This document shows positions 1 through 64,000 of a stretch of 64,000 nucleotides of DNA, piece by piece. This DNA comes from Macrostomum lignano. Its lineage: Eukaryota. The DNA is taken from positions 124,001-188,000 of the forward strand of contig NIVC01000905.1 of the NCBI GenBank assembly GCA_002269645.1, read 5' to 3'. Numbering within the stretch: the first letter of the stretch is position 1; the number at the start of each line of letters is the position of its first letter. The translations under genes were made by a program, and so were the position numbers. Below the pieces are notes generated by a model. That model made no database searches. It was not told where the DNA came from and saw nothing but the letters and a program-made list of their open reading frames with translations.

Positions 1-201
1 AGGTCTGATCGCACCTCACGATCGAAGCCCTGACCCGGAGCAGCCACTAATTTTTCTTGCAATTCTTTCGGGATTCCACGATCCTTTCGAACAGTTCCGG
101 TGAGCACGGTCTTTTTGTCAAACAAGTAGATGGCCAATCTGTGTGACGTAAACCAACCAAAATAAAGTAAAATACTGGCACCGAAGCAGCTGAGCACTCA
201 C

Positions 202-2164
202 TGGTCAGCTGGTCAGACAGACGCGTGATGACGTCATCAAAACTCGCCTTCTGCACAGCCACCCGCAGCTCATATTCCTGTCCAGACTGCAGGGAGCCGC
301 AGGTGGCAGACGGAGTGGCTGAAGACGCAGTCGAGACTTCACCTGAGCCGACTCGCTTGCAGGTGAGCTGGTACGAGACGCCAGAAGTGCTGGATGGCTG
401 CCAAGTCACAGAGATGGCGGTCTCATTGGAGCTGTGCTGAGCTGAGCTGGCGTCAATGCCGAACAGCTCTGCAAATTTCAATGCACGAGTTTGTTTAAAC
501 GCTGTGAAATAGACGAATGTACCTAAAAAGCTTGAGAGGTGATGCAATAGTTTTTTCTTTTTAAGTTCAGTTTACTAAAGAGTTTAACTACTGAAAGTAG
601 CTGCGAAAACTGTTTTACTGAGAGACCTACTGTTTTTATTCTGTGTTTACCAGTAAAACATCGGTCATTACCGAACTGCCTCTAATTATAGCATATTGGC
701 CGATAATCCTGTTTCCGATGGAAGTATAGGCAATGTTTAAAGCGTGAATTACCTGATGCGCATTTAACTTGTATACCCCGTCATTCATTTTAATAAATAA
801 TAACACCAAGTAAAGCTATATATCAACTTATTAAGTAATGTTTCTCTACAGCCTCAGCAAAAGCAAAATATCAGCGGAAGTTTAGCAGCTCAAAAACCTC
901 AAATTCAATACAAATAATCGTGCATACGCACGTATAGAAATATAGATGTAAAATCCTCATTGCAGAAGCCAAAGAACTCAATCACTATTGCTAAATCTAT
1001 CCATGTGACTTTTATTGTGCTTTGTGATGTAATTTGATGGCAATGCAAACGCGACCCACTGTTGCCACCGCTACTTTGCTTGCAAAGATTTCCAAAGCAA
1101 AGCATCTGAAGGAACTCACTGGTCAGCTGGTTGGACAGACGCGTGATGACGTCATCAAAGCCCGCCTTCTGCACAGCCACCCGCAGCTCATAGGCCTGTC
1201 CAGACTGCAGGGAGCCGCAGGTGCCAGACGGAGTTGATGAAGACGCATTCCAGACTTCACCTGAGCCGACTCGCTTGCAGGTGAGCTGGTACGAGACGCC
1301 AGAAGTGCTGGATGGCTGCCAAGTCACAGAGATGGCGGTCTCATTGGAGCTGTACTGAGCTGAGCTGGCGTCAATGCCGAACAGCTCTGCAATTGATGAG
1401 CATCTCTGATGATTTTGGTTCCTACGGATGGCGGCTAAACTTAATTAATTCATAAGTAATTAGCCATTTAAAAGCAGCCATACAGGTATTAGGAGTACGC
1501 TTAATCCTGCCACTTACAGACTTACACAGCAGCAGCTTCAAGATTTTACGTTTATTAAGCAGAAATTTATTGGAAATTTTCAGCACAGCTCGTGACTATT
1601 ACCGTACCTGTCTGCCTGTTCACTGAGCAAGTCTGTCTTTATTTTATTTTTTGGTGTGAATGGCTTATCCTAGCAATATCCAGAACAGCGATTTCAATTT
1701 CAATAGATACATGCAGCTGTTATATAGTGCATAAGTATTCACAACTACGAGTAAAGTTTATGGCACATACAGTAATGCGACAGAATCTTGATATCGGCTT
1801 TTTATAAATTAGTTTGATCCGCCTTGCTATTGTTTGGAATCAGCAATTAATGTACATCGATCTATTTGACAATCTCTTTATCGAAGTACATTCAAAATAT
1901 TTTCAGTTTGATAATGGAGCTCACTGGTCAAAGCTGTGCCGTAAATGTAAAACCCAGGCGGGAACCCAGTCTTGACGGCTCTCACTGTGACAGTGACAGA
2001 GGCTCCGGATGGCTGGCCTGTGCACACAGCGGTTGTGTCTGGCACTCTGCCAGCGCAGCTGACTTCATACTCAACTCCGACATCGGGAGAGGCCGCCCAC
2101 CGGGCTCTGAAGCTCGTCTCCGTCACATCCGAGATGTGCACTGGTCCTGGGATATTGTTGAGTA
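202..2164 (-). CDS. R0: orphan FN3 exons B-C-C of an FN3 receptor paralogue lacking exon A; continues off the left edge
   Basis: Exon B 2164-1925 (240 nt), C 1386-1120 (267 nt), C 468-202 (267 nt). All have YAG acceptors and A|GTGAG donors, phase 1-1, and are open. FN3 pattern (W..S...V.Y.L.C...L..G.EY.L.V.V). No leader exon upstream; only the intron that normally follows exon A survives at about 3000-3067. Confidence 0.75.
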
Positions 2165-5100
2165 CTGAAATTGTGTTGGGAATCGTTGAACTGATTTTGT
2201 AAATTTTCGCGAGCTGCTTTGGTATTTGAACAGCATTAAATTTGTAGCAATAAAATTTAGAATACCAACAGAACTCATGTATGCCATTGTCACTGACGGG
2301 AAAACAGACGAACTTACAATCGGGGATGATCAAAACTGTATCAGTCAGCAAGATCTTCCGACACTTCCTGGACAATGTTTTCACTATACGAAGGCACACT
2401 TGGTAATAAACTGTTCTTATTTAAACTATCCTATGATCTGTCTGTCATGAGAGTTGTCTTGCAAGTCCATGAGTAGGTAGAGATGGAGCTTTAAAGCAAC
2501 GCATGCTATAGGAGGTTTGGTTTTGAGACAAAAGTTTACAAACAGGGTTTGTTTTTAGCGCTAAATATTGATTATATTGTTAAAGGCTTGACTACAATAA
2601 TTTAATTCGCAGCAATCCGAGTCTCAACTTGGTCTTTAAAGGTAAAAGAATGAATTTTTAGCATATCAAAAATAGCTTTACTTCTTGCACAGGTACTTAA
2701 GGATTTGTCTTTTGCTTGAGCTGCAATTGGTAGGAATCTGGTGAGACAACAGGGAACTTTTTTTAAAATTTCTTTTTTATGGCAAATTTAGCGTGAAAGT
2801 AATTCATTGAGAATAGACTAAGCCAGTAGCATGTAGAATAACTCATTTGTAAGATTTTCCCGATTTGCTTGGGAATGCTACAGCTACAATTATTAGGATT
2901 ATGGGGGGTAGCGGAAAAGTCTGTCCTTAAACCCCCTCATGACAAATTCAAACACGGAGAACTCATCGAATAATGAAAAGTTCAGATCAGTCAGAGAGTG
3001 AGAAATGCTAAGAATTTATTTAGCTACCCAGGTTGCCAGGTGTGGCACCCAACGGCGCACCCGAGGCGAGCCGCAGCGACAACCAGAACGACCACCAGCG
3101 GCACCACGACTGCCACCACGATGGTCGCTGCGCCACCTGAATGTCCTTTTTTATGTAGTCTGAATCTATCAAAAAATGTGTATCGTACATGATAGATATA
3201 ATATATATATATATTTCATATAATTCTGAATAAGCAATCATCAAAGCAGGGTTTGACAATCAGAGAGAAATCAAGTACCTGACATAACAGACTATCGATT
3301 GCTACTCAAAGGTATTTTGACTAGCAATCTAGTCCCCCTTCGGGGCCATTTATGGAAATATGGAGTTTTTTTATAGTTTGTGCAAACAGACTCAAATATT
3401 TGAGGTTCACTAAGTTTCACTGAGCAATGGAATCTCAGTCTCTAATGTCGGTCATTCACTGCAGGGATCTCCACATATTCAGCTGACTGAGTGGAACGTC
3501 CAACCACCGTGGCGTAATCGTTTGGTGCACCGCTGACTCCGCTGCCTGCAGTGCTGTCAGAAGCTGGCTTGACAGCTTTCTGTGGAGATCTGGAAGGGTT
3601 CAGTTGAAATTACGACACTTAACTATGGCTGTTAAATATTCGAGTCGGTGAGCACTCTGTAAAATTCGGGTGAAATCGAGTTACCAGCACCAACCAATGG
3701 CTCCCAGACCAGGTGCTCAGTTTGTACTTTAGGGACATCATTCAGCCAATGAACCTTTGTAGCATAACACAGGCTCACACAGAGTGCACATCGGTCCTGA
3801 CCACCTCACCATCAAGCACATGCACACAAATTAACGGAATCGAAACCGGGACTCTCAGTTTCTCTGCACCTTCCCAGCTCAGCTGCTTTGAGCACAAAAT
3901 TTGAGTCGCACCTGTTTTGCCGACGAACCCGAAGGAAGATCAGCGAAGCCGCAGCGATAGCCAGAATGACCACCAGCGGCACCACGACTGCCACCACGAT
4001 GGTCGCTGCGCCACCGCCGCCGTCTCCACCAGCAGTGACGAAGTTGAGCTCAGCTGAGTCTCCAGCTAAAGTCTGGCTGACCGGCGTCACCCTCACCGAG
4101 TACTCGGTGCCCGGCTGCAGCTGCCGCACTCTGACGGCGTACGCGTCTGAGCCGTTACCGCTGTTGTTGACGTACTGGGTGCTGGCGCACGTCCTGGACA
4201 GCAGGTCCAGAAGGCTTCCCGTGGTGCAGAAGAGCAACTGGCAGCCGGCGTTGGTGGAGTTCAGCACCAGCAGCTGCGAGCAGACATTGGAAGCCACCTT
4301 GAACACCTGCGGAATGTCATGAAATGCCTCGTGCGAAATGAACCATTCAGTAGCTTCAATCAAAGTACTCGTGATTCTCACCTGCACAGCGAACGCCTGC
4401 AGCAGGCCGTTTGGCAGCCGCGGCTCCTCGAACTCCACCAGCGCCTCCGCCTCCGAGGGCGTCGCCCGAAGGCCGCCGACGGCGACGCTGCGAGTCTCCG
4501 GGCTGCGGAAGGAGGCGGAGGCGACGGCGCCGGGCCCCGCGAGGTTCACCGGCCACAGCGAGGCGCCGTACTCGGTCCAGGGTAGCAGCGAGCTCGGCGA
4601 GGCGCCCTTGGAGCTGACGGCGACCTCCGCGGACAGCGAGGCGTCGCCGAACTCGAAGGTCTGCACGAGCACCGGCGCTGAGCAGTCGGCCGTGAGGGCC
4701 TCGAGCCGCTGCCGGGCCTCCTCCGACTGCAGCTGGAGGCGGTGGCGGCCGCAGTCGGAGCAGTTCAGCCGCCGGGCCGCCGCGCAGCCGCCCGGACCGT
4801 CCAGTCGCAGCTCGAACTCGAACACGACGCCCCGGCCGAGCTCGGGCTGAGCGGCTTCCAGCTGAGGCGGACGGGACCGCCAGGGACCGCCAGCGGCTGC
4901 AGGCCGCCGGACACCGCGGGCGCCTCGCCATCGGGCAGCCGCCGCTCCGCCCTGTCGCTGCCGCGGATGCAGCCGCCGCCCGTGCAGGCGCTGACGCGGC
5001 AGAAGCCGACGTGGCCCGGCAGCGGCGGCGGCGCGAGCGGCAGGCGGGTCATGTCGGCCGCCGCCTCCTTGGCTCCGATGCGAATCTCAGCGCCGTCCGG

Positions 5101-5531
5101 GAAGCTCAGCGAGCCCCAGGCCACTGAGTAGTTGCGGATGACGCCGTTCGGCTCGCTGGGAGTCCGCCAGTCGCATAGCAACTGCGATGACGCATCGTCC
5201 AGCCTCACCGACTGCGGCTGCGACGGCGCGTCCTCCAGCGTTCGAACCTCCGACCTCTGGGGCAGCGAGGCCAGGCCCGACAGCTCGGCGACCGCCTCCA
5301 CCGAGTAGTTGGTGAACGGCCTCAGCGGCTGCAGAGCCACGGTGCACCTGCCGGAGTCCGGCCGGCAGCTGTTGGTAGCAGCAGCGAAGTCCCCACTGTC
5401 TGCGTGGGCGGCCGCAGTCAACCGCTCGGAGCCGGAGCTGGCAGTCAGCGACACCTCGACGGCGCGCTTGTCCGGCAGCAGCGACACAAAAGGGCTGCCG
5501 GGCGCTGCGGGACGGCGGCGGGGAAACCGGG

Positions 5532-5730
5532 CTCAGAACCAACACTCACTCAGAACCAACACTCACTCAGAACCAACACTCACTCAGAACCAACACTCAC
5601 TCAGAACCAACACTCACTCAGAACCAACACTCACTCAGAGCCAAGACTCACTCAGAACCAACACTCACTCAGAACCAACACTCACTCAGAACCAACACTC
5701 ACTCAGAACCAACACTCACTCAGAACAAAG
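5532..5730. repeat. 18-bp minisatellite (cagaaccaa[c/g]actcact), F-E intron of R1
   Basis: Direct tandem repeats; homologous arrays in R2 and R5. Confidence 0.95.
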
Positions 5731-6111
5731 ACTGAGCTGAACTCACGCATCTGCAGCTGCTCAGCGATGACGATCTCCGAGCTCTCCTGCCTCAGCCCGG
5801 ATTTGTTGGCCACGGCAGTCACCGCCACTGTCAGCTTCAGCGAGAGCAGCTCCGCCTCCGCCAGGCTCAGCAGCAGCCGCGTCGAGTTGAACGCAGCCTC
5901 CCTCAGCAAGTTGGGCTTCGAGACGCTGCTCACGCGGAACTGCAGCAGGTCGGCGCCATCGGCAGCGCTGGACGTCCAGTTGAGCAGCAGCACCGCCTCG
6001 GCGGGCTGCGACTCGCTCGGCTGCGACACCGCGGCCGCGGCTGAGGGTCGGCTGGCGGGGTCCGGGATGAGCAGCGGCCCTGGGGAGGGTGGGGAGATCG
6101 GGATTGAGATC

Positions 6112-6490
6112 GAGCTGAGTGACACTGTGAGCTGAGTGATACTGTGAGCTGAGTGACACTGTGAGCTGAGTGACACTGTGAGCTGAGTGACACTGTGAGC
6201 TGAGTGACACTGTGAGCTGAGTGACACTGTGAGCTGAGTGACACTGTGAGCTGAGTGACACTGTGAGCTGAGTGACACTGTGAGCTGAGTGACACTGTGA
6301 GCTGAGTGACACTGTGAGCTGAGTGACACTGTGAGCTGAGTGACACTGTGAGCTGAGTGACACTGTGAGCTGAGTGACACTGTGAGCTGAGTGACACTGT
6401 GAGCTGAGTGACACTGTGAGCTGAGTGACACTGTGAGCTGAGTGACACTGTGAGCTGAGTGACACTGTGAGCTGAGTAACACTGTGAGCT
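6112..6490. repeat. 17-bp minisatellite (gtgacactgtgagctga), intron upstream of exon F in R1
   Basis: Near-perfect tandem repeats. Confidence 0.95.
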
Positions 6491-8183
6491 TGGTGGCACC
6501 ATGAGCTGCAGAGCTAGAAGGCAAGCAAGGTGGCGAAAGTATTTTGTAATGTATCACTAATAGGTAATTACAAATAGGTAATTACAACAATTACAAATAT
6601 TGTTGAAGCTCACTGGTCAAAGCTCTGCCGTAAATGTAAAACCCAGGCGGGAACCCAGTCTTGACGGGTCTCACTCTGACAGTGACAGAGGCTCCGGATG
6701 GCAGTCCTGTGCACACAGCGGTTGTGTCTGGCACTGTGCCAGCGCAGCTGACTTCATACTCGACTCCGACATCGGGAGAGGCCGCCCACCGGGCTCTGAA
6801 GCTCGTCTCCGTCACATCCGAGATGTGCACTGGTCCTGGGATATTGTTGAGTACTACAATTGTGTTGGGAATTTTGCTTAACTGATGTTGTGAAGTTTCG
6901 CAAGCTGGTTTGGTATTTTTAGCAGCAATAAATTAGTATCAAATAATAATTGGAATACTGACGAAGCTTAGAATAATCGAATTGATTTGTTAGAGTGAGA
7001 AATGCTATGATCTCACGAGCGTATTTACACTCGTAAAAATCCAGGAAAATTCAGGTGGCCAAAGTGTGGCAGCCAGCGTGGCACCTAAAGTGCATTCTGT
7101 ACTGAATTTTCAGCTTCATTCTCACCTGTCCTTCCAGAAAGATGGAATGCAGGGCTGAGGCTGCAATTCCGAAGTCCTGCCTGGATGGAGAAGTTGTACT
7201 CAGTAGCCGCTGTGAGACCTCGAAACGTGAATGTCTCATCTGTAGTGTTGTGCTGCCGACTTGGACAGCTGGGGCAGTTTACTATGTAAAAGTACCCTGT
7301 GATTTTACGGTCTGGTTGCAGCCAATCAACTGTTATTGATGAATTTGTAGTAGAGCGAACAGCAGCCACTGTCACAGGATCCACCTGACCCGGCACCAGT
7401 TTTCCACACGACGTGCCTTGAGCAGCCGCCTCATCGCACAGCAGCAGAGCAGCTGCAGCAACCAGAAGCAGCCAGCAGCAGCAACTGCAGCGGAAGAGAC
7501 GTCGGGCTCCAGCAGACACGCAGTGCATTTTGCGAGTTTGAAAAATAAAAATTTGAGTTTGAAAACAAAATTCGCATGCTGAGCCGAGCGCAGACCTTAA
7601 ACTGAAATATGTAAAATTATTGCGATAATTTGCTATCGCCTGTTTGTCAATAAATGGAGCTCGTGCGCACCTGCTCTTATCTGCTGCAGTCCGGAGCTAC
7701 CTGGAAAATATCGACTTATGGACCCGATAATTAAGTACTCAAAAAATGGTCAGTCATTTTTCCACACAATGTCACCTTTGAGCAACCGACTCAGCTTCAG
7801 CTGACATTTTTCGAGTCTGGCAACGCTCGCCAAGTCAGCCTGAGCTCAGCTAATGTATAAAAACAGGGCCATCAGCTGAGTCGCCATGTTGCGAACAGTC
7901 ATGCATATTTTTGCTGAAGACTTGTTTATCTGTGGCTTCGTTCAGCCATGCGCAGCAGAGGCGCAGCTGTAATTCTTATCTGCAGTTTCAACAGCTGATA
8001 TTGAGCAGCTCAGAGTACATGTAGGGCAGAGCAGCGGCATGCATTTCTGGCTGTCAGTTGGAATGTCCTTTTGCAGTGTTGAGCTCTCTGGTTTTGCATC
8101 ACGGAATCACAGGTGTTTCTGTTGTCAGTTTGCTCATGGCATTCTTCAAAATACAATTTTAATTTTGATATCCATATTAACAG

Positions 8184-8490
8184 TCTGAATGCCATTCTCT
8201 GCAATCTGAATGTCATTCTCTGCAATCTGAATGTCATTCTCTGCAATCTGAATGTCATTCTCTGCAATCTGAATGTCATTCTCTGCAATCTGAATGTCAT
8301 TCTTTGCAATCTGAATGTCATTCTCTGCAAACTGAATGTCATTCTCTGCAGTCTGAATGTCATTCTCTGCAATCTGAATTTCATTCTCTGCAATCTGAAT
8401 GTCATTCTCTGCAATCTGAATGTCATTCTCTGCAAACTGAATGTCATTCTCTGCAATCTGAATGTCATTCTCTGCAAACTGAATGTCATC
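8184..8490. repeat. 21-bp intergenic minisatellite (ctgaatgtcattctctgcaat) between R2 and R1
   Basis: Tandem repeats; a 23-bp variant occupies the paralogous position at 15619-16160. Confidence 0.95.
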
Positions 8491-11430
8491 CTAATCGGTA
8501 ACCAGAAATGGAAATTTTAAACTACTTTGGTTAGAAATAGGTATGTTTATCATAAGCAACAGTTGTATGACTATATTTCATGTAATACTGAATAAGCAGT
8601 TATCAATGCAGGGTTTGAAAGTCAGAGAGAAATCAACAACAATGACATCATAGACGATCGATTTCTACTCATTAGTAGAATTGTTCTATCAGGTCTGAGA
8701 AGAGATATGGAAATTCAGTTTTCATTAGTATAGTCAATCAATGCAATGATTAGTTCTCAATGTCTCAGACATACAGTCTGTAATCTGGCTGTACTTCAAT
8801 TACAGTTTGTGCAAAATGACTCAAATCTTGAGGTTCATTTAGTTTCACTGAGCAATGGAATCTCAGTCTCTAATGTCGGTCATTCACAGCAGGGATCTCC
8901 ACATATTCAGATGACTGAGCGGAACCTCCAACCACCGTGGCGTAATCGTTTGGTGCACCGCTGACTTGACTGCCTGCGGCGATGTCAGAAGCTGGCTTGA
9001 CAGCTCTCTGTGGAGATCTGGAAGGGCTCAGTGAAATGACGGCATTTGTTAAATCGAGTTGGTGAGCACTCTGTAAAATTCGGGTGAGTTCGAGCCACCA
9101 GCACCAACAAATGGCTCACAGACCAGGTGTTCAGTCTTTAGTTTTAAGGGCAGCTCGTGGCACCGCCGCGACCCCCATTCTGCTAATTAACCTTTGTAGC
9201 ATAGCACAGGCACGTGCTCACCCAGGTTGTCTGTACATCGGCCCTGACCACCTCACCATCAGGCACGTGCACACAGATTAACGGAATCGAAACTAAAGAC
9301 TCTAAGCTTCTCTCCACCTTCCCAGCTCAGCTGCTTTGAGCACAGAAATGCGTCGCACGTGTTTTGCCGACGAATCCGAAGGAAGATCAGCAAAGCCGCA
9401 GCGACAACCAGAATGACCACCAGCGGCACCACGACTGCCACCACGATGGTCGCTGCGCCATCTGAATGTCCTTTTTTATGTAGTCTGAATCTATCAAAAA
9501 GTGTGTATCGTACATGATAGATATAATATATAATAGATATAATAGTTGGTGAGCACTCTGTAAAATTCGGTTGAGTTCGAGCCACCAGCACTAACCAATG
9601 GCTCTCAGACCAGGTGCTCAGTTTGTAGTTTGGGGACATCATTCAGCCAATGAACCTTTGTAGCATAACACAGGCTCACACAGAGTACACATCGGCTCTG
9701 ACCTCACAATCAGGTACGTGCACACAAATTAACGGAATCGAAACACGGACTCTCAGTTTCTCTGCACCTTCCCAGCTCAGCTGCTTTGAGCACAAAATTT
9801 AAGTCGCACCTGTTTTGCCGACGAATCCGAAGGAAGATGAGCGAAGCCGCAGCGATAGCCAGAATGACCGCCAGCGGCACCGCGACTGCCACCACGATGG
9901 TCGCTGCGCCACCGCCGCCGTCTCCACCAGCAGTGACAAAGTTGAGCTCAGCTGAGTCTCCAGCTAAAGTCTGGCTGACCGGCGTCACCCTCACCGAGTA
10001 CTCGGTGCCCGGCTGCAGCTGCCGCACTCTGACGGCGTACGCGTCTGAGCCGTTCGCGCTGTTGTTGACGTACTGGGTGCTGTCGCACGTCCCGGACAGC
10101 AGGTCCAGAAGGCTTCCCGTGGTGCAAGAGGGCAACTGGCAGCCGGCGTTGGTGGAGTTCAGCACCAGCAGCTTCGAGCAGACATTGGAAGCCACCTTGA
10201 ACACCTGCGGAATGTCATGAAATGCCTCGTGCGAAATGAACCATTCAGTAGCCTCAATCAAAGTACTCGTGATTCTCACCTGCACAGCGAACGCCTGCAG
10301 CAGGCCGTTTGGCAGCCGAGGCTCCTCGAACTCCACCAGCGCCTCCGCCTCCGATGGCGTCGCCGTCAAGCCGCCGACGGCGCCGCTGCGAGTCTCCGGG
10401 CTGCGGAAGGAGGCGGAGGCGACGGCGCCGGGCCCCGCGAGATTCACCGGCCACAGCGAGGCGCCGTACTCGGTCCAGGGCAGCAGCAAGCTCGGCGAGG
10501 CGCCCTTAGAGCTGACGGCGACCTCCGCCGACAGCGAGGCGTCGCCGAACTCGAAGGTCCGCACGATCACCGGCGCTGAGCAGTCGGCCGTCAGGGCCTC
10601 AAGCCGCTGCCGGGCCTCCTCCGACTGAAGCTGGAGGCGGTGGCGGCCGCAGTCGGAGCAGTTCAGCCGCCGGGCCGCCGCGCAACCTCCCGGACCGTCC
10701 AGTCGCAGCTCGAACTCGAACACGACGCCCCGGCCGAGCTCGGGGCTGAGCGGCTTCCAGCTGAGGCGGACGGGACCGCCAGGGACCGCCAGCGGCTGCA
10801 GGCCGCCGGACACCGCGGGCGCCTCGCCATCGGGCAGCCGCCGCTCCGCCCTGTCGCTGCCGCGGCTGCAGCCGCCGCCCGTGCAGGCGCCGACGCGGCA
10901 GAAGCCGACGTGGGCCGGCAGCGGCGGCGGCTCCAGCGGCAGGCGGGTCATGTCGGCCGCCGCCTCCTTGGCTCCGATGCGAATCTCAGCGCCGTCCGGG
11001 AAGCTCAGCGAGCCCCAGGCCACCGAGTAGTTGCGGATGACGCCGTTCGGCTCGCTGGGAGCCCGCCAGTCGCATAGCAACTGCGATGATGCATCGTCCA
11101 GCCTCACCGACTGCGGCTGCGACGGCGCGTCCTCCAGCGTTCGAACCTCCGACCTCTGGGGCAGCGAGGCCAGGCCCGACAGCTCGGCGACCGCCTCCAC
11201 CGAGTAGTTGGTGAACGGCCTCAGCGGCTGCAGAGCCACGGTGCACCTGCCGGAGTCCGGCCGGCAGCTGTTGGTAGCAGCAGCGAAGCTCCCGCTGTCT
11301 GCGTGGGCGGCCGCAGTCAGCAGCTCGGAGCCGGAGCTGGCAGTCAGCGACACCTCGACGGCGCGCTTGTCCGGCAGCAGCGACACCAAAGGGCTGCCGG
11401 GCGCTGCAGGACGGCGGCGGGGAAACCGGG

Positions 11431-12120
11431 CTCAGAACCAAGACTCACTCAGAACCAAGACTCACTCAGAACCAAGACTCACTCAGAACCAAGACTCACT
11501 CAGAACCAACACTCACTCAGAACCAACACTCACTCAGAACCAACACTCACTCAGAACCAAGACTCACTCAGAACCAAGACTCACTCAGAACCAAGACTCA
11601 CTCAGAACCAAGACTCACTCAGAACCAACACTCACTCAGAACCAACACTCACTCAGAACCAAGACTCACTCAGAACCAACACTCACTCAGAACCAAGACT
11701 CACTCAGAAACAACACTCATTCAGAACCAAGACTCACTCAGAACCAAGACTCACTCAGAACCAAGACTCACTCAGAACCAAGACTCACTCAGAACCAACA
11801 CTCACTTAGAACCAAGACTCACTCAGAACCAAGACTCACTCAGAACAAACACTCACTCAGAACCAACACTCACTCAGAACCAACACTCACTCAGAACCAA
11901 CACTCACTCAGAACAAAGACTCACTCAGAACCAAGACTCACTCAGAACCAAGACTCACTCAGAACCAAGACTCACTCAGAACCAAGACTCACTCAGAACC
12001 AAGACTCACTCAGAACCAAGACTCACTCAGAACCAACACTCACTTAGAACCAACACTCACTCAGAACCAACACTCACTCAGAACAAAGACTCACTCAGAA
12101 CCAAGACTCACAACAAAGAC
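11431..12120. repeat. 18-bp minisatellite, F-E intron of R2
   Basis: Same unit as 5532-5730, about 3.5 times longer. Confidence 0.95.
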
Positions 12121-12509
12121 TCTGAGCTGAACTCACGCATCTGCAGCTGCTCAGCAATGACGATCTCCGAGCCCTCCTGCCTCAGCCCGGATTTGTTGGC
12201 CACGGCAGCCACCGCCACCGTCAGCTTCAGCGAGAGCAGCTCCGCCTCCGCCAGGCTCAGCAGCAGCCGCGTCGAGTTGAACGCAGCCTCCCTCAGCAAG
12301 TCGGGCTTCGAGGCGCTGCTCACGCGGAACTGCAGCAGGTCGGCGCCCTCGGCAGCGCTGGAAGTCCAGTTGAGCAGCAGCACCGCCTCAGCGGGCTGCG
12401 ACTCGCTCGGATGCGACACCGTGGCAGCGGCTGAGGGTCGGCTGGCGGGGTCGGCGATGAGCAGCGGCCCTGGGGAGGGCGGGGAGATGGAGATTGAGAT
12501 TGAGCGGAT

Positions 12510-13410
12510 TGACACTGTGAGCTGAGTGACACTGTGAGCTGAGTGATACTGTGAGCTGAGTGACACTGTGAGCTGAGTGACACTGTGAGCTGAGTGACAC
12601 TGTGAGCTGAGTGACACTGTGAGCTGAGTGACACTGTGAGCTGAGTGACACTGTGAGCTGAGTGACACTGTGAGCTGAGTGACACTGTGAGCTGAGTGAC
12701 ACTGTGAGCTGAGTGACACTGTGAGCTGAGTGACACTGTGAGCTGAGTGACACTGTGAGCTGAGTGACACTGTGAGCTGAGTGACACTGTGAGCTGAGTG
12801 ACACTGTGAGCTGAGTGACACTATGAGCTGAGTGACACTGTGAGCTGAGTGACACTGTGAGCTGAGTGACACTGTGAGCTGAGTGACACTGTGAGCTGAG
12901 TGACACTGTGAGCTGAGTGACACTGTGAGCTGAGTGACACTGTGAGCTGAGTGACACTGTGAGCTGAGCTGAGTGACACTGTGAGCTGAGTGTCACTGTA
13001 AGCTGAGTGACACTGTGAGCTGAGTGACACTGTGAGCTGAGTGACACTGTGAGCTGAGTGACACTGTGAGCTGAGTGACACTGTGAGCTGAGTGACACTG
13101 TGAGCTGAGTGACACTGTGAGCTGAGTGACACCGTGAGCTGAGTGACACTGTGAGCTGAGTGACACTGTGAGCTGAGTGACACTGTGAGCTGAGTGACAC
13201 TGTGAGTTGAGTGACACTGTGAGCTGAGCTGAGTGACACTGTGAGCTGAGTGACACTGTGAGCTGAGTGACACTGTGAGCTGAGTGACACTGTGAGCTGA
13301 GTGACACTGTGAGCTGAGTGACACTGTGAGCTGAGTGACACTGTGAGGTGAGTGACATTGTTAGCTGAGTGACACTGTGAGCTGAGTGACACTGTGAGCT
13401 GAGTGACACT
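12510..13410. repeat. 17-bp minisatellite upstream of exon F in R2
   Basis: Same unit as 6112-6490. Confidence 0.95.
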
Positions 13411-15618
13411 TACAAGTCAAGGCGGCTGTCGATGGCAGTGAGAGTGAGGAGGCAAGCAAGTCATACCCATCCTGCTGACACGGACACGAATTCAGCCACA
13501 CACATGCTGAGCCCACAGCCACCCTGACTTTCTCATCAGTAGGGCCAAGGATCAGTAGAAGTTTGAATTGCTTATCAGAAATCTCACAGAAAACATCGAG
13601 TCAAACAGGTTTTACCACATTCTTAAAACAAAAAAATAAAAAAAAGATAAAACTTTTTTTCATGCACATATTTCGCCTTAGTAGCATCTTTCTTGAGGTT
13701 AATTTGATCAACCAAGAAAGCTGCCAAAGACATGCCGGGTTCATGCGATCGTCCGTAAAGAACATAAATTTTTTCTATTTTACGTCTTGCTAATTCAGTT
13801 CAAGGCAGCTACGAGCTAGAGCTGAATATCTGAGGTCTTTTGTTAATTGACTACAAATGCTTTGTAAAAACATCATAAAAACATCAGTAAAACATTATAA
13901 AATATTTTGAAGCTCACTGGTCAACGCTGTACCGTAAATGTAAAACTGAGGCGGAAACCCAGTCTTGACGGGTCTCACTGTGACAGTGACAGAGGCTCCG
14001 GATGGCTGGCCTGTGCACACAGCGGTTGTGTCTGGCACTCTGCCAGCGCAGCTGACTTCATACTCAACTCCGACATCGGGAGAGGCCGCCCACCGGGCTC
14101 TGAAGCTCGTCTCCGTCACATCCGAGATGTGCACTGGTCCTGAGATATTGGTGAGTTCTGCAATTGTGTTAGGACTTGCTAAATTGATGTTGTAAAGTTT
14201 CGCGAGCTGCTTTGGTATTTGAACAGCATTAAATTTGTATTAAATAAAAATTGGAATGCTGACAAAACTCAAAATAATCAAATTGATTTGTTAGAGTGAG
14301 AAATGCTATGATCTCACGAGCGTATTTACAGTCGTACAAATGCGGGAGAAATTCAGGTGGACAAAGTGTGGCAGCCAGCGTGGCACCTAAAGTGCATTCT
14401 GTACTGAAGTTTCAGCTTCATTCTCACCTGTCTTTCCAGAAAGATGGAATGCAGGACTGAGGCTGCAGTTCTGAAGTCCTGCCTGGATGGAGAAGCTGTA
14501 CTCAGTAGCCGCTGTGAGACCTCGAAATTTGAATGTCTCATCTGTAGTGTTGTGCTGCTGAGCGGGACAGCTGGGGCAGCTCAGTGTGTAAAAGTACCCT
14601 GTGATGCCACGGTCTGGTGGCAGCCAATCAACTGTTATTGATGAATTTGTAGAAGAGCGAACAGCAGCCACTGTCACAGGATCCACCTGACCCGGCACCA
14701 GTTTTCCACACGACGTGCTTCGAGCAGCCGCCTCATCGCACAGCAGCAGAGCAGCTGCAGCAGCAGAGCAGCTGCAGCAGCAACCAGAAGCAGCCAGCAG
14801 CAGCAACTGCAGCGGAAGAGACGTCGGGCTCCAGCAGACACGCAGTGCATTTTGCGAGTTTGAGAAACCTGTGTGACGAAAATTGTGTTTGTGCTGATCC
14901 GATAAAAGTCCCAGAGGTGGCTTTTGCAGTCAAATTTATTGCGGACTTTCGCTCTAAAAAAACTCGCACACTGAGCCAAGCTCAGGCCTTAAACTGAAAA
15001 AAGCAAAGTTATTGCAAAAAGTTGCTATCGCCTGTTTTGCGTCTGCCATGATAAGTAGAGCTTGTGCGCACCTGCTCTTATCTGCTGCAGTGCAGAGCTA
15101 CCTGGAAAATAGCAACTTATGGATCCGTCAATACAGTACTCAAAGTCATGGTTAGTCAGGATTTTCCTAACGAGGTCACTTTGAGCAACCGCCTCAACGG
15201 TCAACGGCCTCAGCTGCAGCTGACATTTTGAGTCTGACAACGCTCGCCAAGTCAGCCTGAGCTCAGCTATAAACAGAGCCATTAGCTGAGTCTCCATGTT
15301 GCGGACAGTCACGAATATTTTTTTCTTCAGAAAGACTTGTTTATCAGTGGCTTCGCCCAGCCATGCGCAGTACAGACACAGCTGTTCTTATCTGCAGTTT
15401 CACCAGCTGATATTGAGCAGCTCAAAGTAGTGCAGAGAAGCCACATGCATGGCTGACTGTCAGTTGGAGTGTCCTTTTGCAGTTTTGAGCAGTAGCCCTC
15501 CGGTTTTGCATCACGGAAACACCTGGCTTATCCACAGGTTTTCTGTGCTATCAGTGAGTCATATTGCTCAAGACTCTCTTCAAAATACAGTTTTCATTTT
15601 GATATCAATATTAACAGT

Positions 15619-16160
15619 CTGAATGTCATTTCCTATGCAATCTGAATGTCATTCCCTACGCAATCCGAATGTCATTTCCTATGCAATCTGAATGTCATTC
15701 CCTACGCAATCCGAATGTCATTCCCTATGCAATCTGAATGTCATTCCCTATGCAATCTGAATGTCATTCCCTATGCAATCTGAATGTCATTCCCTACGCA
15801 ATCCGAATGTCATTCCCTATGCAATCTGAATGTCATTCCCTATGCAATCTGAATGTCATTCCCTATGCAATCTGAATGTCATTCCCTATGCAATCTGAAT
15901 GTCATTCCCTATGCAATCTGAATGTCATTCCCTATGCAATCTGAATGTCATTCCCTATGCAATCTGAATGTCATTCCCTATGCAATCTGAATGTCATTCC
16001 CTATGCAGTCTGAATGTCAATCCCTGTGCAGTCTGAATGTCATTCCCTGTGCAATCTGAATGTCACTCATTATGTTATCTGAATGTCATTCCCTATACAA
16101 TCTGAATGTCAATCCCTATGCAATCTGAATGTCACGTACTCATTATGCCATCTGAATGTC
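15619..16160. repeat. 23-bp intergenic minisatellite (ctgaatgtcattccctatgcaat) between R3 and R2
   Basis: Tandem repeats. Confidence 0.95.
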
Positions 16161-16493
16161 TTTTTTATGTAGTCTGAATGTACCAATAAGTGTGTATCGT
16201 ACATGCTAGATTTAAAATATATTTCATATAATTCTGAAAAAGCAGTCATCAATGCAGGGTTTGACAATCAGAGAGAAATCAACCTGACATAACAGGCTAT
16301 CGATTGCTACCCATTAGTAGTATTGTGACATCACAGCAGAGCACAGATATGGAAATTCAGTTTTCGTTAGAATAGTCAATCAATGCAATGATTAGTCTGC
16401 AATCTGTGTGTAACACATATTATTATATTTTGTGCAAACAGACTCAAATATTGAGGTTCACTCAGTTTCACTGAGCAATGTAACCTCAAGTCT

Positions 16494-19400
16494 CTAACGC
16501 CGGCCATTCACAGCAGGGATCTCCACATATTCAGCTGACTGAGCGGAGCCTCCAACCACAGTGGCGTAATCGTTTGGTGCACCGCTGACTCCGCTGCCTG
16601 CAGGGCTGTCAGAAGCTGGCTTGGCAGCTTTCTGTGGAGATCTGGAAGGGTTCAATGAAATGACAGCACCTGCTGTTAAATTAAGTTGAGCACTCTGTAA
16701 AATTCGGTTTGAGTTCGAGCCACCAGCACTAACCAATGGCTCTCAGACCAGGTGCTCAGTTTGTAGTTTGGGGACATCATTCAGCCAATGAAAGTTTGCA
16801 GCATAACACAGGCTCACACAGAGTGCACATCGGTCCTGACCACCTCACCATCAGGTACGTGCACACAAATTAACGGAATCGAAACCGGGACTCTCAGTTT
16901 CTCTGCACCTTCCCAGCTCAGCTGCTTTGAGCACAAAATTTAAGTCGCACCTGTTTTGCCGACGAATCCGAAGGAAGATCAGCGAAGCCGCAACGATAGC
17001 CAGAATGACCACCAGCGGCACCGCGACTGCCACCACGATGGTCGCTGCGCCACCGCCACCGTCTCCACCAGCAGTGACAAAGTTGAGCTCAGCTGAGTCC
17101 CCAGCTAAAGTCTGGCTGACCGGCGTCACCCTCACCGAGTACTCGGTGCCCGGCTGCAGCTGTCGCACTCTGACGGCGTACGCGTCTGAGCCGTTACCGC
17201 TGTTGTTGACGTACTGGGTGCTGGCGCACGTCCTGGACAGCAGGTCCAGAAGGCCTCCCGTGGTGCAGGAGAGCAACTGGCAGCCGGCGTTGGTGGAGTT
17301 CAGCACCAGCAGCTGCGAGCAGACATTGGAAGCCACTTTGAACACCTGCGGAATGTCATGAAATGCCTCGTACGAAATGAACCATTCAGTAGCCTCAATC
17401 AAAGTACTCATGATTCACACCTGCACAGCGAACGCCTGCAGCAGGCCGTTTGGCAGCCGAGGCTCCTCGAACTCCACCAGCGCCTCCGCCTCCGAGGGCG
17501 TCGCCCGCAGGCCGCCGACGGCGCCGCTGCGAGTCTCCGGGCTGCGGAAGGAGGCGGAGGCGACGGCGCCGGGCCCCGCGAGGTTCACCGGCCACAGCGA
17601 GGCGCCGTACTCGGTCCAGGGCAGCAGCGAGCGCGGGGAGGCGCCCTCGGAGCTGACGGCGACCTCCGCGGACAGCGAGGCGTCGCCGAACTCGAAGGCT
17701 CGCACGAGCACCGGCGCTGAGCAGTCGGCCGTCAGGGCCTCAAGCCGCTGCCGGGCCTCCTCAGACTGCAGCTGGAGGCGGTGGCGGCCGCAGTCGGAGC
17801 AGTTCAGCCGCCGGGCCGCCGCGCAGCCGCCCGGACCGTCCAGTCGCAGCTCGAACTCGAACACGACGCCCCGGCCGAGCTCGGGGCTGAGCGGCTTCCA
17901 GCTGAGGCGGACGGGACCGCCAGGGATTAGCAGAATCGTCAGGCCGGACACCGCAGGTGCAACGCTGTCCTCTGAATTCCGTGAAAGTACCAGCACATTC
18001 AGAGTTGATTTGAAAACAGGCTGTAACAAAAGTCAGTACAAACGCAATTCTCACTGGTCAGCTGGTTGGACAGAGCTGTGATGACGTCATCAAAGCCGCC
18101 CGCCTTCTGCACAGCCACCCGCAGCTCATATTCCTGTCCAGACTGCAGGGAGCCGCAGGTGGCAGACGGAGTCGATGAAGACGTAATCGAGACTTCTCCT
18201 GAGCCGACTCGCTTGCAGGTGAGCTGGTACGAGACGCCAGAAGTGCTGGATGGCTGCCAAGTCACAGAGATGGCGGTCTCATTGGAGCTGTACTGAGCTG
18301 AGCTGGCGTCAATGCTGAACAGCTCTGCAATGAAACGGACCCAATAGAAGCGAGCTGTGCCTCATCAGAGCAGCTGCAATCATTTGCTGAGCTCCAACTT
18401 ACTGGTCAGCTGGATTGGCAGCCAGGTGACAACTTCATCGAAGCCGCCCTGCTTAGTGACAGCCACACTCAGGTTGTAGGCCTCTCCTGACTGCAGATTG
18501 CTGAAGGTGGCACTCAGATACTTTGATGGAGGCAGAGATGTTGAATTCCCTGTGCTGACTCGCCTGCAGGTCATCCGGTACAGAACTCCTTCAGTGATGG
18601 ACGCCACCCAAGTCAGGGAGATGGAAGTCTCTGTGATGGTGAAACTCACTAAGCTGGCGTCAATCGGGAAGAGCTCTGCGGTTGCGAGGTGGGTGAGCAG
18701 CTCCTGACTTAAAAGTCCCGATTTTTTCGAGTTATAATCTGATACAGAGACTGCTAGCCGCCTTTAGTGAAATGGCTGTTTGGGTTTTTGCTGTGTGGTG
18801 GGGTGGTGAGTGCGTCGTCCACGCCGTGTGTCTATTTAGACCGCTACCTTTGTGGCTAATTGCGTTTGCTCAGGTTTAATTTTTTTTACTTCTAAATCAT
18901 GTCAAACACCTTCGTACTCATACTGCCTCCATCAAACAAAGCGCTTCGAGAAGCCCTTAGAGAGCGCGGCCTGCCTACTCATGGCAATAGGAAAGAGCTG
19001 AAAAGTCGCCTGAGTCGCATTGCCAAGGAGCTCGAGCAGGACAGAAGCTCATCCCGTCGTACTCAAGTGGACAAGACACCACCATCGAATGCTGGCACAC
19101 CCGATTTAATTAGTCTGGCTCCACCTGAGAGCGAGATGCAACTGGTAGCGGGCGCCTCGGCCGAATGTTGAGCGGCGACGGGAGGCAGAGTCGAGGAACA
19201 GCTGCAGAAGACTGAACTGCGTATTCGGCTGCTGGATCTCGATCTCGAGGCAGAACTCGCTGAAGCGAACCAATGTGGCGCGACGGCCGCGAAAGAATGA
19301 GTCTGACGAGATCAGACTCCCGGTGAGTGGCATGATTTGTATAACGAATGTATTTTGGGCAGACAGGGGCTGAAGCTTCGCATGCTCATGCGCCGGTGGT

Positions 19401-22400
19401 GTACAGAGTGGTTGATTATATCAGTGAGCGTCATCAGAGGCAAGGAATCCAGTCTGCTGTTGGAGTGGTAAAGCCTGAGTCCCTGTTGTTTGGCAACTTT
19501 ATCTCCAGCAGCCATAAATTACAGGTTCAAATGCTGCATGTTGTTGATGGTAGAATCGATTTTTCCGAGTCGATCATCTCCGACCTGCTAGATTTAGTCT
19601 TCGATCGCACAAAAGTCATGTCATATGATGACGAGTTTCGGCTTCTCCAGCTTGACGGAACGCGGTGGAATGCTATCAGCACAGTCCTGGGTCTGGTGGC
19701 AACACACTTGATGGCACCAACAAAAATGATAAATGCAACAGCGTCTAAAAAGCGAACGCAGCCACGGGTCTGTTTCGACTTCAACAGCTCATCAGTGAAG
19801 CAGACGCACACAGCCGCACTGCGAAGCCCGAGCCCACGCTGATGGAGACTCGGGTCAACTTTAAAAAATCTAGCGTGTGATTTGAGGCACAGGACTCAGA
19901 GTCTATCGTCGGGTTACCCTCCTGTGCCCCCACGACGGTGGAACCGCCCACCCCCAAGTGACCGAGTTCAACAGAGTTGTCAAGCAGTCTTGTCTTTGCA
20001 GTTTGGCTGGGTCCGAGATGCCGGAGGACCGAGTCAGGTTCGTGCTCGATGGTTTGAAGAACGACTTCTGTATTTCTAACAAAGTTACTTTTGTACAGAT
20101 CAGTTACTTTCACCAGCAAGCTATTGAGGCCCAGGTGCGCCAGGAGCTTGAGCAGCACCGCTAATGGCGCTGCCAAGCAGGCAATCGACCGCTCTTCGGA
20201 AGTGCACTTGGTGCGATCGCTAAGGCAGACTCGTCTTCCATCTGCCTCATTCATGACTGCAGCCTGCCACCTGGCGCCTCAGTCAATGAATTTTTCGAGT
20301 CAGAACGGAATTTGTGCTTCACATCTGCCAGCACCTTTGCCTTGTTTTCGGCTCCCGTATTTTATTTTCACAAAGCGCCTCCCTGCAACGCCGCCTCGCC
20401 TCCTCGCCGGAGCAGATGCTTCGCAGTACCGTAGGGCGATCTCATCAGCCGTCCAGTCCTGGCGTAGCTACTCAACAAGAGCAAGACTAACCCGACTCAA
20501 TCCGACCAACCCGGCTCGATCCGACCAACCCGACTCAGTCGGACCAACCCGGCTCGATCCGACTAACCCGACTCAATTCGACACACCCGACTCACCTGGT
20601 CAAATGCCACCTGAGATCTTTTAACAGTCTGCGTACTCACATCAGTGCACTGTCCAGCTGGTTAAAAGCCTTTGGTACTGAGGACCTATCAAAATACCAC
20701 CTGGTCCCACTGCTCGTTCACGGCGCCAAACGGAGGATGAGCCAGCGGCCAAGACGGAAGCTGCCGATCTCGCCTGCGATGTTGTTGTCTGCGAGGAAGT
20801 GACTTACGTCGTAATTCGAGCAGTTCCCTTGATAGAGTCTGCTGGCCTGTGACGCTGATTGCTGGTTGGGGGATGATTCGGCGTTCCAGTCTCCTGCCCA
20901 GTCAGCAGTCCGCTTCGCCAATCTCCGTCTCAGCCTTTCAACGCCACCCAAATGTGGTCGTGCTCTCCGTCAGTTATGGCAAGACGAACCAATTCTTCGC
21001 GAAGCTGCTCCGAGTGTTGCTTCCAAGGCTAAAAGAAGGACACCCGCTTTGCCCGGTGTCTGCGTTAGAGAGCCACATTCGCATCAGAAAGCTTGGCAAC
21101 CCGTGTTCTCTTATCAGTTGGCGAGCGGATCCTCTGCTGCCTAGCAACTGATGGGCAGGACGCTCGCTCGCTCGTTCTCAGCGCACAGCCTGTGCAGAGG
21201 AGGCGCTGCCTGGGCCCATTATTCTTGTGCTGTCTGCTCAAGAGGTGAAATGCGTCGGAGATTGGCGAAGTGATGCTGTGGCTGCCGCAGATTTAATGCT
21301 TTTAAAGAGAATTGCCTTGATGGGCTTTTACATGTGATTTCAGGGTTCATATTTCTGCTCTTATCCCTTGCCTTACCCTTTTTCTGTAAATTATCTGATT
21401 CGTTCGTTTTTTGTTAGTTTGGCCTTGGGGCGCATCCCAATGCCTGTTTTTTCTTTGTCTCCCCTTCACTAACTGATTGATGAATCTCTACTGAATGCAA
21501 ATATCAGTTTCTTTTGAGCACGCAGCAATTTAAATACAGCGCAAAATAAGTGGATATTCTCGCTTCTTCAAGCGGTGTTCAGAAAGTGGCGGCAGTTTTG
21601 GCCCTAGGGCTCATTCCGTGAATGCTGAAAGCTGCATCTTTGATTTACCTTAAAGCGCAATATTTAATCTTTCTTTAAAACTTACCTCAAAAGTTATTGC
21701 TGAATATGTGACCCATTGCTTAGCAATTTGACGATCATTATTCACATTTTTAATGCAGAACAATCCATTACTACAAACAATGAATTGTCTGTAGGATCGT
21801 CAAACAGAAAAACAATGAAAAGAATCAGCGGTCGCAGCACGTGACAACGATTTGTCTATGGCTCGCGCCTACCGGCGCTCGCCAGACAATCGTTGTCACG
21901 CACTGGGACCGCTGATTATTTATCTATTGTGGGTGTTTGTCTTACAGTAAAGCTTTATTTGTCTATGTCAAGCTTAAGAGACAATTTTGTACTGCCATAC
22001 GCTGCTTATTACCTCTTTCCTAAGTATCAAATGATTGCAAATGCTCAACGTAGCACTAAGCCCTTTACATTCCGTGGTAGTTTGTGGGTAAAACCACAAC
22101 CACGGATAAGCAGCAGTGGCGGGCAGTGAGGACTCAATCAACATCTAAACAGTCACTGTAAACTCAGTCACACTTTCTGATATCTGATGAAATTCTAGCA
22201 ACTTGAAATTTTGACGCTGCGCACCTTATGACGTGACAGTCAGAAGCATTTGCCACAGAGCTGTTCTGCTCCTCAAGTATTCATCTGCATCATTGATTAT
22301 GTTGAGGTAAATATTGTTTAACAAGATGCATGCAGGTAAACTTGTGGCACCGCAGCAGCTGAGCAAGACTCACTGGTCAGCTGGTTGGACAGAGCCGTGA

Positions 22401-25400
22401 TGACGTCATCAAAGCCGCGCGCCTTCTGCACAGCCACCCGCAGCTCATATTCCTGTCCAGACTGCAGGGAGCCGCAGGTGGCAGACGGAGTGGATGAAGA
22501 CGCATTCCAGACTTCACCTGAGCCGACTCGCTTGCAGGTGAGCTGGTACGAGACGCCAGAAGTGCTGGGTGGCTGCCAAGTCACAGAGATAGCGGTCTCA
22601 TTGGAGCTGTACTGAGCTGAGCTGGCGTCAATGCCAGAGAGCTCTGCAAAGTTTCAATGCACGAATTTGTTTAAGCGATGTGAATTCGGCAAATTTACCT
22701 TAAAAATTCTGCGATGACGCCATAGTTTTTCATTTTTGCGTTCAGTTCAACAGTCCAACTATTTAAAGTAGCTGCGAAAACTGTCTGCATTTTTTAAACT
22801 GAGGCCTATTGCTTTTATTTTGTGTTTACCAGTAGAACATTTGCCTTTACCGCAACGACGCTACTTATTCTGTTCTACTTCCCATAAAAAGACATTAAAA
22901 AGTGTTAATGTACTACTCACATTTTATTCAGTAGTATACCAAGTAGCATGTATAAAATGAAGTACTGAATCACATATATATTTTAATTAACCAATCACAA
23001 GAGAGTAAAGTCGAACATGCTATTTATAGCAACCGACCAATCATGCGTGACCTACAATTGTCAAGTGTAGACCCATCTGCGATTCATCATTCGGCCTGCA
23101 CCGGATGAACCGATCAAAGAAAGACCAAAATAACCCAACCACGATAACCAGTCATGCGCGCTTACACTAGACTAGTGGCTTAACTTTCTACCCTGTCATG
23201 CTTGACAGCAACCAAAGCGTGACCCTTTGACATTTACGAAAAAGGTGATGAACGACCTCACGAGGGTCTGTTTCTCTATAAACACAAGTGGTCCGAAGCG
23301 GACCTGGAGCCAACAACCGAACCTACAGAAGGAGAAGCTCCGAAGAGGAAGCCTCAGCAGGACTTCCTGCAGACCAAGTCAATCGAGACTCGGCTGAGTT
23401 CTTGCGGTAAGCCTAACTCATTTGCGCCTGTTGTTTAAGTCGACTCACTGTTGTTGTTGAGTTAGAGTCTGTTGAGACTCTTGAGTCTATTGAGGCTCCA
23501 TTGGTTGTAGTCTCCAGAAGGACTACCCTGATAGATCTTAGAGGACTATCAGCGACTACCGGAGCTATACCTAGAGTGCATTAAGGCACTTCTAGAAGGA
23601 GAAGGCTTATTTGAAACCGCATTAAGGCGCAGGGATCCCCATTTATAATACGAAGCTTCTGATTGGTCCGAACGACAGATACCGGCCGGAAACGACTTCA
23701 GTGGAAGTAAAAGGAACGCGAACCTGGTCTACGAAATATAGACGTCTAACGAGTAAAGAAGACAGAGAACTGCAACACAAGGAGGAGCTCTCCAAGACAG
23801 GAATCAAGGTAGGAGATACCTTCATTTGATTACTGGGTTGCCTAGCAGTAGCTAGAAGTGATTGTTCCTTGATTACTGAGAAAGTCTTGGTAGTAAGGAA
23901 CACATCACATACTCTCTGGTACCCCCGATGGAAATCACGTGTAGGTATGTTTTGAGTGAGAAATACTTTTTAAATATTTTATACTCAAGTATTAATTTCA
24001 ATAAATACTAAGACCAAGCGTATAAAACAATTAACACGCTTTGTCTACAGTCTCAGCTCAGCAAAAAATCTAAGCAGTTCAGTTGCTCATAAATCTCAAG
24101 TTGAATACTAATGAGCATGCATAATGCAGAATATGGAGATGCAAAATCTTGACTGCTCAAGCCAAAGCCATCGATTCCTACTGTCAAATCAATGCACACG
24201 GCTGGCTCAACTGACGGCGATGCGAACGCGAGCCTTGACTTTTGCCACCGCTTTTTATTTCCAAAGCAAAGCACCAGAGGGAACTCACTGGTCAGCTGTC
24301 CAGGTAGAGACGTGATGACGTCATCAAAGCCGCCCGCCTTCTGCACAGCCACCTGCAGCTCATAGGCCTGTCCAGACTGCAGGGAGCCGCAGGTGGCAGA
24401 CGCACTGGATGAAGACGCAGTCGAGACTTCACCTGAGCCGACCCGCTGGCAGGTGAGCTGGTACGAGACGCCAGAAGTGCTGGATGGCTGCCAAGTCACA
24501 GAGATGGCGGTCTCATTGGAGCTGTACTGAGCTGAGCTGGCGTCAATGCCGAACAGCTCTGCAATTGATGAGCATCTCTGACGAGTTTGATTGCTACGGA
24601 AGTTTCTTTGATTGATGCTGAATTGATTTAGAGTTAATATCATTACAACACGATTTGAAACTGCAGTTTGATCAAATCTCAGCTCACAGTTCAAATTAAC
24701 AGAGTTTGCAAAATACATCAATAATACTTTATAGTTTTGGGCCTGTCTGTATTGCAGTGCAGCTAAAATATCTCCAATATGGTAATGAAACTCACTGGTC
24801 AAAGCTGTGCCGTAAATGTAAAACGCAGGCTCAAACCCAGTCTTGACGGGTCTCACTCTGACAGTGACAGAGGCTCCGGATGGCTGGCCTCTGCACACAG
24901 CGGTTGCGTCTGGCACTCTGCCAGCGCAGCTGACTTCATACTCGACTCCGACATCGGGAGAGGCCGCCCACCGGGCTCTGAAGCTCGTTTCCGTCACATC
25001 CGAGATGTGCACTGGTCCTGAGATTCTGGTGAGATCTGCAATTGTGTTGGGAATTGCTTAACTTCCACCAGATGGTTTGGTATTTGAACAGCATTTGAAT
25101 CAGTAATTAATACAAGTTGGAACAGAATTCATTTAATAATCCAACTCGGATTAGACATAAAGTAAGACATTGCATGTATTTTTCTTAGAAATTCAGGTGG
25201 CCAGGTGAAGCAGCCAACGGCGCTTTCGAGGACCCGCACAGTTTTCATTCTCACCTGTCCTTCCAGAAAGATGGAATGCAGGGCTGAGTCTGCAATTCCG
25301 AAGTCCAGCCTGAATTGAGAAGCTGTACTCAGTAGCCGCTGTGAGACCTCGAAATGTGAATGTCTCATCTGTAGTGTTGTGCTGCCGACTGGGACAGCTG

Positions 25401-25660
25401 GGGCAGTTAACTATGTAAAAGTACCCTGTGATGCCACGGTCTGGTGCCAGCCAATTAACTGTTATTGATGAAGTTGCAGAAGAGCGAACAGCAGCCACTG
25501 TCACAGGATCCACCTGACCCGGCACCAGTTTTCCACACGACGTGCCTTGAGCAGCCGCCTCATCGCACAGCAGCAGAGCAGCTGCAGCAGCAACCGGAAG
25601 CAGCCAGCAGCAGCAACTGCAGCGGAAGAGACGTCGGGCTCCAGCAGACACGCAGTGCAT
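16494..25660 (-). CDS. R3: apparently intact type I membrane FN3-repeat receptor (A-B-C-C-D-C-E'-G-T), about 8 FN3 domains, TM, tyrosine-motif tail
   Basis: Exons 25660-25255, 25035-24796, 24558-24289, 22643-22374, 18675-18403, 18324-18055, 17971-17421, 17345-16951, 16641-16494. Splice phases are consistent (1,1,1,1,1,1,0,2) and I found no stops. The FN3 repeats resemble the PTPRQ/usherin/sidekick type, but there is no phosphatase domain. Confidence 0.85.
18770..21450 (+). mobile_element. Degenerate, internally deleted tyrosine-recombinase (DIRS order, Ngaro-like) retrotransposon in the R3 C-D intron
   Basis: SAP-like LREALRERGLPTHGNRKELKSRL (18899 ORF); gag-like VCFDFN remnant at about 19770; RT N-terminus-like FVLDGLKNDF..QVRQELEQHR (20040-20160). 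YR motifs GAKRR..RKLPISP, WPVTLIAGWGMIRRSSLLP, GKTNQ..LCPVSALESH, FSAHSLCRGGA (21175-21207) and VKCVGDWRSDAV (21245-21280), with stops and frameshifts. Boundaries are approximate. Confidence 0.8.
21840..21900. repeat. 61-bp inverted repeat (hairpin)
   Basis: cgtgacaacgatttgtct ... agacaatcgttgtcacg. Confidence 0.7.
22870..23910 (-). mobile_element. About 1-kb LTR-like insertion in the R3 C1-C2 intron
   Basis: Absent from the homologous R0 intron (470-1117). Minus-strand start TGTGATG, CCAAT then TATAAAT (about 23645-23670), AATAAA near 22922. No TSD found. Confidence 0.4.
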
Positions 25661-26283
25661 TTTGCGAGTTTGTGCCAATCTGATTAAATCCAGTCAAAAT
25701 TAACGCGGACTTTCGCTTTTGAGAAAAGGTAAAACTCACGCACGCTGAGCCGACCACAGGACTTAAAGTAAAAAAGCAATTTTTTTCTCGAAAAGTCACT
25801 ATCGCCTGTTTTGCGTCTGCCATGATAAGTAGAGCTTGTGCGCACCTGCTCTTATCTGCCGCAGTGCAGAGCTACCTGGAAAGCCGCTATCAAGTCATGG
25901 ATCTGGAGGCTTGCTGCAGTGCTTCTGACAATTTGCATGCAAATATGGCTGGTCAAGGAGCAATTTAAAACACAAGGAGACTCTACTCAGTAAACCTAAC
26001 AGTCTTCTGAGATCTGAATTCTGAGATCACTGCATAAGTTTGAATCACAAGTTACCTAAACAAATTAAGCCCAGTATCAATAATTATTATTATATTTTTT
26101 GACAGCGCCCTACAGTGACCCTGCCGAACGAACACGGATTCTCTCAGTGCGAGGACTTCAGGTAGCTCGACTTCCATGGTGCTGAATCTTGACTCCATTG
26201 TCTCCGACAGGAGGTCCCTGACCTGGCGATCAGCGCACCAGCTCAGCATCATCCTTAACTCCGTAGCGAGGGGTGACCTAACC

Positions 26284-26710
26284 CAGAAGCGTCACCATGG
26301 ATTTTATGGTGGGGGCGTAGCCAAGAAAATTATTTTCAGAATCAGTGTTGTCAGCACTCATTTTAGTGCCACAGGCACTCTTTTTAGCGCTGCAGGCACT
26401 CATTTTAGCGCTACAGGCACTCATTTTAGCGCCGCAGGCACTCATTTTAGCGCTACAGGCACTCATTTTAGCGCTACAGGCACTCATTTTAGCGCTACAG
26501 GCACTCATTTTAGCGCCGCAGGCACACATTTTAGCGCTACAGGCACTCATTTTAGCGCTACAGGCACTCATTTTAGCGCCGCAGGCACACATTTTAGCGC
26601 TACAGGCACTCATTTTAGCGCTAAAGGCACTCCTTTTAGCGCTACAGGCACTCATTTTAGCGCCGCAGGCACTCATTTTAGCGCCAGGGGCACTCATTTT
26701 AGAGCCCCGC
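26284..26710. repeat. Truncated relative of the 37.5-kb element with a 21-bp minisatellite
   Basis: Shares the head CAGAAGCGTCACCATGGATTTTATG..GGGGC..TAGCCAAGAA. Array ggcactcattttagcgctaca at 26355-26700. Confidence 0.7.
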
Positions 26711-29603
26711 ATGGATTGGTTACCAGGGGATTTAGGCTAACAGGGAGACACATGCAGCCGAGTACAGGGACTCTGCTTGGGGCATGCTCGGGAACTCTGG
26801 GCTCAATCTAGAGGATTTCTCAGCAGGGGATCCTTTGTGGCTGTGAGCGAGGCTGACTTGCGGCTTTGATTACTAAGAGTAGTGTGAGGCGAACATGTAC
26901 TGTCTATAGTTTAGATTGCTCAGGGCGAAGGGACGCGTCAGCATGGGGTTGCAACCTTCCTACTGCCATTCTGTGCCAAGACTCGCTAATCCCCTCTACC
27001 GCACGCACACTCGGACCCGCAGCACGCACTCACAGGCGGGCTTTGCACGGGGAGAGGCCATTAGCTTGCCCAAACTTCCTTTTGCTTTGCCACCCAGGGA
27101 GAAAGGCTTAGCAAGCCATGAGTGAAATGATGGTGAAAGTGTGAATAATGAGGAGTTTAGTAATAGTTAACGATTAGGCCCTTAGGCAAAGTAATCAGAC
27201 AATTAGGCGGCTTCACTATTGAATAAATACAGCAAGTAATACGGTATCACAATTGGCTCAGCTCTCTAATCAAGCAATGGAAAATAGGCAAAACCCGGAT
27301 AAGCAAGGCAATTAGAGCACAAATTAGTAACAGGAACTTACCGGCAGCTGCACAGAGAGAGAGAGAGAGCGCGACGGAGTGACCGTGGGCGGCTGTTGGC
27401 TGTAGACAGGCAGGCTGTAAAGCGGCGATGCGCTAAAGCGACGAGGCGCTGATGTAGTTTAGGCGATGCTGAAGATGCTTGGCGGTAACAGACCGCGGGC
27501 CGGCAGAGGTTCGTCCTATAGACGAATGGGTCAGATCGGTGTCTGACAGCGAGTCCACAGTAGGAAGAGAAGGGACGCGTAGTAACGCTTCTGAGGATTC
27601 TCATGCCGAAAACCGCTTCCTTAAATAGCCTTCCCAGCCGCCGCTCCAAGGTCGTTTCCATGACTCCCTCTCTCTGATTGGCTGGCGGCGAAATGACGTC
27701 AGAATGAGTCATGATGAGAAGCATGAGAACGGCATAACAACATGAGAAATGGGGCAATTGCGCAATCCGGAAGTGGGGTGAGGGGATAATTGGCGCAGCG
27801 GGAGGTCGAGAAAGTGTTGCGCAAGCAAAAATTGAGTACAATGGGGCTGGGGTCGGGAACAAAGGAAATGGAAATCGGGGATAATTGGGGAGAATCGAGA
27901 ACAATATAAAAGTAAACATTGGAGAAAAGGTGCTAATTGGGTGCGAAAAGGAGAACAAAAGAACCAAAAACGAGAACAATAGAAGCGGAGGTGGGTGGGT
28001 GTCGCATGAGAAATTTGGGGAGGAGAACAATAGCATGAGAAAGGTTGCGCAAGAGGGGGTGGTGAGTCATCGATGAGTCATCGAGGGGAAAGAGGGTCAC
28101 AAGGTTTGCGTCACCGTTTGGGAGTTTACTAAGGGTTGGGAGGCGGTGAGCGCACAAAGTACTGTGAGTAGGCACGGGAAGAAGGGGGGACAGCGCAGGA
28201 AAAACAGTCCAAAAGGAAAGAAAAAGAGGGATTTGGGGGAAAAGTACATAATAGATAGGCTAGAGCGCATAGGAAATAGAGTAGCGGGTGAGGGAGCAGA
28301 GGGGGATAGGGGCTCCGGAAAGGCTCGTGTGGTGGGGTGGGAGACGGAGCCGAGGCAGCAGGAGGCGCAGCAGAGCGGGAGTCAGCAGGCCTGGTCAAAG
28401 ACCTGGCCCAGTCTCGACAGCTCTGCTCAAGGGCTGCACCGAGATCGGAGGTACTTTTGAAAAATTTCCCCTGCCATATCCCGCGACCAGAGCGTGGTTA
28501 CATCATTATTTCCATAGCGGGTCTCAGGGTGTGGTGGTAGACTGTAGGGACAAAGCATTGGCATGTCCCCATATCTTTTACTGGGAAGACAGGTTCCCCT
28601 TGACCTAACCGAAGGCGCGCCTTTTCCGCCTTCGAGCATCGTGTACGGGAAGCCGTGCCCGTGACTAGCACGAGAGCAGTCGATGGACGCACTGTACAGG
28701 TCCCTGCTGCGGTACGCGGGCTCGAGTAACCGGCCCTTAGCGTCACCCTGCTCCAGAGACGCCAGATGTTGCTGGGCAGCTGCCTGAGGAGCCACGAGGG
28801 CGGTGATCAGAACCCGCTGGCGCTGACTCCCTTGCCAAGGGTGAACTTTGCTTTTGTTCAAAGCTTTTCATGCTAACCTGAAAGCTGTCAAACTTTACCC
28901 CCACAGTCCGTTGGCACATCTCCCTCTCGTGTGCGCTCAAGGGCCGTGTCTTCTGCGAATATCTACTATTTATTAGCCATTGTGATGGTAGTGCTAAACA
29001 GCAATACATTTGGTGCTAATGAAGTTCCGGCTTTTTATGTCCTTGAACTTGAGACCAGGTATCCATGTGAAGTTTCAGGTACCTATCGATCTCCCTCGAT
29101 AACTACACACAAAGGTGACCGCAATGCCTTGGATGCCAAGTTTCGAGTGTATTGTAAGACATAAGCACAAAATATTTGCATGAGTCCCAGATGGTCCTTG
29201 GCGATGGCGAAGCGCTAGCGGTGAGGCGTTATAAACATTATATTGCATATTCGCAGGCACACCTCAAACACACTCTCACACATCCTCATCATCTCAGGCA
29301 TGTACACTGGGTTTTTTGCATTCTGAGTCCAGAATCAGGCTGCTAAATTGAAAACCAGGATGCCAGCAGGCATCAGTCGAAAAAGTTCAAAATCTAATAA
29401 AACACCAACATCTCTACCTTACCCTTTACACTGTTGAGCCTCTCTGACCCACAGAAGCGGCAGACATCTGCCAACTCCCATGTCTACAGATTGCTCAAAT
29501 TTGAAAATTGATAGACATCTTTTGTAGCAATACTAAGAGTCCCAATTAATACAAAATTAAGGGTATTACATGTACAAAATCCTAGCATGTACTCTCCGTT
29601 GTT

Positions 29604-29650
29604 CAAGGACCACTAGAAGTTACCGTCACCGTACCTTCTAGTGGTCCTTG
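29604..29650. mobile_element. 47-bp palindromic mini-derivative with the same TIR as 54779-56368
   Basis: caaggaccactagaag-ttaccgtcaccgtac-cttctagtggtccttg (perfect 16-bp arms). Confidence 0.6.
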
Positions 29651-31717
29651 TCCGAGTCCCTTGGGATTGGCTCTCATGGGTATTACTTGCACTACAGAAT
29701 CCCGGCCACATTTTGAGAACGCAAACCTGAAATGATGTGGCTTGAAGTGGTGACTGACACGAAATATATCAGACTGCCTTCCTTAAAACATTTAATGAGA
29801 CATTGCCTTTCTGTTATGACTTTGTAAATCGACTTAGCATTTTAATCAATCTTGTGAATACACCCACAAGAGGTTTGAAAAGCTTTCAGATAGCTATCAG
29901 GTAGCTTTGTAGATAAATCTACTAAAAGAGCCTTCCAAACAAATCTACTTTTATGCAAACACAAGAAACGAAAAAAAACGCTGAAACCTTTTCATATTAG
30001 ACATAATCATAATTTAAATTGAAGATCGGTTATTAAATTTTTATTGAATAGTATAAAATTTGGAATCAATGACAAGAAGCAGTTTTAAGTCTGATTCATT
30101 TTTAAAATCAACCAACGAAGTCGAATAGACAATATTTTTGAAGTCTTGCAGTTGTGCTCCTCAACTGTCGCTCTTGCCTGTCTTCTTGCCGATGTAGCAG
30201 ACGTGCAAAAACAGAATTCTTCGATCAAATCTGAAAAAGTAAAAACGTAGGAGATTTCGAAATTTTGTTATTTACGAAATATCTCTGCATAAGGCAATTG
30301 AACAGCTTTTCATTGACCATACTCATAAATAGTGATTATCCCATTCAAAAATAAATTCACTCGGTTTTTTAATCTAGGGTTAAGCTCAAGGACTACTAAA
30401 GTCCAACGGTGCAAGGGTAACTTCTCAGTGATCCTGGGTTCAAATCTTCTCAAGGGTCTGTAAGGGTGATGATTACTAGCTTCTGAATGTGAGATTGAAG
30501 CGTTGAAGCGTTCTTGAACAAGAGATTCGAACTTGGGGTAGGCAGTAACTTTAAATCAATGTGTCATGCTGTTGAAACATTCGAATAGCATTATCGAGGA
30601 AGCTCTATGTATACTACTTTCTGGTTTTATCTTTAGTAGTATAAGCGACCTCCTACTGATATGAAAAACGGTAAAGTTATGTCATTATTCTTATTCCAAC
30701 TGCATACACTTTTTGAGCTGAAAATTTGAACTGCGCTTGCTGTAATTAAAAACTACCTATTTATTGTAGGTATGATTACATTAGAAGTAGCAATCGTTAC
30801 TTTGGAGAAGGGCTTTGAGCAATCGCACAAAATCGAAAGACCACAGAAGACACAGTCGTGCCCATTCACCTGAGCCACTACGCAGGCACACAATGACAGA
30901 GGAGTCACATCGGACCTGACTTTATAATCGTCCTAAACTGACCTGACGATTTTCATTTAAGATTCAATTCAGACTACTGAGAAAAGTAGACAAATAAAGA
31001 TTTGAGTTGTAAAATTCCTCACAAAGCCATTAAAGAACATCCTGCGGACACTAAGCTTGGCGGGAGAGAACCGTGTGTGGCTGTGGCGGACTGACGACAG
31101 ACATTTTAGCGTGTCACAGTCAAGAAGTACACAGAAACTAAGAGCATTCCTACAGCTCGCTCACCGAGACAGTCCGTGCAGACTTCTGGCCGGAAGAATG
31201 TCAGCATTGGGCGCCCATCTGCGGCACTCCTCTCGAGCTTTGGGAAGACTTCCCGGATAGATTTTCGTGTAGCACATCTGTAGGCTGGCACCAGGACCTC
31301 TGGAAATCGGCGACCAGGCGGCTGATGGACATCTGGTCCTGACGGTTTTCTCTTGAGCAGCATCAGCTGCATCATTCTTAGCTGTCTCCGGCTGCTGGAC
31401 TCGCATCGGCGCCTTGCAAAAGTGAAAATGTCGCGCCTCAGGCTGGTAGGTGCGCCACAGCAGACGGGTCTCGGCGTCGACCAGCAAGCCGAAGTTCATG
31501 GGCGGGCGGCTGGGACCGACAAGCCAGCTTCTGCAGTGCCGGCAGGAATGGAAATCACGCTTTAGTCAATCGTGAAGCATTCACATGTAAGGCGTATGAC
31601 CCAACTATGACAAAAGAGAGTGTTTGAATTCATGTCACACGGATTTGGGTTTCGGCCGGAAGGGATGGGGCTGCCTCACAATCCCACTTCAGGGAAATGG
31701 GGCCTATGGTTCTGGCG

Positions 31718-32448
31718 CCCCTGGTGCTAAAGCCCCTGGTGCTAAAGCCCCTGGTGCTAAAGCCCCTGGTGCTAAAGCCCCTGGTGCTAAAGCCCCTGGT
31801 GCTAAAGCCCCTGGTGCTAAAGCCCCTGGTGCTAAAGCCCCTGGTGCTAAAGCCCCTGGTGCTAAAGCCCCTGGTGCTAAAGCCCCTGGTGCTAAAGCCC
31901 CTGGTGCTAAAGCCCCTGGTGCTAAAGCCCCTGGTGCTAAAGCCCCTGGTGCTAAAGCCCCTGGTGCTAAAGCCCCTGGTGCTAAAGCCCCTGGTGCTAA
32001 AGCCCCTGGTGCTAAAGCCCCTGGTGCTAAAGCCCCTGGTGCTAAAGCCCCTGGTGCTAAAGCCCCTGGTGCTAAAGCCCCTGGTGCTAAAGCCCCTGGT
32101 GCTAAAGCCCCTGGTGCTAAAGCCCCTGGTGCTAAAGCCCCTGGTGCTAAAGCCCCTGGTGCTAAAGCCCCTGGTGCTAAAGCCCCTGGTGCTAAAGCCC
32201 CTGGTGCTAAAGCCCCTGGTGCTAAAGCCCCTGGTGCTAAAGCCCCTGGTGCTAAAGCCCCTGGTGCTAAAGCCCCTGGTGCTAAAGCCCCTGGTGCTAA
32301 AGCCCCTGGTGCTAAAGCCCCTGGTGCTAAAGCCCCTGGTGCTAAAGCCCCTGGTGCTAAAGCCCCTGGTGCTAAAGCCCCTGGTGCTAAAGCCCCTGGT
32401 GCTAAAGCCCCTGGTGCTAAAGCCCCTGGTGCTAAAGCCCCTGGTGCT
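31718..32448. repeat. Perfect 15-bp minisatellite (cccctggtgctaaag) x48
   Basis: No variant unit seen across 720 bp. Confidence 0.97.
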
Positions 32449-32699
32449 GGCGCTCCTTAGATGAGGAAGCCAACTTTTGAGCAGTCCTGGCTATGCCCCC
32501 TGCTACGAATACCTGACTTCCCAAACCTATCCATGCCTTGATGAATAAAGTTCAGCTTTCGTAGCTTTCAAAAACGCGAAACAAATCAAATGTCTCAACT
32601 GCAGCTACTCGTAGGGAATAACTGAATAGTCGCTAACTGAATAGGACTGGTATGTCCCAGTAGCTTCCCAGAGTGTCCCAGGCCACCTGCAACCAGAGC

Positions 32700-33043
32700 T
32701 CACACGCTGACGTTGATGCCGGAGTTGTCTCTGAGCCACTTGAACTTCCCTCCGTCTGCCTCGTCTCTGTACAGTCCGGTCCACGCCGCGTCTCCTTGAA
32801 ACCTGCAGTCTCTGCACTGAGCTCTGTAGTCTTCTCTGAGTCTCCAGTTCCTTGCTGAGTAGTCCATCACCCAGTTCATCTCCGACTGAGATGTGATCCA
32901 CAGCAGGTGAGCAGACGGGTCTCGTCTCTGACAGTCAGAAACTGCCGCTGTGAGGTTTCGTCCGTTGGATCCCTTGACCAGGAGGTAGCAGAAGCCATTG
33001 AATTGCAGCCAGTCTGCTGTCGCACACGAACCTCTGTGTCCAT
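32700..33043 (-). CDS. C-type lectin-like domain exon (partial CTLD)
   Basis: SCATADWLQFNGFCYLLV..AAVSDCQRRDPSAHLLWITSQSEMNWV..AWTGLY..KFKWLRD matches the CTLD pattern C..W..F.G.CY / A...C / L..I.S..E / WIGL / W. Acceptor cccacag|AT is phase 1. The frame stops before any EPN/QPD/WND motif. Confidence 0.85.
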
Positions 33044-35888
33044 CTGTGGGGAGGGCAGCCCCTGACTTATCGGCCCAAATTTTTGCCAAAATTATCATCC
33101 GATACAGAGACCTCCTACTGCCTGATAAATATCTAATGACAGCAAATATCAGTCACTTTTAGGAAGGCCTGCAATCAATTTACTGAGTCAGAAGTAAGAA
33201 GAAGAGTAAGAAGTCAGGGAAACTCAGTCAGTCAGTCACTGATATGTGATATAATTCCGACAAGTTAAAAATTTCGACATTGTGGAAGTCAAAAACGTTT
33301 GCCACAGCTGCTCTGCCCTTCGAGTATTCATCTGCATCAATGATTATGCTCAGGTAAATATTGTTTAAAAAGATGCATGCAGGAAAACCGGTGGCACCGC
33401 AGCAGCCGAGCACTCACTGGTCAGCTGATTTGACAAAGCCGTGATGACGTCATCAAAGCCGCCCTCCTTCTGCACAGCCACCCGCAGCTCATATTCCTGT
33501 CCAGACTGCAGGGAGCCGCAGGTGGCAGACGGAGTGGGTGAAGACGCGGTCGAGACTTCACCTGAGCCGACTCGCTTGCAGGTGAGCTGGTACGAGACGC
33601 CAGAAGTGCTGGATGGCTGCCAAGTCACAGAGATGGCGGTCTCATTGGAGCTGTACTGAGCTGAGCTGGCGTCAATGCCGAACAGCTCTGCAATGAAACG
33701 GACCCAATAGAAGCGAGCTGTGCCTCATCAGAGCAGCTGCAATCATTTACTGAGCTCCAACTCACTGGTCAGCTGGATTGGCAGCCAGGTGACAACTTCA
33801 TCGAAGCCGCCCTGCTTAGTCACAGCCACACTCAGGTTGTAGGCCTCTCCTGACTGCAGACTGCTGATGCTGGCACTCAGATACTGTGATGGAGGCAGAG
33901 ATGTTGACGTCCCTGTGCTGACTCGCCTGCAGGTCACCCGGTACAGAACTCCTTCAGTGATGGACGCCGCCCAAGTCAGGGTGATGGAAGTCTCTGTGAT
34001 GGTGAAACTCACTGAGCTGGCGTCAATCGGGAAGAGCTCTGTGGTAGCGAGGTGGGTGAGCAGCTCCTGACTTAAAAGTCCCAATTTTTGTCTTATTATC
34101 AATTTACACCGGGGCATGCCTGCCTGATAAATATCTAATGACTGCAAATGTTTGTTTTTTAGCAAGTAGAAATATAAGTGTTTCTCAAAATCAGTGAGCA
34201 TTTCGAATCAATAATTTATTTCATGTCGTGTGGTCTGTGGTGTGATATAATGTTAGCTAGTTAAACCAAAACTTGTTCTCAGTATTAGCGGCTACAAGAA
34301 AAAAACTTTAATGTGCATTTTTCAAAACTGTATAAAATTGTAGACAAAAGTAGAAACGTTGCTGGAGACGTCATGAAAATTGGAAGGCTTTACTAACTCG
34401 ATGAATTCACCGTAGCTAATGGAGCAGCAACTGCTAATGGAGAGCAAGCTCTGAAATCACTGTTTCGAGGAAGCATAGTCGAAGGAATCGCAATGGATAA
34501 GAGCAGCATGCAGGCTGACGGCATCTCATTTTGTAAGGCATGCGTGGAAGGCAAAATGCACAAAAAACCATTTGGGAAAGGTGAGAGTTCAATGTGCAAC
34601 GAACTGTTGTCTCTGATTCACAGCGGTTGACTTAGCTGCAGGGCGGTCCGAAGACGCAGCGGGGAGGCGAGCGTCGCCCATTCCGCTAGATTCACAGCGG
34701 TGCAAATAAAAGAAACCACATCGATTGGAGCTGGCGTCGATGCCAACAGCTCTGCAATGAAACGGACCCAATAGACCACATCAAAGCAACCTCATGAGAG
34801 CAGCTGCAATCATTTAATGAGCTCTATATCACTTGTCAGATGGATTGGCTGAGTGACACTGGACTGAGTGCACTTACGATTTATTTTCAAAAGGCTGATA
34901 AACTCCTCTAGTGATTTAATATCAGCCAAAGATGCCTAGAGGTCACACATGGATGACTGAGTGTTGTAAATACTTTATAAAACATATCATTAACAGGTAA
35001 TTAATATTTTTGAGCTCACTGGTCAAAGCTGTGCCATGAATGAAAGGTGCAGGCGGAAACCCAGTCTTGACAGGTCTCACTGTGACTGTGACAGAGGCTC
35101 CGGATGGCTGGCCTGTGCACACAGCGGTTGTGTCTGGCACTCTGCCAGCGCAGCTCACTTCATACTCGACTCCGACATCGGGAGAGGCCGCCCACCGGGC
35201 TCTGAAGCTCGTCTCCGTCACATCCGAAATGTGCACTGATCCTGGGACTTTGTTGAGATCTGCAATTGTGTTGGGACTTGCTAAACTGATGTTTTAAAGT
35301 TTCGCGAGGTTTGGTACTTAAGCAGTATTAAATTAGCAATAATTTTTATTTTCAATAGTAAATGAATCATCTAATAATCAAATGAAGATTAGTTGGAGTC
35401 AAAATTCAAAATGAATTTATTCAGAAATCCAGGTGGCCAGGTGTGGCAGCCAACATTTTGCACTGAATGACCCACGCAGTTTCATTCTCACCTGTCCTTC
35501 CAGAAAGATGGAATGCAGGGCTGAGTCTGCAATTCCGAAGTCCAGCCTGAATGGAGAAGTTGTACTCAGTAGCCGCTGGGAGATCTCGAAACGTGAATGT
35601 CTCATCTGAAGCGTTGAGTTGCTGAGTGGGACAGCTGGGGCAGCTCAGTGTATAAAAGTACCCTGTGATGCCACTGTCTGGTGCCAGCCAATCAACAATT
35701 ATTGATGAATTTGTGGAAGAGCGAACAGCAGCCACTGTCACAGGATCCACCTGACCCGGCACCAGTTTTCCACACGACGTGCCTTGAGCAGCCGCCTCAT
35801 CGCACAGCAGCAGAGCAGCTGCAGCAGCAACCAGAAGCAGCCTGTAGAAGCAGAAGAGAGACCGAGCTCTGTCTGCTTGAGAACTCAT
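32700..35888 (-). CDS. R4: FN3 x4 + C-type lectin domain protein (A-B-D-C-CTLD), possibly secreted or truncated
   Basis: Exons 35888-35492 (leader differs: MSSQADRARSLFCFYRLLLVAAAAALLLC), 35259-35020, 34038-33766, 33687-33418, 33043-32700. All junctions are phase 1 and in frame. No TM exon was found downstream. Confidence 0.7.
34400..34630 (+). mobile_element. Ty1/Copia GAG-pre-integrase / integrase N-terminal fragment
   Basis: Frame from 34442: EQALKSLFRGSIVEGIAM..FCKACVEGKMHKKPFGKGESSMCNELLSLIHSG*. This matches the Copia C..C..GK....PF ... L.LIHSD signature. Not in the ORF track. Confidence 0.75.
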
Positions 35889-36659
35889 TTAGTAGTTTTG
35901 TTTAGTTCGTTTTTAAAACTCTACCCGGTAGTTTATTTATATTCAGTCAGTATGGCTTGCTTTGAAAACTTATTTTTTCAGCTCGACTTTCAGTTCTATT
36001 TATAGGCGATTAATGATTACCCATGACTAATGCTTTATCAGACCATCCGTAACTCACTCGTTTACCATCAGCTCGCTCTTATCTGTAGTTTTCTACTGTA
36101 TCATGCAACCTATGGCTATAGGCCTTGCCTTGTGTAGCGAAGCGTACGCTTTGTACAGACGTACTCGTATATATGTATGCGTGTAACATGTGGATTAAAT
36201 AGAAAATCTAGCTGAAATAAGAGTCAGTACTCATAAAGTCAAGAAATTTCGAAAAAAAACTGTTCTTATCGAGCTCGTGTTTTTTATCTGGACCCGGATA
36301 AGTCCATACAGTAATTCACTGGTTAGCTGAGTTCATTTGAAAATTTGGAGTCTTCTTTTGCAGCCTGCATAAGTGTATTCAGTTTAGAATTGATAAGGTA
36401 TCCATATCCGGTTTGTCTTTTTTTTCAATATTGCATCGCAAACGAAAAAAAATAGCAAATCTAAGGATTATTTAAAATCTAAATTAGTTCCAACATTTTC
36501 CGCTCAAGTTTGCTTGTTGATTTAGAAAATTTGTCAGAGTACAGATATAGACGTGGCACCTTCTCAGCACAATTAGTGCAAAGGAAACTGCCGTCCCCCT
36601 CACCCCCGAAGCACAGCTAGCGACCAGTGCAACGCCCCTCGTATGGCGCCCTTTGCAAG

Positions 36660-37310
36660 GCGCCCCCCAGTGTTTTGCCCCCAGTGTGTTCCCCCCAGTG
36701 TGTTGCCCCCCCAGTGTGTTGCCCCCCCAGTGTGTTTCCCCCCCCAGTGTGTTCCCCCCCAGTGTGTTGGCCCCTAGTGTGTTGCCCCCCCAGTGTGTTG
36801 GCCCCTAGTGTGTTGCCCCCCCCCAGTTTGTTGCCCCCCAGTGTGTTGCCCCCCAGTGTGTTGCCCCCAGTGTGTTTGCCCCCCCCCCAGTGTGTTGCCC
36901 CCCCCCCAGTGTGTTGACCCCCCAGTGTGCTGCCCCCAGTGTGTTGCCCCCCCCCCCAGTGTGCTGCCCCCAGTGTGTTGCCGCTAGTGTGTTGCCCCCC
37001 AGTGTGTTGACCCCCCAGTGTGCTGCCCCCAGTGTGTTGCCCCCCCAGTGTGTTGCCCCCCAGTGTGTTCCCCCCCAGTGTGCTGCCCCCAGTGTGTTGC
37101 CCCCCCCCCAGTGTGCTGCCCCCAGTGTGTTGCCCCCCAGTGTGTTGCCCCAGTGTGTTGCCCCCCAGTGTGTTGCCCTCAGTGTGTTGCCCCCAGTGTG
37201 TTGCCCCAGTGTGTTGCCCCCCGTGTGTTGCCCCCCTGTGCGTTGCCCCTCAGTGTGTTGCCCTCAGTGTGTTGCCCCCCTGTGCGTTGCCCCCCAGTGT
37301 GTTGCCTCAT
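36660..37310. repeat. Degenerate C-rich minisatellite (ccccagtgtgttgccc, variable C runs)
   Basis: Tandem repeats. Confidence 0.9.
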
Positions 37311-37487
37311 ATATCTCATTGTTTTTGTTTACCTATGCATTATTTGTAATTGATCTTTTTCGCCCGAGGAGAATTGTAGAGAGCATTGCAGGCTTCGTCA
37401 AACCTCATTCAAATCTCATTTAAAATTTAAACTACGACTTTATAGGTAAGAACTGTTCGGGATGATTTTACATTGCAACCCGTACTC

Positions 37488-38053
37488 CAGCGGCGTTGCC
37501 ATGGATTTTATGATAGTAGGGGCGGACTTAGCCAAGAATGCTGTACATGACTAAATTCCTAAAACTATTTCGGTAATCAGTGCTTTTAGCACTCATTATT
37601 GCGCCGCAGGCATTCGTTTTGGCGCCGCAAGCAGGCAATCATTTTGGCGCCGCAGGCAGGCACTCATTATTTTGGCGCCGCAGGCAGGGCACTCATTTTG
37701 GCGCCGCAGACAGGCACTCATTATTTTGGCGCCGCAGACAGGCACTCATTTTGGCGCCGCAGGCAGGGCACTCATTTTGGCGCCGCAGACAGGCACTCAT
37801 TTTGGCGCCGCAGATAGGCACTCATTTTGGCGCCGCAGGTAGGCACTCATTCTGGCGCCGCAGGTAGGCACTCATTCTGGCGCCACAGACAGGCACTCAT
37901 TTTGGCGCCGCAGGCAGGCTCTCGATTCATTTTGGCGCCAATAGAGGCGCTATACCTTGGCGCCCTAAAGAAAAACTATTGCTTTCTAAAACAAGTTGGG
38001 GCAGGGGGTCAAAACATTGACATGCCCGCCATGCCCCCTATGCTACGCCCCTG
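37488..38053. mobile_element. Minisatellite-bearing non-autonomous TIR element
   Basis: Starts CAGCGGCGTTGCCATGG and ends TGCTACGCCCCTG (imperfect TIR of CAGGGGCGTAGC type). Contains a 25-bp array ggcactcattttggcgccgcagaca (37600-37940). Flanks ccgtactc/ccgtgcgt match only partially. Confidence 0.55.
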
Positions 38054-41000
38054 CCGTGCGTTATCTGTCTCTGCTGGCGTCAACAACTTCGGGTTGCTCT
38101 GGCACTGATGTGTACAGCGGGTGCAAGGCCATGCTATCTAAGACCAAGATCTTGGCTGACTGAAGTTTGATAGCTTGTGGTGTGTCGGAGTGGCCAAGGG
38201 ATCCCGTATGAGCGGCCACATTCACCTGCAAAAAGTACACCTTACCCTAGGGAGACTCAAGCAAATGAGACAGACTCCCACCAGCCTACGGGCAAAGCTT
38301 TAAGAGCACTCAGGGACTGAGAGAACTCTTTTGTCTGGGGAGCTGGAATCACTGGACTTTCCTAAAAAATGATTTCCCCTGGAACTGCGGTGTTGTGCGA
38401 CAATCAAGATGACGCTAATGACTACGTTTCCTGGCCTATATTAAGTATTCGTATTTTTACTTGCGCATAGTATATTAATGGCAATGTATTAGTTCCTTAC
38501 ATTGATTGAATTTCAGTTTCACTTTTACGTCTCCTGAAATGATGATCCGAATACCTTGATTTGACACGGCAGGCAGGTGCATGAGGTCACTCGGCGCTGG
38601 CGTAGATCCAGGTAGTTCAGGCTGATGCCTGAATGATGATGTAGCTGATGTAAACGACCGTTGATGCTCTGGGCTTTGATATCTTGGTTGAAGTTTGGGT
38701 GGCCTAGCGTTCGAGGGACGTCACCTGCCTATAGCCACCACTAAAATGGGGTGGATCGGAGAATCCACAGCTTAGGAGAAAATCAAAATCGGGAGGTCAC
38801 ATGACTGGAAGAAAAACTATAGCCTTGCGGGAATGGGGGAGTTTTTTATTGATTGGGTACGTTCCGCTTGGATGGTTTCGAAGCGGAAGGTTCGAAGGTT
38901 CATGTTGGGTGAGAAAGGATAGGAGCGTAGGGAATGAGTCTTCCAATGAGCCGTTGGGAGTAGGGACCTATAGATATCTACGATTGGGATCGAGCATGCA
39001 TGGGTGAAAATGTACACAAAGGGAGATCGATATTATCATCAGAATTTTTGCAGGGCCGGACAGCTGTAACATTATTTATTGAAGCAGCTACTTAGCTCGT
39101 ACATGTAAGATGGCGTGAGTGATGAAGTAAGGACTTAAAGGGCAAATTATAATTTACGCAGCTTGCAGCCTTGACGCGCATTTTCTGGCTCTAATTGTGT
39201 TAAAAGAATGCTGATACATTTCCTCACAGTTTTTTATGTTGTCCAGATTAATTTTCTCGTTCACAAATTTTCGCAAACTATATGAAAATCCTGCAAACTC
39301 GCGGTACATGCGGGATCAGAGGGCTGCTTCCCTAGATGCGATGTCTTCTCGCTGTAAGAGGTGTCCATCAGGGCCGACCCGGGTTTTCATTGTGAGGACC
39401 TGGGCGCTTGTTGGACCCTCTGGTACACATCGGCGGACCAACGAGGCCGTAGAGGTGTTGGAGCGCTGAATGGACTGGCTACTACGGGTCGACGTCCGGC
39501 GATCGCAGCCACCTTTGCCGGGAGAAGGAAGAGTTTCAGTGTAGCCCACGTCGTGCTCTGCGTGCCGGATGACATCGAGGCTGGAAGTTTCTGCCGAGGA
39601 GCTGACGGGCAGGTGACGAAGCTGCAGCACTGTCAGCAGTTCTGGTGCCTGACGACGTCTCCGTGCAGAGGCCATGTAACCGCCAAAGGGGGAGGCCTCG
39701 CTGTTTCAGCGGATGCGGCTAAGCAAAATTTGGCTACGAGCGAGTCACCAAATGCGGCACTCTATCGCCGCACCAGCCTGTCTGTCACAGCCAACTGTTG
39801 CGCCTTCGGAAACTCCAGCTGGCAAGCCATCATCCAAATGAGTCGTAGTAACTGCCCGCAATCGGTGCATGAGGTGCGCTGCTGCTGACGCTGCAGGCAC
39901 CACCCTACCGGCGGGAACAGACGCACACTCGGCGTTTCGTCGACTGCCTGCTGGCTGATGCCGGCGCCCTAGCTGAACACTGCCGGAGGTGCGGCTTAGT
40001 TTGCGCCCAGGCCCCGAAAAGCGCCCTGTGAAGTTGGTGATCACGCTTTGACTGGCTCTTACAGCGTATGCGTGTATAGTTTGTTTGTTTGTATTTTTTC
40101 ATCGTTATTTTTTTCAACAAAACTGAAGCAAAAAAATCAAGCACAGTGACGTTCTTAGTTGCAGGTTCCCAAAAGGATGATGAACTCAACAATGGCGGAG
40201 TAGATTTTTAGCGTTAGCACTTGGCAATTCAGCGGCAAGATAAATATTAATAAGGGCCGCAACTTTGGGCACTATACTTACAGTAAACGTGAGAATACGG
40301 AACTGGTAATGTTTTAAAGTTGGTACCGTATGTCAAAACGGCCCTTGGCGGGGCTACTGAAGTTGGCAACGTCACACACACCGAATATCCCAAATTTTCG
40401 GCAGTCAAATTTCATCGGCAACTACATGCCATAAGATCCAAACAGGCTTAACAAGGAAATTAAGGGTGCATTGTCTTACATAGCACTGTAACTTTTTATT
40501 GGCCGTGATTGTAAACACAAACACAAAAAAACAGTTGAGGCAACATGTACTTGGACTAAGGAGATACCCAGAACTCTTTGAGACGCAACCTGTCCTTGAC
40601 AAGTACATGTACTGACATGTTTGCCTGAATTATTGTATGGCACATAAATTGTATGGCACATATCACACATGTACAATCGGGCCACACAATTAGGCTTAGT
40701 TGTCTACTGTGAGTAGGTTGTTTATGCGCTAGTAATTAAAAAGTGTTTTGCGACAAATTTAGTTTTAGATTGACTAATTCTTACAATTTTTTTAATGTTT
40801 TAAGAATATTATTATGCTGAAGTCCGCGGAAATTAACGAGCGTAGATGCTTTCTTAGAAACTTTCCGCGCTAGCTTAACAGTGATAGGTGCTTGCAGTTA
40901 ATCTTTAATCCATTGGCATTAAAGTATATAAAAGTGGGTATGCCTACATTTATTTAACTACTTTATTTTCAACTATTATCTTTTTTTTCAGCTACACCTA

Positions 41001-41955
41001 CCTATTGTCATAACCTAAGTTTAGGATATTGTTGGTGGTTGTTCCTTTATGCAAAAAATAAACGTGTTGAATCTCAATCTCAATAAAAATGACTAGGCCT
41101 AAGGCCTTAGGCCTATAGATATTGTAGCTCATAAATGTCATAGTCCAGATCATGCTAGCTGCATGCCTGAACAAAAATCTAATAATTACAAATGCACAGT
41201 GCACACAAAAAAATTGAGTGCATACCCATGATACCTATGGCTATTCTCCAAACTATGTTGCTGTTGCAACAATAAATGACCTTTTTTAAATTGTGTAATA
41301 AACCCTTTTTGGCAAATAATTTAAATTTAGTTAATTTTTCTGCTTTTTTGGTGATACCATTTATAGGCCTAGTACAAAATTGATATATGTAAAGATTTGT
41401 TCAAATGCTTTATTATAAGCTTAAAAAAACTAACAAAAGCTTGAAATAAATGCTTTAAAATGATTTTTTAAATCTTTTTTTAATGACTATGCCATTCTGT
41501 GTGATTTTATAAAGTGCATGCTAAGTGTGTATGTGTATGTACACTATTTTCTTAAGAGTGATACATGCCAACTATGTATGTCTACTTTTGGTTTGGCATG
41601 TAAGGTCAATGAATGCCTGAATTTTTGAGCATATATTGTATGATCTGGAGTATGGCATAAATGAAAGGAAGGAATGAAAGGAGGGAATCATGGACTAAAA
41701 AGTTTGCATTTGAACAGTTAAGAGTTTTAGGAGTTGTAGGTAGGCCTAGAGATGCTAATACCAGGATCCCAGTATTAAAAAATATCAGTTTTGGGCCATT
41801 TTTTGTATTACCAATACTGGTATTAGGGTCCAGAATTAGTCTAAAATTATGTCTATATTTTTACAAATTTGCAATTTTTTGTTTAAATTGCATTTTTCTA
41901 AAAATTAAAAAATGGCAAATGATTTAGCTTCAGCTTTTTAGCTTTTTGGGTTGTC

Positions 41956-42264
41956 TATACATGGGCAACCTCCAAAATTGGGTTGGCCATGTGACTTAGG
42001 CCCTAGTTTTAACGAAAAATGCGACATAGTTTTTGGCCAAAAATGCAACTTAACATGTAAAAAAAACCTAACTAATGCAAAATTAATGCAGCTTTCGGTA
42101 AACGGTAGGAGTAACTATGACTGTCTTATTAAGCCAAAATGCCTCATCAGCTACTTAGTACTACTACTTAGGTGTTTTTTTGGGTGCATTTTTGCGATTT
42201 CCTTGGTTGCCTGCCAAATTGGTTGGCCAGATTGGCTGACTCGGCCAACTGTTGCGCATGTATG
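41956..42264 (+). mobile_element. hAT-like MITE, copy 1, containing a 28S rRNA-derived segment
   Basis: Termini (C/T)ATACATGGGCAAC ... GTTGCGCATGTATG. Similar along its length to copies 2 and 3. TSD degenerate. Confidence 0.7.
42097..42159 (+). other. About 63-bp decayed fragment of 28S rRNA (R2 / I-PpoI target region) inside a MITE; not an rRNA gene
   Basis: GGTAAACGGTAGGAGTAACTATGACTGTCTTATTAAGCCAAAATGCCTCATCAGCTACTTAGT versus the conserved 28S GGTAAACGGCGGGAGTAACTATGACTCTCTTAAGGTAGCCAAATGCCTCGTCATCTAATTAGT (recalled). Counterparts at about 46110-46175 (-) and 46727-46790 (+). Confidence 0.8.
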
Positions 42265-43917
42265 TTTGGGTCTAGGGATAGGAGAAGGCAGCACACTTGT
42301 TTTGCTAGGGGAAAAGGATGAGCAGTTTGCCTAGGGAGAGGGAAGAGTTACACACTCTTTGTAGAGGAAAAAGGAAAAGAAAGAAAAGACTGTATGTCTC
42401 TAAATGAACAAGGCTGACTCAGTTGCTATTTTTAGACTATGATTAGTGCTAGGGCCTAATAGCAATTGCCAGAATAGGGCAGTCAAGCATAAGTTGTTCT
42501 TTCTCACAGTATATTTGCTTATATTTATAGTAATTTTAATAAATATGGCAGACAATTATTAATAAAATTTAAGCAATAGTACATATATAGTAAGCATAAT
42601 AAAGCAAGGCAACATATTTAACCACTTAAAAAGGAAAAATAGAATTAAAACTATGAGTAAAAGATACATGATTTTTTATGATCTATTTATTAAACAATAT
42701 AACTATAAAAAGGCAAATATGATAAGGCAATCAATAAGGTAAGGCTAGTAAAAATGCTACTAAACTGATAACTACTATACAAACAATTACTATTATTCCA
42801 CAAATTGATTAGATTTAAAAGTCATGACAATTCAGTAAATGATTTGCAATGCATTCAAAAGATAGGCAATAAGAAAATAATAGAAAAAATGCAATAAAAT
42901 TTGACTTTTTGAAATTTGAAAGCCAAAATATGAAAAAAGCTATTAAATACTGGTATTCAAAACCAATATTGGCAAAATTCTGGTATTGAATAGCGGGATC
43001 CTGGTTTTGGGCAAGTCTGGTATTTTAGCATCCATAGTTATGGGATTATAGGATTGTGGCTCATAAATGAAAAAGGCAATTTAGGATAGGATAACATATG
43101 GCACATCTTGAAGAAAAGCAGGGGTGCTTGAGCAGTTGCAAGCACATGGCACTTAAATAAGTTAGATTGAGGCTTTAGGAGGCTTTGAGGCTTTAGGAGA
43201 AGTGGAGCATTAAGAATTGAGTTTATAGAACATGGGTTTGGGGGCACTAATTCCTATAAACTCAGAAGGGTAGGGTTGACATTTGGTCTTGGTTGCATTT
43301 GATTGGACAAGAAATAAAGATGCAGGCCTATTAGCCAAAGGCTACTAGCTGATTGACAAGCAGTAAGATAGGCATAATGTTTCTAAAATATTTATACTTG
43401 GTATTTGAATCAGTTTTGTCAGATATTTGAATTGAATTAAATCAATTAAAAAATCTCATTTCATCCCATTTCTAGACCTACTGTTAACTTTTATAGGGCC
43501 TATTGTATAATTTATATCTAGCAAAGTTTGTGTCTAGACATTTGGAGAAATATTGCCTAATAGAACTTTCTATTATAGGACTTGAGGTAGGGTGCATAGT
43601 AATTACTCGTTTCTGTCTATTTCTTAGAAGAGCCGATTTCAAATTCGCGCTAAAACTTTGTTTTAATTTGGTGAGTTGCAAAAATATTTTCGCGATTAAT
43701 ATTTGTTATAAACTGTAATGATTTCTACTATAAATAGAAGCACTGAGTGGGCCAGGAGGACTAACTCGGACAACTCGCCCAGCTCATTCAACTTGTTCGT
43801 TTGTGTACTTTAACAAAAAGCTAAAACTGACTAGAAGAATTGAAAATTGACTTGTTCATTTCTTAGAGAATAAGAACCCCAATTGGGAGAGTCAGAAATC
43901 CGCTAAAAAGCGAGAAT

Positions 43918-44240
43918 CGCCTCAGGGCAGAAGAATCGCTTCAGAGCAGGAATATTCGCCTCAGGGCAGAAGAATCGCTTCAGAGCAGGAATAAACGCCT
44001 CAGGGCAGGGATTTTGCTTTAGAGCTGTGACCCTCTGATCCCGGGAATGCCAGGACTGAGAGAATAATACTGTAGGGGAAGTATAGGAATAGAATAAACA
44101 GTGCCAATAGACCGCTCAGGCCAGAAAGTACAAATAGAAGTACAGACGCTACCAATAGAAGTACAGACGCTACCAGTAAAAGTACATACGCTATCAATAG
44201 AAGTACAGACGCTACCAATAGAAGTACATGCGCTACAAGT
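43918..44240. repeat. Short tandem repeats (39-bp x about 2.5; 21-bp agaagtacagacgctaccaat x about 5) in a CpG-retaining segment
   Basis: 39-bp period at 43918/43957/43996; 21-bp repeats at 44125-44240. Confidence 0.8.
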
Positions 44241-46009
44241 AAAAAGCAAGTAATACCCAGCAATATTGACAAGAAGGAACACCCCTACAACAACTTTGGT
44301 GGCAATAGTGGGATATTATTAATAGAGGCAGAAGTAAGCCCTACGTCAGACTAAAAAACAATATCGCCTATTGGATATAAATTGAATCCAATAGCTAGGC
44401 CTACCATAGTCAGGAAGGTACATATTGTGTACCAAAATCAATTTTCCCTATTTAGGCAAACAGTTTTGGTAAAAGGTTTGGCAATAATATTATCTATTAT
44501 ATAATCAATTCTATAAGTAAAGATTATATATATATTCACATTGTTTAAGATAGTCATTAGTTATATATAGTCTAAAGGCTATAGTTTGGAATGACATATA
44601 TACTAGAATTTCCTAGTGTACAACAAGAGTACTTGCCATTTTTTAGCATAAATCAATATATATCTTAGCATATATGACATGTACATATATACATGATACC
44701 CCTTTAAATATATTTAACCTTGACCTAATATAATAAAAACATTTTTTAGTCCCAGGCATACAAACAAAGCCCCATACTTTTTTCCTAATATACAATAATA
44801 CACAATCTAAACTATGGTCTAAGGGTTGTAAATGTCAGTTAGGGTCCTACATATCAAGTTCAAATTTTGTTTTAATTTTTTTAAATGTCATCTTTATTAT
44901 TAAATACTATCATTATGCAAAATGGTGCTAACATGTTTGTAAATTGCATAGATATTAAGGGGTATTCAAATAGTCTTAAGACTTTTTCACATTACTCTTT
45001 AATAGTCAGCAAGAGTAACAGCAACTGGTTTATTTCATAGCAGCTTTATTTACTAATAAACTCAGTGAAAACATTTCAAAAATATCATAAACGTTTTAAA
45101 AGTTATGCTTCCTTAACTGCAGTGGGCTACTGCATTTCAATATATGAATAAGAACTGAAATTGAACTACAATTTTGAAATCTCAGACATTAAGCAAATTT
45201 AAACTTGTGTGAAAAATCTCTAGCATATGCCATATCATCACTCTCTATATCTATGGTACAAGTTTCATATGCTTACTGCTAGTGTGGCAATTTGAAAATG
45301 AAAGGCAGTTTTCATGCCAACTATGATTGCATTGAGCAGGAAGTGCAATGGGTTCTTGTCCACAAAATGCCAAGACAAGCATATGCAGATGCCAATGATG
45401 ACATGCTTACCCTATGGAAGAAATGCATCCAACTGAGAGTGACAAATTGAAAAGTTTTTTGAAGGACAACTGACTTACTGTTTCATGGTGCTCCATATGC
45501 AGCATCCAAGTTGCTGTTCATATATTAAGATGAAATATCCCACTGCAGTTAAAGAGGCATAAATTTTGAAAAGTTTGTATATTTTCAAAATTCTTTCATT
45601 GTGTCATTAGTAAATAAAGCCACTATGAAATAAACCAGTTGCTGTTACTCTTGCTGACTATTAAAAAGAGTAATGTGAAAAAAAAGTATTTTTGGACTTT
45701 TTGACTTTTTGGATGCCCCTCATGCAGTCTAAACATGCAGTTGAAAGAGTCATGCAACATGTAGTCAAGCATCATCCTGTCAGGCTCTAGCTTTGACTGC
45801 AATTTTCCTGGGCTTGTTGCATACCCTACAGACATTCAATGTTTTAAGTCTGACTTTTAAGTGAGTTTTTCTTGTAGCCAGTTTTTAGTAGCTATTTTGT
45901 TAATGGCCATTTTTGATTTAATTGTAAAATTATAGAATAATAGCTATTTAAGCAGAGTTATAGCTTAAACAATAATACTTTTGTTCCATTCAAAGTATAT
46001 ATAGACCAA

Positions 46010-46291
46010 CATACATGCTCAACAGTCAGCCGACCAATTTGGCGGCCACCAAGGAAGTTGCAAAAATGCCCACCCAAAAAACACCCATGTAGTAGTAGTA
46101 CTAAATAGCTGACAAGGTATTTTAGCTTAATAAGACAGTCATAGTTATTTCTGCCATTTACCCAAAGTTGTGTTGATTTCGCTTTAGGGTTTTTTTTACA
46201 TATAAGTGACATTTTTGGCCAAAAACTATGTCGTATTTTTGTTAAAACTAAGTTGCATGGCCAACCAAATTTTGGAGATTGGGCATGTATG
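46010..46291 (-). mobile_element. hAT-like MITE, copy 2
   Basis: CATACATG...CATGTATG termini with a perfect 8-bp TSD TAGACCAA (46002-46009 and 46292-46299). Confidence 0.8.
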
Positions 46292-46599
46292 TAGACCAAT
46301 TTTTTTAGAGCTATATAGAGTTAAGGGTATATAGTTATTATACCCCCTAGGTCAACAATGAATAAATAAGTATTCTATTGGGTTAAAAATATTTGTATAT
46401 CCTAGCTTGTAAGGGGAATGGTTTTGTGGAGCCACAGTGTAGAATGTTGCTAATGCAAAGTAAATATAAAAAAATTAAAGAGTTAGTTAAAATGGAGAAA
46501 AGAAGAAGAAGAAAAAGCCCATTTATTGTAGGGTTTTTCTAGATAATAGGGGGGCTCTTCATAATAGACAAGGTATTTTGGTATCTGGAATAAGCTAAA

Positions 46600-46894
46600 C
46601 ATACATGTGCCACCTCCAAGATTTGGTTGGCCATGCAACTTAGTTTTAACAAAAAATGTGACAGTTTTTGGCCAAAAATATGGCTTACATGTAAAAAAAC
46701 CCTAATGCAGAATTAATGCAACTTTAGGTGAACAGCAGGAGTAACTATGACTAACCAATTAAGGTAAAATGCCTCATTATCTACTTAGTACTACTTGGGT
46801 ATTTATTTGGGTGGGCATTTTTGTGACTTACCTTGGTTGGCCACCAAATCGGTCAGCCAGATCGGCTGACTCGGCCGACTGTTGCGCATGTATG
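46600..46894 (+). mobile_element. hAT-like MITE, copy 3
   Basis: CATACATG...CATGTATG termini with a perfect 8-bp TSD AAGCTAAA (46592-46599 and 46895-46902). Confidence 0.8.
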
Positions 46895-49332
46895 AAGCTA
46901 AAGGTAATAGGCATTGGGGCAAGGAGGATTAGGTATAGTAAAAGGATCAGGGGTCTATTTGCTAGATGATCTAGGTCTAGGTATAGAATGATATGTTTAA
47001 TCAGTTTCATTAGTAGCCCAATTACTATATATATAGAGAGCCCTAACAAAAAGTTAAAACAGTCTATTGATTTCAATTGTGCATTCCTTTGCATCAGGTG
47101 TCAATGGCAGCTAGCAGCTTGGCCTCTATGTCTTGTAAGGCAAGCACCATATTGAGCTCTAGCTGTGGCATCTTGGGCTAGTATCATTGTTTGGCTAGCT
47201 TTAGCCTTGGTATTATGGTAGGGCAGCTCCTGGGCTAGGGACAACCTCTAGTTATGGGTGGCCATTAGCATATAGAATAGCTCTAGTTGCAGGCTGGCCA
47301 ATGGCCTTCTGGCATAGAAAAATGGCATAGAGGTGATCTTTGACTATTGAAATTTCTATAGTATAAGCAGCAGTCAAAGCTTTATATTATCTAGTAAGCT
47401 AGGTCTTACTATAAACAGTCACTTGGTATTTTGTTGGTCTTCTAACTGGCCTCTAGCTCCTATAGCAGTAGTTAGACTAGCTGTTAGGCAGGAATAGATG
47501 TAGGCAATTGAAGCACCCAGACTGGGTCTTATCTGTGAGAGCCCCCCCCCCCCTGTTGTACTAGAGTTAGCAATTAGTGGCATGCAATATAGCATTACAG
47601 GTATACTATGCTTGGCTCAGAGTCTATAGGGGTCTATTAAGTCAGGCTAGACTATGGTTGGCTAATCTATAGTAGTCTACCTACTGGGTCTAGTCGAGGT
47701 AGTTGAAAAATAAGTTCTTATAGGTCTAGGTGATGAAATGGTGGTTTTTTTGGTTGGACCCTCTAATAAAATAATTTGACCATTGATAGATCTCTCTGAT
47801 TGAATCAAAGTCCAATGAAAAGAATATTACATAGGGCATAATTCACATATGAATAAATGTAAATTGAAATAAATAATAAAATACAATACAAAGTAGTAGC
47901 TCTACTATGATATAACAATATATTGGCTTCTTAGCTTTTTCTTAGAATAGAATCCTATATACTAAAAATGAGTTGTAATTTCACTAAAAGGCTATCAAAA
48001 GTTGTCCTAGGGTTTGGTTTTATCTAGTGTACACTTATATTTTATTGTTGCCATCATGCTAGAGGTTATTTTTTCTAGCTCTGAAATACTCATCACTGTT
48101 GACACTAAATATTGTTGACACCAATATAATTCAATTTTCACAAGCTGATGCTAGACTGGCTGAGTGGCTTGACTATCAATAAGCCATCTAACTACCTAGT
48201 ATGTTTCACTAGACACCAGCTATTCAATCTGATATGGCAGCCTGACTATATCAATATATAAACTATATCAGTATCAAAAAAATATATAAAACTAGTTTTT
48301 TAAAACTTTCTTTTTTTGAGACATTTGTTGAGTAAGATAACATGTTTATAACCATGATTAAATTTTAAGGCTATACATTTTAACAGATTATATAACAGAT
48401 TAATGTGGCATTTTCAGATTTGTTCCTAGTATATCATATTTCTGATTTTAAAAGCAGATAATTTTGTCAAAAGATTCTAAAGTTAAAGGGCTAAATTCAA
48501 GATGCATGCAGTCCTAGTCAAAGCCAGTGAAGCCAGTTAAACATACCATTTCTAATACCCAGGGAATGAAAATCAGTTATTTGCGTAATTTGCTATAGAT
48601 ATTATTTACAATAGCCTGTTTTAAAACTATGTGACAATTTTTCAATAGAATTATTCACAAAAAATCTTTTCCTCTGGTGCTTTCAAAATATTATTGAAAT
48701 TGCATTAGATTTCTTTATACAGCAGCTTTATAAAGCTCCTTCAGTCAGAGTCAGAACAAGGGTCTTGCACCTCCCAGAAGCAGCTCCGAAGGGGTAGTGT
48801 GTCATTTGCCTTTGGCTTTGTCTCTGTGTGCCCTGCGATGTCAACAACAACAGGCGAGTCTCTTTGATGATACAGTGGAGTGCAAAGGGGTCCAGCATAC
48901 GTAGGTTCCAATTGTGCTAACAGCACTCTTATAAACAACTTCATGGCATATGACAAAAGGAAGATCCCATGATGCTACCTATTTCTATGTAGTCATAGCA
49001 CTTTGATGGGTAACTTGTCTAGGTTAGTGGCGTGACCACCAGGCTAGTGCAATGCAAGTGAACTGCACTATGTTTAGTTGCTGGGTCACTTGGCTTGTAC
49101 TTTTTGTGTACTTTTGTGTACTTTTAGCTTGAAAGTATCGGGTTAAAGTTAAATAATGATCAGGCCACAATGTATCTGAAAAAGATCTACAGATGTCTGT
49201 GAGTCTGTTGTCAAACATGTCTTTTTATTTTATGCAAAGTTAAGCAGAATTAGCCGCGGTTAGTACTATTTCTGTTAGTATAAATGTAATTAAACAACAT
49301 TCAATTCTATTAATCCCTAATCTCCTCAGCAA

Positions 49333-49593
49333 ATGTCGAGCATCAAAGGAGAAGCAACAGAAGACTATATTGGCAACAAAACTGATCGATGCCTGTCTGA
49401 CACGGCAATTAAAACTGTGTCAGGCCTTGGTATCGGCATCCTATGCTCTGTGCTGTTCCTTCGTCGCAGACCCTGGCCTGCGGTCCTTGGCACCGGAATT
49501 GGCCTAGGCATGGGCGTCGCTAATTGCGACAACGATTTCAAGACTCCGCATTCGCTGGTGTCGCAACAGATTCGAGTGGCGCAGCGTCAATGA
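49333..49593 (+). CDS. MICOS10: MICOS complex subunit Mic10 (MINOS1 family), single coding exon
   Basis: 86 aa: EDYIGNKTDRCLSDTAIK, SGLGIGILCSVLFL, RRR loop, WPAVLGTGIGLGMGVANC..DF. This matches the Mic10 pattern (D..G.KWDRCL.D, two Gly-rich TMs, basic loop, WP...G.G.G.GM...NC). A branch point and acceptor (ctaat..ctcctcag) lie 3 nt before the ATG. Confidence 0.9.
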   Translation: MSSIKGEATEDYIGNKTDRCLSDTAIKTVSGLGIGILCSVLFLRRRPWPAVLGTGIGLGMGVANCDNDFKTPHSLVSQQIRVAQRQ

Positions 49594-49829
49594 TCCACTG
49601 CTTGGTAGCAAGTAGATTTGACGCGTGCACAGTGTCTGAATATATATTACTGTTAGTAGCTTAGCTTAGTGTATGAAGTTAGAATTTAGCTTAACATTAT
49701 ATTATTTTCTACTTACATGTTAGGTAAATAGACTAATAATAAATCCCATTGTGATTAATTAATAGTGTTCAAATATTAATGGGTCGTCCTTAAATCATGG
49801 GTCATCAGGGTTGAAATCATTGTAAGTCT

Positions 49830-50240
49830 TCAGGGCTGTGTTGCTAGAATCTTCAGGGCTGGATTTATGGAATCTTCAGGGCTGGGTTGATGGAGTCTTC
49901 AGGGCTGGGTTGATGGAATCTTTAGGGCTGGGTTGATGAAATCTTCAGGGCTGGGTTGATGGAATCTTCAGGGCTGTGTTGATGGGATCTTCAGGACTGG
50001 GTTGATGGAATCTTCAGGACTGGGTTGATGGAATCTTCAGGGCTGGGTTGATGGAATCTTCAGGACTGGGTTGATGGAATCTTCAGGGCTGGGTTGATGG
50101 AATCTTCAGGGCTGTGTTGATGGAATCTTCAGGGCTGGGTTGTTGGAGTCTTCAGGGCTGGGTTGTTGGAGTCTTCAGTGCTGGGTTGTTGGAATCCTCA
50201 GGGACTTCAGGGCTAGGTTGATGAAATTTTCAGGACTGGT
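49830..50240. repeat. 23-bp minisatellite (ggaatcttcagggctgggttgat)
   Basis: Tandem repeats downstream of Mic10. Confidence 0.93.
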
Positions 50241-51181
50241 TTGATAGATATTAAATCTATTTCATTTTGAACTGAGTTTATATTTAACAAAAACTCAACT
50301 TATTATTAATAATCCTCTTTCGTAACTAAATTTCGAATGTGTCCACTAATAAGTGTGTCATTCAGCGTGAACATTTGGATATAAAACAAAATACACAGAT
50401 GATAAAAGTTGGTTAATAAAATTTCCAAACCAAAATTGTTTCAGTTTTTTTATTTACTTTAAACTTATTAAAGTTAATAGAAACAAGTTAGGCCTTTTCT
50501 ATTTTTTTAAGGGTCTCTTTTTTCAAGCTATGCAATATTATTTAGCTAGCTAGTTTATGCTACTAACCATTTAAGTTAGTATTTACTGTTAGCCAATACT
50601 GTTTATGATTCTGTAATCTGATTATAAAGTCACCTTTTTGTAATTTAAATGTACGCATTTACTTGGCATTAAAAGTTCGTGACAAAAACAAAAATTGATA
50701 TTTTAAGTTTAGTCTAGCGTTTTTGCTTGCTTACAAAAAATATTCAAGCTACAAGAGGCTCCGTGAGCTTCAGTGAACTTGCAAAAGCTTTTTCGAAGCT
50801 TCTTAGTCCGTAGGTTGGTTGTTGCTTGCTACCAAGAGATTTGCTAGAAGCGGACTTCTTTCGCCCCTAGCTACTCAAGATAAGCGGGAGAAACAGCGAG
50901 AGACCTAAAATTGCAGAAGGTCTTGCTTGTCTGTCTTATCTTCAGGTTGGCTAGGATTTCAAGACTTGGAGCGAAGAACTCTTACTGAAAACTAACTAAA
51001 CTGTACAAAATGGTCTCAGACCACTGATAGGGCACAATTGATAAGAGTGTCGATTTAAATGTGGGCATAAAACTATTGAAGTACTGGAGATAAATAGAAA
51101 CAAGAGTCTCAATTCTTGATTGTGTCATATAGGCAACAGGTCCAGTCGGTCGCTTTGAGCAGTGAGCATAGATGTTGAGAA

Positions 51182-54100
51182 ATGTCTTCTGGCATGTCAG
51201 CTGGAATTCCACGACTCTTTCACTGCAGTTGCTGCTGCTGGCTGCTTCTGGTTGCAGCTGCAGCTGCTCTGCTGCTGTGCGATGAGGCGGCTGCTCAAGG
51301 CACGTCGTGTGGAAAACTGGTGCCGGGTCAGGTGGATCCTGTGACAGTGGCTGAAGTTCGCTCTTCTACATCTTCATCAATAACAGTTGATTGGCTGCCA
51401 CCAGACCGTGGCATCACAGGGTACTTTTACATAGTAAACTGCCCCAGCTGTCCCAGTCGGCAGCACAACACTACAGATGAGACATTCACATTTCGAGGTC
51501 TCACAGCGGCTACTGAGTACAGCTTCTCCATCCAGGCAGGACTTCGGAACTGCAGACTCAGCCCTGCATTCCATCTTTCTGGAAGGACAGGTGAGAATGA
51601 AAACTGTGCGGGTCATTCAGTACAAAATGCACGCAGCCTCGGGTGCGCCATTGGCTGCCACACCTGGCCACCTGGATTTCTAAAGAAATTCATAGCATTT
51701 CTTCTCACTAACTAATCTGAATTTGATTATTTGATGAGCTTTTTTGCTACTTCAAATTTATTAATTACAAATTTAATGCTGCTTAAATACCAAACCTTAA
51801 AGTTTCGCGAAATCTCACAACATCAGTTGAGCAATTCCCAACACAATTGCAGAACTCAGCAATATCCCAGGACCAGTGCACATCTCGGATGTGACGGAAA
51901 CGAGCTTCAGAGCCCGGTGGGCGGCCTCTCCCGATGTCGGAGTTGAGTATAAAGTCAGCTGCGCTGGCACAGTGCCAGACACAACCGCTGTGTGCACAGG
52001 CCAGCCATCCGGAGCCTCTGTCACTGTCACAGTGAGACCCGTCAAGACTGGGTTTCCGCCTCAGTCTTACATTTACGGCACAGCTTTGACCAGTGAGTTC
52101 CATTACCATATTGGAGATATTTTTGCTCTATTGCAATACTGTTAAGTTTTATTGAGGTATTTTGCCAACTCTGATAATTTGAACTGTGAGCTGAGATTTA
52201 GCCTGACTATAACGTTAAATTCATATCGTGTTGTAGTGACAGCAGCAGAAGCAATCAACTAGACTGATTTGCATTGATACAAATATCGCTTCACAGTATT
52301 GACCTCTGCTTAATGGCTTGTCATTAACTGGAAGTTCTGTTTCTACCATAGACAATTCCATTAATAAAGCTTATGTGCCGTTAGAATAAGAAGAAGAAGT
52401 ATATGATAATAGCCATTTAATAAGCATTCTATGGTCAGAATGTCCGAGGCTGCATTTAATGGTCTCGACAGGGACAACTAAAAGGGTTTTAGTTGTCCCT
52501 GGGTCTCGAGGCGAGCGAAGCAAGCCGAGGACCATTGAGTGGGGCCAAGGACATTGAGACCATAGACAGCTTAATTTAATGGCTATTATTTTATTTGAAA
52601 TCAGATTGCTTATTTTTGTGATATTCCCTCTGGTCGACCGTGGTTGCGGGCGGGGGTGCGAGGGCAGAGCCCGTTTGAAGACCCTTAAATGATTTATTGG
52701 TCCCGGTATAGAAGTGTTTGTACCATAGACTATTGATTCATTGCTGCGAAGGCGCCCATTAAAGGTCAATTAGATAAGCAATCGGATTTTATATTCTTTT
52801 CTTGCCTGGAATGCGAGAAATTCTTGCATTTAGAAGAAAAAAATCTGCGAGTTTCTCGCGAGATTTTCTTGGCAAGATTTTCTTGCGCGTTTTTAAGAAA
52901 TTTTTTCTCATGGAGATATTTTTGCGAGAGAAATTCATCTCGGTGATTTGAATAAAAGTATAAATCTTTCACAGAATAGGAAAAAACTTAGTTGTTGGCC
53001 AGCACCTTATTTCGAAGCTTTAACTTGTCTAAGCTAGCGACTTTCTGGTCAATGTCTTTAGCCCTGTGCACATCGCATTAATGGCTTCCAACTTTTATCG
53101 TTTTACAACCTGCGCGCTGCTCTTGGTCAACATAACCGCATTTTTGTCAGGACGTCAATGATGCAGTCTGCATCCTCTTTGTGCACCTGCGTGTCTTGCC
53201 CTTCCATTTGCGCATCTTCTTGCATTTCTTCCTTTGCTAGACGTGGAAGCCGGGTTCTGTACGCAGTCTTATTTCTGTCTCTCGAGATTCCACCCAGCCC
53301 GGCCCAGGAAAGACAGCTTTCAAGCTCTAAGTCTAAACTTTTCGGCTCTTTTTGCCATAGACGAAAATCGTAATTTTTATTAAATCCCTACGTTGGTGTT
53401 TTCCGGTAGGTAATTTTACCACAGACATAAAACACAGAGTCAGATTTTTTTAATTTTGCGGGTTGTATTTTATGTAATGTATTCTCGACAACAAAACAAA
53501 CCTCTGAGGGCCCGCATTGTCAACAACAATTTAAGTTTTTTTCCAGTCACACCATAAGGGTCACGATGTAGCGTACTTAAAATCAATTGTTAATAGCGAC
53601 GGAGCAGTTATTGAAGTTAAAATTGAGCTGACGCCCACCGCGGCCGTCGGCGAAGTCTTTTCCGCCTCGTGTAGTATTTTGGAGTCCAGAGCAGCCGATG
53701 AGTTGGCGATCTGAATGTCCGAGGTCCGATTGTACCTGTCCGTTCGGCACAGTTTGCTATTCCTTTACACCAGATTGATAGAGATGAGTAGCGCACGTCG
53801 CTAGTAGACTGTGAAAATCAAATCAAATTGTGTTTAAGCTGAGGAGCTGCTACATAAAGGAAGTATGAATCGAGCAGTGTTCTTCTTGATAAAACTTGTC
53901 CGTGGTTAAGAATGTGGGGCTTTGCCCACACCCCAATATTTCTATTTTAAACTCTTCAAGTCTGTGGCGAATTTTCAGGCTGTAAGTACTCGAGGTCTGG
54001 ACACTTTAAAGACAACGCAGTTGCGTGCAGTTATATAAAGTTTAAAATAAAGTTTTTGTTGACTGACAGACAGACTTGTTGATTGACAGACTTGCTTAGT

Positions 54101-57100
54101 GAACAGACAGAGTCAGGTACGGTATTAGTCACGAGCTGTTCTGGATTTCCCCAATAAGTTGCTGCCTAATAAATCAATAAACTAAGCGCCGTCTGCAATC
54201 TTGGAGCTGCTGCTTGACTGTGTAAGTGGCAAGATTTAGTTTGCTCTCAATACCTGTAGATTTGCTTATGAATTGCTAATTACTTATAAATCAATTTTAC
54301 CGCCCTCACTAGAAACCAAACTCCTTAGAGATGCTCATCAATTGCAGAGCTGTTCGGCATTGACGCCAGCTCAGCTCAGTACAGCTCCAATGAGACCGCC
54401 ATCTCTGTGACTTGGCAGCCATCCAGCACTTCTGGCGTCTCGTACCAGCTCACCTGCAAGCGGGTCGGCTCAGATGACAAAGTCTCGACTGCGTCTTCAT
54501 CCAGTGCGTCTGCCACCTGCGGCTCCCTGCAGTCTGGACAGGAATATGAGCTGCGGGTGGCTGTGCAGAAGGCGGGCGGCTTTGATGACGTCATCACGCC
54601 TCTGTCCAATCAACTGACCAGTGAGTTCCCTGGTGCTTTGCTTTGGAAATATTTGCAAATAGCGGTGGCAACAGTTGAGGCAGTTGAGATAACAAATCAC
54701 AATACAAGCCGTGTGCATTGATTTGGCAGAAGGGATTGAGGGTTTTGGCTTGTGCAATCAAGATTTTATATCGCTAATCAAGGACCACTAGCAGTTACCG
54801 TAGTATCAGGAAGCAACACTCGTACTCGTAAATATTGCAAAATTATTGGGAAGGCCAGTGTGTTTGCATTGCTTTCGACAGCTTTTATTTGAAATTTTGT
54901 TGTCTTCAGGTCGGATGACGCAAAGTTTCCAAATACGCAATATTTCTTGCAGACAAAAATAATGAAGTTGTGAGTCAGTTTATCTTGTCTTGACAAAGTT
55001 TCATATCAGAATAGCCTGTAGTTGAGAAGCTTTGAAAAGTAAATAATCTGTAGTGTTGAATTGGCTGCTTCAGAAGTTTATATATGCTTCTCGCTATCAA
55101 AGAATCGCAATTATAAAATCGGTGAGGTAATCATGGACTACTCAAGTAGAGAGACGAGAAAGTTTATTTATTGGAATTTTTAGAAGACAGGCTATGAATA
55201 TCAATAGAGCTGTATGAAAGGCAAGTCATGAAAAGATAAACATTAGGTCTGCCTCTTTTTAGATACAGTAACAGTTTTTGTGCTGAATAAATGAAAACCC
55301 CTATTCTTCCTAATGTCTTTTTTCGGTAGAACTCGCCCCCTAAATTACAAAGAAACGCAGTTTCCTGTCTTTCTACTTGAGCAGTGAGCCTAGTCAAAAA
55401 ATCCCTAAATCTGGATCGGAGATATGGCACAACTAAAATACGAATTGATAATTAATATGTAATGAGAATGATTATAAGATTCAAATTATTTACTCAAATT
55501 CTCAGTTGCTGACATCTATTTAAACAAAATTTTGTAAACAAGCTGTCCATCTTTCTTAGAAATTAATAGTATGATTAATTAAGTATGAATATTTTAAGTT
55601 GTCAATGATAACCTTTTTTGTCTATAAGTATGACTAAATTTATGCAGGGTAATTCTTGATTTCACTTTAAAATGTCGGGTGTGTCATAAGCAAAGTTATG
55701 TCACTGCATGCTTCTGTCCAAAGTACATGTAGACATGTGTAAATGCACTTGTGGGTAGTCCAGCAGTACCAGTGCATTTTGTTTATAGCCCACAATCTTT
55801 CGCAAGAATCAGTTAAGCAGCTTCAGTATCGCTCTATTTATAAGCTTGGATACTCTGCAGCAGAAGTAGAGGAGGATCTCGGGACCCACACTGCTGGACA
55901 ACTGCTTGACTTGCAGGACAATTTACAGGTGCTTTCAAGACTGTCTGATCCTTAGGGGTTCGAATTCGGAGATGCCACGAGATTTGGCCGGCCAGTGTTC
56001 AACCAGGACAACAAAAAGTCATCCATGTCATCAGCGATCTGGTCTGGAAAGATCCGCGACAGTCTGTCAGGAAGATAGCTTTAGTTGTCTAAAATACCAA
56101 TTTTACACCAATTTTACAGCTGGGTGAACTGAAGCAATGCAGAGTTAAGTGTCTCTTGCTTGTGGACACAAATTTTTCCGTGAAATCGGGAATCGAACCT
56201 CCGACTTTCAAGTCGTGAGTCCGATGCTCGAACCACTAGGCTACAAACTAGCATATGTCGCACAGGGATTATTAGGATACTCCAAACATTAAGCGAGTCT
56301 TCAAATAATTTTGAAATATTTACTAGCGTTAGGTCCTGATACAACGGTAACTTTAATAGTGGTCCTTGCTTAGACAGTGCGGTAATGACCAACTGTTTTA
56401 CCAGCAAACACATAATTTCAATAATTAATATGCCTCTAAGTTAGGCAGTATAAAAAATTTACTACTACTTCTAGCTACTTTAAGTAGTTTCACTATTGCG
56501 TCATTGCTCAGTTTTTTCAGGTAAATTTATCAAATTTACAGATTTTATTCTACAGATATCCATTAAAACTTGCAGAGCTCTCTGGCATTGACGCCAGCTC
56601 AGCTCAGTACAGCTCCAATGAGACCGCCATCTCTGTGACTTGGCAGCCATCCAGCACTTCTGGCGTCTCGTACCAGCTCACCTGCCAGCGGGTCGGCTCA
56701 GGTGAAGTCTCGACTGCGTCTTCACCCACTCCGTCTGGCACCTGCGGCTCCCTGCAGTCTGGACAGGAATATGAGCTGCGGGTGGCTGTGCAGAAGGCGG
56801 GCTTTGATGACGTCATCACGTCTTTATCCAACCAGCTGACCAGTGAGTGCTCAGCTGCTGCGGTGCCACAGTTTTACCTGCATGAATCTTGTATCTAGCA
56901 TCTAGCATGTATATAGCATAATCATTGATGCAGTTCAATACTTGAGGGCTAGACCGGCTCTGTGGCAAACTCGTCTGACTTTCACGCCAAAGGCTGCACA
57001 CTGTCGAAACTTCACCACATATATGGAAAAGTGTTACTGGGTTCTTTTTTTCCCTATCTTATACACTCCATCGGTATTATCCTCCTTATTGCTTATACAT

Positions 57101-60100
57101 TCATAAGCAGCCACCTTTCAAGCTGGGAGTACGCCCGCAGAAGAAGACATATCTTTAGAAGGATTGTTAAAAAGTCCATAAATATTAAAACTTCATTGCA
57201 GCATATTAAACTGCAATATGAAGGTTTTAATATTTATACAAAATAGACATAATAGGGCCTAACTTCTAAGGTACGATCTCTTTTCGTGTTAAAGCTTTTG
57301 TTTTAAATGATAAAAAATTTAATTGGCGCTAAAATAATGTTAAAATACCGTCTTAGAAACAGTTTCATAGCTTTGAAAATTTCTTCGTACAATATCAATT
57401 GGCCTATGAAACTTGGAGTGAATCAGTGAATTTGATTAGTCACTTGTCCCTAACAAAAATAACAATAACAAAAGTTTATTCGCTCCCTACAACAACTGTG
57501 AAATTGCGTGCATTCTAGCATAGAAATAAGATATTAGTTTTTCGATTTTGATCACAACATGTTATATAGATAACACAAAAGCAATAGAAAAACGACTGGG
57601 GAAAAAGCCTTCCATCAAGATGCTGAAAAATGTTGAGGATCTTCACTATCAAGAATAAAAAAATCAAGCAAACTAATCATTTTGAATAGACAGTATAAGA
57701 GTCTGTCATGGTCTGAACCACGCATAATATAATGTAATTAGACAGCTAAATGTCTGTAGGTTAATGCCGTGTGCCCTTTTCCTGCCTTTATAATCGCAGC
57801 ATTGTGTCAATCACTACATCCAGTTTCTCGGATTTCATAATTTAAGATTTACAATTTTCTTCTATTTGCTCAGTGCTCATTGGTTGGGAAAATCGTCACG
57901 TGACTGACACCTGACCAATGGGTTCAAAGCATGCCAGAGCAGCCGAGCTCAATTAACCTGGAGCTCCGTGCACGAAAATTAAGCCTGAAGTTTGTTGTGC
58001 AATTTTTGCCCATTAGGGTCCAAGCCCTCCCAAGGCCCAGAGTGTGCAGTGAGAAAGTTGGGGCTGTAAACCCTGTGTGAGTGAGCTTGCTCAGGGCTCA
58101 GCGGAGCTGGCATGACTGTTCAGGGCTCAGCGGAGCTGGCATGACTGTTCAGGGCTCAGCGGAGCTGGCATGACTGCTCAGGGCTCAGCGGAGCTGGCAT
58201 GACTGCTCAGGGCTCAGCGGAGCTGGCATGACTGCTCAGGGCTCAGCGGAGCTGGCATGACTGCTCAGGGCTCAGCGGAGCTGGCATGACTGCTCAGGGC
58301 TCAGCGGAGCTGGTATGACTGCTCAGGGCTCAGCGGAGCTGGCATGACTGCTCAGGGCTCAGCGGAGCTGGCATGACTGCTCAGGGCTCAGCGGAGCTGG
58401 CATGACTGCTCAGGGCTCAGCGGAGCTGGCATGACTGCTCAGGGCTCAGCGGAGCTGGCATGACTGCTCAGGGCTCAGCGGAGCTGGCATGACTGCTCAG
58501 GGCTCAGCGGAGCTGGCATGACTGCTCAGGGCTCAGCGGAGCTGGCATGACTGCTCAGGGCTCAGCGGAGCTGGCATGACTGCTCAGGGCGAGCGCCCAG
58601 TGCCCGGCCTGTGAACTCACTGACACTATTTGTAGACACAAAATGCTCACTCATTTTGAGCTGCATCTATATTTCTGCGTGCTCAAAAGCAACTGATATT
58701 TAGGGTAAGAAATTTAGCAGACAGGAATGTCTGTATCAGATGATAATTTGACAGTAATTGGGACTTTAAAGTCAGGAGCTGCTCACCCACCTCGCTACCG
58801 CAGAGCTCTTCCCAATTGACGCCAGCTCAGTGAGTTTCACCATCACAGAGACTTCCATCTCCCTGACTTGGGCGGCGTCCATCACTGAAGGAGTTCTGTA
58901 CCGGGTGACCTGCAGGCGAGTCAGCACAGAGAATTCAACATCTCTGCCTCCATCAAAGTATCTGAGTGCCAGCATCAGCAATGTGCAGTCAGGAGAGGCC
59001 TATAACCTGAGTGTGGCTGTGACTAAGCAGGGCGGCTTCCATGAAGTTGTCACCTGGCTGCCAATCCAGCTGACCAGTGAGTTGGAGCTCAGCAAATGAT
59101 TGCAGCTGCTCTGATGAGGCACAACTCGCTTCTATTGGGTCCATTTCATTGCAGATCTCTCTGGCATTGACGCCAGCTCAGCTCAGTACAGCTCCAATGA
59201 GACCGCCATCTCTGTGACTTGGCAGCCATCCAGCACTTCTGGTGTCTCGTACCAGCTCACCTGCAAGCGAGTCGGCTCAGGTGAAGTCTCGACTGCGTCT
59301 TCATCCACTCCGTCTGCCACCTGCGGCTCCCTGCAGTCTGGACAGGCCTATGAGCTGCGGGTGGCTGTGCAGAAGGCGGGCGGCTTTGGTGACGTCATCA
59401 CGCATCTGTCCAACCAGCTGACCAGTGAGTGCTGCTTTTGTCACAGCTTTTATATTATCGTATTCTTAAATCAACAATTTTTGAATATGTGCTTCATCTA
59501 GTGTTCGCATCTCACATGTGCGTTGAAGCTTTGACTGCAACTTGATGATGCTATATCTTTTTATTGATTGCTTTATCAAATTTCGCATGTATCCATAATT
59601 TTAGCTCGCCTTATCTGACAAATCGTTTTGAATTTTTTAGACATCTCTATGGCACGGACCCTTTGAAGTTCCCTAGCCATTTAAGCACTCAAAACCAAGT
59701 ATTGAGTAGTATTGTAACACGATATATATTTCTCGTGCATTAAATGACTCCAGCCAATACGCGATCACGAGCCAGTTAAGCACGATTTTAGCGTTTAATG
59801 CACGGTTTTACACATTTATATCGTGTTACAATTAGCAAGATACGAGCGTAGATTGTAATCAATTTTAAGTTTTTTCTAGACGATCGCAAGACCCTGTTCA
59901 TGTGCTTGGGTCCGAAGGTGGCTTAATTAGTTTATCGACTTAAAACTTGACTTAAATATTTTAAAACAGAACCTATTTTATTCAATTACTTTCTATACTC
60001 TGAAGAAATGGTTAAAGCCTATATTTTGATTCAATACTTCCTGGTATGCAAAGCAAACTTCTATTTGTCCTCATGGCTTGACCCTTAGGATGAGAAAGTC

Positions 60101-63100
60101 AGGGCGGCTGTGAACCCGGTGTGAGCGTCTGGGTCTGGGTACATGTCTCGTCGCCTCCTCGCTCTTGCTTGCTTGCGTCTTCTTGCAACTAAAAGAACTC
60201 GCACCTCACCAATTCCTCGCACCGCAGGAATTCCTCGCACGCACCGCACCTCGAATCTCTCCGTTAAGTCTGTGGCATCTCAGAATCTCTCCGTTAAGTC
60301 TGTGGCATCTCAGCATGTCTCCATTGAGTCTGTGGCATCTCAACATGTCTCCATTGAGTCTGTGGCATCTCAGCATCTGTCCATTGAGTCTGTGGCATCT
60401 CAGCATGTGTCCATTGAGTCTGTGGCATCTCAGCATCTCTCCATTGAGTCTATGGCATCTCAGCATGTGTCTATTGAGTCTCTGGCATCTCAGCATGTGT
60501 CCATTGAGTCTATGGCTTCTCAGCATCTCTCCATTGAGTCTCTGGCATCTCAGCATGTGCCCATTGAGTCTCTGGCATCTCAGCATGTGTCCATTGAGTC
60601 TCTGGCATCTCAGCATCTGTCCATTGAATCTGTGATTTGACAAAATACAAAAATAAAAGATAGTTTTGCATATTGCTGTGATTAGTACGGCACTGTAACA
60701 GGTGCCCACTGTTGCCTTTTTGTGTTTTGTTTTTTTCTCATAAACCAGAATTATGTTATAAGTGCAGTAGTCCAGTCACACTGGCTTCAGTAAGAATTAG
60801 CTAACAACTATAATCAGAGTGCTCATGTATCAGTATGTACTGGCCTGTACAATCTTGAAAATCTGGAATATTCCAGTTTTTCAGAGATTTTTCTTGTATT
60901 TTTTCTGTCTAATAACTAAAACAAAGTTAGCAACGTAGGAAGCACAATAAAAGTTTGATAGCTGGCAGTGTCACTCAGCTCACAGTGTCACTTAGCTCAC
61001 GGTGTCACTCAGCTCACCGTGTCACTCAGCTCACAGTGTCACTCAGCTCACAGTGTCACTCAGCTCACAGTGTCACTTAGCTCACAGTGTCACTCAGCTC
61101 ACGGTGTCACTCAGCTCACAGTGTCACTCAGCTCACCGTGTCACTCCGCTGACAGTGTCACTTAGCTCACGGTGTCACTCAGCTCACCGTGTCACTCAGC
61201 TCACAGTGTCACTCAGCTCACAGTGTCACTCAGCTCACAGTGTCACTCAGCTCACGGTGTCACTCAGCTCACAGTGTTACTCAGCTCACAGTGTCACTCA
61301 GCTCACAGTGTCACTCAGCTCACAGTGTCACTCAGTCAGCTTACAGTGTCACTCAGCTCACAGTGTCACTCAGCTCACAGTGTCACTCAGCTCACAGTGT
61401 CACTCAGCTCACAGTGTCACTCAGCTCACAGTGTCACTCCGCTCACAGTGTCACTCAGCTCACAGTGTCACTCAGCTTACAGTGACACTCAGCTCACAGT
61501 ATCACTCAGCTCACGGTGTCACTCAGCTCACAGTGTCACTCAGCTCACAGTGTCACTCAGCTCACATTGTCACTCAGCTCACAGTGTCACTCAGCTCACA
61601 GTGTCACTCAGCTCACAGTGTCACTCAGCTCACAGTGTCACTCAGCTCACAGTGTCACTCAGCTTACAATGACACTCAGCTCACAGTGTCACTCAGCTTA
61701 CAGTGACACTCAGCTCACAGTGTCACTCAGCTCACAGTGTCACTCAGCTTACAGTGTCACTCAGCTCACAGTGTCACTCAGCTTACACTGACACTCAGCT
61801 TACAGTGTCACTCAGCTCAATCTCAATCCCCATCTCCCCGCCCTCCCCAGGGCCGCTGCTCATCGCGGACCCCGCCAGCCGACCCTCAGCCGCTGCCGCG
61901 GAGTCGCAGCCGAGCGAGTCGCAGCCCGCCGAGGCGGTGCTGCTGCTCAACTGGACGTCCAGCGCTGCCGAGGGCGCCGACCTGCTGCGGTTCCGCGTGA
62001 GCAGCGCCTCGAAGCCCGACTTGCTGAGGGAGGCTGCGTTCAACTCGACGCGGCTGCTGCTGAGCCTGGCGGAGGCGGAGCTGCTCTCGCTGAAGCTGAC
62101 GGTGGCGGTGACTGCCGTGGCGAACAAATCCGGGCTGAGGCAGGAGGGCTCGGAGATCGTCATCGCTGAGCAGCTGCAGATGCGTGAGTTCAGCTCAGTC
62201 TTTGTTGTGAGTGGGTCTTGGTTCTGAGTGAGTGTTGGTTCTGAGTGAGTGTTGGTTCTGAGTGAGTCTTGGCTCTGAGTGAGTGTTGGTTCTGAGTGAG
62301 TGTTGGTTCTGAGTGAGTGTTGGTTCTGAGTGAGTCTTGGTTCTGAGTGAGTCTTGGTTCTGAGGAAGTGGTGGTTCTGAGTGAGTGTTGGTTCTGAGTG
62401 AGTGTTGGTTCTGAGTGAGTCTTGGTTCTGAGTGAGTCTTGGTTCTGAGTGAGTGTTGGTTCTGAGTGAGTCTTGGTTCTGAGTGAGTGTTGGTTCTGAG
62501 GGAGTGGTGGTTCTGAGTGAGTGTTGGTTCTGAGTGAGTCTTGGTTCTGTGCCCCGTTTCCCCGCCGCCGTCCCGCAGCGCCCGGCCGCCCTTCGGTGTC
62601 GCTGCTGCCGGACAGGCGCGCCGTCGAGGTGTCGCTGACTGCCAGCTCCGGCTCCGAACTGCTGACGGCGGCCGCCCACGCAGACAGCGGGAGCTTCGCT
62701 GCTGCTACCAACAGCTGCCGCCCGGACTCCGGGAGGTGCACCGTGGCTCTGCAGCCGCTGAGGCCGTTCACCAACTACTCGGTGGAGGCGGTCGCCGAGC
62801 TGTCGGGCCTGGCCTCGCTGCCCCAGAGGTCGGAGGTTCGAACGCTGGAGGACGCGCCGTCGCAGCCGCAGTCGGTGAGGCTGGACGATGCGTCATCGCA
62901 GTTGCTATGCGACTGGCGGGCTCCCAGCGAGCCGAACGGCGTCATCCGCAACTACTCGGTGGCCTGGGGCTCGCTGAGCTTCCCGGACGGCGCTGAGATT
63001 CGCGTCGGAGCCAAGGAGGCGGCGGCCGACACGACCCGCCTGCCGCTTGAGCCGCCGCCGCTGCCGGGCCACGTCGGCTTCTGCCGCGTCGGCGCCTGCA

Positions 63101-63702
63101 CGGGCGGCGGCTGCAGCCGCGGCAGCGACAGGGCAGAGCGGCGGCTGCCCGACGGCGAGGCGCCCGCGGTGTCCGGCGGCCTGCAGCCGCTGGCGGTCCC
63201 TGGCGGTCCCGTCCGCCTCAGCTGGAAGCCGCTCAGCCCCGAGCTCGGCCGGGGCGTCGTGTTCGAGTTCGAGCTGCGACTGGACGGTCCGGGCGGTTGC
63301 GCGGCGGCCCGGCGGCTGAACTGCTCCGACTGCGGCCGCCACCGCCTCCAGCTGCAGTCTGAGGAGGCCCGGCAGCGGCTAGAAGCCCTGACGGCCGACT
63401 GCTCAGCGCCGGTGCTCGTGCGGACCTTCAAGTTTGGCGACGCCTCGCTGTCCGCGGAGATCGCCGTCAGCTCCGAGGGCGCCTCGCCGAGCTCGCTGCT
63501 GCCCTGGACCGAGTACGGCGCCTCGCTGTGGCCGGTGAACCTCGCGGGGCCCGGCGCCGCCGCCTCCGCCTCCTTCCGCAGCCCGGAGACTCGCAGCGGC
63601 GCCGTCGGCGGTCTGCGGGCGACGCCATCGGAGGCGGAGGCGCTGGTGGAGTTCGAGGAGCCGCGGCTGCCAAACGGCCTGCTGCAGGCGTTCGCTGTGC
63701 AG
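51182..63702 (+). CDS. R5: inverted, longest FN3 receptor paralogue (A-B-C-C-D-C-F-E), continues beyond the right edge
   Basis: Exons 51182-51590, 51853-52092, 54348-54620, 56576-56842, 58804-59076, 59155-59424, 61851-62183, 62579-63702. Canonical splice sites, consistent phases, open frames, and clear similarity to the R1-R4 exons. Confidence 0.85.
54779..56368. mobile_element. 1.6-kb non-autonomous DNA transposon in the R5 C1-C2 intron
   Basis: About 33-bp imperfect TIRs caaggaccacta..agttaccgt.gtatcagga at both ends. No TSD recognised. Confidence 0.65.
56095..56252 (-). mobile_element. tRNA-derived SINE
   Basis: Minus strand: A box TAGCCTAGTGGT, B box GGTTCGATTCC, then a SINE-core-like GTGTCCACAAGCAAGAGACACTTAACTCTGCATTGCTT and CACCCAGCTGTAAA. 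Confidence 0.7.
58090..58590. repeat. 29-bp minisatellite (gggctcagcggagctggcatgactgctca), R5 C2-D intron
   Basis: Near-perfect tandem repeats. Confidence 0.95.
59713..59830. repeat. 118-bp inverted-repeat element (MITE-like)
   Basis: tgtaacacgatat..cgtgcattaaa / tttaatgcacg..atatcgtgttaca arms. Confidence 0.55.
60250..60635. repeat. 30-bp minisatellite (tctgtggcatctcagcatgtctccattgag), R5 C3-F intron
   Basis: Tandem repeats. Confidence 0.93.
60967..61820. repeat. 17-bp minisatellite upstream of exon F in R5
   Basis: Reverse complement of the R1/R2 unit (cagtgtcactcagctca). Confidence 0.95.
62215..62550. repeat. 18-bp minisatellite, F-E intron of R5
   Basis: ttggttctgagtgagt[g/c]t units. 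Confidence 0.95.
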
Positions 63703-63744
63703 GTGAGGCCGCCTGCGACTGGGAGCTCCATTGCGAGGCATGAG

Positions 63745-64000
63745 AGGCACTGAAGGGGCAGCGGAGGGACTGAAGGGGCAGCGGAGGGACTGAAGGGGCA
63801 GCAGAGGGACTGAAGGGACAGCGGAGGCACTGAAGGGGCAGCGGAGGGACTGAAGGGACAGCGGAGGGACTGAAAGGACAGCGGAGGGACTGAAGGGGCA
63901 GCGGAGGGACTGAAAGGACAGCGGAGGGACTGAAGGGACAGCGGAGGGACTGAAAGGACAGCGGAGGGACTGAAGGGGCAGCGGAGGGACTGAAGGGGCA
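63745..64000. repeat. 20-bp minisatellite (gagggactgaaggggcagcg), E-G intron of R5
   Basis: Tandem repeats to the window end; absent from the 75-nt E-G introns of R1-R3. Confidence 0.93.

Follow-up and report, generated by a model that had tools for sequence, protein, structure and literature searches.

Remodelled FN3 receptor genes clustered with a putative R3-subtype receptor tyrosine phosphatase gene in Macrostomum lignano

Introduction

The R3 subtype of receptor tyrosine phosphatases comprises vertebrate PTPRB, PTPRJ/DEP-1, PTPRH, PTPRO and PTPRQ, Drosophila Ptp10D, Ptp4E and Ptp52F, and C. elegans DEP-1. To our knowledge, the ectodomain ligands of these receptors are mostly unknown. Phosphatase-receptor ectodomains are also found without a catalytic domain, as in phosphacan (from PTPRZ) and truncated PTPRO, and can be soluble or competing forms. 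Among recognition systems, Hydractinia Alr and Botryllus fuhc are defined by extreme allelic polymorphism together with a fusion/rejection phenotype. FN3 exons of phase 1:1 and a long, cysteine-bearing juxtamembrane FN3 are hallmarks of the R3 subtype, and a single ancestral R3 gene was inferred in the protostomes sampled, flatworms being unmentioned there (PMC5336234).

Here we analysed a stretch of 64,000 nt from Macrostomum lignano scaffold NIVC01000905.1 (bases 124001-188000), hereafter the window. Its gene content indicates that the cluster is genuine and fast-rearranging, and that its anchor is probably a receptor tyrosine phosphatase gene of the R3 subtype. Literature searches found nothing on this M. 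lignano family (Macrostomum with FN3 or phosphatase; with C-type lectin, adhesion papers only), and the gene ids of the cluster did not occur in the main texts searched or in the supplements of four M. lignano papers, one of the supplement searches being run without the R4 and R5 ids.

Results

Searches of the window with each module (tblastn) identified six gene units, R1 to R6 (Table 1), whose outer limits, 202 and 63702, coincide exactly with exon ends. No RNA families were found in the window (Rfam). The exons for modules B (240 nt), C (267-273 nt), D (273 nt) and F0 (333 nt) are all multiples of 3 in length, with ttgcag|AG acceptors, CCA|gtgagt donors and phase 1 on both sides. A sequence-only reading of the window had described six paralogues built from phase 1-1 FN3 exons, and tblastn, exon lengths and splice sites bear this out. 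The Pfam fn3 threshold was passed by A, C, D and the last F domain, B being weak; fn3 (and Dep-1 Fn3) were the sole ectodomain families in R2-R4, R6 and the paralogous phosphatase gene P0003, and R5 adds a C-type lectin-like domain (CTLD).

Table 1. Features of the cluster, in window coordinates
Feature	Position	Strand	Architecture, exons or detail	Basis
R1, 5'-truncated copy	202..2164	-	B-C1-C2, then out of window; B 1925-2164, C1 1120-1386, C2 202-468	
R2, copy with one frameshift	3442..7528	-	A-B-F0-F1-F2/TM-tail; SP+A 7126-7528, B 6614-6853, F0 5747-6079, F1 4382-5504, F2/TM 3912-4306, tail 3442-3589	module map, translation
R3	8870..14850	-	A-B-F0-F1-F2/TM-tail; SP+A 14428-14850, B 13918-14157, F0 12137-12469, F1 10280-11403, F2/TM 9810-10204, tail 8870-9017	module map, translation
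R4 (BOX15_Mlig007331g1), intact 940-aa type I membrane protein without phosphatase	16494..25660	-	A-B-C1-C2-D-C3-(5'-truncated F1)-F2/TM-tail; SP+A 25255-25660, B 24796-25035, C1 24289-24558, C2 22374-22643, D 18403-18675, C3 18055-18324, 5'-truncated F1 17421-17971, F2/TM 16951-17345, tail 16494-16641	identical to PAA75074.1
R4 chimeric junction, 83-nt intron	17972..18054	-	C3>F1' (17971)	
R5 (BOX15_Mlig011792g2), secreted 651-aa protein	30161..35888	-	A-B-D-C3-CTLD; SP+A 35492-35888, B 35020-35259, D 33766-34038, C3 33418-33687, CTLD part a 32704-33043, CTLD part b and second half-CTLD 31165-31530, last 30161-30230	identical to PAA75075.1
Perfect 15-nt minisatellite, 48.8 copies	31717..32448	.	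in the intron splitting the R5 CTLD	
Mic10/DUF543 gene	49333..49593	+	upstream of R6	Pfam PF04418, E=3.9e-21
R6, 5' part of a putative R3-type receptor tyrosine phosphatase gene	51182..63702	+	A-B-C1-C2-D-C3-F0-F1, then out of window; SP+A 51182-51590, B 51853-52092, C1 54348-54620, C2 56576-56842, D 58804-59076, C3 59155-59424, F0 61851-62183, F1 62579-63702	module map, splice sites, translation
Tail exon	R4 16494..16641; R3 8870-9017; R2 3442-3589	-		in annotated R4 product
Phase-0 intron, 75 nt	R4 17346..17420; R3 10205-10279; R2 4307-4381	-	in the long juxtamembrane FN3	
17-nt minisatellites flanking F0	R6 60966-61819, 62204-62549	+		
17-nt minisatellites flanking F0	R3 12501-13410, 11431-12111; R2 6112-6508, 5532-5726	-		

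Several different architectures are present, as had been proposed, but the term 'combinatorial' proved too strong, since module order is identical in all copies (C1, C2 and C3 being positionally orthologous by their flanking introns) and the copies derive from one template by deletions and fusions. That template would be A-B-C1-C2-D-C3-F0-F1-F2/TM-PTP. Relative to it, R2-R5 have lost the phosphatase exons and carry three rearrangements between phase-1 introns: B>F0 (R2, R3), C3>mid-F1 (R4) and, in R5, both B>D and C3>CTLD. Because the phase-1 exons are symmetric, modules can be lost in frame, a point of the sequence-only reading that is exemplified by a paralogous phosphatase gene, of which an annotated transcript model skips four intact C/D exons.

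In R2-R4 and P0003, a phase-0 intron interrupts the last FN3 (~135 aa, 4 Cys). The 75-nt intron of the three window copies contains a stop codon in R4 and is open in R2 and R3; its counterpart in R6 and in the paralogous block L001 spans several kb, with a 20-nt minisatellite (63744-64000 in R6). An in-frame stop in the R4 F region was considered as a pseudogene lesion and rejected, because it falls in the 75-nt intron. Open reading frames in the 17-nt minisatellites (SLSSQCHSAHSVTQLTV, NQHSLRTNTHSEPTLTQ) were rejected as coding and assigned to introns, since 17 nt is not divisible by 3 and the B>F0 junction taken from a transcript lies inside unique sequence. The F0 acceptor was set from this P0003 junction.

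The reading frame of R6 is open for ~1062 aa, and the window ends within its F1-F2 intron. PTP-like sequence was found nowhere in the window (tblastn with the cytoplasmic part of P0003 as query). Positions 42626-64000 are collinear with a paralogous block, L001 1108-22616, at 89-95% identity, and Mic10 is a syntenic marker common to both (98.8% match at L001 7964-8221). L001 carries Mic10, A-B-C-C-D-C-F0-F1, and F2/TM and PTP exons. To the right of the window, R6 presumably runs on into another type of TM exon and then a phosphatase domain, an assignment that rests on synteny because its phosphatase exons fall outside the window. The contig that carries L001 repeats the gene order of the window: its phosphatase gene faces an R5-like gene head-to-head, and next to the latter comes the SP+A exon of an R4-like gene; the cluster has been kept in at least 2 paralogous blocks.

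The paralogous gene P0003 has the architecture A-B-F0-F-TM-PTP, with fn3 and a single Y_phosphatase domain (Pfam, E=9.5e-69) bearing HCSAGVGRTG. The top scorers among single-domain PDB chains were PTPRB, PTPRJ and PTPRH; P0003 has WED in place of WPD, and the YxN motif is absent from its C-terminus (...DPVYVRATSATT...NEA, read directly). The best FN3 match outside M. lignano was PTPRH, and the named relatives of P0003 were PTPRH-like and PTPRJ. The family is nearly limited to M. lignano, with 40 matches at E<=0.001 among 1.84 billion representatives; ten of these were looked up, among which the seven nearest with a named organism come from M. lignano. Taken together, the P0003 domains, the collinearity of R6 with L001, PTPRH and PTPRJ as nearest relatives, and the exon-phase and juxtamembrane hallmarks argue for phosphatase parentage. 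Thus, the earlier view that this is a recognition-receptor locus rather than a PTPRQ-type gene is not supported: the cluster appears to derive from, and still to contain, an R3-subtype phosphatase (PTPRB/J/H/O/Q family).

M. lignano gene annotation is RNA-seq guided (PMC5730564), and our splicing of R4 (940 aa) and R5 (651 aa), each ending at a stop codon, reproduces the annotated proteins exactly. In R4, F0 is missing together with the initial 573 nt of F1. An intron of 83 nt runs from the C3 donor to a new phase-1 acceptor (ttcag|AG), which falls within F1 at the border of an FN3 domain, with F1 homology beginning at 17969 and C3-flank homology stopping at 18004. An independent 393-aa model (P0037) also has the junction and tail of R4 type.

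The tail exon of R4 encodes SPQK...NDYATVVGGSAQSAEYVEIPAVNGRR, and the 55-aa tail of R4 contains NDYATV and AEYVEI (pattern YxxV-x9-YxxI), both tyrosine motifs being invariant across R2, R3 and R4. The transmembrane segment and tyrosine-motif tail formerly thought to be shared are indeed common to R2-R4; R6 leaves the window after F1, and no TM or tail ('E') of it lies within. The tail matches neither ITIM ([ILVS]xYxx[ILV]) nor canonical ITAM (Yxx[LI]x6-8Yxx[LI]), since N or A occupies position -2, V closes the first motif and 9 residues separate the two motifs; on its sequence, it may be called ITAM-like at best. There is no charged residue in the TM (AATIVVAVAVPLVVILAIVAASLIFL). The tail exon is not better conserved than the intron beside it (divergence 7-10% versus 9-12%), with a tail dN/dS of 0.5-0.9, and no canonical poly(A) signal occurs within 400 nt after the tail exon. 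One of the three tail-bearing copies is intact (R4), R2 and R3 being frameshifted. An empty homologue search with R4 F2/TM/tail was rejected as a sign of absence; it is uninformative because P0003 aligns pairwise to this region at E=1e-24, and the R4 protein and P0037 themselves sit in the searched collection.

R5 consists of four FN3 domains and a CTLD spread over two exons around a minisatellite, has no TM segment, and is followed by AATAAA 116 nt past its stop. The CTLD recognised earlier was recovered in a PDB profile search (31/31 matches are CTLDs, best E=1.5e-4) and in a fold search (the best 50 listed were all CTLDs, at TM-scores of ~0.3 for a moderate model with pLDDT 64), but not by Pfam, where Lectin_C gave no match at E<=0.01. 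Ca2+/sugar motifs (EPN or QPD, WND) are absent from the domain, where the stretch reads WLVGPSRPP...LWRTY (read directly), so that it is lectin-like and probably not sugar-binding. It matches six repeats of M. lignano multi-CTLD proteins (e.g. BOX15_Mlig021682g1; whole-protein E=8.8e-159), which differ from R5 in lacking the A-B-D-C FN3 head and are the likely source of its CTLD exons. Each of the three paralogous blocks has an annotated R5-like gene.

Pseudogenisation and chimeric junctions had also been reported, and both were confirmed. R2 carries a 1-nt deletion in F1 (C4>C3 at 4844-4846), a 17-nt tandem duplication at ~14763-14782 shifts the frame in the R3 signal peptide, R1 has lost its 5' part, and chimeric junctions lie at 17971 (C3>F1', R4) and 33043 (C3>CTLD, R5). 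R3 is probably a pseudogene, and no gene is called there in the RNA-seq-guided annotation. The R2 frameshift may be an assembly error, since the indel lies in a homopolymer; R2 has no annotated gene in the portion of the annotation viewed. No signal/A exon occurs between R1 and the R2 tail, and R1 runs out of the window at its left end. As some members are intact, some decayed and some chimeric, the description of the locus as a tandem birth-and-death cluster is upheld. The last intron of R3 also contains part of a second copy of the TM exon (~9259-9460).

Exons of all copies are ~95% identical, and their flanking introns are 20-45% diverged. Exon dS ranged from 0.03 to 0.10, with intron divergence of 0.20-0.45 among window paralogues and 0.02-0.16 between R6 and L001. 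Between R2-R4 and the phosphatase genes, F1 is 95-97% identical and the F2/TM exon, 75 nt past F1, is 48% (aa) or 72-80% (nt) identical. GC3 in F0/F1 is 0.91-0.93. From this divergence pattern, alike exons beside diverged introns, we infer that gene conversion keeps the exons alike, most strongly in the very GC-rich F0/F1; exon-limited conversion and very high GC3 would mark the most conserved exons.

For modules A-D, dN/dS was 0.90 (bootstrap 0.53-1.63; R6 versus L001), a value confounded by gene conversion and compatible with neutrality, relaxed constraint or diversifying selection, or a mix of these. It was 0.11 for F1 (R6 versus L001) and 0.11 for the CTLD (R5 versus L002). Changes in the distal modules are concentrated in the predicted BC, C'E and FG loops. 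The distal N-glycosylated FN3 modules may accordingly form a fast-evolving outer part, and the membrane-proximal F1 and the CTLD constrained parts.

Discussion

We consider it likely that the window holds R6, the 5' two-thirds of an R3-subtype phosphatase gene, together with a head-to-head, opposite-strand tandem series of older paralogues remodelled from one template. R4 would be a membrane protein bearing the ectodomain modules of the phosphatase, whose extracellular partners it could either compete for or share; it would signal, if at all, via the 55-aa tail, in which phosphorylation could make the two tyrosines docking sites for SH2 proteins. R5 would be a secreted, soluble form adding a C-type lectin-like domain of non-sugar type. 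An immune or allorecognition role for the cluster is not supported, its one basis being analogy.

It is unlikely, in our view, that these genes are a neutral by-product, the duplication debris of a repeat-rich neopolyploid genome in which R4 and R5 are transcribed and functionless. R1, R2 and R3 are broken, with R2 and R3 unannotated, dN/dS is high in A-D and the tail, and the M. lignano genome shows redundancy and tandem repeats (PMC5730564; PMC10733133), all as this explanation expects. However, CTLD dN/dS is 0.11 between paralogous copies of R5, R4 has kept a 940-codon frame and all of its splice sites despite 20-45% intron divergence, its junction and tail are also present in P0037, and R5-like genes occur in all three paralogous blocks. 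It is extremely improbable that the tandem array results from wrongly merged haplotypes or subgenome copies: the assembly is redundant and partly chimeric (PMC5730564; PMC10733133) and the R2 frameshift lies in a homopolymer, yet the copies are 4-45% apart with different architectures and flanks, gene order is repeated on a second contig, and an older assembly gave models spanning R5 and R4 (P0002). Such an artefact was rejected on copy divergence, differing flanks and second-contig gene order.

Two further explanations assign the locus a recognition function. The phosphatase (R6) and its tyrosine-tailed paralogue (R4 type) could be paired, opposing receptors for the same, possibly polymorphic ligand, one dephosphorylating and the other recruiting kinases or SH2 adaptors as in KIR/LILR/SIRP, in recognition of non-self, partner or pathogen. 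The sharp switch from 95-97% identity in F1 to 48% in F2/TM between R2-R4 and the phosphatase gene is consistent with this, as are YxxV-x9-YxxI invariant in three tails, a distal dN/dS of ~0.9 with changes in predicted loops, pseudogenes within the cluster and at least 2 paralogous blocks. We nevertheless hold such pairing to be decidedly unlikely, because the motif is a non-canonical ITAM (V at +3, 9-residue spacer) and non-ITIM, the TM is uncharged, the tail lacks clear purifying selection and 1 of 3 tail-bearing copies is intact. A phosphatase-based paired system in full, with an ITAM-like-tail paralogue, conversion-matched ectodomains and a secreted FN3-lectin-like relative, seems quite improbable; if true, it would be a module by which a flatworm recognises partner, self or microbe, convergent with KIR/SIRP pairs and made from FN3 domains and a catalytic inhibitory arm. 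The original proposal of an independent, undescribed immune or allorecognition family, arising by free exon shuffling and not of phosphatase type, is in our judgement very improbable. It would fit a tandem cluster of symmetric exons with several architectures, pseudogenes and near-confinement to M. lignano, but is weakened by the phosphatase parentage, given that the cluster appears to contain and derive from an R3-type phosphatase gene; moreover, module order is fixed, exons are homogenised and not diversified, and tail and TM meet no immune-type motif.

The reading that we prefer is that one R3-type phosphatase gene has given rise to a local family, in which R4 would have kept the ectodomain and exchanged the catalytic domain for a tyrosine-motif tail, and R5 would have exchanged it for a secreted lectin-like end. 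The locus, which remains a descriptive genomic finding, illustrates in-frame remodelling made possible by phase-1 FN3 exons. M. lignano is a transgenic, RNAi-amenable flatworm, and its locus offers a direct route to the question of which partners are recognised by an R3 ectodomain, and of whether phosphatase signalling is tuned by paralogues that lack catalysis.

Among known systems, Alr and fuhc resemble the cluster in being type I membrane proteins that are clustered and lineage-restricted, have short tails and repeat beta-sandwich domains; M. lignano, by contrast, lives solitarily and does not fuse. KIR/LILR/SIRP share with it tandem birth-and-death with pseudogenes, signs of gene conversion, and near-identical ectodomains on different TM/cytoplasmic parts, but the cluster has FN3 and not Ig domains, no ITIM, canonical ITAM or charged TM residue, and an inhibitory partner that would itself be a phosphatase, not an ITIM receptor. 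Phosphacan and PTPRO forms arise by splicing or alternative promoters of one gene, whereas in the cluster each form is encoded by a gene of its own that has its own promoter and terminal exon.

R3 phosphatases likewise have an FN3-only ectodomain, with FN3 domains mostly as single exons between phase-1 introns and an enlarged juxtamembrane FN3 with cysteines and an extra intron, a likeness drawn from these features; as in P0003, they have one TM and one PTP domain. P0003 departs from them in having WED, not WPD, and no C-terminal YxN. The cluster as a whole differs in that four or five of its six units are without a phosphatase, in the 55-aa tyrosine-motif tail of one and the C-type lectin-like end of another, and in its tandem array with exon homogenisation.

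Organization of the cluster

A tblastn search of the window with eight module peptides placed 37 module copies in six gene units, R1 to R6. The B, C, D and F0 exons (240, 267-273, 273 and 333 nt, respectively), every one of which is phase 1-1, carry textbook splice signals (acceptor ttgcag/AG, donor CCA/gtgagt). Pfam fn3 was matched above threshold by A, C, D and the last F domain, and weakly by B. The six-unit cluster of phase 1-1 fibronectin type III (FN3) exons proposed in a sequence-only reading is real, far beyond chance, and the limits given for it, 202 and 63702, coincide with true exon ends. All close protein relatives of the cluster are from Macrostomum lignano, and the window corresponds to NIVC01000905.1:124001-188000 of assembly Mlig_3_7.

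Gene units, repeats and other features of the window
Feature	Position	Strand	Organization	State or remark
R1	2164 -> past left window end	minus	B-C1-C2, then off window	without signal/A exon
R2	7528>3442	minus	A-B-F0-F1-F2/TM-tail	1-nt deletion in C4 run of F1 (4844-4846)
R3	14850>8870	minus	A-B-F0-F1-F2/TM-tail	frame shifted by 17-nt tandem duplication in signal-peptide region
R4	25660>16494	minus	A-B-C1-C2-D-C3-(truncated F1)-F2/TM-tail	intact, annotated
R5	35888>30161	minus	A-B-D-C3-CTLD	intact, annotated
R6	51182 -> past right window end	plus	A-B-C1-C2-D-C3-F0-F1, then off window	open, ~1062 aa to last in-window exon
17-nt minisatellite pair around F0, R2	5532-5726, 6112-6508
17-nt minisatellite pair around F0, R3	11431-12111, 12501-13410
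17-nt minisatellite pair around F0, R6	60966-61819, 62204-62549
15-nt minisatellite	31717-32448			48.8 copies, 100% matches
21- and 23-nt minisatellites	8184-8489, 15618-16134			related (TCTGAATGTCATTC...)
F0 + F1 GC island	61851-63702; also 10280-12469, 4382-6079			GC 0.71-0.74; introns ~0.4
Partial TM-exon duplicate	9259-9460			GAATIVVAVVVPLVVILVVAAALLIFLRIRRQN...
SAP-domain ORF	18899-19171	plus		Pfam E=2.9e-07
Inverted ORF copy	41951-42334	plus		...GQPPKLGWPCDLG...
Inverted ORF copy	45958-46299	minus		...AQSPKFGWPCNL...

Our spliced models of R4 (940 aa) and R5 (651 aa) were identical, residue for residue, to PAA75074.1 (BOX15_Mlig007331g1) and PAA75075.1 (BOX15_Mlig011792g2). Since the Mlig_3_7 annotation was made from RNA-seq by StringTie/TACO (PMC5730564), both exon chains are transcript-guided, that of R4 including its odd junction, its 75-nt intron and its tail exon, and this annotation shows R4 and R5 to be transcribed. 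No gene is called over R3 or the visible part of R2. The anticipated pseudogenisation was borne out by the lesions in R2 and R3 and the missing signal/A exon of R1, although the R2 deletion could be an assembly error. In summary, the cluster holds what is almost certainly a phosphatase receptor gene, a phosphatase-less membrane paralogue, a paralogue predicted to be secreted and joining FN3 modules to a C-type lectin-like domain (CTLD), and three decayed copies. Its genes are deposited as hypothetical proteins only, and a literature search by topic and gene id returned no paper on them.

Parentage of the cluster

A paralogous block on contig NIVC01000551.1 (L001) reads, in order, Mic10 gene, A, B, C, C, D, C, F0, F1, F2/TM exon and protein tyrosine phosphatase (PTP) exons. 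Window positions 42626-64000, from Mic10 to the end of R6, are collinear with positions 1108-22616 of this block at 89-95% identity, with a non-coding substitution divergence of 2-16%. Because the L001 gene runs on to F2/TM and PTP exons, we read R6 as a phosphatase gene: it is almost certainly the 5' part of an R3-type gene (the PTPRB/J/H/O/Q class, distinct from unit R3) whose TM and PTP exons lie just past the window, within which tblastn found no PTP sequence.

The protein encoded at L001, P0003 (BOX15_Mlig029524g2, 1238 aa), reads A-B-F0-F1-F2-TM followed by one Y_phosphatase domain (E=9.5e-69) with the motif HCSAGVGRTG, and its best-scoring single-domain PDB chains were PTPRB, PTPRJ and PTPRH. 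Its C-terminus contains no YxN motif. The WPD loop of its PTP domain reads WEDHAVP in place of WPDHGVP, the acid Asp being retained and Pro replaced by Glu. Outside Macrostomum, those relatives of P0003 that carry a name are PTPRH-like and PTPRJ, and the best FN3 match to P0004, an R5-type protein, is PTPRH; at E<=0.001, P0004 matched 40 of 1.84 billion representative proteins. These relatives, together with P0003 and the L001 collinearity, identify an R3-type receptor tyrosine phosphatase as the parent, contrary to the earlier view that this was not a PTPRQ-type gene.

On the L001 contig, the phosphatase gene stands head-to-head with an R5-like gene (Mlig011792g1), after which comes the SP+A exon of an R4-like gene; a third R5-like copy is on contig 1416 (L002). 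M. lignano is a neopolyploid with three reported subgenomes (PMC10733133), which the three R5-like copies on separate contigs fit.

Derivation of the architectures

Module order is constant across all units, and flanking intron sequences mark each of C1, C2 and C3 as positional orthologues in R1, R4, R6 and L001. All architectures can be derived from the template A-B-C1-C2-D-C3-F0-F1-F2/TM-PTP. Relative to it, R2 and R3 are missing C1 through C3 and join B to F0; in R4 the C3 donor is spliced, over an intron of 83 nt, to a new phase-1 acceptor that lies within F1 at an FN3 boundary; and R5 is without C1 and C2 and carries CTLD exons in place of everything past C3. The combinatorial kit envisaged earlier stands as regards several architectures and chimeric junctions, but not as free combination, the order being fixed and the template single.

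The transcript-based P0003 model (L001 10555-20541) passes from B directly to F0, skipping four intact phase-1 C/D exons; in-frame skipping is therefore the annotated isoform of the parent gene, and the C/D exons as a block may be cassettes. An older-assembly model, P0001 (UniRef A0A1I8HKT5), reads C-C-D-C-C-(frameshifted C)-C-D, which suggests a longer C/D array, or one arranged differently, in another subgenome copy and hints that paralogous blocks differ in architecture.

The R5 CTLD and the R2-R4 tail

The R5 CTLD had no match to Pfam Lectin_C. In a PDB profile search, all 31 matches were CTLDs (best E=1.5e-4), and the best 50 fold matches listed for its AlphaFold model (moderate, pLDDT 64) were likewise all CTLDs, with low TM-scores. 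The domain lacks the sugar-binding motifs EPN/QPD and WND. It was likely donated by the multi-CTLD proteins of M. lignano, which are its nearest relatives. With a signal peptide but without a TM, R5 is predicted to be secreted; AATAAA lies at +116 from its stop. The intron dividing the CTLD contains a 15-nt minisatellite, and the L002 copy has the same array.

The part of R4 past the TM comprises 55 residues: RIRRQNR, then a 48-residue exon with NDYATV and AEYVEI. Neither motif varies among R2, R3 and R4, whereas at least 10 other tail positions do. The tail is neither an ITIM nor a canonical ITAM, and the TM is without a charged residue. Conservation of the tail exon is no better than that of the adjoining intron, and no AATAAA or ATTAAA occurs within 400 nt past it. 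The tail exon is annotated and in that sense real; it may have a signalling role. The last intron of R3 holds a partial duplicate of the TM exon.

Homogenisation and selection

Window paralogues diverge by 20-45% in the introns next to A, B, C1 and C2, whereas their exon dS is only 0.03-0.10, a level similar to that of non-coding sequence between R6 and its subgenome copy L001. The gene copies therefore arose well before the genome was duplicated, and homogenisation of their exons followed. This pattern is sharpest in F0/F1, with 94-97% identity among R2, R3, R4, R6 and L001; the F2/TM exon of R2-R4, 75 nt past F1, has 48% (aa) and 72-80% (nt) identity to that of L001. GC3 is 0.91-0.93 in F0/F1 and 0.47-0.70 in other exons. 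We infer gene conversion with GC bias at F0/F1. This most homogenised segment is also a compositional island within one gene.

For R6 against L001, dN/dS was 0.90 (bootstrap 0.53-1.63) in modules A-D and 0.11 in F1; it was 0.11 in the CTLD of R5 against L002, and 0.24-0.48 in F1 of R2 and R3 against the phosphatase genes. Most variable positions of the C modules map to the predicted BC, C'E and FG loops. As structural constraint is also lowest there, this variability is compatible with selection or drift.

Repeats and other elements

Two different 17-nt minisatellites flank F0 in every copy observed within the window. Three periods make 51 nt (3 x 17 = 51), so that each frame shows long spurious ORFs; the arrays may favour unequal exchange. 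Minisatellites of 21 and 23 nt, related to each other, fill the spacers that follow the tail exons of R3 and R4, before the next gene's start. The C2-D intron of R4 holds a SAP-domain ORF and, within 18.7-22.4 kb, several further ORFs of no assigned family; it is ~1.7 kb longer than its R6 equivalent and so possibly contains an inserted mobile element. An inverted ORF pair in the AT-rich spacer between R5 and Mic10 had no Pfam match and is probably a repeat element. Rfam returned no RNA family in the window.

Possible functions and comparison with known receptors

R4 would display the same ectodomain modules as the phosphatase and might serve as its non-catalytic competitor or partner, with SH2 proteins possibly docking on the tail, while R5 would be a soluble relative of the phosphatase receptor. 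The N-glycosylated distal modules (11 sequons in R4) would form the fast-evolving outer part, and F1 and the CTLD would carry the constrained function. That R4 and R5 are instead pure by-products is less likely, since the R5 CTLD is under constraint and the 940-codon frame of R4 has been preserved. A paired-receptor or recognition role for the cluster we consider possible but quite improbable. Of the immune-receptor hallmarks, those open to a clear sequence test were absent.

R3 receptors have an FN3-only ectodomain, encoded mostly by single FN3 exons between phase-1 introns, and a larger Cys-bearing juxtamembrane FN3 domain (PMC5336234); all three traits are present at this locus. R6 and P0003 fit the definition of R3 receptors on every testable point. 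R2 through R5 depart from R3-subtype phosphatases in the catalytic domain, and are best called R3-derived paralogues.

Follow-up and report, generated by a model that had tools for sequence, protein, structure and literature searches.

A 55-residue tail with two tyrosines replaces the phosphatase domain in an FN3 membrane protein of Macrostomum lignano

In the flatworm Macrostomum lignano, an FN3 membrane protein ends in a short tail whose two tyrosines both stand in a Yxx[V/I] context, and the question raised by this locus is whether these tyrosines belong to a phosphotyrosine signalling site or are the product of chance in a tail that does something else, or nothing. The locus was analysed in a window (the whole stretch of DNA considered, 64,000 nucleotides, positions 124,001 to 188,000 of the forward strand of contig NIVC01000905.1), in which three copies of the gene, referred to as R1, R2 and R3, and an opposite-strand paralogue, gene E, are found (Table 1). 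Copy R3 is gene BOX15_Mlig007331g1 and encodes protein PAA75074.1 (P0020) of 940 aa; the identity of the locus is fixed by a contig record (L001) that is the reverse complement of window positions 6494..35660. A literature search returned no mention of Mlig007331, or of ITIM or ITAM motifs in Macrostomum.

The segment 16494..16641 is indeed the exon with which the coding sequence of an M. lignano membrane protein ends. It is made of one base that finishes an Arg codon, 48 codons and a TAG, for a total of 148 nt with the stop, in phase 2, and the minus strand of 16494..16640 translates into SPQKAAKPASDSPAGSGVSGAPNDYATVVGGSAQSAEYVEIPAVNGRR followed by the stop. The donor at the end of exon G reads ...CGG CAA AAC AG/GTGCGAC and the acceptor of the tail exon reads CCCTTCCAG/A at 16641 (the slash marks the exon boundary), and the residue at the junction is Arg because the split codon is AG+A. 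A phase-2, 148-nt exon joined to the TM exon had been proposed in an earlier, sequence-only reading of this DNA, and it is borne out by the translation, by the donor and the acceptor and by the split Arg codon. The GenBank annotation of the assembly was built via RNA-seq and transcriptome mapping (PMC5730564), and its model PAA75074.1 ends exactly in the R3 tail; splice and frame are supported because this RNA-seq-derived model carries exactly the same tail, and R3 is transcribed and spliced to the tail exon. A separate UniProt model (P0002) has the same C-terminus as P0020. Exact-product look-ups of contigs, in which a cDNA was sought, gave no match for P0002 and returned the genome contig alone for P0020.

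Table 1. Positions in the window of the features of copies R1 to R3 and of gene E.
Feature	Position	Strand	Description or basis
R1 tail exon (..NDYATVVGRSTQSAEYVEIPAVNDRH, then stop)	3442..3589	minus	translation, tblastn
R1 exon G (last FN3 + TM)	3912..4306	minus	
R2 tail exon (..NDYATVVGGSAQSSEYVEIPAVNDRH, then stop)	8870..9017	minus	sole copy with regex ITIM
TM-exon-end remnant (GHSDGAATIVVAVVVPLVVILVVAAALLIFLRIRRQN) in R2 intron	9361..9471	minus	donor context AG/GT changed to AC/GT
R2 exon G (last FN3 + TM)	9810..10204	minus	
Whole R3 CDS span	16494..25660	minus	signal peptide, FN3 array, TM, tyrosine tail; phosphatase domain absent
R3 terminal exon, coding part	16494..16641	minus	translation, splice sites, C-terminus equal to PAA75074.1/P0020 and P0002
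Second tyrosine motif (AE)YVEI	16518..16529	minus	YxxPhi match and valid ITAM half-site; ITIM only as SEYVEI of R2
First tyrosine motif (ND)YATV	16557..16568	minus	YxxPhi match; no ITIM (N at -2), no ITAM half-site (V at +3)
Tail stretch APNDYATVVGGSAQSAEYVEIPAVN			spans both tyrosine motifs
R3 exon G	16951..17345	minus	long membrane-proximal FN3 (4 Cys), Gly-rich stalk, TM helix, RIRRQN(R) stop-transfer; phase-2 donor
R3 TM segment AATIVVAVAVPLVVILAIVAASLIFL	16971..17048	minus	tblastn coordinates; AF2 helix
Gene E	51182..64000	plus	opposite-strand paralogue, runs off window

The R3 protein starts with an N-terminal signal peptide and contains one 26-residue hydrophobic segment, followed by RIRRQNR. 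In an AF2 model of P0002, which was run without an alignment (mean pLDDT 41.8) and was used solely for the TM helix and the tail, residues 311-343 form a helix with a pLDDT of 87-93 in its membrane-spanning core, and a low-confidence coil follows. Signal peptide, TM segment with RIRRQNR and modelled helix-then-coil place the tail in the cytoplasm in the predicted topology. The tail exon supplies the distal 49 of the 55 cytoplasmic residues; the tail itself is a lineage-specific, probably disordered stretch with a high content of Ala, Ser, Gly and Pro. Pfam finds fn3 in P0020 (147 bits over six stretches) and Fn3_Dep-1_3rd (49 bits, above threshold), with no match to the phosphatase domain PF00102. 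Copy R3 is shown by these data to be a type I membrane protein with an all-FN3 ectodomain, one TM and a 55-residue tail that replaces the phosphatase domain.

The phosphatase domain is present in a paralogue, the M. lignano receptor tyrosine phosphatase P0023 (BOX15_Mlig029524g2; Y_phosphatase, 232 bits). The ectodomains of P0020 and P0023 are 95% identical up to the intron after AFAVQV, while past this intron identity is ~48% in the last FN3 and ~47% in the TM region, a difference by which the module made of exon G and tail looks old relative to the ectodomain. The receptor tyrosine phosphatases (RPTPs) of the R3 subtype have an FN3-only ectodomain with a long Cys-bearing juxtamembrane FN3, which is found in copy R3, and a single PTP catalytic domain, which is not. 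Judged by its sequence, the gene is a type III (R3-subtype, DEP-1-like) receptor tyrosine phosphatase paralogue from which the phosphatase domain is missing. In a comparison with the cytoplasmic part of P0023 the tail is without counterpart, and the TM/juxtamembrane region aligns weakly (E=16); derivation of the tail from an RPTP C-terminus was rejected, as the two do not align. The FN3 exons of gene E share 96-97% DNA identity with those of R1-R3 up to the end of the AFAVQV exon, and gene E, whose 3' end lies beyond the window, is probably the phosphatase-bearing partner, because its closest protein is P0023. An alternative tail in the paralogues P0001 and P0003 (..LLGLCGTAGAAGTACRDF) was likewise rejected after comparison with P0023 (..LLGLVWYRRRSSQPD..), and the proteins suggest a frameshifted or truncated model of a phosphatase-type gene.

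Two further copies of the tail had been placed at 3589..3442 (R1) and 9017..8870 (R2), and both are present exactly there. R1 and R2 are flawed tandem copies, and both look damaged. In R1, upstream of exon G, a C-run near 4844-4847 is one base short, and the large FN3 exon falls into two frames as a result. In R2, the signal-peptide exon has ~17 extra bases with respect to R3 (roughly 14763-14782), which break the ATG frame, the 3' end is rearranged, and the tail exon sits in an older partial duplicate (8800-9460), ~84% identical to R1; R2 is absent from the GenBank annotation. Donor and acceptor of the tail exon are conserved in all three copies, and the exon is free of indels, which are found in the introns and the 3' flanks. 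Tail-exon identity between copies is 90.5-93.2% and that of the adjoining intron 88-93%; with such similar exons the three tails are a non-independent sample.

The motif pair reported for the tail, YATV-x9-YVEI, is read in the R3 translation at the expected place, with the spacer VGGSAQSAE, a Tyr-Tyr distance of 13 residues and an acidic residue before each of the two tyrosines of the tail (D-YATV, E-YVEI). The second motif is, as claimed, SEYVEI in R2 and AEYVEI in R1 and R3, while the spacer of R1 has to be corrected to VGRSTQSAE from VGGSAQSAE. A strict ITAM has two Yxx[L/I] half-sites; the second motif fits this definition and the first, YATV in all three copies, does not. The 9-residue spacer is inside the defined range of 6-9 residues (PMC9546547) and one residue beyond the classical 6-8, and the location in the cytoplasmic part of a membrane receptor, as an ITAM has it, is that of the R3 tail. 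From its letters, the tail of R3, the one copy that is both intact and annotated, is an ITAM near-miss (YATV-x9-YVEI). Pfam, including its ITAM model, reported no family at E<=10 on the three tails, a search in which the HMMER filters may drop very weak matches. The canonical ITIM that had been proposed holds for SEYVEI of R2, which matches the regex [I/L/V/S]xYxx[I/V/L], but R3 and R1 do not match it (NDYATV, AEYVEI), and R2 itself has a broken start and is unannotated. No match to the ITSM TxYxx[V/I] is found in any of the three copies. The sorting pattern YxxPhi (Yxx[L/I/V/M/F]) is matched by YATV and YVEI in all copies, ~31 and ~44 residues past the TM, and the sorting motifs NPxY and [DE]xxxL[LI] are absent from the tails. 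SHP-binding ITIM pairs are usually 20-30 residues apart, and at 13 residues the Tyr-Tyr distance of this tail resembles that of an ITAM more than that of such pairs.

How often such an arrangement occurs by chance can be estimated from composition-matched shuffles of the tail, where Yxx[LIV]-x6-12-Yxx[LIV] is found in 0.3%, both tyrosines within YxxPhi in 1.3% and at least one YxxPhi in 23%. The paired arrangement is unusual for a single tail, but the pattern was picked post hoc and a proteome contains thousands of tails. It had been claimed that the motifs are invariant among the copies while their flanks vary; this is literally so in the three copies, but it is not significant, as with 10 of 48 residues variable the probability that the 8 motif residues are all spared is P=0.13, and that both Tyr are spared is P=0.62. 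Between copies the tail has a dN/dS (omega) of 0.5-0.9; nonsynonymous and synonymous changes number 8:3, 6:4 and 9:5, which, at a site ratio of 2.9:1, is indistinguishable from neutrality, and dN exceeds that of the FN3 exon upstream by a factor of 3-4; the evolution of the tail is close to neutral. In an exhaustive phmmer search of 1.84 billion representative proteins with exon G plus tail, only P0002 covers the tail, the remaining matches being generic FN3, and a comparison of the tail peptide with metagenome contigs found no relative. Deeper conservation of the tail cannot be demonstrated because no homologue is present among the proteins and contigs searched, and the tail, having no relatives outside its own gene group, would be an orphan.

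Phosphotyrosine docking by the tail is the leading mechanism, and it is put forward tentatively. Ligand-driven clustering of the receptor would allow a Src-type kinase to phosphorylate D-YATV and E-YVEI, which in this state would serve SH2 proteins as docking sites: the geometry of the tail would fit an ITAM-like bidentate site for a tandem-SH2 kinase of the Syk/Shark type, and pYVEI by itself could also suit SH2 domains of the Src-family or SHP2-type. The same ectodomain, which in the paralogue feeds into a phosphatase, would here lead to the recruitment of a kinase or an adaptor. We infer this signalling role from the rare motif arrangement (0.3% of shuffles), the x9 spacer within 6-9 and the canonical second half-site; against it stand the failure of the strict ITAM, the omega of 0.5-0.9, the orphan nature of the tail, the non-significant invariance (P=0.13) and the damage in two of the three copies. 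The phosphorylated tail might instead act as an ITIM pair and recruit a tandem-SH2 phosphatase of the SHP2/Corkscrew type, which would restore in trans the activity lost from the gene. Although pY-V-x-I fits the preference of the SHP2 N-SH2 domain, SEYVEI of R2 matches the regex and Draper-II with Corkscrew provides a case from invertebrates, the residue at -2 in R3 and R1 is A (second motif) and N (first motif), the R2 gene is disrupted and unannotated, and known bidentate SHP2 ligands have a Tyr-Tyr distance longer than 13 residues, which makes this explanation very improbable. For docking as such, invertebrate precedents exist in Drosophila, where Draper pairs with Shark through its ITAM and Draper-II with Corkscrew through its ITIM (PMC8092387), and in Hydractinia, whose Alr tails also bear ITAM/ITIM-type motifs (PMC9546547). 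Flatworms possess Src, Syk and Csk kinases (PMC12837073; PMC2820527), but the sole characterised flatworm Syk, SmTK4 of schistosomes, is reportedly without SH2 sequence for ITAM binding (PMC2820527), which counts against docking as proposed here.

The two remaining explanations dispense with phosphorylation. The motifs may be functionless, Yxx[V/I] strings arisen by chance in a near-neutral young tail that was gained as the phosphatase exons disappeared from an RPTP-type gene, with the protein acting through its ectodomain as a decoy, an adhesion molecule or a ligand sink, or with the copies decaying. The near-neutral omega and substitution counts, a tail-exon identity scarcely above that of the intron, the non-significant conservation tests and the orphan tail all speak for it, as do the R1 frameshift, the broken start, rearranged 3' end and missing annotation of R2, and the permissiveness of YxxPhi (at least one in 23% of shuffles). 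It is rated only a little less probable than docking. Against it, both sole tyrosines fall in YxxPhi in just 1.3% of shuffles and the full pair is formed in 0.3%, the tail exon is indel-free in three copies, unlike introns and 3' flanks, the old-looking module of exon G and tail keeps its frame open and its splice sites intact, and R3 is transcribed and spliced onto the tail exon. Alternatively, unphosphorylated YxxPhi strings could be read by AP-2 mu or other adaptors and lead to endocytosis or to lysosomal/basolateral sorting. In every copy the two motifs conform to Yxx[LIVMF], their distances to the membrane (~31 and ~44 residues), in a tail that is flexible, suit AP-2 recognition, and no SH2-specific feature is needed; however, a match to so permissive a pattern carries little information, the acidic -1 residues and the regular ITAM-like spacing are foreign to sorting signals, and NPxY and [DE]xxxL[LI] are absent. 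Sorting seems unlikely as the explanation, and it is compatible with phosphotyrosine signalling rather than exclusive of it.

If the tyrosines are used, the locus would offer a lophotrochozoan case of ITAM-like signalling on an RPTP-derived ectodomain, with a phosphatase-bearing twin adjoining; it would show how one ligand-binding module can give kinase- and phosphatase-coupled receptors through exon swap. A broader, improbable reading is that of a flatworm paired-receptor system derived from RPTPs, in which a conversion-homogenised ectodomain would be joined to an old divergent module leading either to a phosphatase domain or to an ITAM-like tail that recruits a Syk/Shark-type kinase; a single ligand could then yield opposite phosphotyrosine outputs, and the activating/inhibitory logic of vertebrate immune receptors would have been invented independently. 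If the tyrosines are unused, the locus would still illustrate cleanly how the members of a tandem receptor cluster lose domains, decay and undergo gene conversion within exon bounds, and would warn against taking short tyrosine motifs for signalling sites. As M. lignano is tractable to transgenesis, the use of the tyrosines can be tested.

Among known systems, the ITIM/ITSM receptors (PECAM-1, SIRP-alpha, PD-1, Draper-II) share with the R3 tail a cytoplasmic Yxx[V/I], and with R2 the SEYVEI sequence, but they differ in the residue at -2, which is the wrong one in R3, in TxYxx[V/I], which is absent here, and in the motifs, which are much closer together in this tail. The paired receptors (KIR, Ly49, SIRP, PILR) would be similar in being linked, recently exchanged genes with near-identical ectodomains (here 96-97% in DNA) and, if gene E is of phosphatase type, differing cytoplasmic modules, the drop to 48% being measured against P0023; here, unlike in those systems, one partner (gene E, probably of phosphatase type) would hold an intrinsic phosphatase rather than a phosphatase-recruiting ITIM. 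With the R3-subtype RPTPs (PTPRJ/DEP-1, PTPRB, PTPRH, PTPRO, Drosophila Ptp10D/Ptp4E and P0023), copy R3 shares the signal peptide, the FN3-only ectodomain, the single TM and the long juxtamembrane FN3 with cysteines, its last domain (4 Cys) aligning to that of P0023. The long juxtamembrane FN3 is a feature of this family, whose members carry a C-terminal YxN phosphorylation motif (PMC5336234), whereas copy R3 has no phosphatase domain, no C-terminal YxN motif and an unrelated tail of 55 residues. From the ITAM-bearing invertebrate receptors it differs in the first half-site, which ends in V and not in L/I, in having no NPxY, and in the ectodomain, which in those receptors is EMI/EGF or Ig and is non-homologous to the FN3 array. 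With Draper/Shark, Megf10/Syk and Hydractinia Alr it shares the type I receptor plan, a short and probably disordered tail, and two acid-preceded Yxx[aliphatic] motifs with a spacer (9 residues here) in the range 6-9, and with Alr also the clustering of the genes in tandem with duplicates and pseudogenes.

In a protein search the DNA proved to come from the free-living flatworm Macrostomum lignano, and the tail of R3, one of three minus-strand copies (R1, R2 and R3) of a short-tail receptor gene, is the exact C-terminus of both A0A1I8HM46 (UniProt) and the 940-residue PAA75074.1 (GenBank, BOX15_Mlig007331g1). The locus of the latter on contig NIVC01000905.1 is, base for base, the reverse complement of window positions 6494..35660, so that R3 is BOX15_Mlig007331g1. 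The GenBank annotation of the assembly (PMC5730564) was built from StringTie/TACO RNA-seq assemblies together with TransDecoder ORFs of a de novo transcriptome that had been mapped, so that transcripts support the terminal exon together with its acceptor and frame; the sequence-only reading had allowed that cDNA might show another tail exon or frame, and the presence of the R3 tail in this RNA-seq-derived annotation speaks in its favour. In translation, the other two frames of the exon are closed. Exon G, which encodes the long membrane-proximal FN3 domain, the transmembrane (TM) segment and RIRRQN, ends in R3 in CGG CAA AAC AG/GTGCGAC, and the split codon AG+A (AGA) gives Arg at the junction ..LRIRRQN-R-SPQK.. 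Donor, acceptor and translation agree exactly with the exon and junction first proposed, and the further tail exons proposed for R1 and R2 were recovered with identical splice contexts, as were SEYVEI in R2 and AEYVEI in R1 and R3; only the R1 spacer (VGRSTQSAE) departs slightly from the earlier consensus. In 3/3 copies the tail opens with R-SPQK (SPQR in R2), which matches the proline-directed kinase consensus [S/T]-P-x-[K/R] in full, and the R3 tail has a second SP site (DSPAG).

Positions of the receptor copies and of other features in the window
Feature	Position	Strand	Detail
R3 gene	25660..16494	minus	intact, annotated
R3 tail exon	16640..16494	minus	SPQKAAKPASDSPAGSGVSGAPNDYATVVGGSAQSAEYVEIPAVNGRR then TAG
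R3 tail-exon acceptor	16641	minus	CCCTTCCAG/A
R3 kinase consensus	16629-16640	minus	equivalents in R1, R2
R1 tail exon	3589..3442	minus	
R2 tail exon	9017..8870	minus	
75-nt intron, R3	17346-17420	minus	carries TGA
75-nt intron, R1	4307-4381	minus	open, merged into long ORF
75-nt intron, R2	10205-10279	minus	open, merged into long ORF
R1 1-base deletion	~4844-4847	minus	CCCC run
R2 extra bases	~14763-14782	minus	GCTGCT-type repeat
R2 ORF from ATG	14674..14979		
R2 partial duplicate	8800-9460		~84% identical to R1
TM remnants	9361-9471; 3060-3146	minus	GHSDGAATIVVAVVVPLVVILVVAAALL.. and GHSGGAATIVVAVVVPLVVVLVVAAARLG
Gene D	35888-30161	minus	
15-nt tandem repeat	31717-32448		GCCCCTGGTGCTAAA, 48.8 copies, 100% matches
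17-nt minisatellites	6112-6508; 11431-12111; 12501-13410; 60966-61819; 62204-62549		20-53 copies, 92-97% matches
21- and 23-nt arrays	8184-8489; 15618-16134		
SAP-domain ORF	18899-19171	plus	Pfam, 30.4 bits
Further ORFs	19348-21151		several, unassigned, adjoining SAP-domain ORF
AT-rich block	40001-50000		GC 33-38%
Gene E	51182 to beyond 64000	plus	

PAA75074.1 begins with a signal peptide and in a Pfam search matches FN3 at least six times, once above threshold to the Dep-1 third-FN3 model; no other domain matches. RIRRQNR comes after the hydrophobic segment AATIVVAVAVPLVVILAIVAASLIFL; the single-sequence AF2 model, poor overall, has a confident helix at this segment and a low-confidence coil over the tail, and the R3 tail is therefore cytoplasmic. 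All matches in a search with this protein are from M. lignano, and among them BOX15_Mlig029524g2 (1238 aa) carries a complete phosphatase domain of the tyrosine type (HCSAGVGRTG; PF00102, 232 bits) behind an FN3 ectodomain and TM segment of the same kind, the architecture of type III, or R3-subtype, receptor phosphatases (PMC5336234). Up to AFAVQV, R3 and this paralogue are identical at 141/148 residues (95%); across the long four-cysteine FN3 domain that follows, identity is ~48%, and across the TM segment 16/34 (47%) in a separate weak alignment, while the 49 residues from the tail exon align with no part of the paralogue. The drop coincides with a 75-nt in-frame intron (GTGAGA/GTGTGA...CCGCAG) between AFAVQ and VFKVASN. 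At the DNA level R1, R2 and R3 are 96-97% identical to the opposite-strand paralogue, gene E, ending at the same exon end. This mosaic indicates that the short-tail genes join a recently exchanged ectodomain, shared with a phosphatase-type paralogue, to a divergent module of greater age next to the membrane, made up of the last FN3, the TM segment and the tail. The cytoplasmic region of the phosphatase-type paralogues is altogether different; we infer that gene E, whose 3' end lies beyond the window, is of that type. By its ectodomain the short-tail gene is placed with the R3-subtype receptor phosphatases and, having no defining catalytic domain, is a phosphatase-less variant.

The other two copies are less regular. 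R1 lacks one base that R2, R3 and gene E all have, and its large FN3 exon is divided between two frames as a result; this may be a true pseudogenising frameshift or a long-read homopolymer or assembly error. In its GCT-rich signal-peptide region R2 is longer than R3 by about 17 bases, or by 17-20 when R1 is compared as well, so that the frame opened by the ATG ends early and is not that of the FN3 domain; its tail exon lies within an older partial duplicate, and the GenBank record for the locus has no gene call for R2. Older partial duplications have also left two remnants of the TM-encoding end of exon G, one in the last R2 intron, within the partial duplicate that holds the R2 tail exon, and the other 3' of the R1 tail exon.

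Elsewhere in the window, gene D, a neighbouring paralogue, resembles BOX15_Mlig022912g1 (651 aa): signal peptide and first FN3 domains are the same, and then comes a region rich in Cys and Trp (CATADWLQFNGFCYLLVKGS..WTGLYRDEADGG), of C-type-lectin-like appearance, which has no Pfam match and is repeated in more distant relatives (P0025-P0028); by eye, gene D has no obvious TM segment or Tyr tail. A perfect tandem repeat lies within its span, and large 17-nt minisatellites in the introns of R1, R2 and gene E generate long spurious ORFs (e.g., SLSSQCHSAHSVTQLTV repeats). The SAP-domain ORF inside an R3 intron may belong to an inserted element or to an unrelated gene on the other strand. Between the minus-strand genes and gene E lies an AT-rich block, in contrast to the receptor cluster, whose GC content is 44-67%.

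As to the function of the tail, phosphotyrosine docking with ITAM-like geometry is the single most likely reading, and a tentative one. It is favoured because the flexible tail has only two tyrosines, spaced 13 residues apart, each preceded by an acidic residue and followed at +3 by an aliphatic one, because the closest relative of the receptor is a phosphotyrosine enzyme, and because flatworms have Src, Syk and Csk kinases. The sequence pYVEI is near the Src-family SH2 optimum pYEEI and also fits the SHP2 N-SH2 domain (pY-[I/V]-x-[V/I/L]), and a 13-residue spacing suits Syk-type better than SHP2-type tandem SH2 domains. Against docking, the schistosome Syk, SmTK4, reportedly lacks an ITAM-binding sequence, and the motifs are near-misses: neither the strict (Yxx[LI]-x6-8-Yxx[LI]) nor the extended (x6-12) ITAM pattern, nor the ITSM (TxYxx[VI]), occurs in any copy, although a relaxed Yxx[LIV]-x6-12-Yxx[LIV] occurs in all three. 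Measured against the definition Yxx[I/L]x(6-9)Yxx[L/I] (PMC9546547), the tail is one residue short, with V for I/L at +3 of the first half-site. Judged by these patterns, it falls outside the ITAM class, though ITAM-like in its proposed working, and is not an ITIM. An inhibitory tail of ITIM/SHP type is the least probable explanation: [SIVL]xYxx[IVL] is found in R2 (SEYVEI) and fails in R3 and R1, and given the broken start, partial duplicate and uncalled status of R2, the sole regex-valid ITIM stands in the least convincing copy.

That the motifs arose by chance, the tail being young and the gene either a decoy or in decay, is possible though rather unlikely. Of composition-matched shuffles, 0.3% contain the relaxed pair and 1.3% have YxxPhi at both tyrosines; this is unusual for a single tail, but it is not compelling once one allows for a pattern relaxed after the fact and for the many tails of a proteome. 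Tail evolution near neutrality also counts against docking, with Nei-Gojobori omega of 0.5-0.9 in the tail, 0.4-0.8 in the last FN3 and TM and ~0.2 in the upstream FN3 exon; between copies, the tail exon is 90.5-93.2% and the adjacent intron 88-93% identical. The motifs had been called invariant, and the 10/48 variable residues do miss all eight motif residues, but this is not telling (P=0.13); the chance that neither tyrosine varies is 0.62, and P=0.30 for the longest run without variation (13 residues), so conservation among the copies carries little weight. Searches of Pfam, of metagenome contigs and of 1.84 billion representative proteins gave no homologue of the tail. A role as YxxPhi sorting signals, present at both tyrosines in R3, R1 and R2 and compatible with phosphorylation, is unlikelier still.

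The original observation of the tail was thus correct and its ITIM label over-specific, and the interest of the finding comes mainly from the phosphatase-paralogue context. A paired-receptor arrangement, in which genes share an ectodomain, kept alike by exon-bounded gene conversion, and couple it to a phosphatase in one case and to a kinase-recruiting tail in the other, is an improbable extension. Phosphotyrosine docking is favoured also by invertebrate precedents for such tyrosine tails, namely Draper/Shark, Draper-II/Corkscrew and Hydractinia Alr.

Follow-up and report, generated by a model that had tools for sequence, protein, structure and literature searches.

In the 64-kb window, i.e. 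the whole stretch of 64,000 nt from Macrostomum lignano that was analyzed here, a gene on the minus strand (G1) carries the 5' part of an FN3 cell-surface gene in one reading frame with exons coding for a CTLD, and the transition between both parts lies around a splice acceptor. With a probability of roughly 0.7, we regard G1 as a chimeric gene: within a tandem cluster of genes for FN3 membrane proteins, the DNA would have been rearranged and the acceptor of the recipient reused. According to this scenario, a G-type paralog would have contributed 2.8 kb from its 5' end, with the promoter region, the exon for signal peptide and FN3-A, the exons FN3-B, D and C, and a compact C2-to-D-type intron in full length. 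This piece would have been joined to a fragment of a flatworm CTLD-family gene at, or a few nt from, the 3' splice site of this intron.

The window covers a cluster of duplicated FN3 cell-surface genes. The units R1 to Rn, taken as repeats within a single gene by the initial annotation, turned out to be separate tandem paralogous genes with a signal-peptide exon of their own in each; one of these, G6, is inverted and shows plus-strand matches in the window. At their 3' end, the G-type paralogs feature a transmembrane (TM) segment and a short tail, and the differences between the paralogs of the cluster are whole phase-1 exons. Recent gene-conversion tracts are present in the cluster, and tandem repeats are found on the flanks of the G1 region. 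The elements of G1 and the two comparator introns are located as follows (positions in the window):

35492–35888, minus: G1 exon 1 with start codon, signal peptide and FN3-A, phase 1 at its end (ORF and donor GT; within the 651-aa CDS)
35020–35259, minus: G1 exon 2, FN3-B, phase 1-1 (within the spliced CDS)
34728–34849, minus: relic inside the intron between exon 2 and D, composed of a D-exon end, a 78-nt intron and a C-exon start
34039–34203, minus: intron segment 5' of G1's own D exon, the same sequence recurring before the CTLD exon (BLAST, alignment)
33766–34038, minus: G1 FN3 exon of type D, phase 1-1 (Pfam fn3 match; tblastn exon-type map)
33418–33687, minus: G1 FN3 exon of type C, phase 1-1 (tblastn exon-type map; Pfam fn3)
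33220–33417, minus: 5' part of the 374-nt intron, similar to the start of the G2 and G6 C2-to-D introns (BLAST)
33049–33160, minus: 3' part of the 374-nt intron, similar to the 110 nt that precede each of the three D exons (BLAST, multiple alignment)
33034–33050, minus: junction interval, including the used acceptor AG at 33045–33044 (multiple alignment; comparison with L002, the P0007 locus)
32704–33043, minus: CTLD exon 1 (CT1), coding for a 5-residue linker and the first two thirds (N-terminal) of a divergent CTLD; entered in phase 1 and left in phase 2
31531–32703, minus: intron between CT1 and CT2 with a pure 15-mer microsatellite inside (31717–32448)
31165–31530, minus: CTLD exon 2 (CT2), coding for the rest of the CTLD (its C-terminal third, SWLVGPS...HFHFCKAP), then a linker and an N-terminal piece of a second, degenerate CTLD
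30162–30230, minus: last coding exon, FDRRILFLHVCYIGKKTGKSDS followed by the stop codon, without TM
18676–22373, minus: comparator, G2 C2-to-D intron between the C2 exon (~22643–22374) and the D exon (~18675–18403)
56843–58803, plus: comparator, G6 C2-to-D intron (self-BLAST, exon-type map)

The spliced CDS of G1 is an intact ORF of 651 aa, formed by seven exons with canonical GT-AG sites, and its product is identical to the hypothetical protein PAA75075.1 in GenBank (BOX15_Mlig011792g2). The splice from exon C into the CTLD, which had been proposed from the DNA alone, is present in GenBank models derived from transcripts, including this exact protein; its support is thus the published annotation (Mlig_3_7), for which RNA-seq and transcript assemblies were the sole inputs (PMC5730564). 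As likewise proposed, a phase-1 CTLD-coding exon follows the intron, and the phase-1 frame is continuous from the FN3 exons into it. CT1 is not a complete module, since it covers only the N-terminal two thirds of the domain, which runs on into CT2 (31530–31165) and is followed by the last exon (30230–30162). At the donor site of CT1 (AGCGT/GTGAGC, splice site marked by a slash), which ends the exon at 32704, an in-frame TGA sits within GT/GTGAGC. An end of the protein at this TGA (32703–32701) and a frameshifted relic of a CTLD C-terminus behind it were both considered and are ruled out by P0002, the model of a sister copy, and PAA75075.1, which use this donor and then splice into CT2.

The product opens with a signal peptide, continues with four FN3 domains and a complete, though divergent, CTLD, and ends with a second, truncated CTLD and a tail of 22 residues. 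Pfam fn3 (PF00041) matches four stretches of it (E 6.4e-25; 87.6 bits vs. a cut-off of 25). The N-terminal signal peptide is its sole hydrophobic segment, and the predicted protein is probably secreted; the picture of a lectin head on an FN3 stalk at the membrane does not hold for a product without TM.

A sister copy (L001, contig NIVC01001416.1, model P0002) contains the same exons and the same 374-nt intron (96.8% identity). L001 is collinear with the window from 41775 to 25700, with 86–98.7% identity across the junction. At least two sequenced copies retain the intact ORF, and three proteins are annotated. Comparing window and L001, we counted 8 synonymous and 4 non-synonymous changes in the CTLD part (dN/dS 0.14; Fisher p 0.0013), the corresponding dN/dS of the FN3 part being 0.65. 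The CTLD part of G1 is under purifying selection.

The evidence for the recipient side comes from the intron preceding CT1 (33417–33044; 374 nt, GT..AG, phase 1), which lies between the FN3 exon at 33687–33418 and the CTLD exon starting at 33043. In the self-BLAST of the window, its nt 6–198 match 22365–22160 (77.9% over 208 nt; E 2e-40), directly 3' of the G2 C2 exon, and its nt 1–136 match 56843–56985 on the plus strand (E 2e-21), directly 3' of the G6 C2 exon. The 5' part of the intron and exon C form one continuous HSP (33693–33220 vs. 22649–22160; 87%); the match thus reflects homology of a whole segment and no mobile element. Towards the 3' end, intron segments starting at nt 258, 271 or 307 and reaching nt 369 match 34149–34054 (E 1e-11), 58685–58788 (E 7e-8) and 18751–18691 (E 4e-5), and all three matches are located immediately 5' of the window's three D-type exons, including G1's own D. 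A further match connects nt 258–301 to 21515–21472 within the G2 C2-to-D intron. The claim that the intron is homologous at both ends to the C2-to-D intron, together with the coordinates quoted for it, was thereby reproduced, with E-values of 2e-40 for the 5' part and down to 1e-11 for the 3' part. The greater part of the 374 nt is covered by this homology. Relative to the 374 nt in G1, the G2 intron is enlarged by insertions of ~0.65 and ~2.7 kb, and the G6 intron holds a 29-mer tandem array (58088–58590). From 33043 down to ~25903, the start of the G2 upstream region, no homology to the rest of the 64-kb window was found: 3' of the G1 acceptor, ~7 kb of unrelated DNA with three exons replaces D, C', the GC-rich ectodomain exons, TM and tail.

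The upstream part of G1 bears further traces of recombination. Exon C has flanks of two kinds, D-C' type upstream and C2 type downstream, and its diagnostic sites for C, C2 and C' form a mosaic, consistent with gene conversion. The relic at 34849–34728 shows 83.7% identity over 123 nt to 33782–33663 (E 3e-30) and also matches 18419–18300 and 59060–59179; it marks an older rearrangement within G1. The junction at a splice site, the whole-exon differences between paralogs, this relic and the gene-conversion tracts could together mean that exon-boundary-directed recombination is unusually frequent here, so that the genes would represent a diversifying family of immune-type receptors or lectins instead of a single chance event, an idea which we regard as decidedly doubtful.

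Next, the position of the junction was delimited from both sides. The homology to the D introns runs through ...TAAGTCAGGGGCTGCCCTCCCC (to 33051; multiple alignment) and plausibly through CACAG, and the homology to the CTLD exons of L002 begins at 33033, possibly at 33041. With D-intron homology to at least 33051 and CTLD homology from 33033, the junction therefore falls within at most 17 nt around the acceptor AG (33045–33044), which confirms the change of homology at the acceptor, and on the recipient side the break is confined to the final 0–7 nt of the intron or to the first nt of D. The 10 nt at 33043–33034 (ATGGACACAG) are alignable with the CTLD linker of L002 (GACGGAAATCAAGG..), and in an alternative gapless register the same 10 nt put the acceptor of D (CACAG/AG) at 33038–33032. 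In the latter register, with CACAGAG shared, the original D acceptor may survive at 33035–33034, a new upstream AG restoring the frame. Equally fitting, an 11-nt deletion may have occurred, with D's AG at 33045–33044 and the homology to the CTLD linker from 33041.

On the CTLD side, five CTLD exons of L002 show 86.6–89.5% DNA identity to CT1, with alignments starting at 33033, and CT2 shares 81.9% DNA identity with L002 15821–15946. Uninterrupted ORFs of this locus (e.g. 14878–15742) contain the C-terminal third of one CTLD, an S/T linker and the N-terminal two thirds of the next CTLD. In L002, the counterpart of the junction falls within the exon in each of the four internal CT1-type exons; judged from these alignments, the putative CTLD-side break lies inside an exon and not in an intron. 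The first CTLD exon of P0007 has a linker and an acceptor of its own and begins 35 nt farther 5', and the L002 intron in front of it has no similarity to the window. Regarding the age of the parts, a comparison of G1 with the P0007 gene gives a saturated dS in the FN3 exons (1.6 to infinity) and a dS of 0.52–0.59 in CT1; the CTLD part of G1 therefore postdates the separation of the two FN3 lineages. However, CT1-type exons are roughly equally alike among themselves, and if they evolve in concert, G1's CTLD could look younger than it is.

Under the fusion scenario, the CTLD-side break would have occurred within such a composite exon, at the end of the Ser/Thr-rich linker and ~5 codons before the first CTLD cysteine. 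Since this break would be exon-internal, the incoming piece would have come without an acceptor of its own and would use that of the former FN3 exon D; with phase 1 on both sides, the frame would have been maintained. D, C', the large GC-rich ectodomain exons, TM and tail would have been lost in the process. The direction of the rearrangement, and illegitimate end joining filtered by selection as the mechanism, are what we infer from this arrangement. Retroposition of a CTLD mRNA is ruled out, as two introns are kept in the CTLD part. The domain swap at a splice acceptor that the initial annotation had suggested is thus correct in placing the junction at the acceptor; it was not the exchange of one exon, as the whole 3' half including the TM exon is replaced.

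The identity of the new domain was established by several comparisons. All matches of the CT1 exon in a phmmer search against the PDB (16/16) are CTLDs, and a profile of the subfamily finds 83 PDB sequences at E≤0.01, all of those listed being CTLDs. The best structures for this profile are Ly75 (6e-11) and CD302 (1.2e-7); CLEC4A (2.3e-6) is among the matches as well, with CEL-I matched over positions 2–145, and hhalign against the langerin CRD gives a probability of 81% (E 1.2e-5). The CTLD core is characterized by an N-terminal C..W..G.CY hairpin, a Cys in alpha1 paired with the Cys of the C-terminal 'FCK', and WIGL. In an alignment of 10 sequences of the subfamily, the core motifs CATADWLQFNGFCY, SDC, WTGL and HFCK are invariant or near-invariant. 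In a word-index search of proteins, the isolated CT1 peptide gave no match, and a CTLD alignment as query matched P0009 only. An AlphaFold2 model of P0002 has a pLDDT of 25–45 over residues 393–573, the CTLD region, which is too low to serve for comparing folds. Based on the sequence comparisons, we assign the CTLD of G1 to the CTLD superfamily as a divergent member.

The initial annotation had further considered the module to be of the carbohydrate-recognition type and named the Pfam Lectin_C profile as a check. This profile (PF00059) has no match at E≤1 to CT1 alone, the full 160-aa domain, P0009, P0011 (6 repeats), P0007, P0004 or P0015. In true C-type lectins, Ca2+ site 2 is formed by an EPN or QPD tripeptide and the WND motif. 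Here, the counterpart of langerin's GEPNN is G-PSR in G1, with EPN replaced by -PS-, and 'ghPk' in the consensus of the subfamily, and the region of WND is not alignable and reads WRT in G1. Moreover, no Cys is found at the aligned positions of the second canonical disulfide (C2 in beta3, C3 after beta4) in the Ly75 and subfamily alignments, and an additional QC.DC pair is present in an insertion of the flatworm subtype. The missing Lectin_C match, EPN/WND motifs and C2-C3 cysteines do therefore not support sugar binding, and we propose a non-lectin, protein-binding use of G1's CTLD.

Several other explanations were weighed against a fusion. If the combination of FN3 and CTLD were ancestral (P0007-type) and kept by G1, G2–G6 would have swapped the CTLD for D, C', the GC-rich exons and TM. 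The anciently diverged paralogs P0004, P0005, P0007 and P0008 show the matching layout of FN3-A, FN3-B and a C-like exon followed by the same CTLD type, in P0007 also with TM, and the pairing of three FN3 domains with this CTLD is consequently not an invention of G1. The CTLD also evolves ~6 times slower than the FN3 part at non-synonymous sites, and the discordance in aa identity (84% vs. 55%) could be partly an effect of rate. However, the synonymous divergence is discordant too (CT1 dS ~0.53; FN3 saturated). In addition, the G1 intron is of G-type up to the acceptor, unlike that of P0007 with its upstream exon start, linker and acceptor; the CTLD of G1 begins at a position that is exon-internal in the CTLD family; and the 110-nt motif 5' of the D exons occurs in three paralogs, including in front of G1's own D. 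We therefore consider an ancestral layout unlikely.

It is also quite improbable that the CTLD exons represent a separate gene or a dead relic, with G1 as a truncated FN3 pseudogene and the ORF as a coincidence or annotation read-through. The intact 651-aa ORF over seven GT-AG exons in at least two copies and three annotated proteins, as well as the dN/dS of 0.14, speak against it, and the CTLD exon used alone offers no usable start codon or signal peptide (the ATG at its start is in the +1 frame and opens an ORF of 55 aa). A point in its favor is the UniProt model P0001, which leaves out the CTLD exons and continues from G1 into exons of G2, but this model reads the C2 exon of G2 in a wrong frame, as mis-predicted models typically do. 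The truncated second CTLD and the makeshift look of the C-terminal tail would fit a relic as well, and M. lignano possesses polycistronic precursors that are split up by SL trans-splicing (PMC5730564). A chimeric assembly of two loci has to be considered in a genome which is more than 50% repetitive, with a redundant assembly (PMC5730564) and tandem repeats on the flanks of the region. The collinearity of the independent contig L001 across the junction (41775–25700) and the third annotated copy make such an artefact extremely unlikely.

Altogether, G1 is a clean but ordinary case of gene fusion or exon shuffling, which does not reveal a new mechanism and concerns a gene already in GenBank. As a well-resolved natural example for the birth of a new multidomain extracellular protein, with the recipient intron left whole, the acceptor reused and the donor cut at a domain boundary, it would illustrate how a membrane protein turned into a probably secreted one that is under purifying selection. 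It can serve in teaching and in catalogues of how genes arise in a flatworm genome that was duplicated recently, and it points to a flatworm CTLD subfamily missed by Pfam.

Among known systems, R3-type receptor tyrosine phosphatases (DEP-1/PTPRJ) lend their name to several UniProt models and share weak 'Dep-1 third Fn3-like' matches of the FN3 domains; Pfam scans of G1, P0007 and P0004 revealed no PTP catalytic domain, and the G-type paralogs end with their TM and short tail. Multi-CTLD type I membrane proteins (DEC-205/Ly75, mannose receptor family) provide the best solved-structure matches of the flatworm CTLD, and the flatworm protein P0011 has six tandem copies of the G1 subtype and a TM. 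This subtype differs from the DEC-205/mannose receptor family by its lack of the C2-C3 disulfide, EPN/WND and a PF00059 match and by its QCxDC insertion, and G1 has a single complete CTLD placed behind FN3 domains. The M. lignano paralogs P0004, P0005, P0007 and P0008 (e.g. BOX15_Mlig027029g1) share with G1 the signal peptide, FN3-A, FN3-B, a C-type FN3 and the same unusual CTLD (79–83% aa identity in CT1; 'WLVGPS..HFH.CKAP' in the C-terminal third of P0007). Unlike G1, they lack a D exon, and their CTLD exon follows an unrelated intron and brings a linker and an acceptor of its own; the identity of the FN3 exons to those of G1 is just 44–54%, with saturated dS, and P0007 ends with a TM. In comparison with classical module shuffling, the CTLD of G1 is not a symmetrical 1-1 module but consists of two exons, phase 1 in and phase 2 out; the whole 3' end is replaced, with no sequence of the recipient gene after the CTLD; and an intronic break exists on the recipient side only, at the very last bases of the intron. 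Nevertheless, G1 resembles the exon shuffling or gene fusion of phase-1 modules (Gilbert; phase-compatibility rule of Patthy) in its symmetrical 1-1 FN3 exons, in the entry of a new exon in phase 1 via a canonical intron, and in the resulting new combination of extracellular domains within a tandem gene cluster.

The core proposal of the initial annotation, capture of a C-type-lectin-like domain (CTLD) exon at the acceptor of fibronectin type III (FN3) exon D, holds for G1, the FN3-CTLD fusion gene. Protein searches with its spliced product returned Macrostomum lignano proteins only. G1 does not belong to a single repetitive gene but to a cluster of separate tandem paralogs. Each of these units has a signal-peptide/FN3-A exon of its own at the start and an FN3-B exon next:

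35888, minus: G1 start exon
~25659, minus: G2 start exon
~14806, minus: G3 start exon
~7528, minus: G4 start exon
2162, minus: FN3-B exon from which G5 becomes visible
~51230, plus: G6 start
5532-5726, 6112-6508, 11431-12111, 12501-13410, 60966-61819, 62204-62549: 17-mer tandem arrays

Every FN3 exon is in phase 1-1 and matches Pfam fn3, and the paralogs differ by whole exons (window 1-25700 and 51200-64000). In G2 and G6, FN3-B is followed by FN3 exons C, C2, D and C' and then by GC-rich exons ending in a transmembrane segment (TM) and a short tail; in G3 and G4, it is joined directly to the GC-rich exons (with TM), without C, C2, D and C'; in G5, B, C and C2 are seen before the window edge is reached. 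The large 3' exons have a GC content of 64-68%, compared with ~45% elsewhere. Just 3' of the last large exon of G3, an ORF (9259-9642, minus) encodes an additional, incomplete copy of the TM and cytoplasmic-tail segment (GAATIVVAVVVPLVVILVVAAALLIFLRIRRQN...). The related 17-mer arrays flank the same small exon on both sides in G4, G3 and G6; the two sides differ from each other, yet are conserved between paralogs. Between the head-to-head G1 and G6, window 40000-50000 is AT-rich (GC 0.33-0.38) and unlike the rest in composition. Several family members are automatically named 'Protein-tyrosine-phosphatase' in UniProt; a PTP domain is not detectable.

The G1 intron between the C exon (33687-33418) and the CTLD exon measures 374 nt (33417-33044) and was compared with the window by BLAST. 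Its nt 6-198 match 22365-22160 (77.9% identity, E 2e-40) and its nt 1-136 match 56843-56985 (E 2e-21), the first bases of the C2-to-D introns of G2 and G6, respectively, each in one HSP together with the exon. At the other end, nt 258-369 match the ~110 nt directly 5' of all three D exons (34149-34054, 58685-58788, 18751-18691), with a further match of this 3' part at 21515-21472, within the G2 intron. As both ends match, the G1 intron is a compact C2-to-D intron; that of G2 is longer by about 0.65 and 2.7 kb and that of G6 by ~1.7 kb, including a 29-mer array. The two-ended homology described initially was reproduced at all its coordinates, with significant alignments and E-values far beyond chance.

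Homology to the D intron is clear in the alignment through ...TAAGTCAGGGGCTGCCCTCCCC (to 33051) and plausibly extends through CACAG; 3' of 33043, self-comparison of the window gave no match to other parts of it until the upstream region of G2, ~25903. From the other side, five CTLD exons of L002 (NIVC01000479.1, locus of the diverged paralog P0007) show 86.6-89.5% DNA identity to the G1 CTLD exon, in alignments starting at window 33033, and the codons just 5' of this position, GGA CAC AGA GGT, resemble GGA AAT CAA GGC in the structurally equivalent L002 exon. The junction therefore lies within 33050-33034, an interval containing the acceptor AG (33045-33044) at which homology had been reported to stop. 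Alternatively, a gapless register would place the original CACAG|AG of exon D at 33038-33032, in which case the frame would be restored by the AG upstream of it; in either alignment, the break falls within a few nucleotides of the exon D start.

Downstream, an in-frame TGA after ...INVSV sits within the donor site AGCGT|GTGAGC, and the gene runs on into two more exons:

31530-31165, minus: CT2, second CTLD exon, with the CTLD C-terminal third (SWLVGPSRPP...HFHFCKAP), then a linker and the N-terminal ~55 residues of another CTLD, which is truncated
30230-30162: last exon, 22 residues and stop codon

Splicing gives an intact ORF of 651 aa, whose product is identical to GenBank PAA75075.1 (BOX15_Mlig011792g2); two further annotated copies exist. 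Since the GenBank annotation of this assembly, Mlig_3_7, was built from RNA-seq and transcript assemblies only (StringTie, TACO, de novo transcripts, TransDecoder; PMC5730564), the splice from C to the CTLD exon is transcript-supported via the published annotation. The CTLD spans two exons rather than one. In one UniProt model, P0001 (A0A1I8HN17), the CTLD exons are skipped and G1 exons 1-4 are linked to the G2 C2 exon at an internal site that is out of frame (33606-33419 / 22562-22375); this is probably a mis-prediction. The sister contig L001 (NIVC01001416.1) shows collinearity with the window across 16 kb and has all seven exons; its 374-nt intron is 96.8% identical. Between both copies, the CTLD part shows 8 synonymous and 4 non-synonymous changes (dN/dS 0.14; Fisher p 0.0013) and the FN3 part 20 and 38 (dN/dS 0.65; Fisher p 0.13). 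The G1 protein has no hydrophobic segment apart from the signal peptide and, unlike its neighbours' products, is predicted to be secreted. The intron between the first CTLD exon (CT1) and CT2, 1173 nt in the window versus 1829 nt in L001, carries a perfectly pure 15-mer microsatellite (GCCCCTGGTGCTAAA, 48.8 copies; 31717-32448); an array 75% similar to it also occurs at L002 22165-22709.

Pfam Lectin_C, the profile proposed for checking the domain, matched neither the exon, nor the whole domain, nor any relative tested, including a six-repeat protein. Single-sequence PDB matches are all CTLDs, a subfamily profile retrieved 83 PDB sequences at E<=0.01 (among the matches listed, all CTLDs, including Ly75, 6e-11, and CD302, 1e-7), and hhalign against the langerin CRD gave E 1.2e-5. 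Judging from these matches, the domain is a true, albeit divergent, CTLD. The cysteines of the N-terminal hairpin, the disulfide from alpha1 to the C-terminus and WTGL are all retained, whereas C2-C3 cysteines are missing and a QCxDC pair is present in addition; the AF2 model of the region was too poor for use. At the EPN/QPD position of sugar-binding CTLDs, G1 has -PS- and the subfamily 'HPK', and WND is absent. Carbohydrate recognition, suggested initially, is therefore not supported. This flatworm subfamily (P0011; L002 2337-7184, 13714-16202) goes undetected by PF00059, the additional QCxDC pair and the absence of canonical C2-C3 cysteines are features of the subfamily as well, and its exons are offset from the domain boundaries.

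An exhaustive HMMER search found only 14 relatives. P0011 has six tandem copies of this CTLD type and a TM, while P0004, P0005, P0007 and P0008 from M. lignano combine a signal peptide, FN3-A, FN3-B and a C-like FN3 with the same CTLD type (P0007 additionally with a TM), so an old family branch already combined FN3 with the CTLD. Immediately 5' of the P0007 gene lies a multi-CTLD gene. G1 seems not to have inherited the combination, because its dS to the P0007 gene has reached saturation in the FN3 exons (at least 1.6) but is 0.52-0.59 in CT1, with the caveat for CT1 age of concerted evolution among CT1-type exons. In addition, the intron preceding the first CTLD exon of P0007 has nothing in common with the window, and this exon carries an 11-codon linker of its own and its own acceptor 35 nt further upstream than in G1. 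Moreover, the C-terminal third of the G1 CTLD is of the 'WLVGPS' type, as in the last P0007 CTLD, to which it corresponds and whose N-terminal part lies mid-way in a long composite exon. In such exons (uninterrupted ORFs at L002 14878-15742, 14165-14793 and 3659-4290), an S/T-rich linker connects the C-terminal third of one CTLD with the N-terminal two thirds of its successor. The donor-side break therefore lay inside an exon, at the linker/domain boundary, which explains why the recipient intron had to supply the acceptor.

Unequal exchange and gene conversion have evidently occurred repeatedly in the cluster, as indicated by a 122-nt relic in the G1 intron between exon 2 and D (34849-34728, minus: D end, 78-nt D-C intron, C start; 83.7% identical to 33782-33663), by the 95.9% identity of the G1 D-C and G2 D-C' blocks (34089-33413 vs 18726-18050) compared with only 85% in exons 1-2, and by diagnostic sites revealing C-type exons as mosaics. 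The D exon differs from that of L001 (12970-13242) by 16.5 non-synonymous and 3.5 synonymous changes, with G2-type residues in L001, a pattern suggesting that paralogs recently underwent gene conversion, not that positive selection acted.

In the proposed event, a CTLD fragment cut inside a donor exon would have been joined, in G1, at the acceptor formerly serving FN3 exon D. Of the domain swap originally envisaged, capture at the acceptor is retained, but not the exchange of one exon: the whole 3' end was replaced. The event is a gene fusion that deleted the membrane anchor. The FN3+CTLD combination itself predates G1, being present in older paralogs, and the gene was already annotated from transcripts. 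Altogether, G1 represents a neat, well-mapped case of a known evolutionary process rather than a new kind of system.
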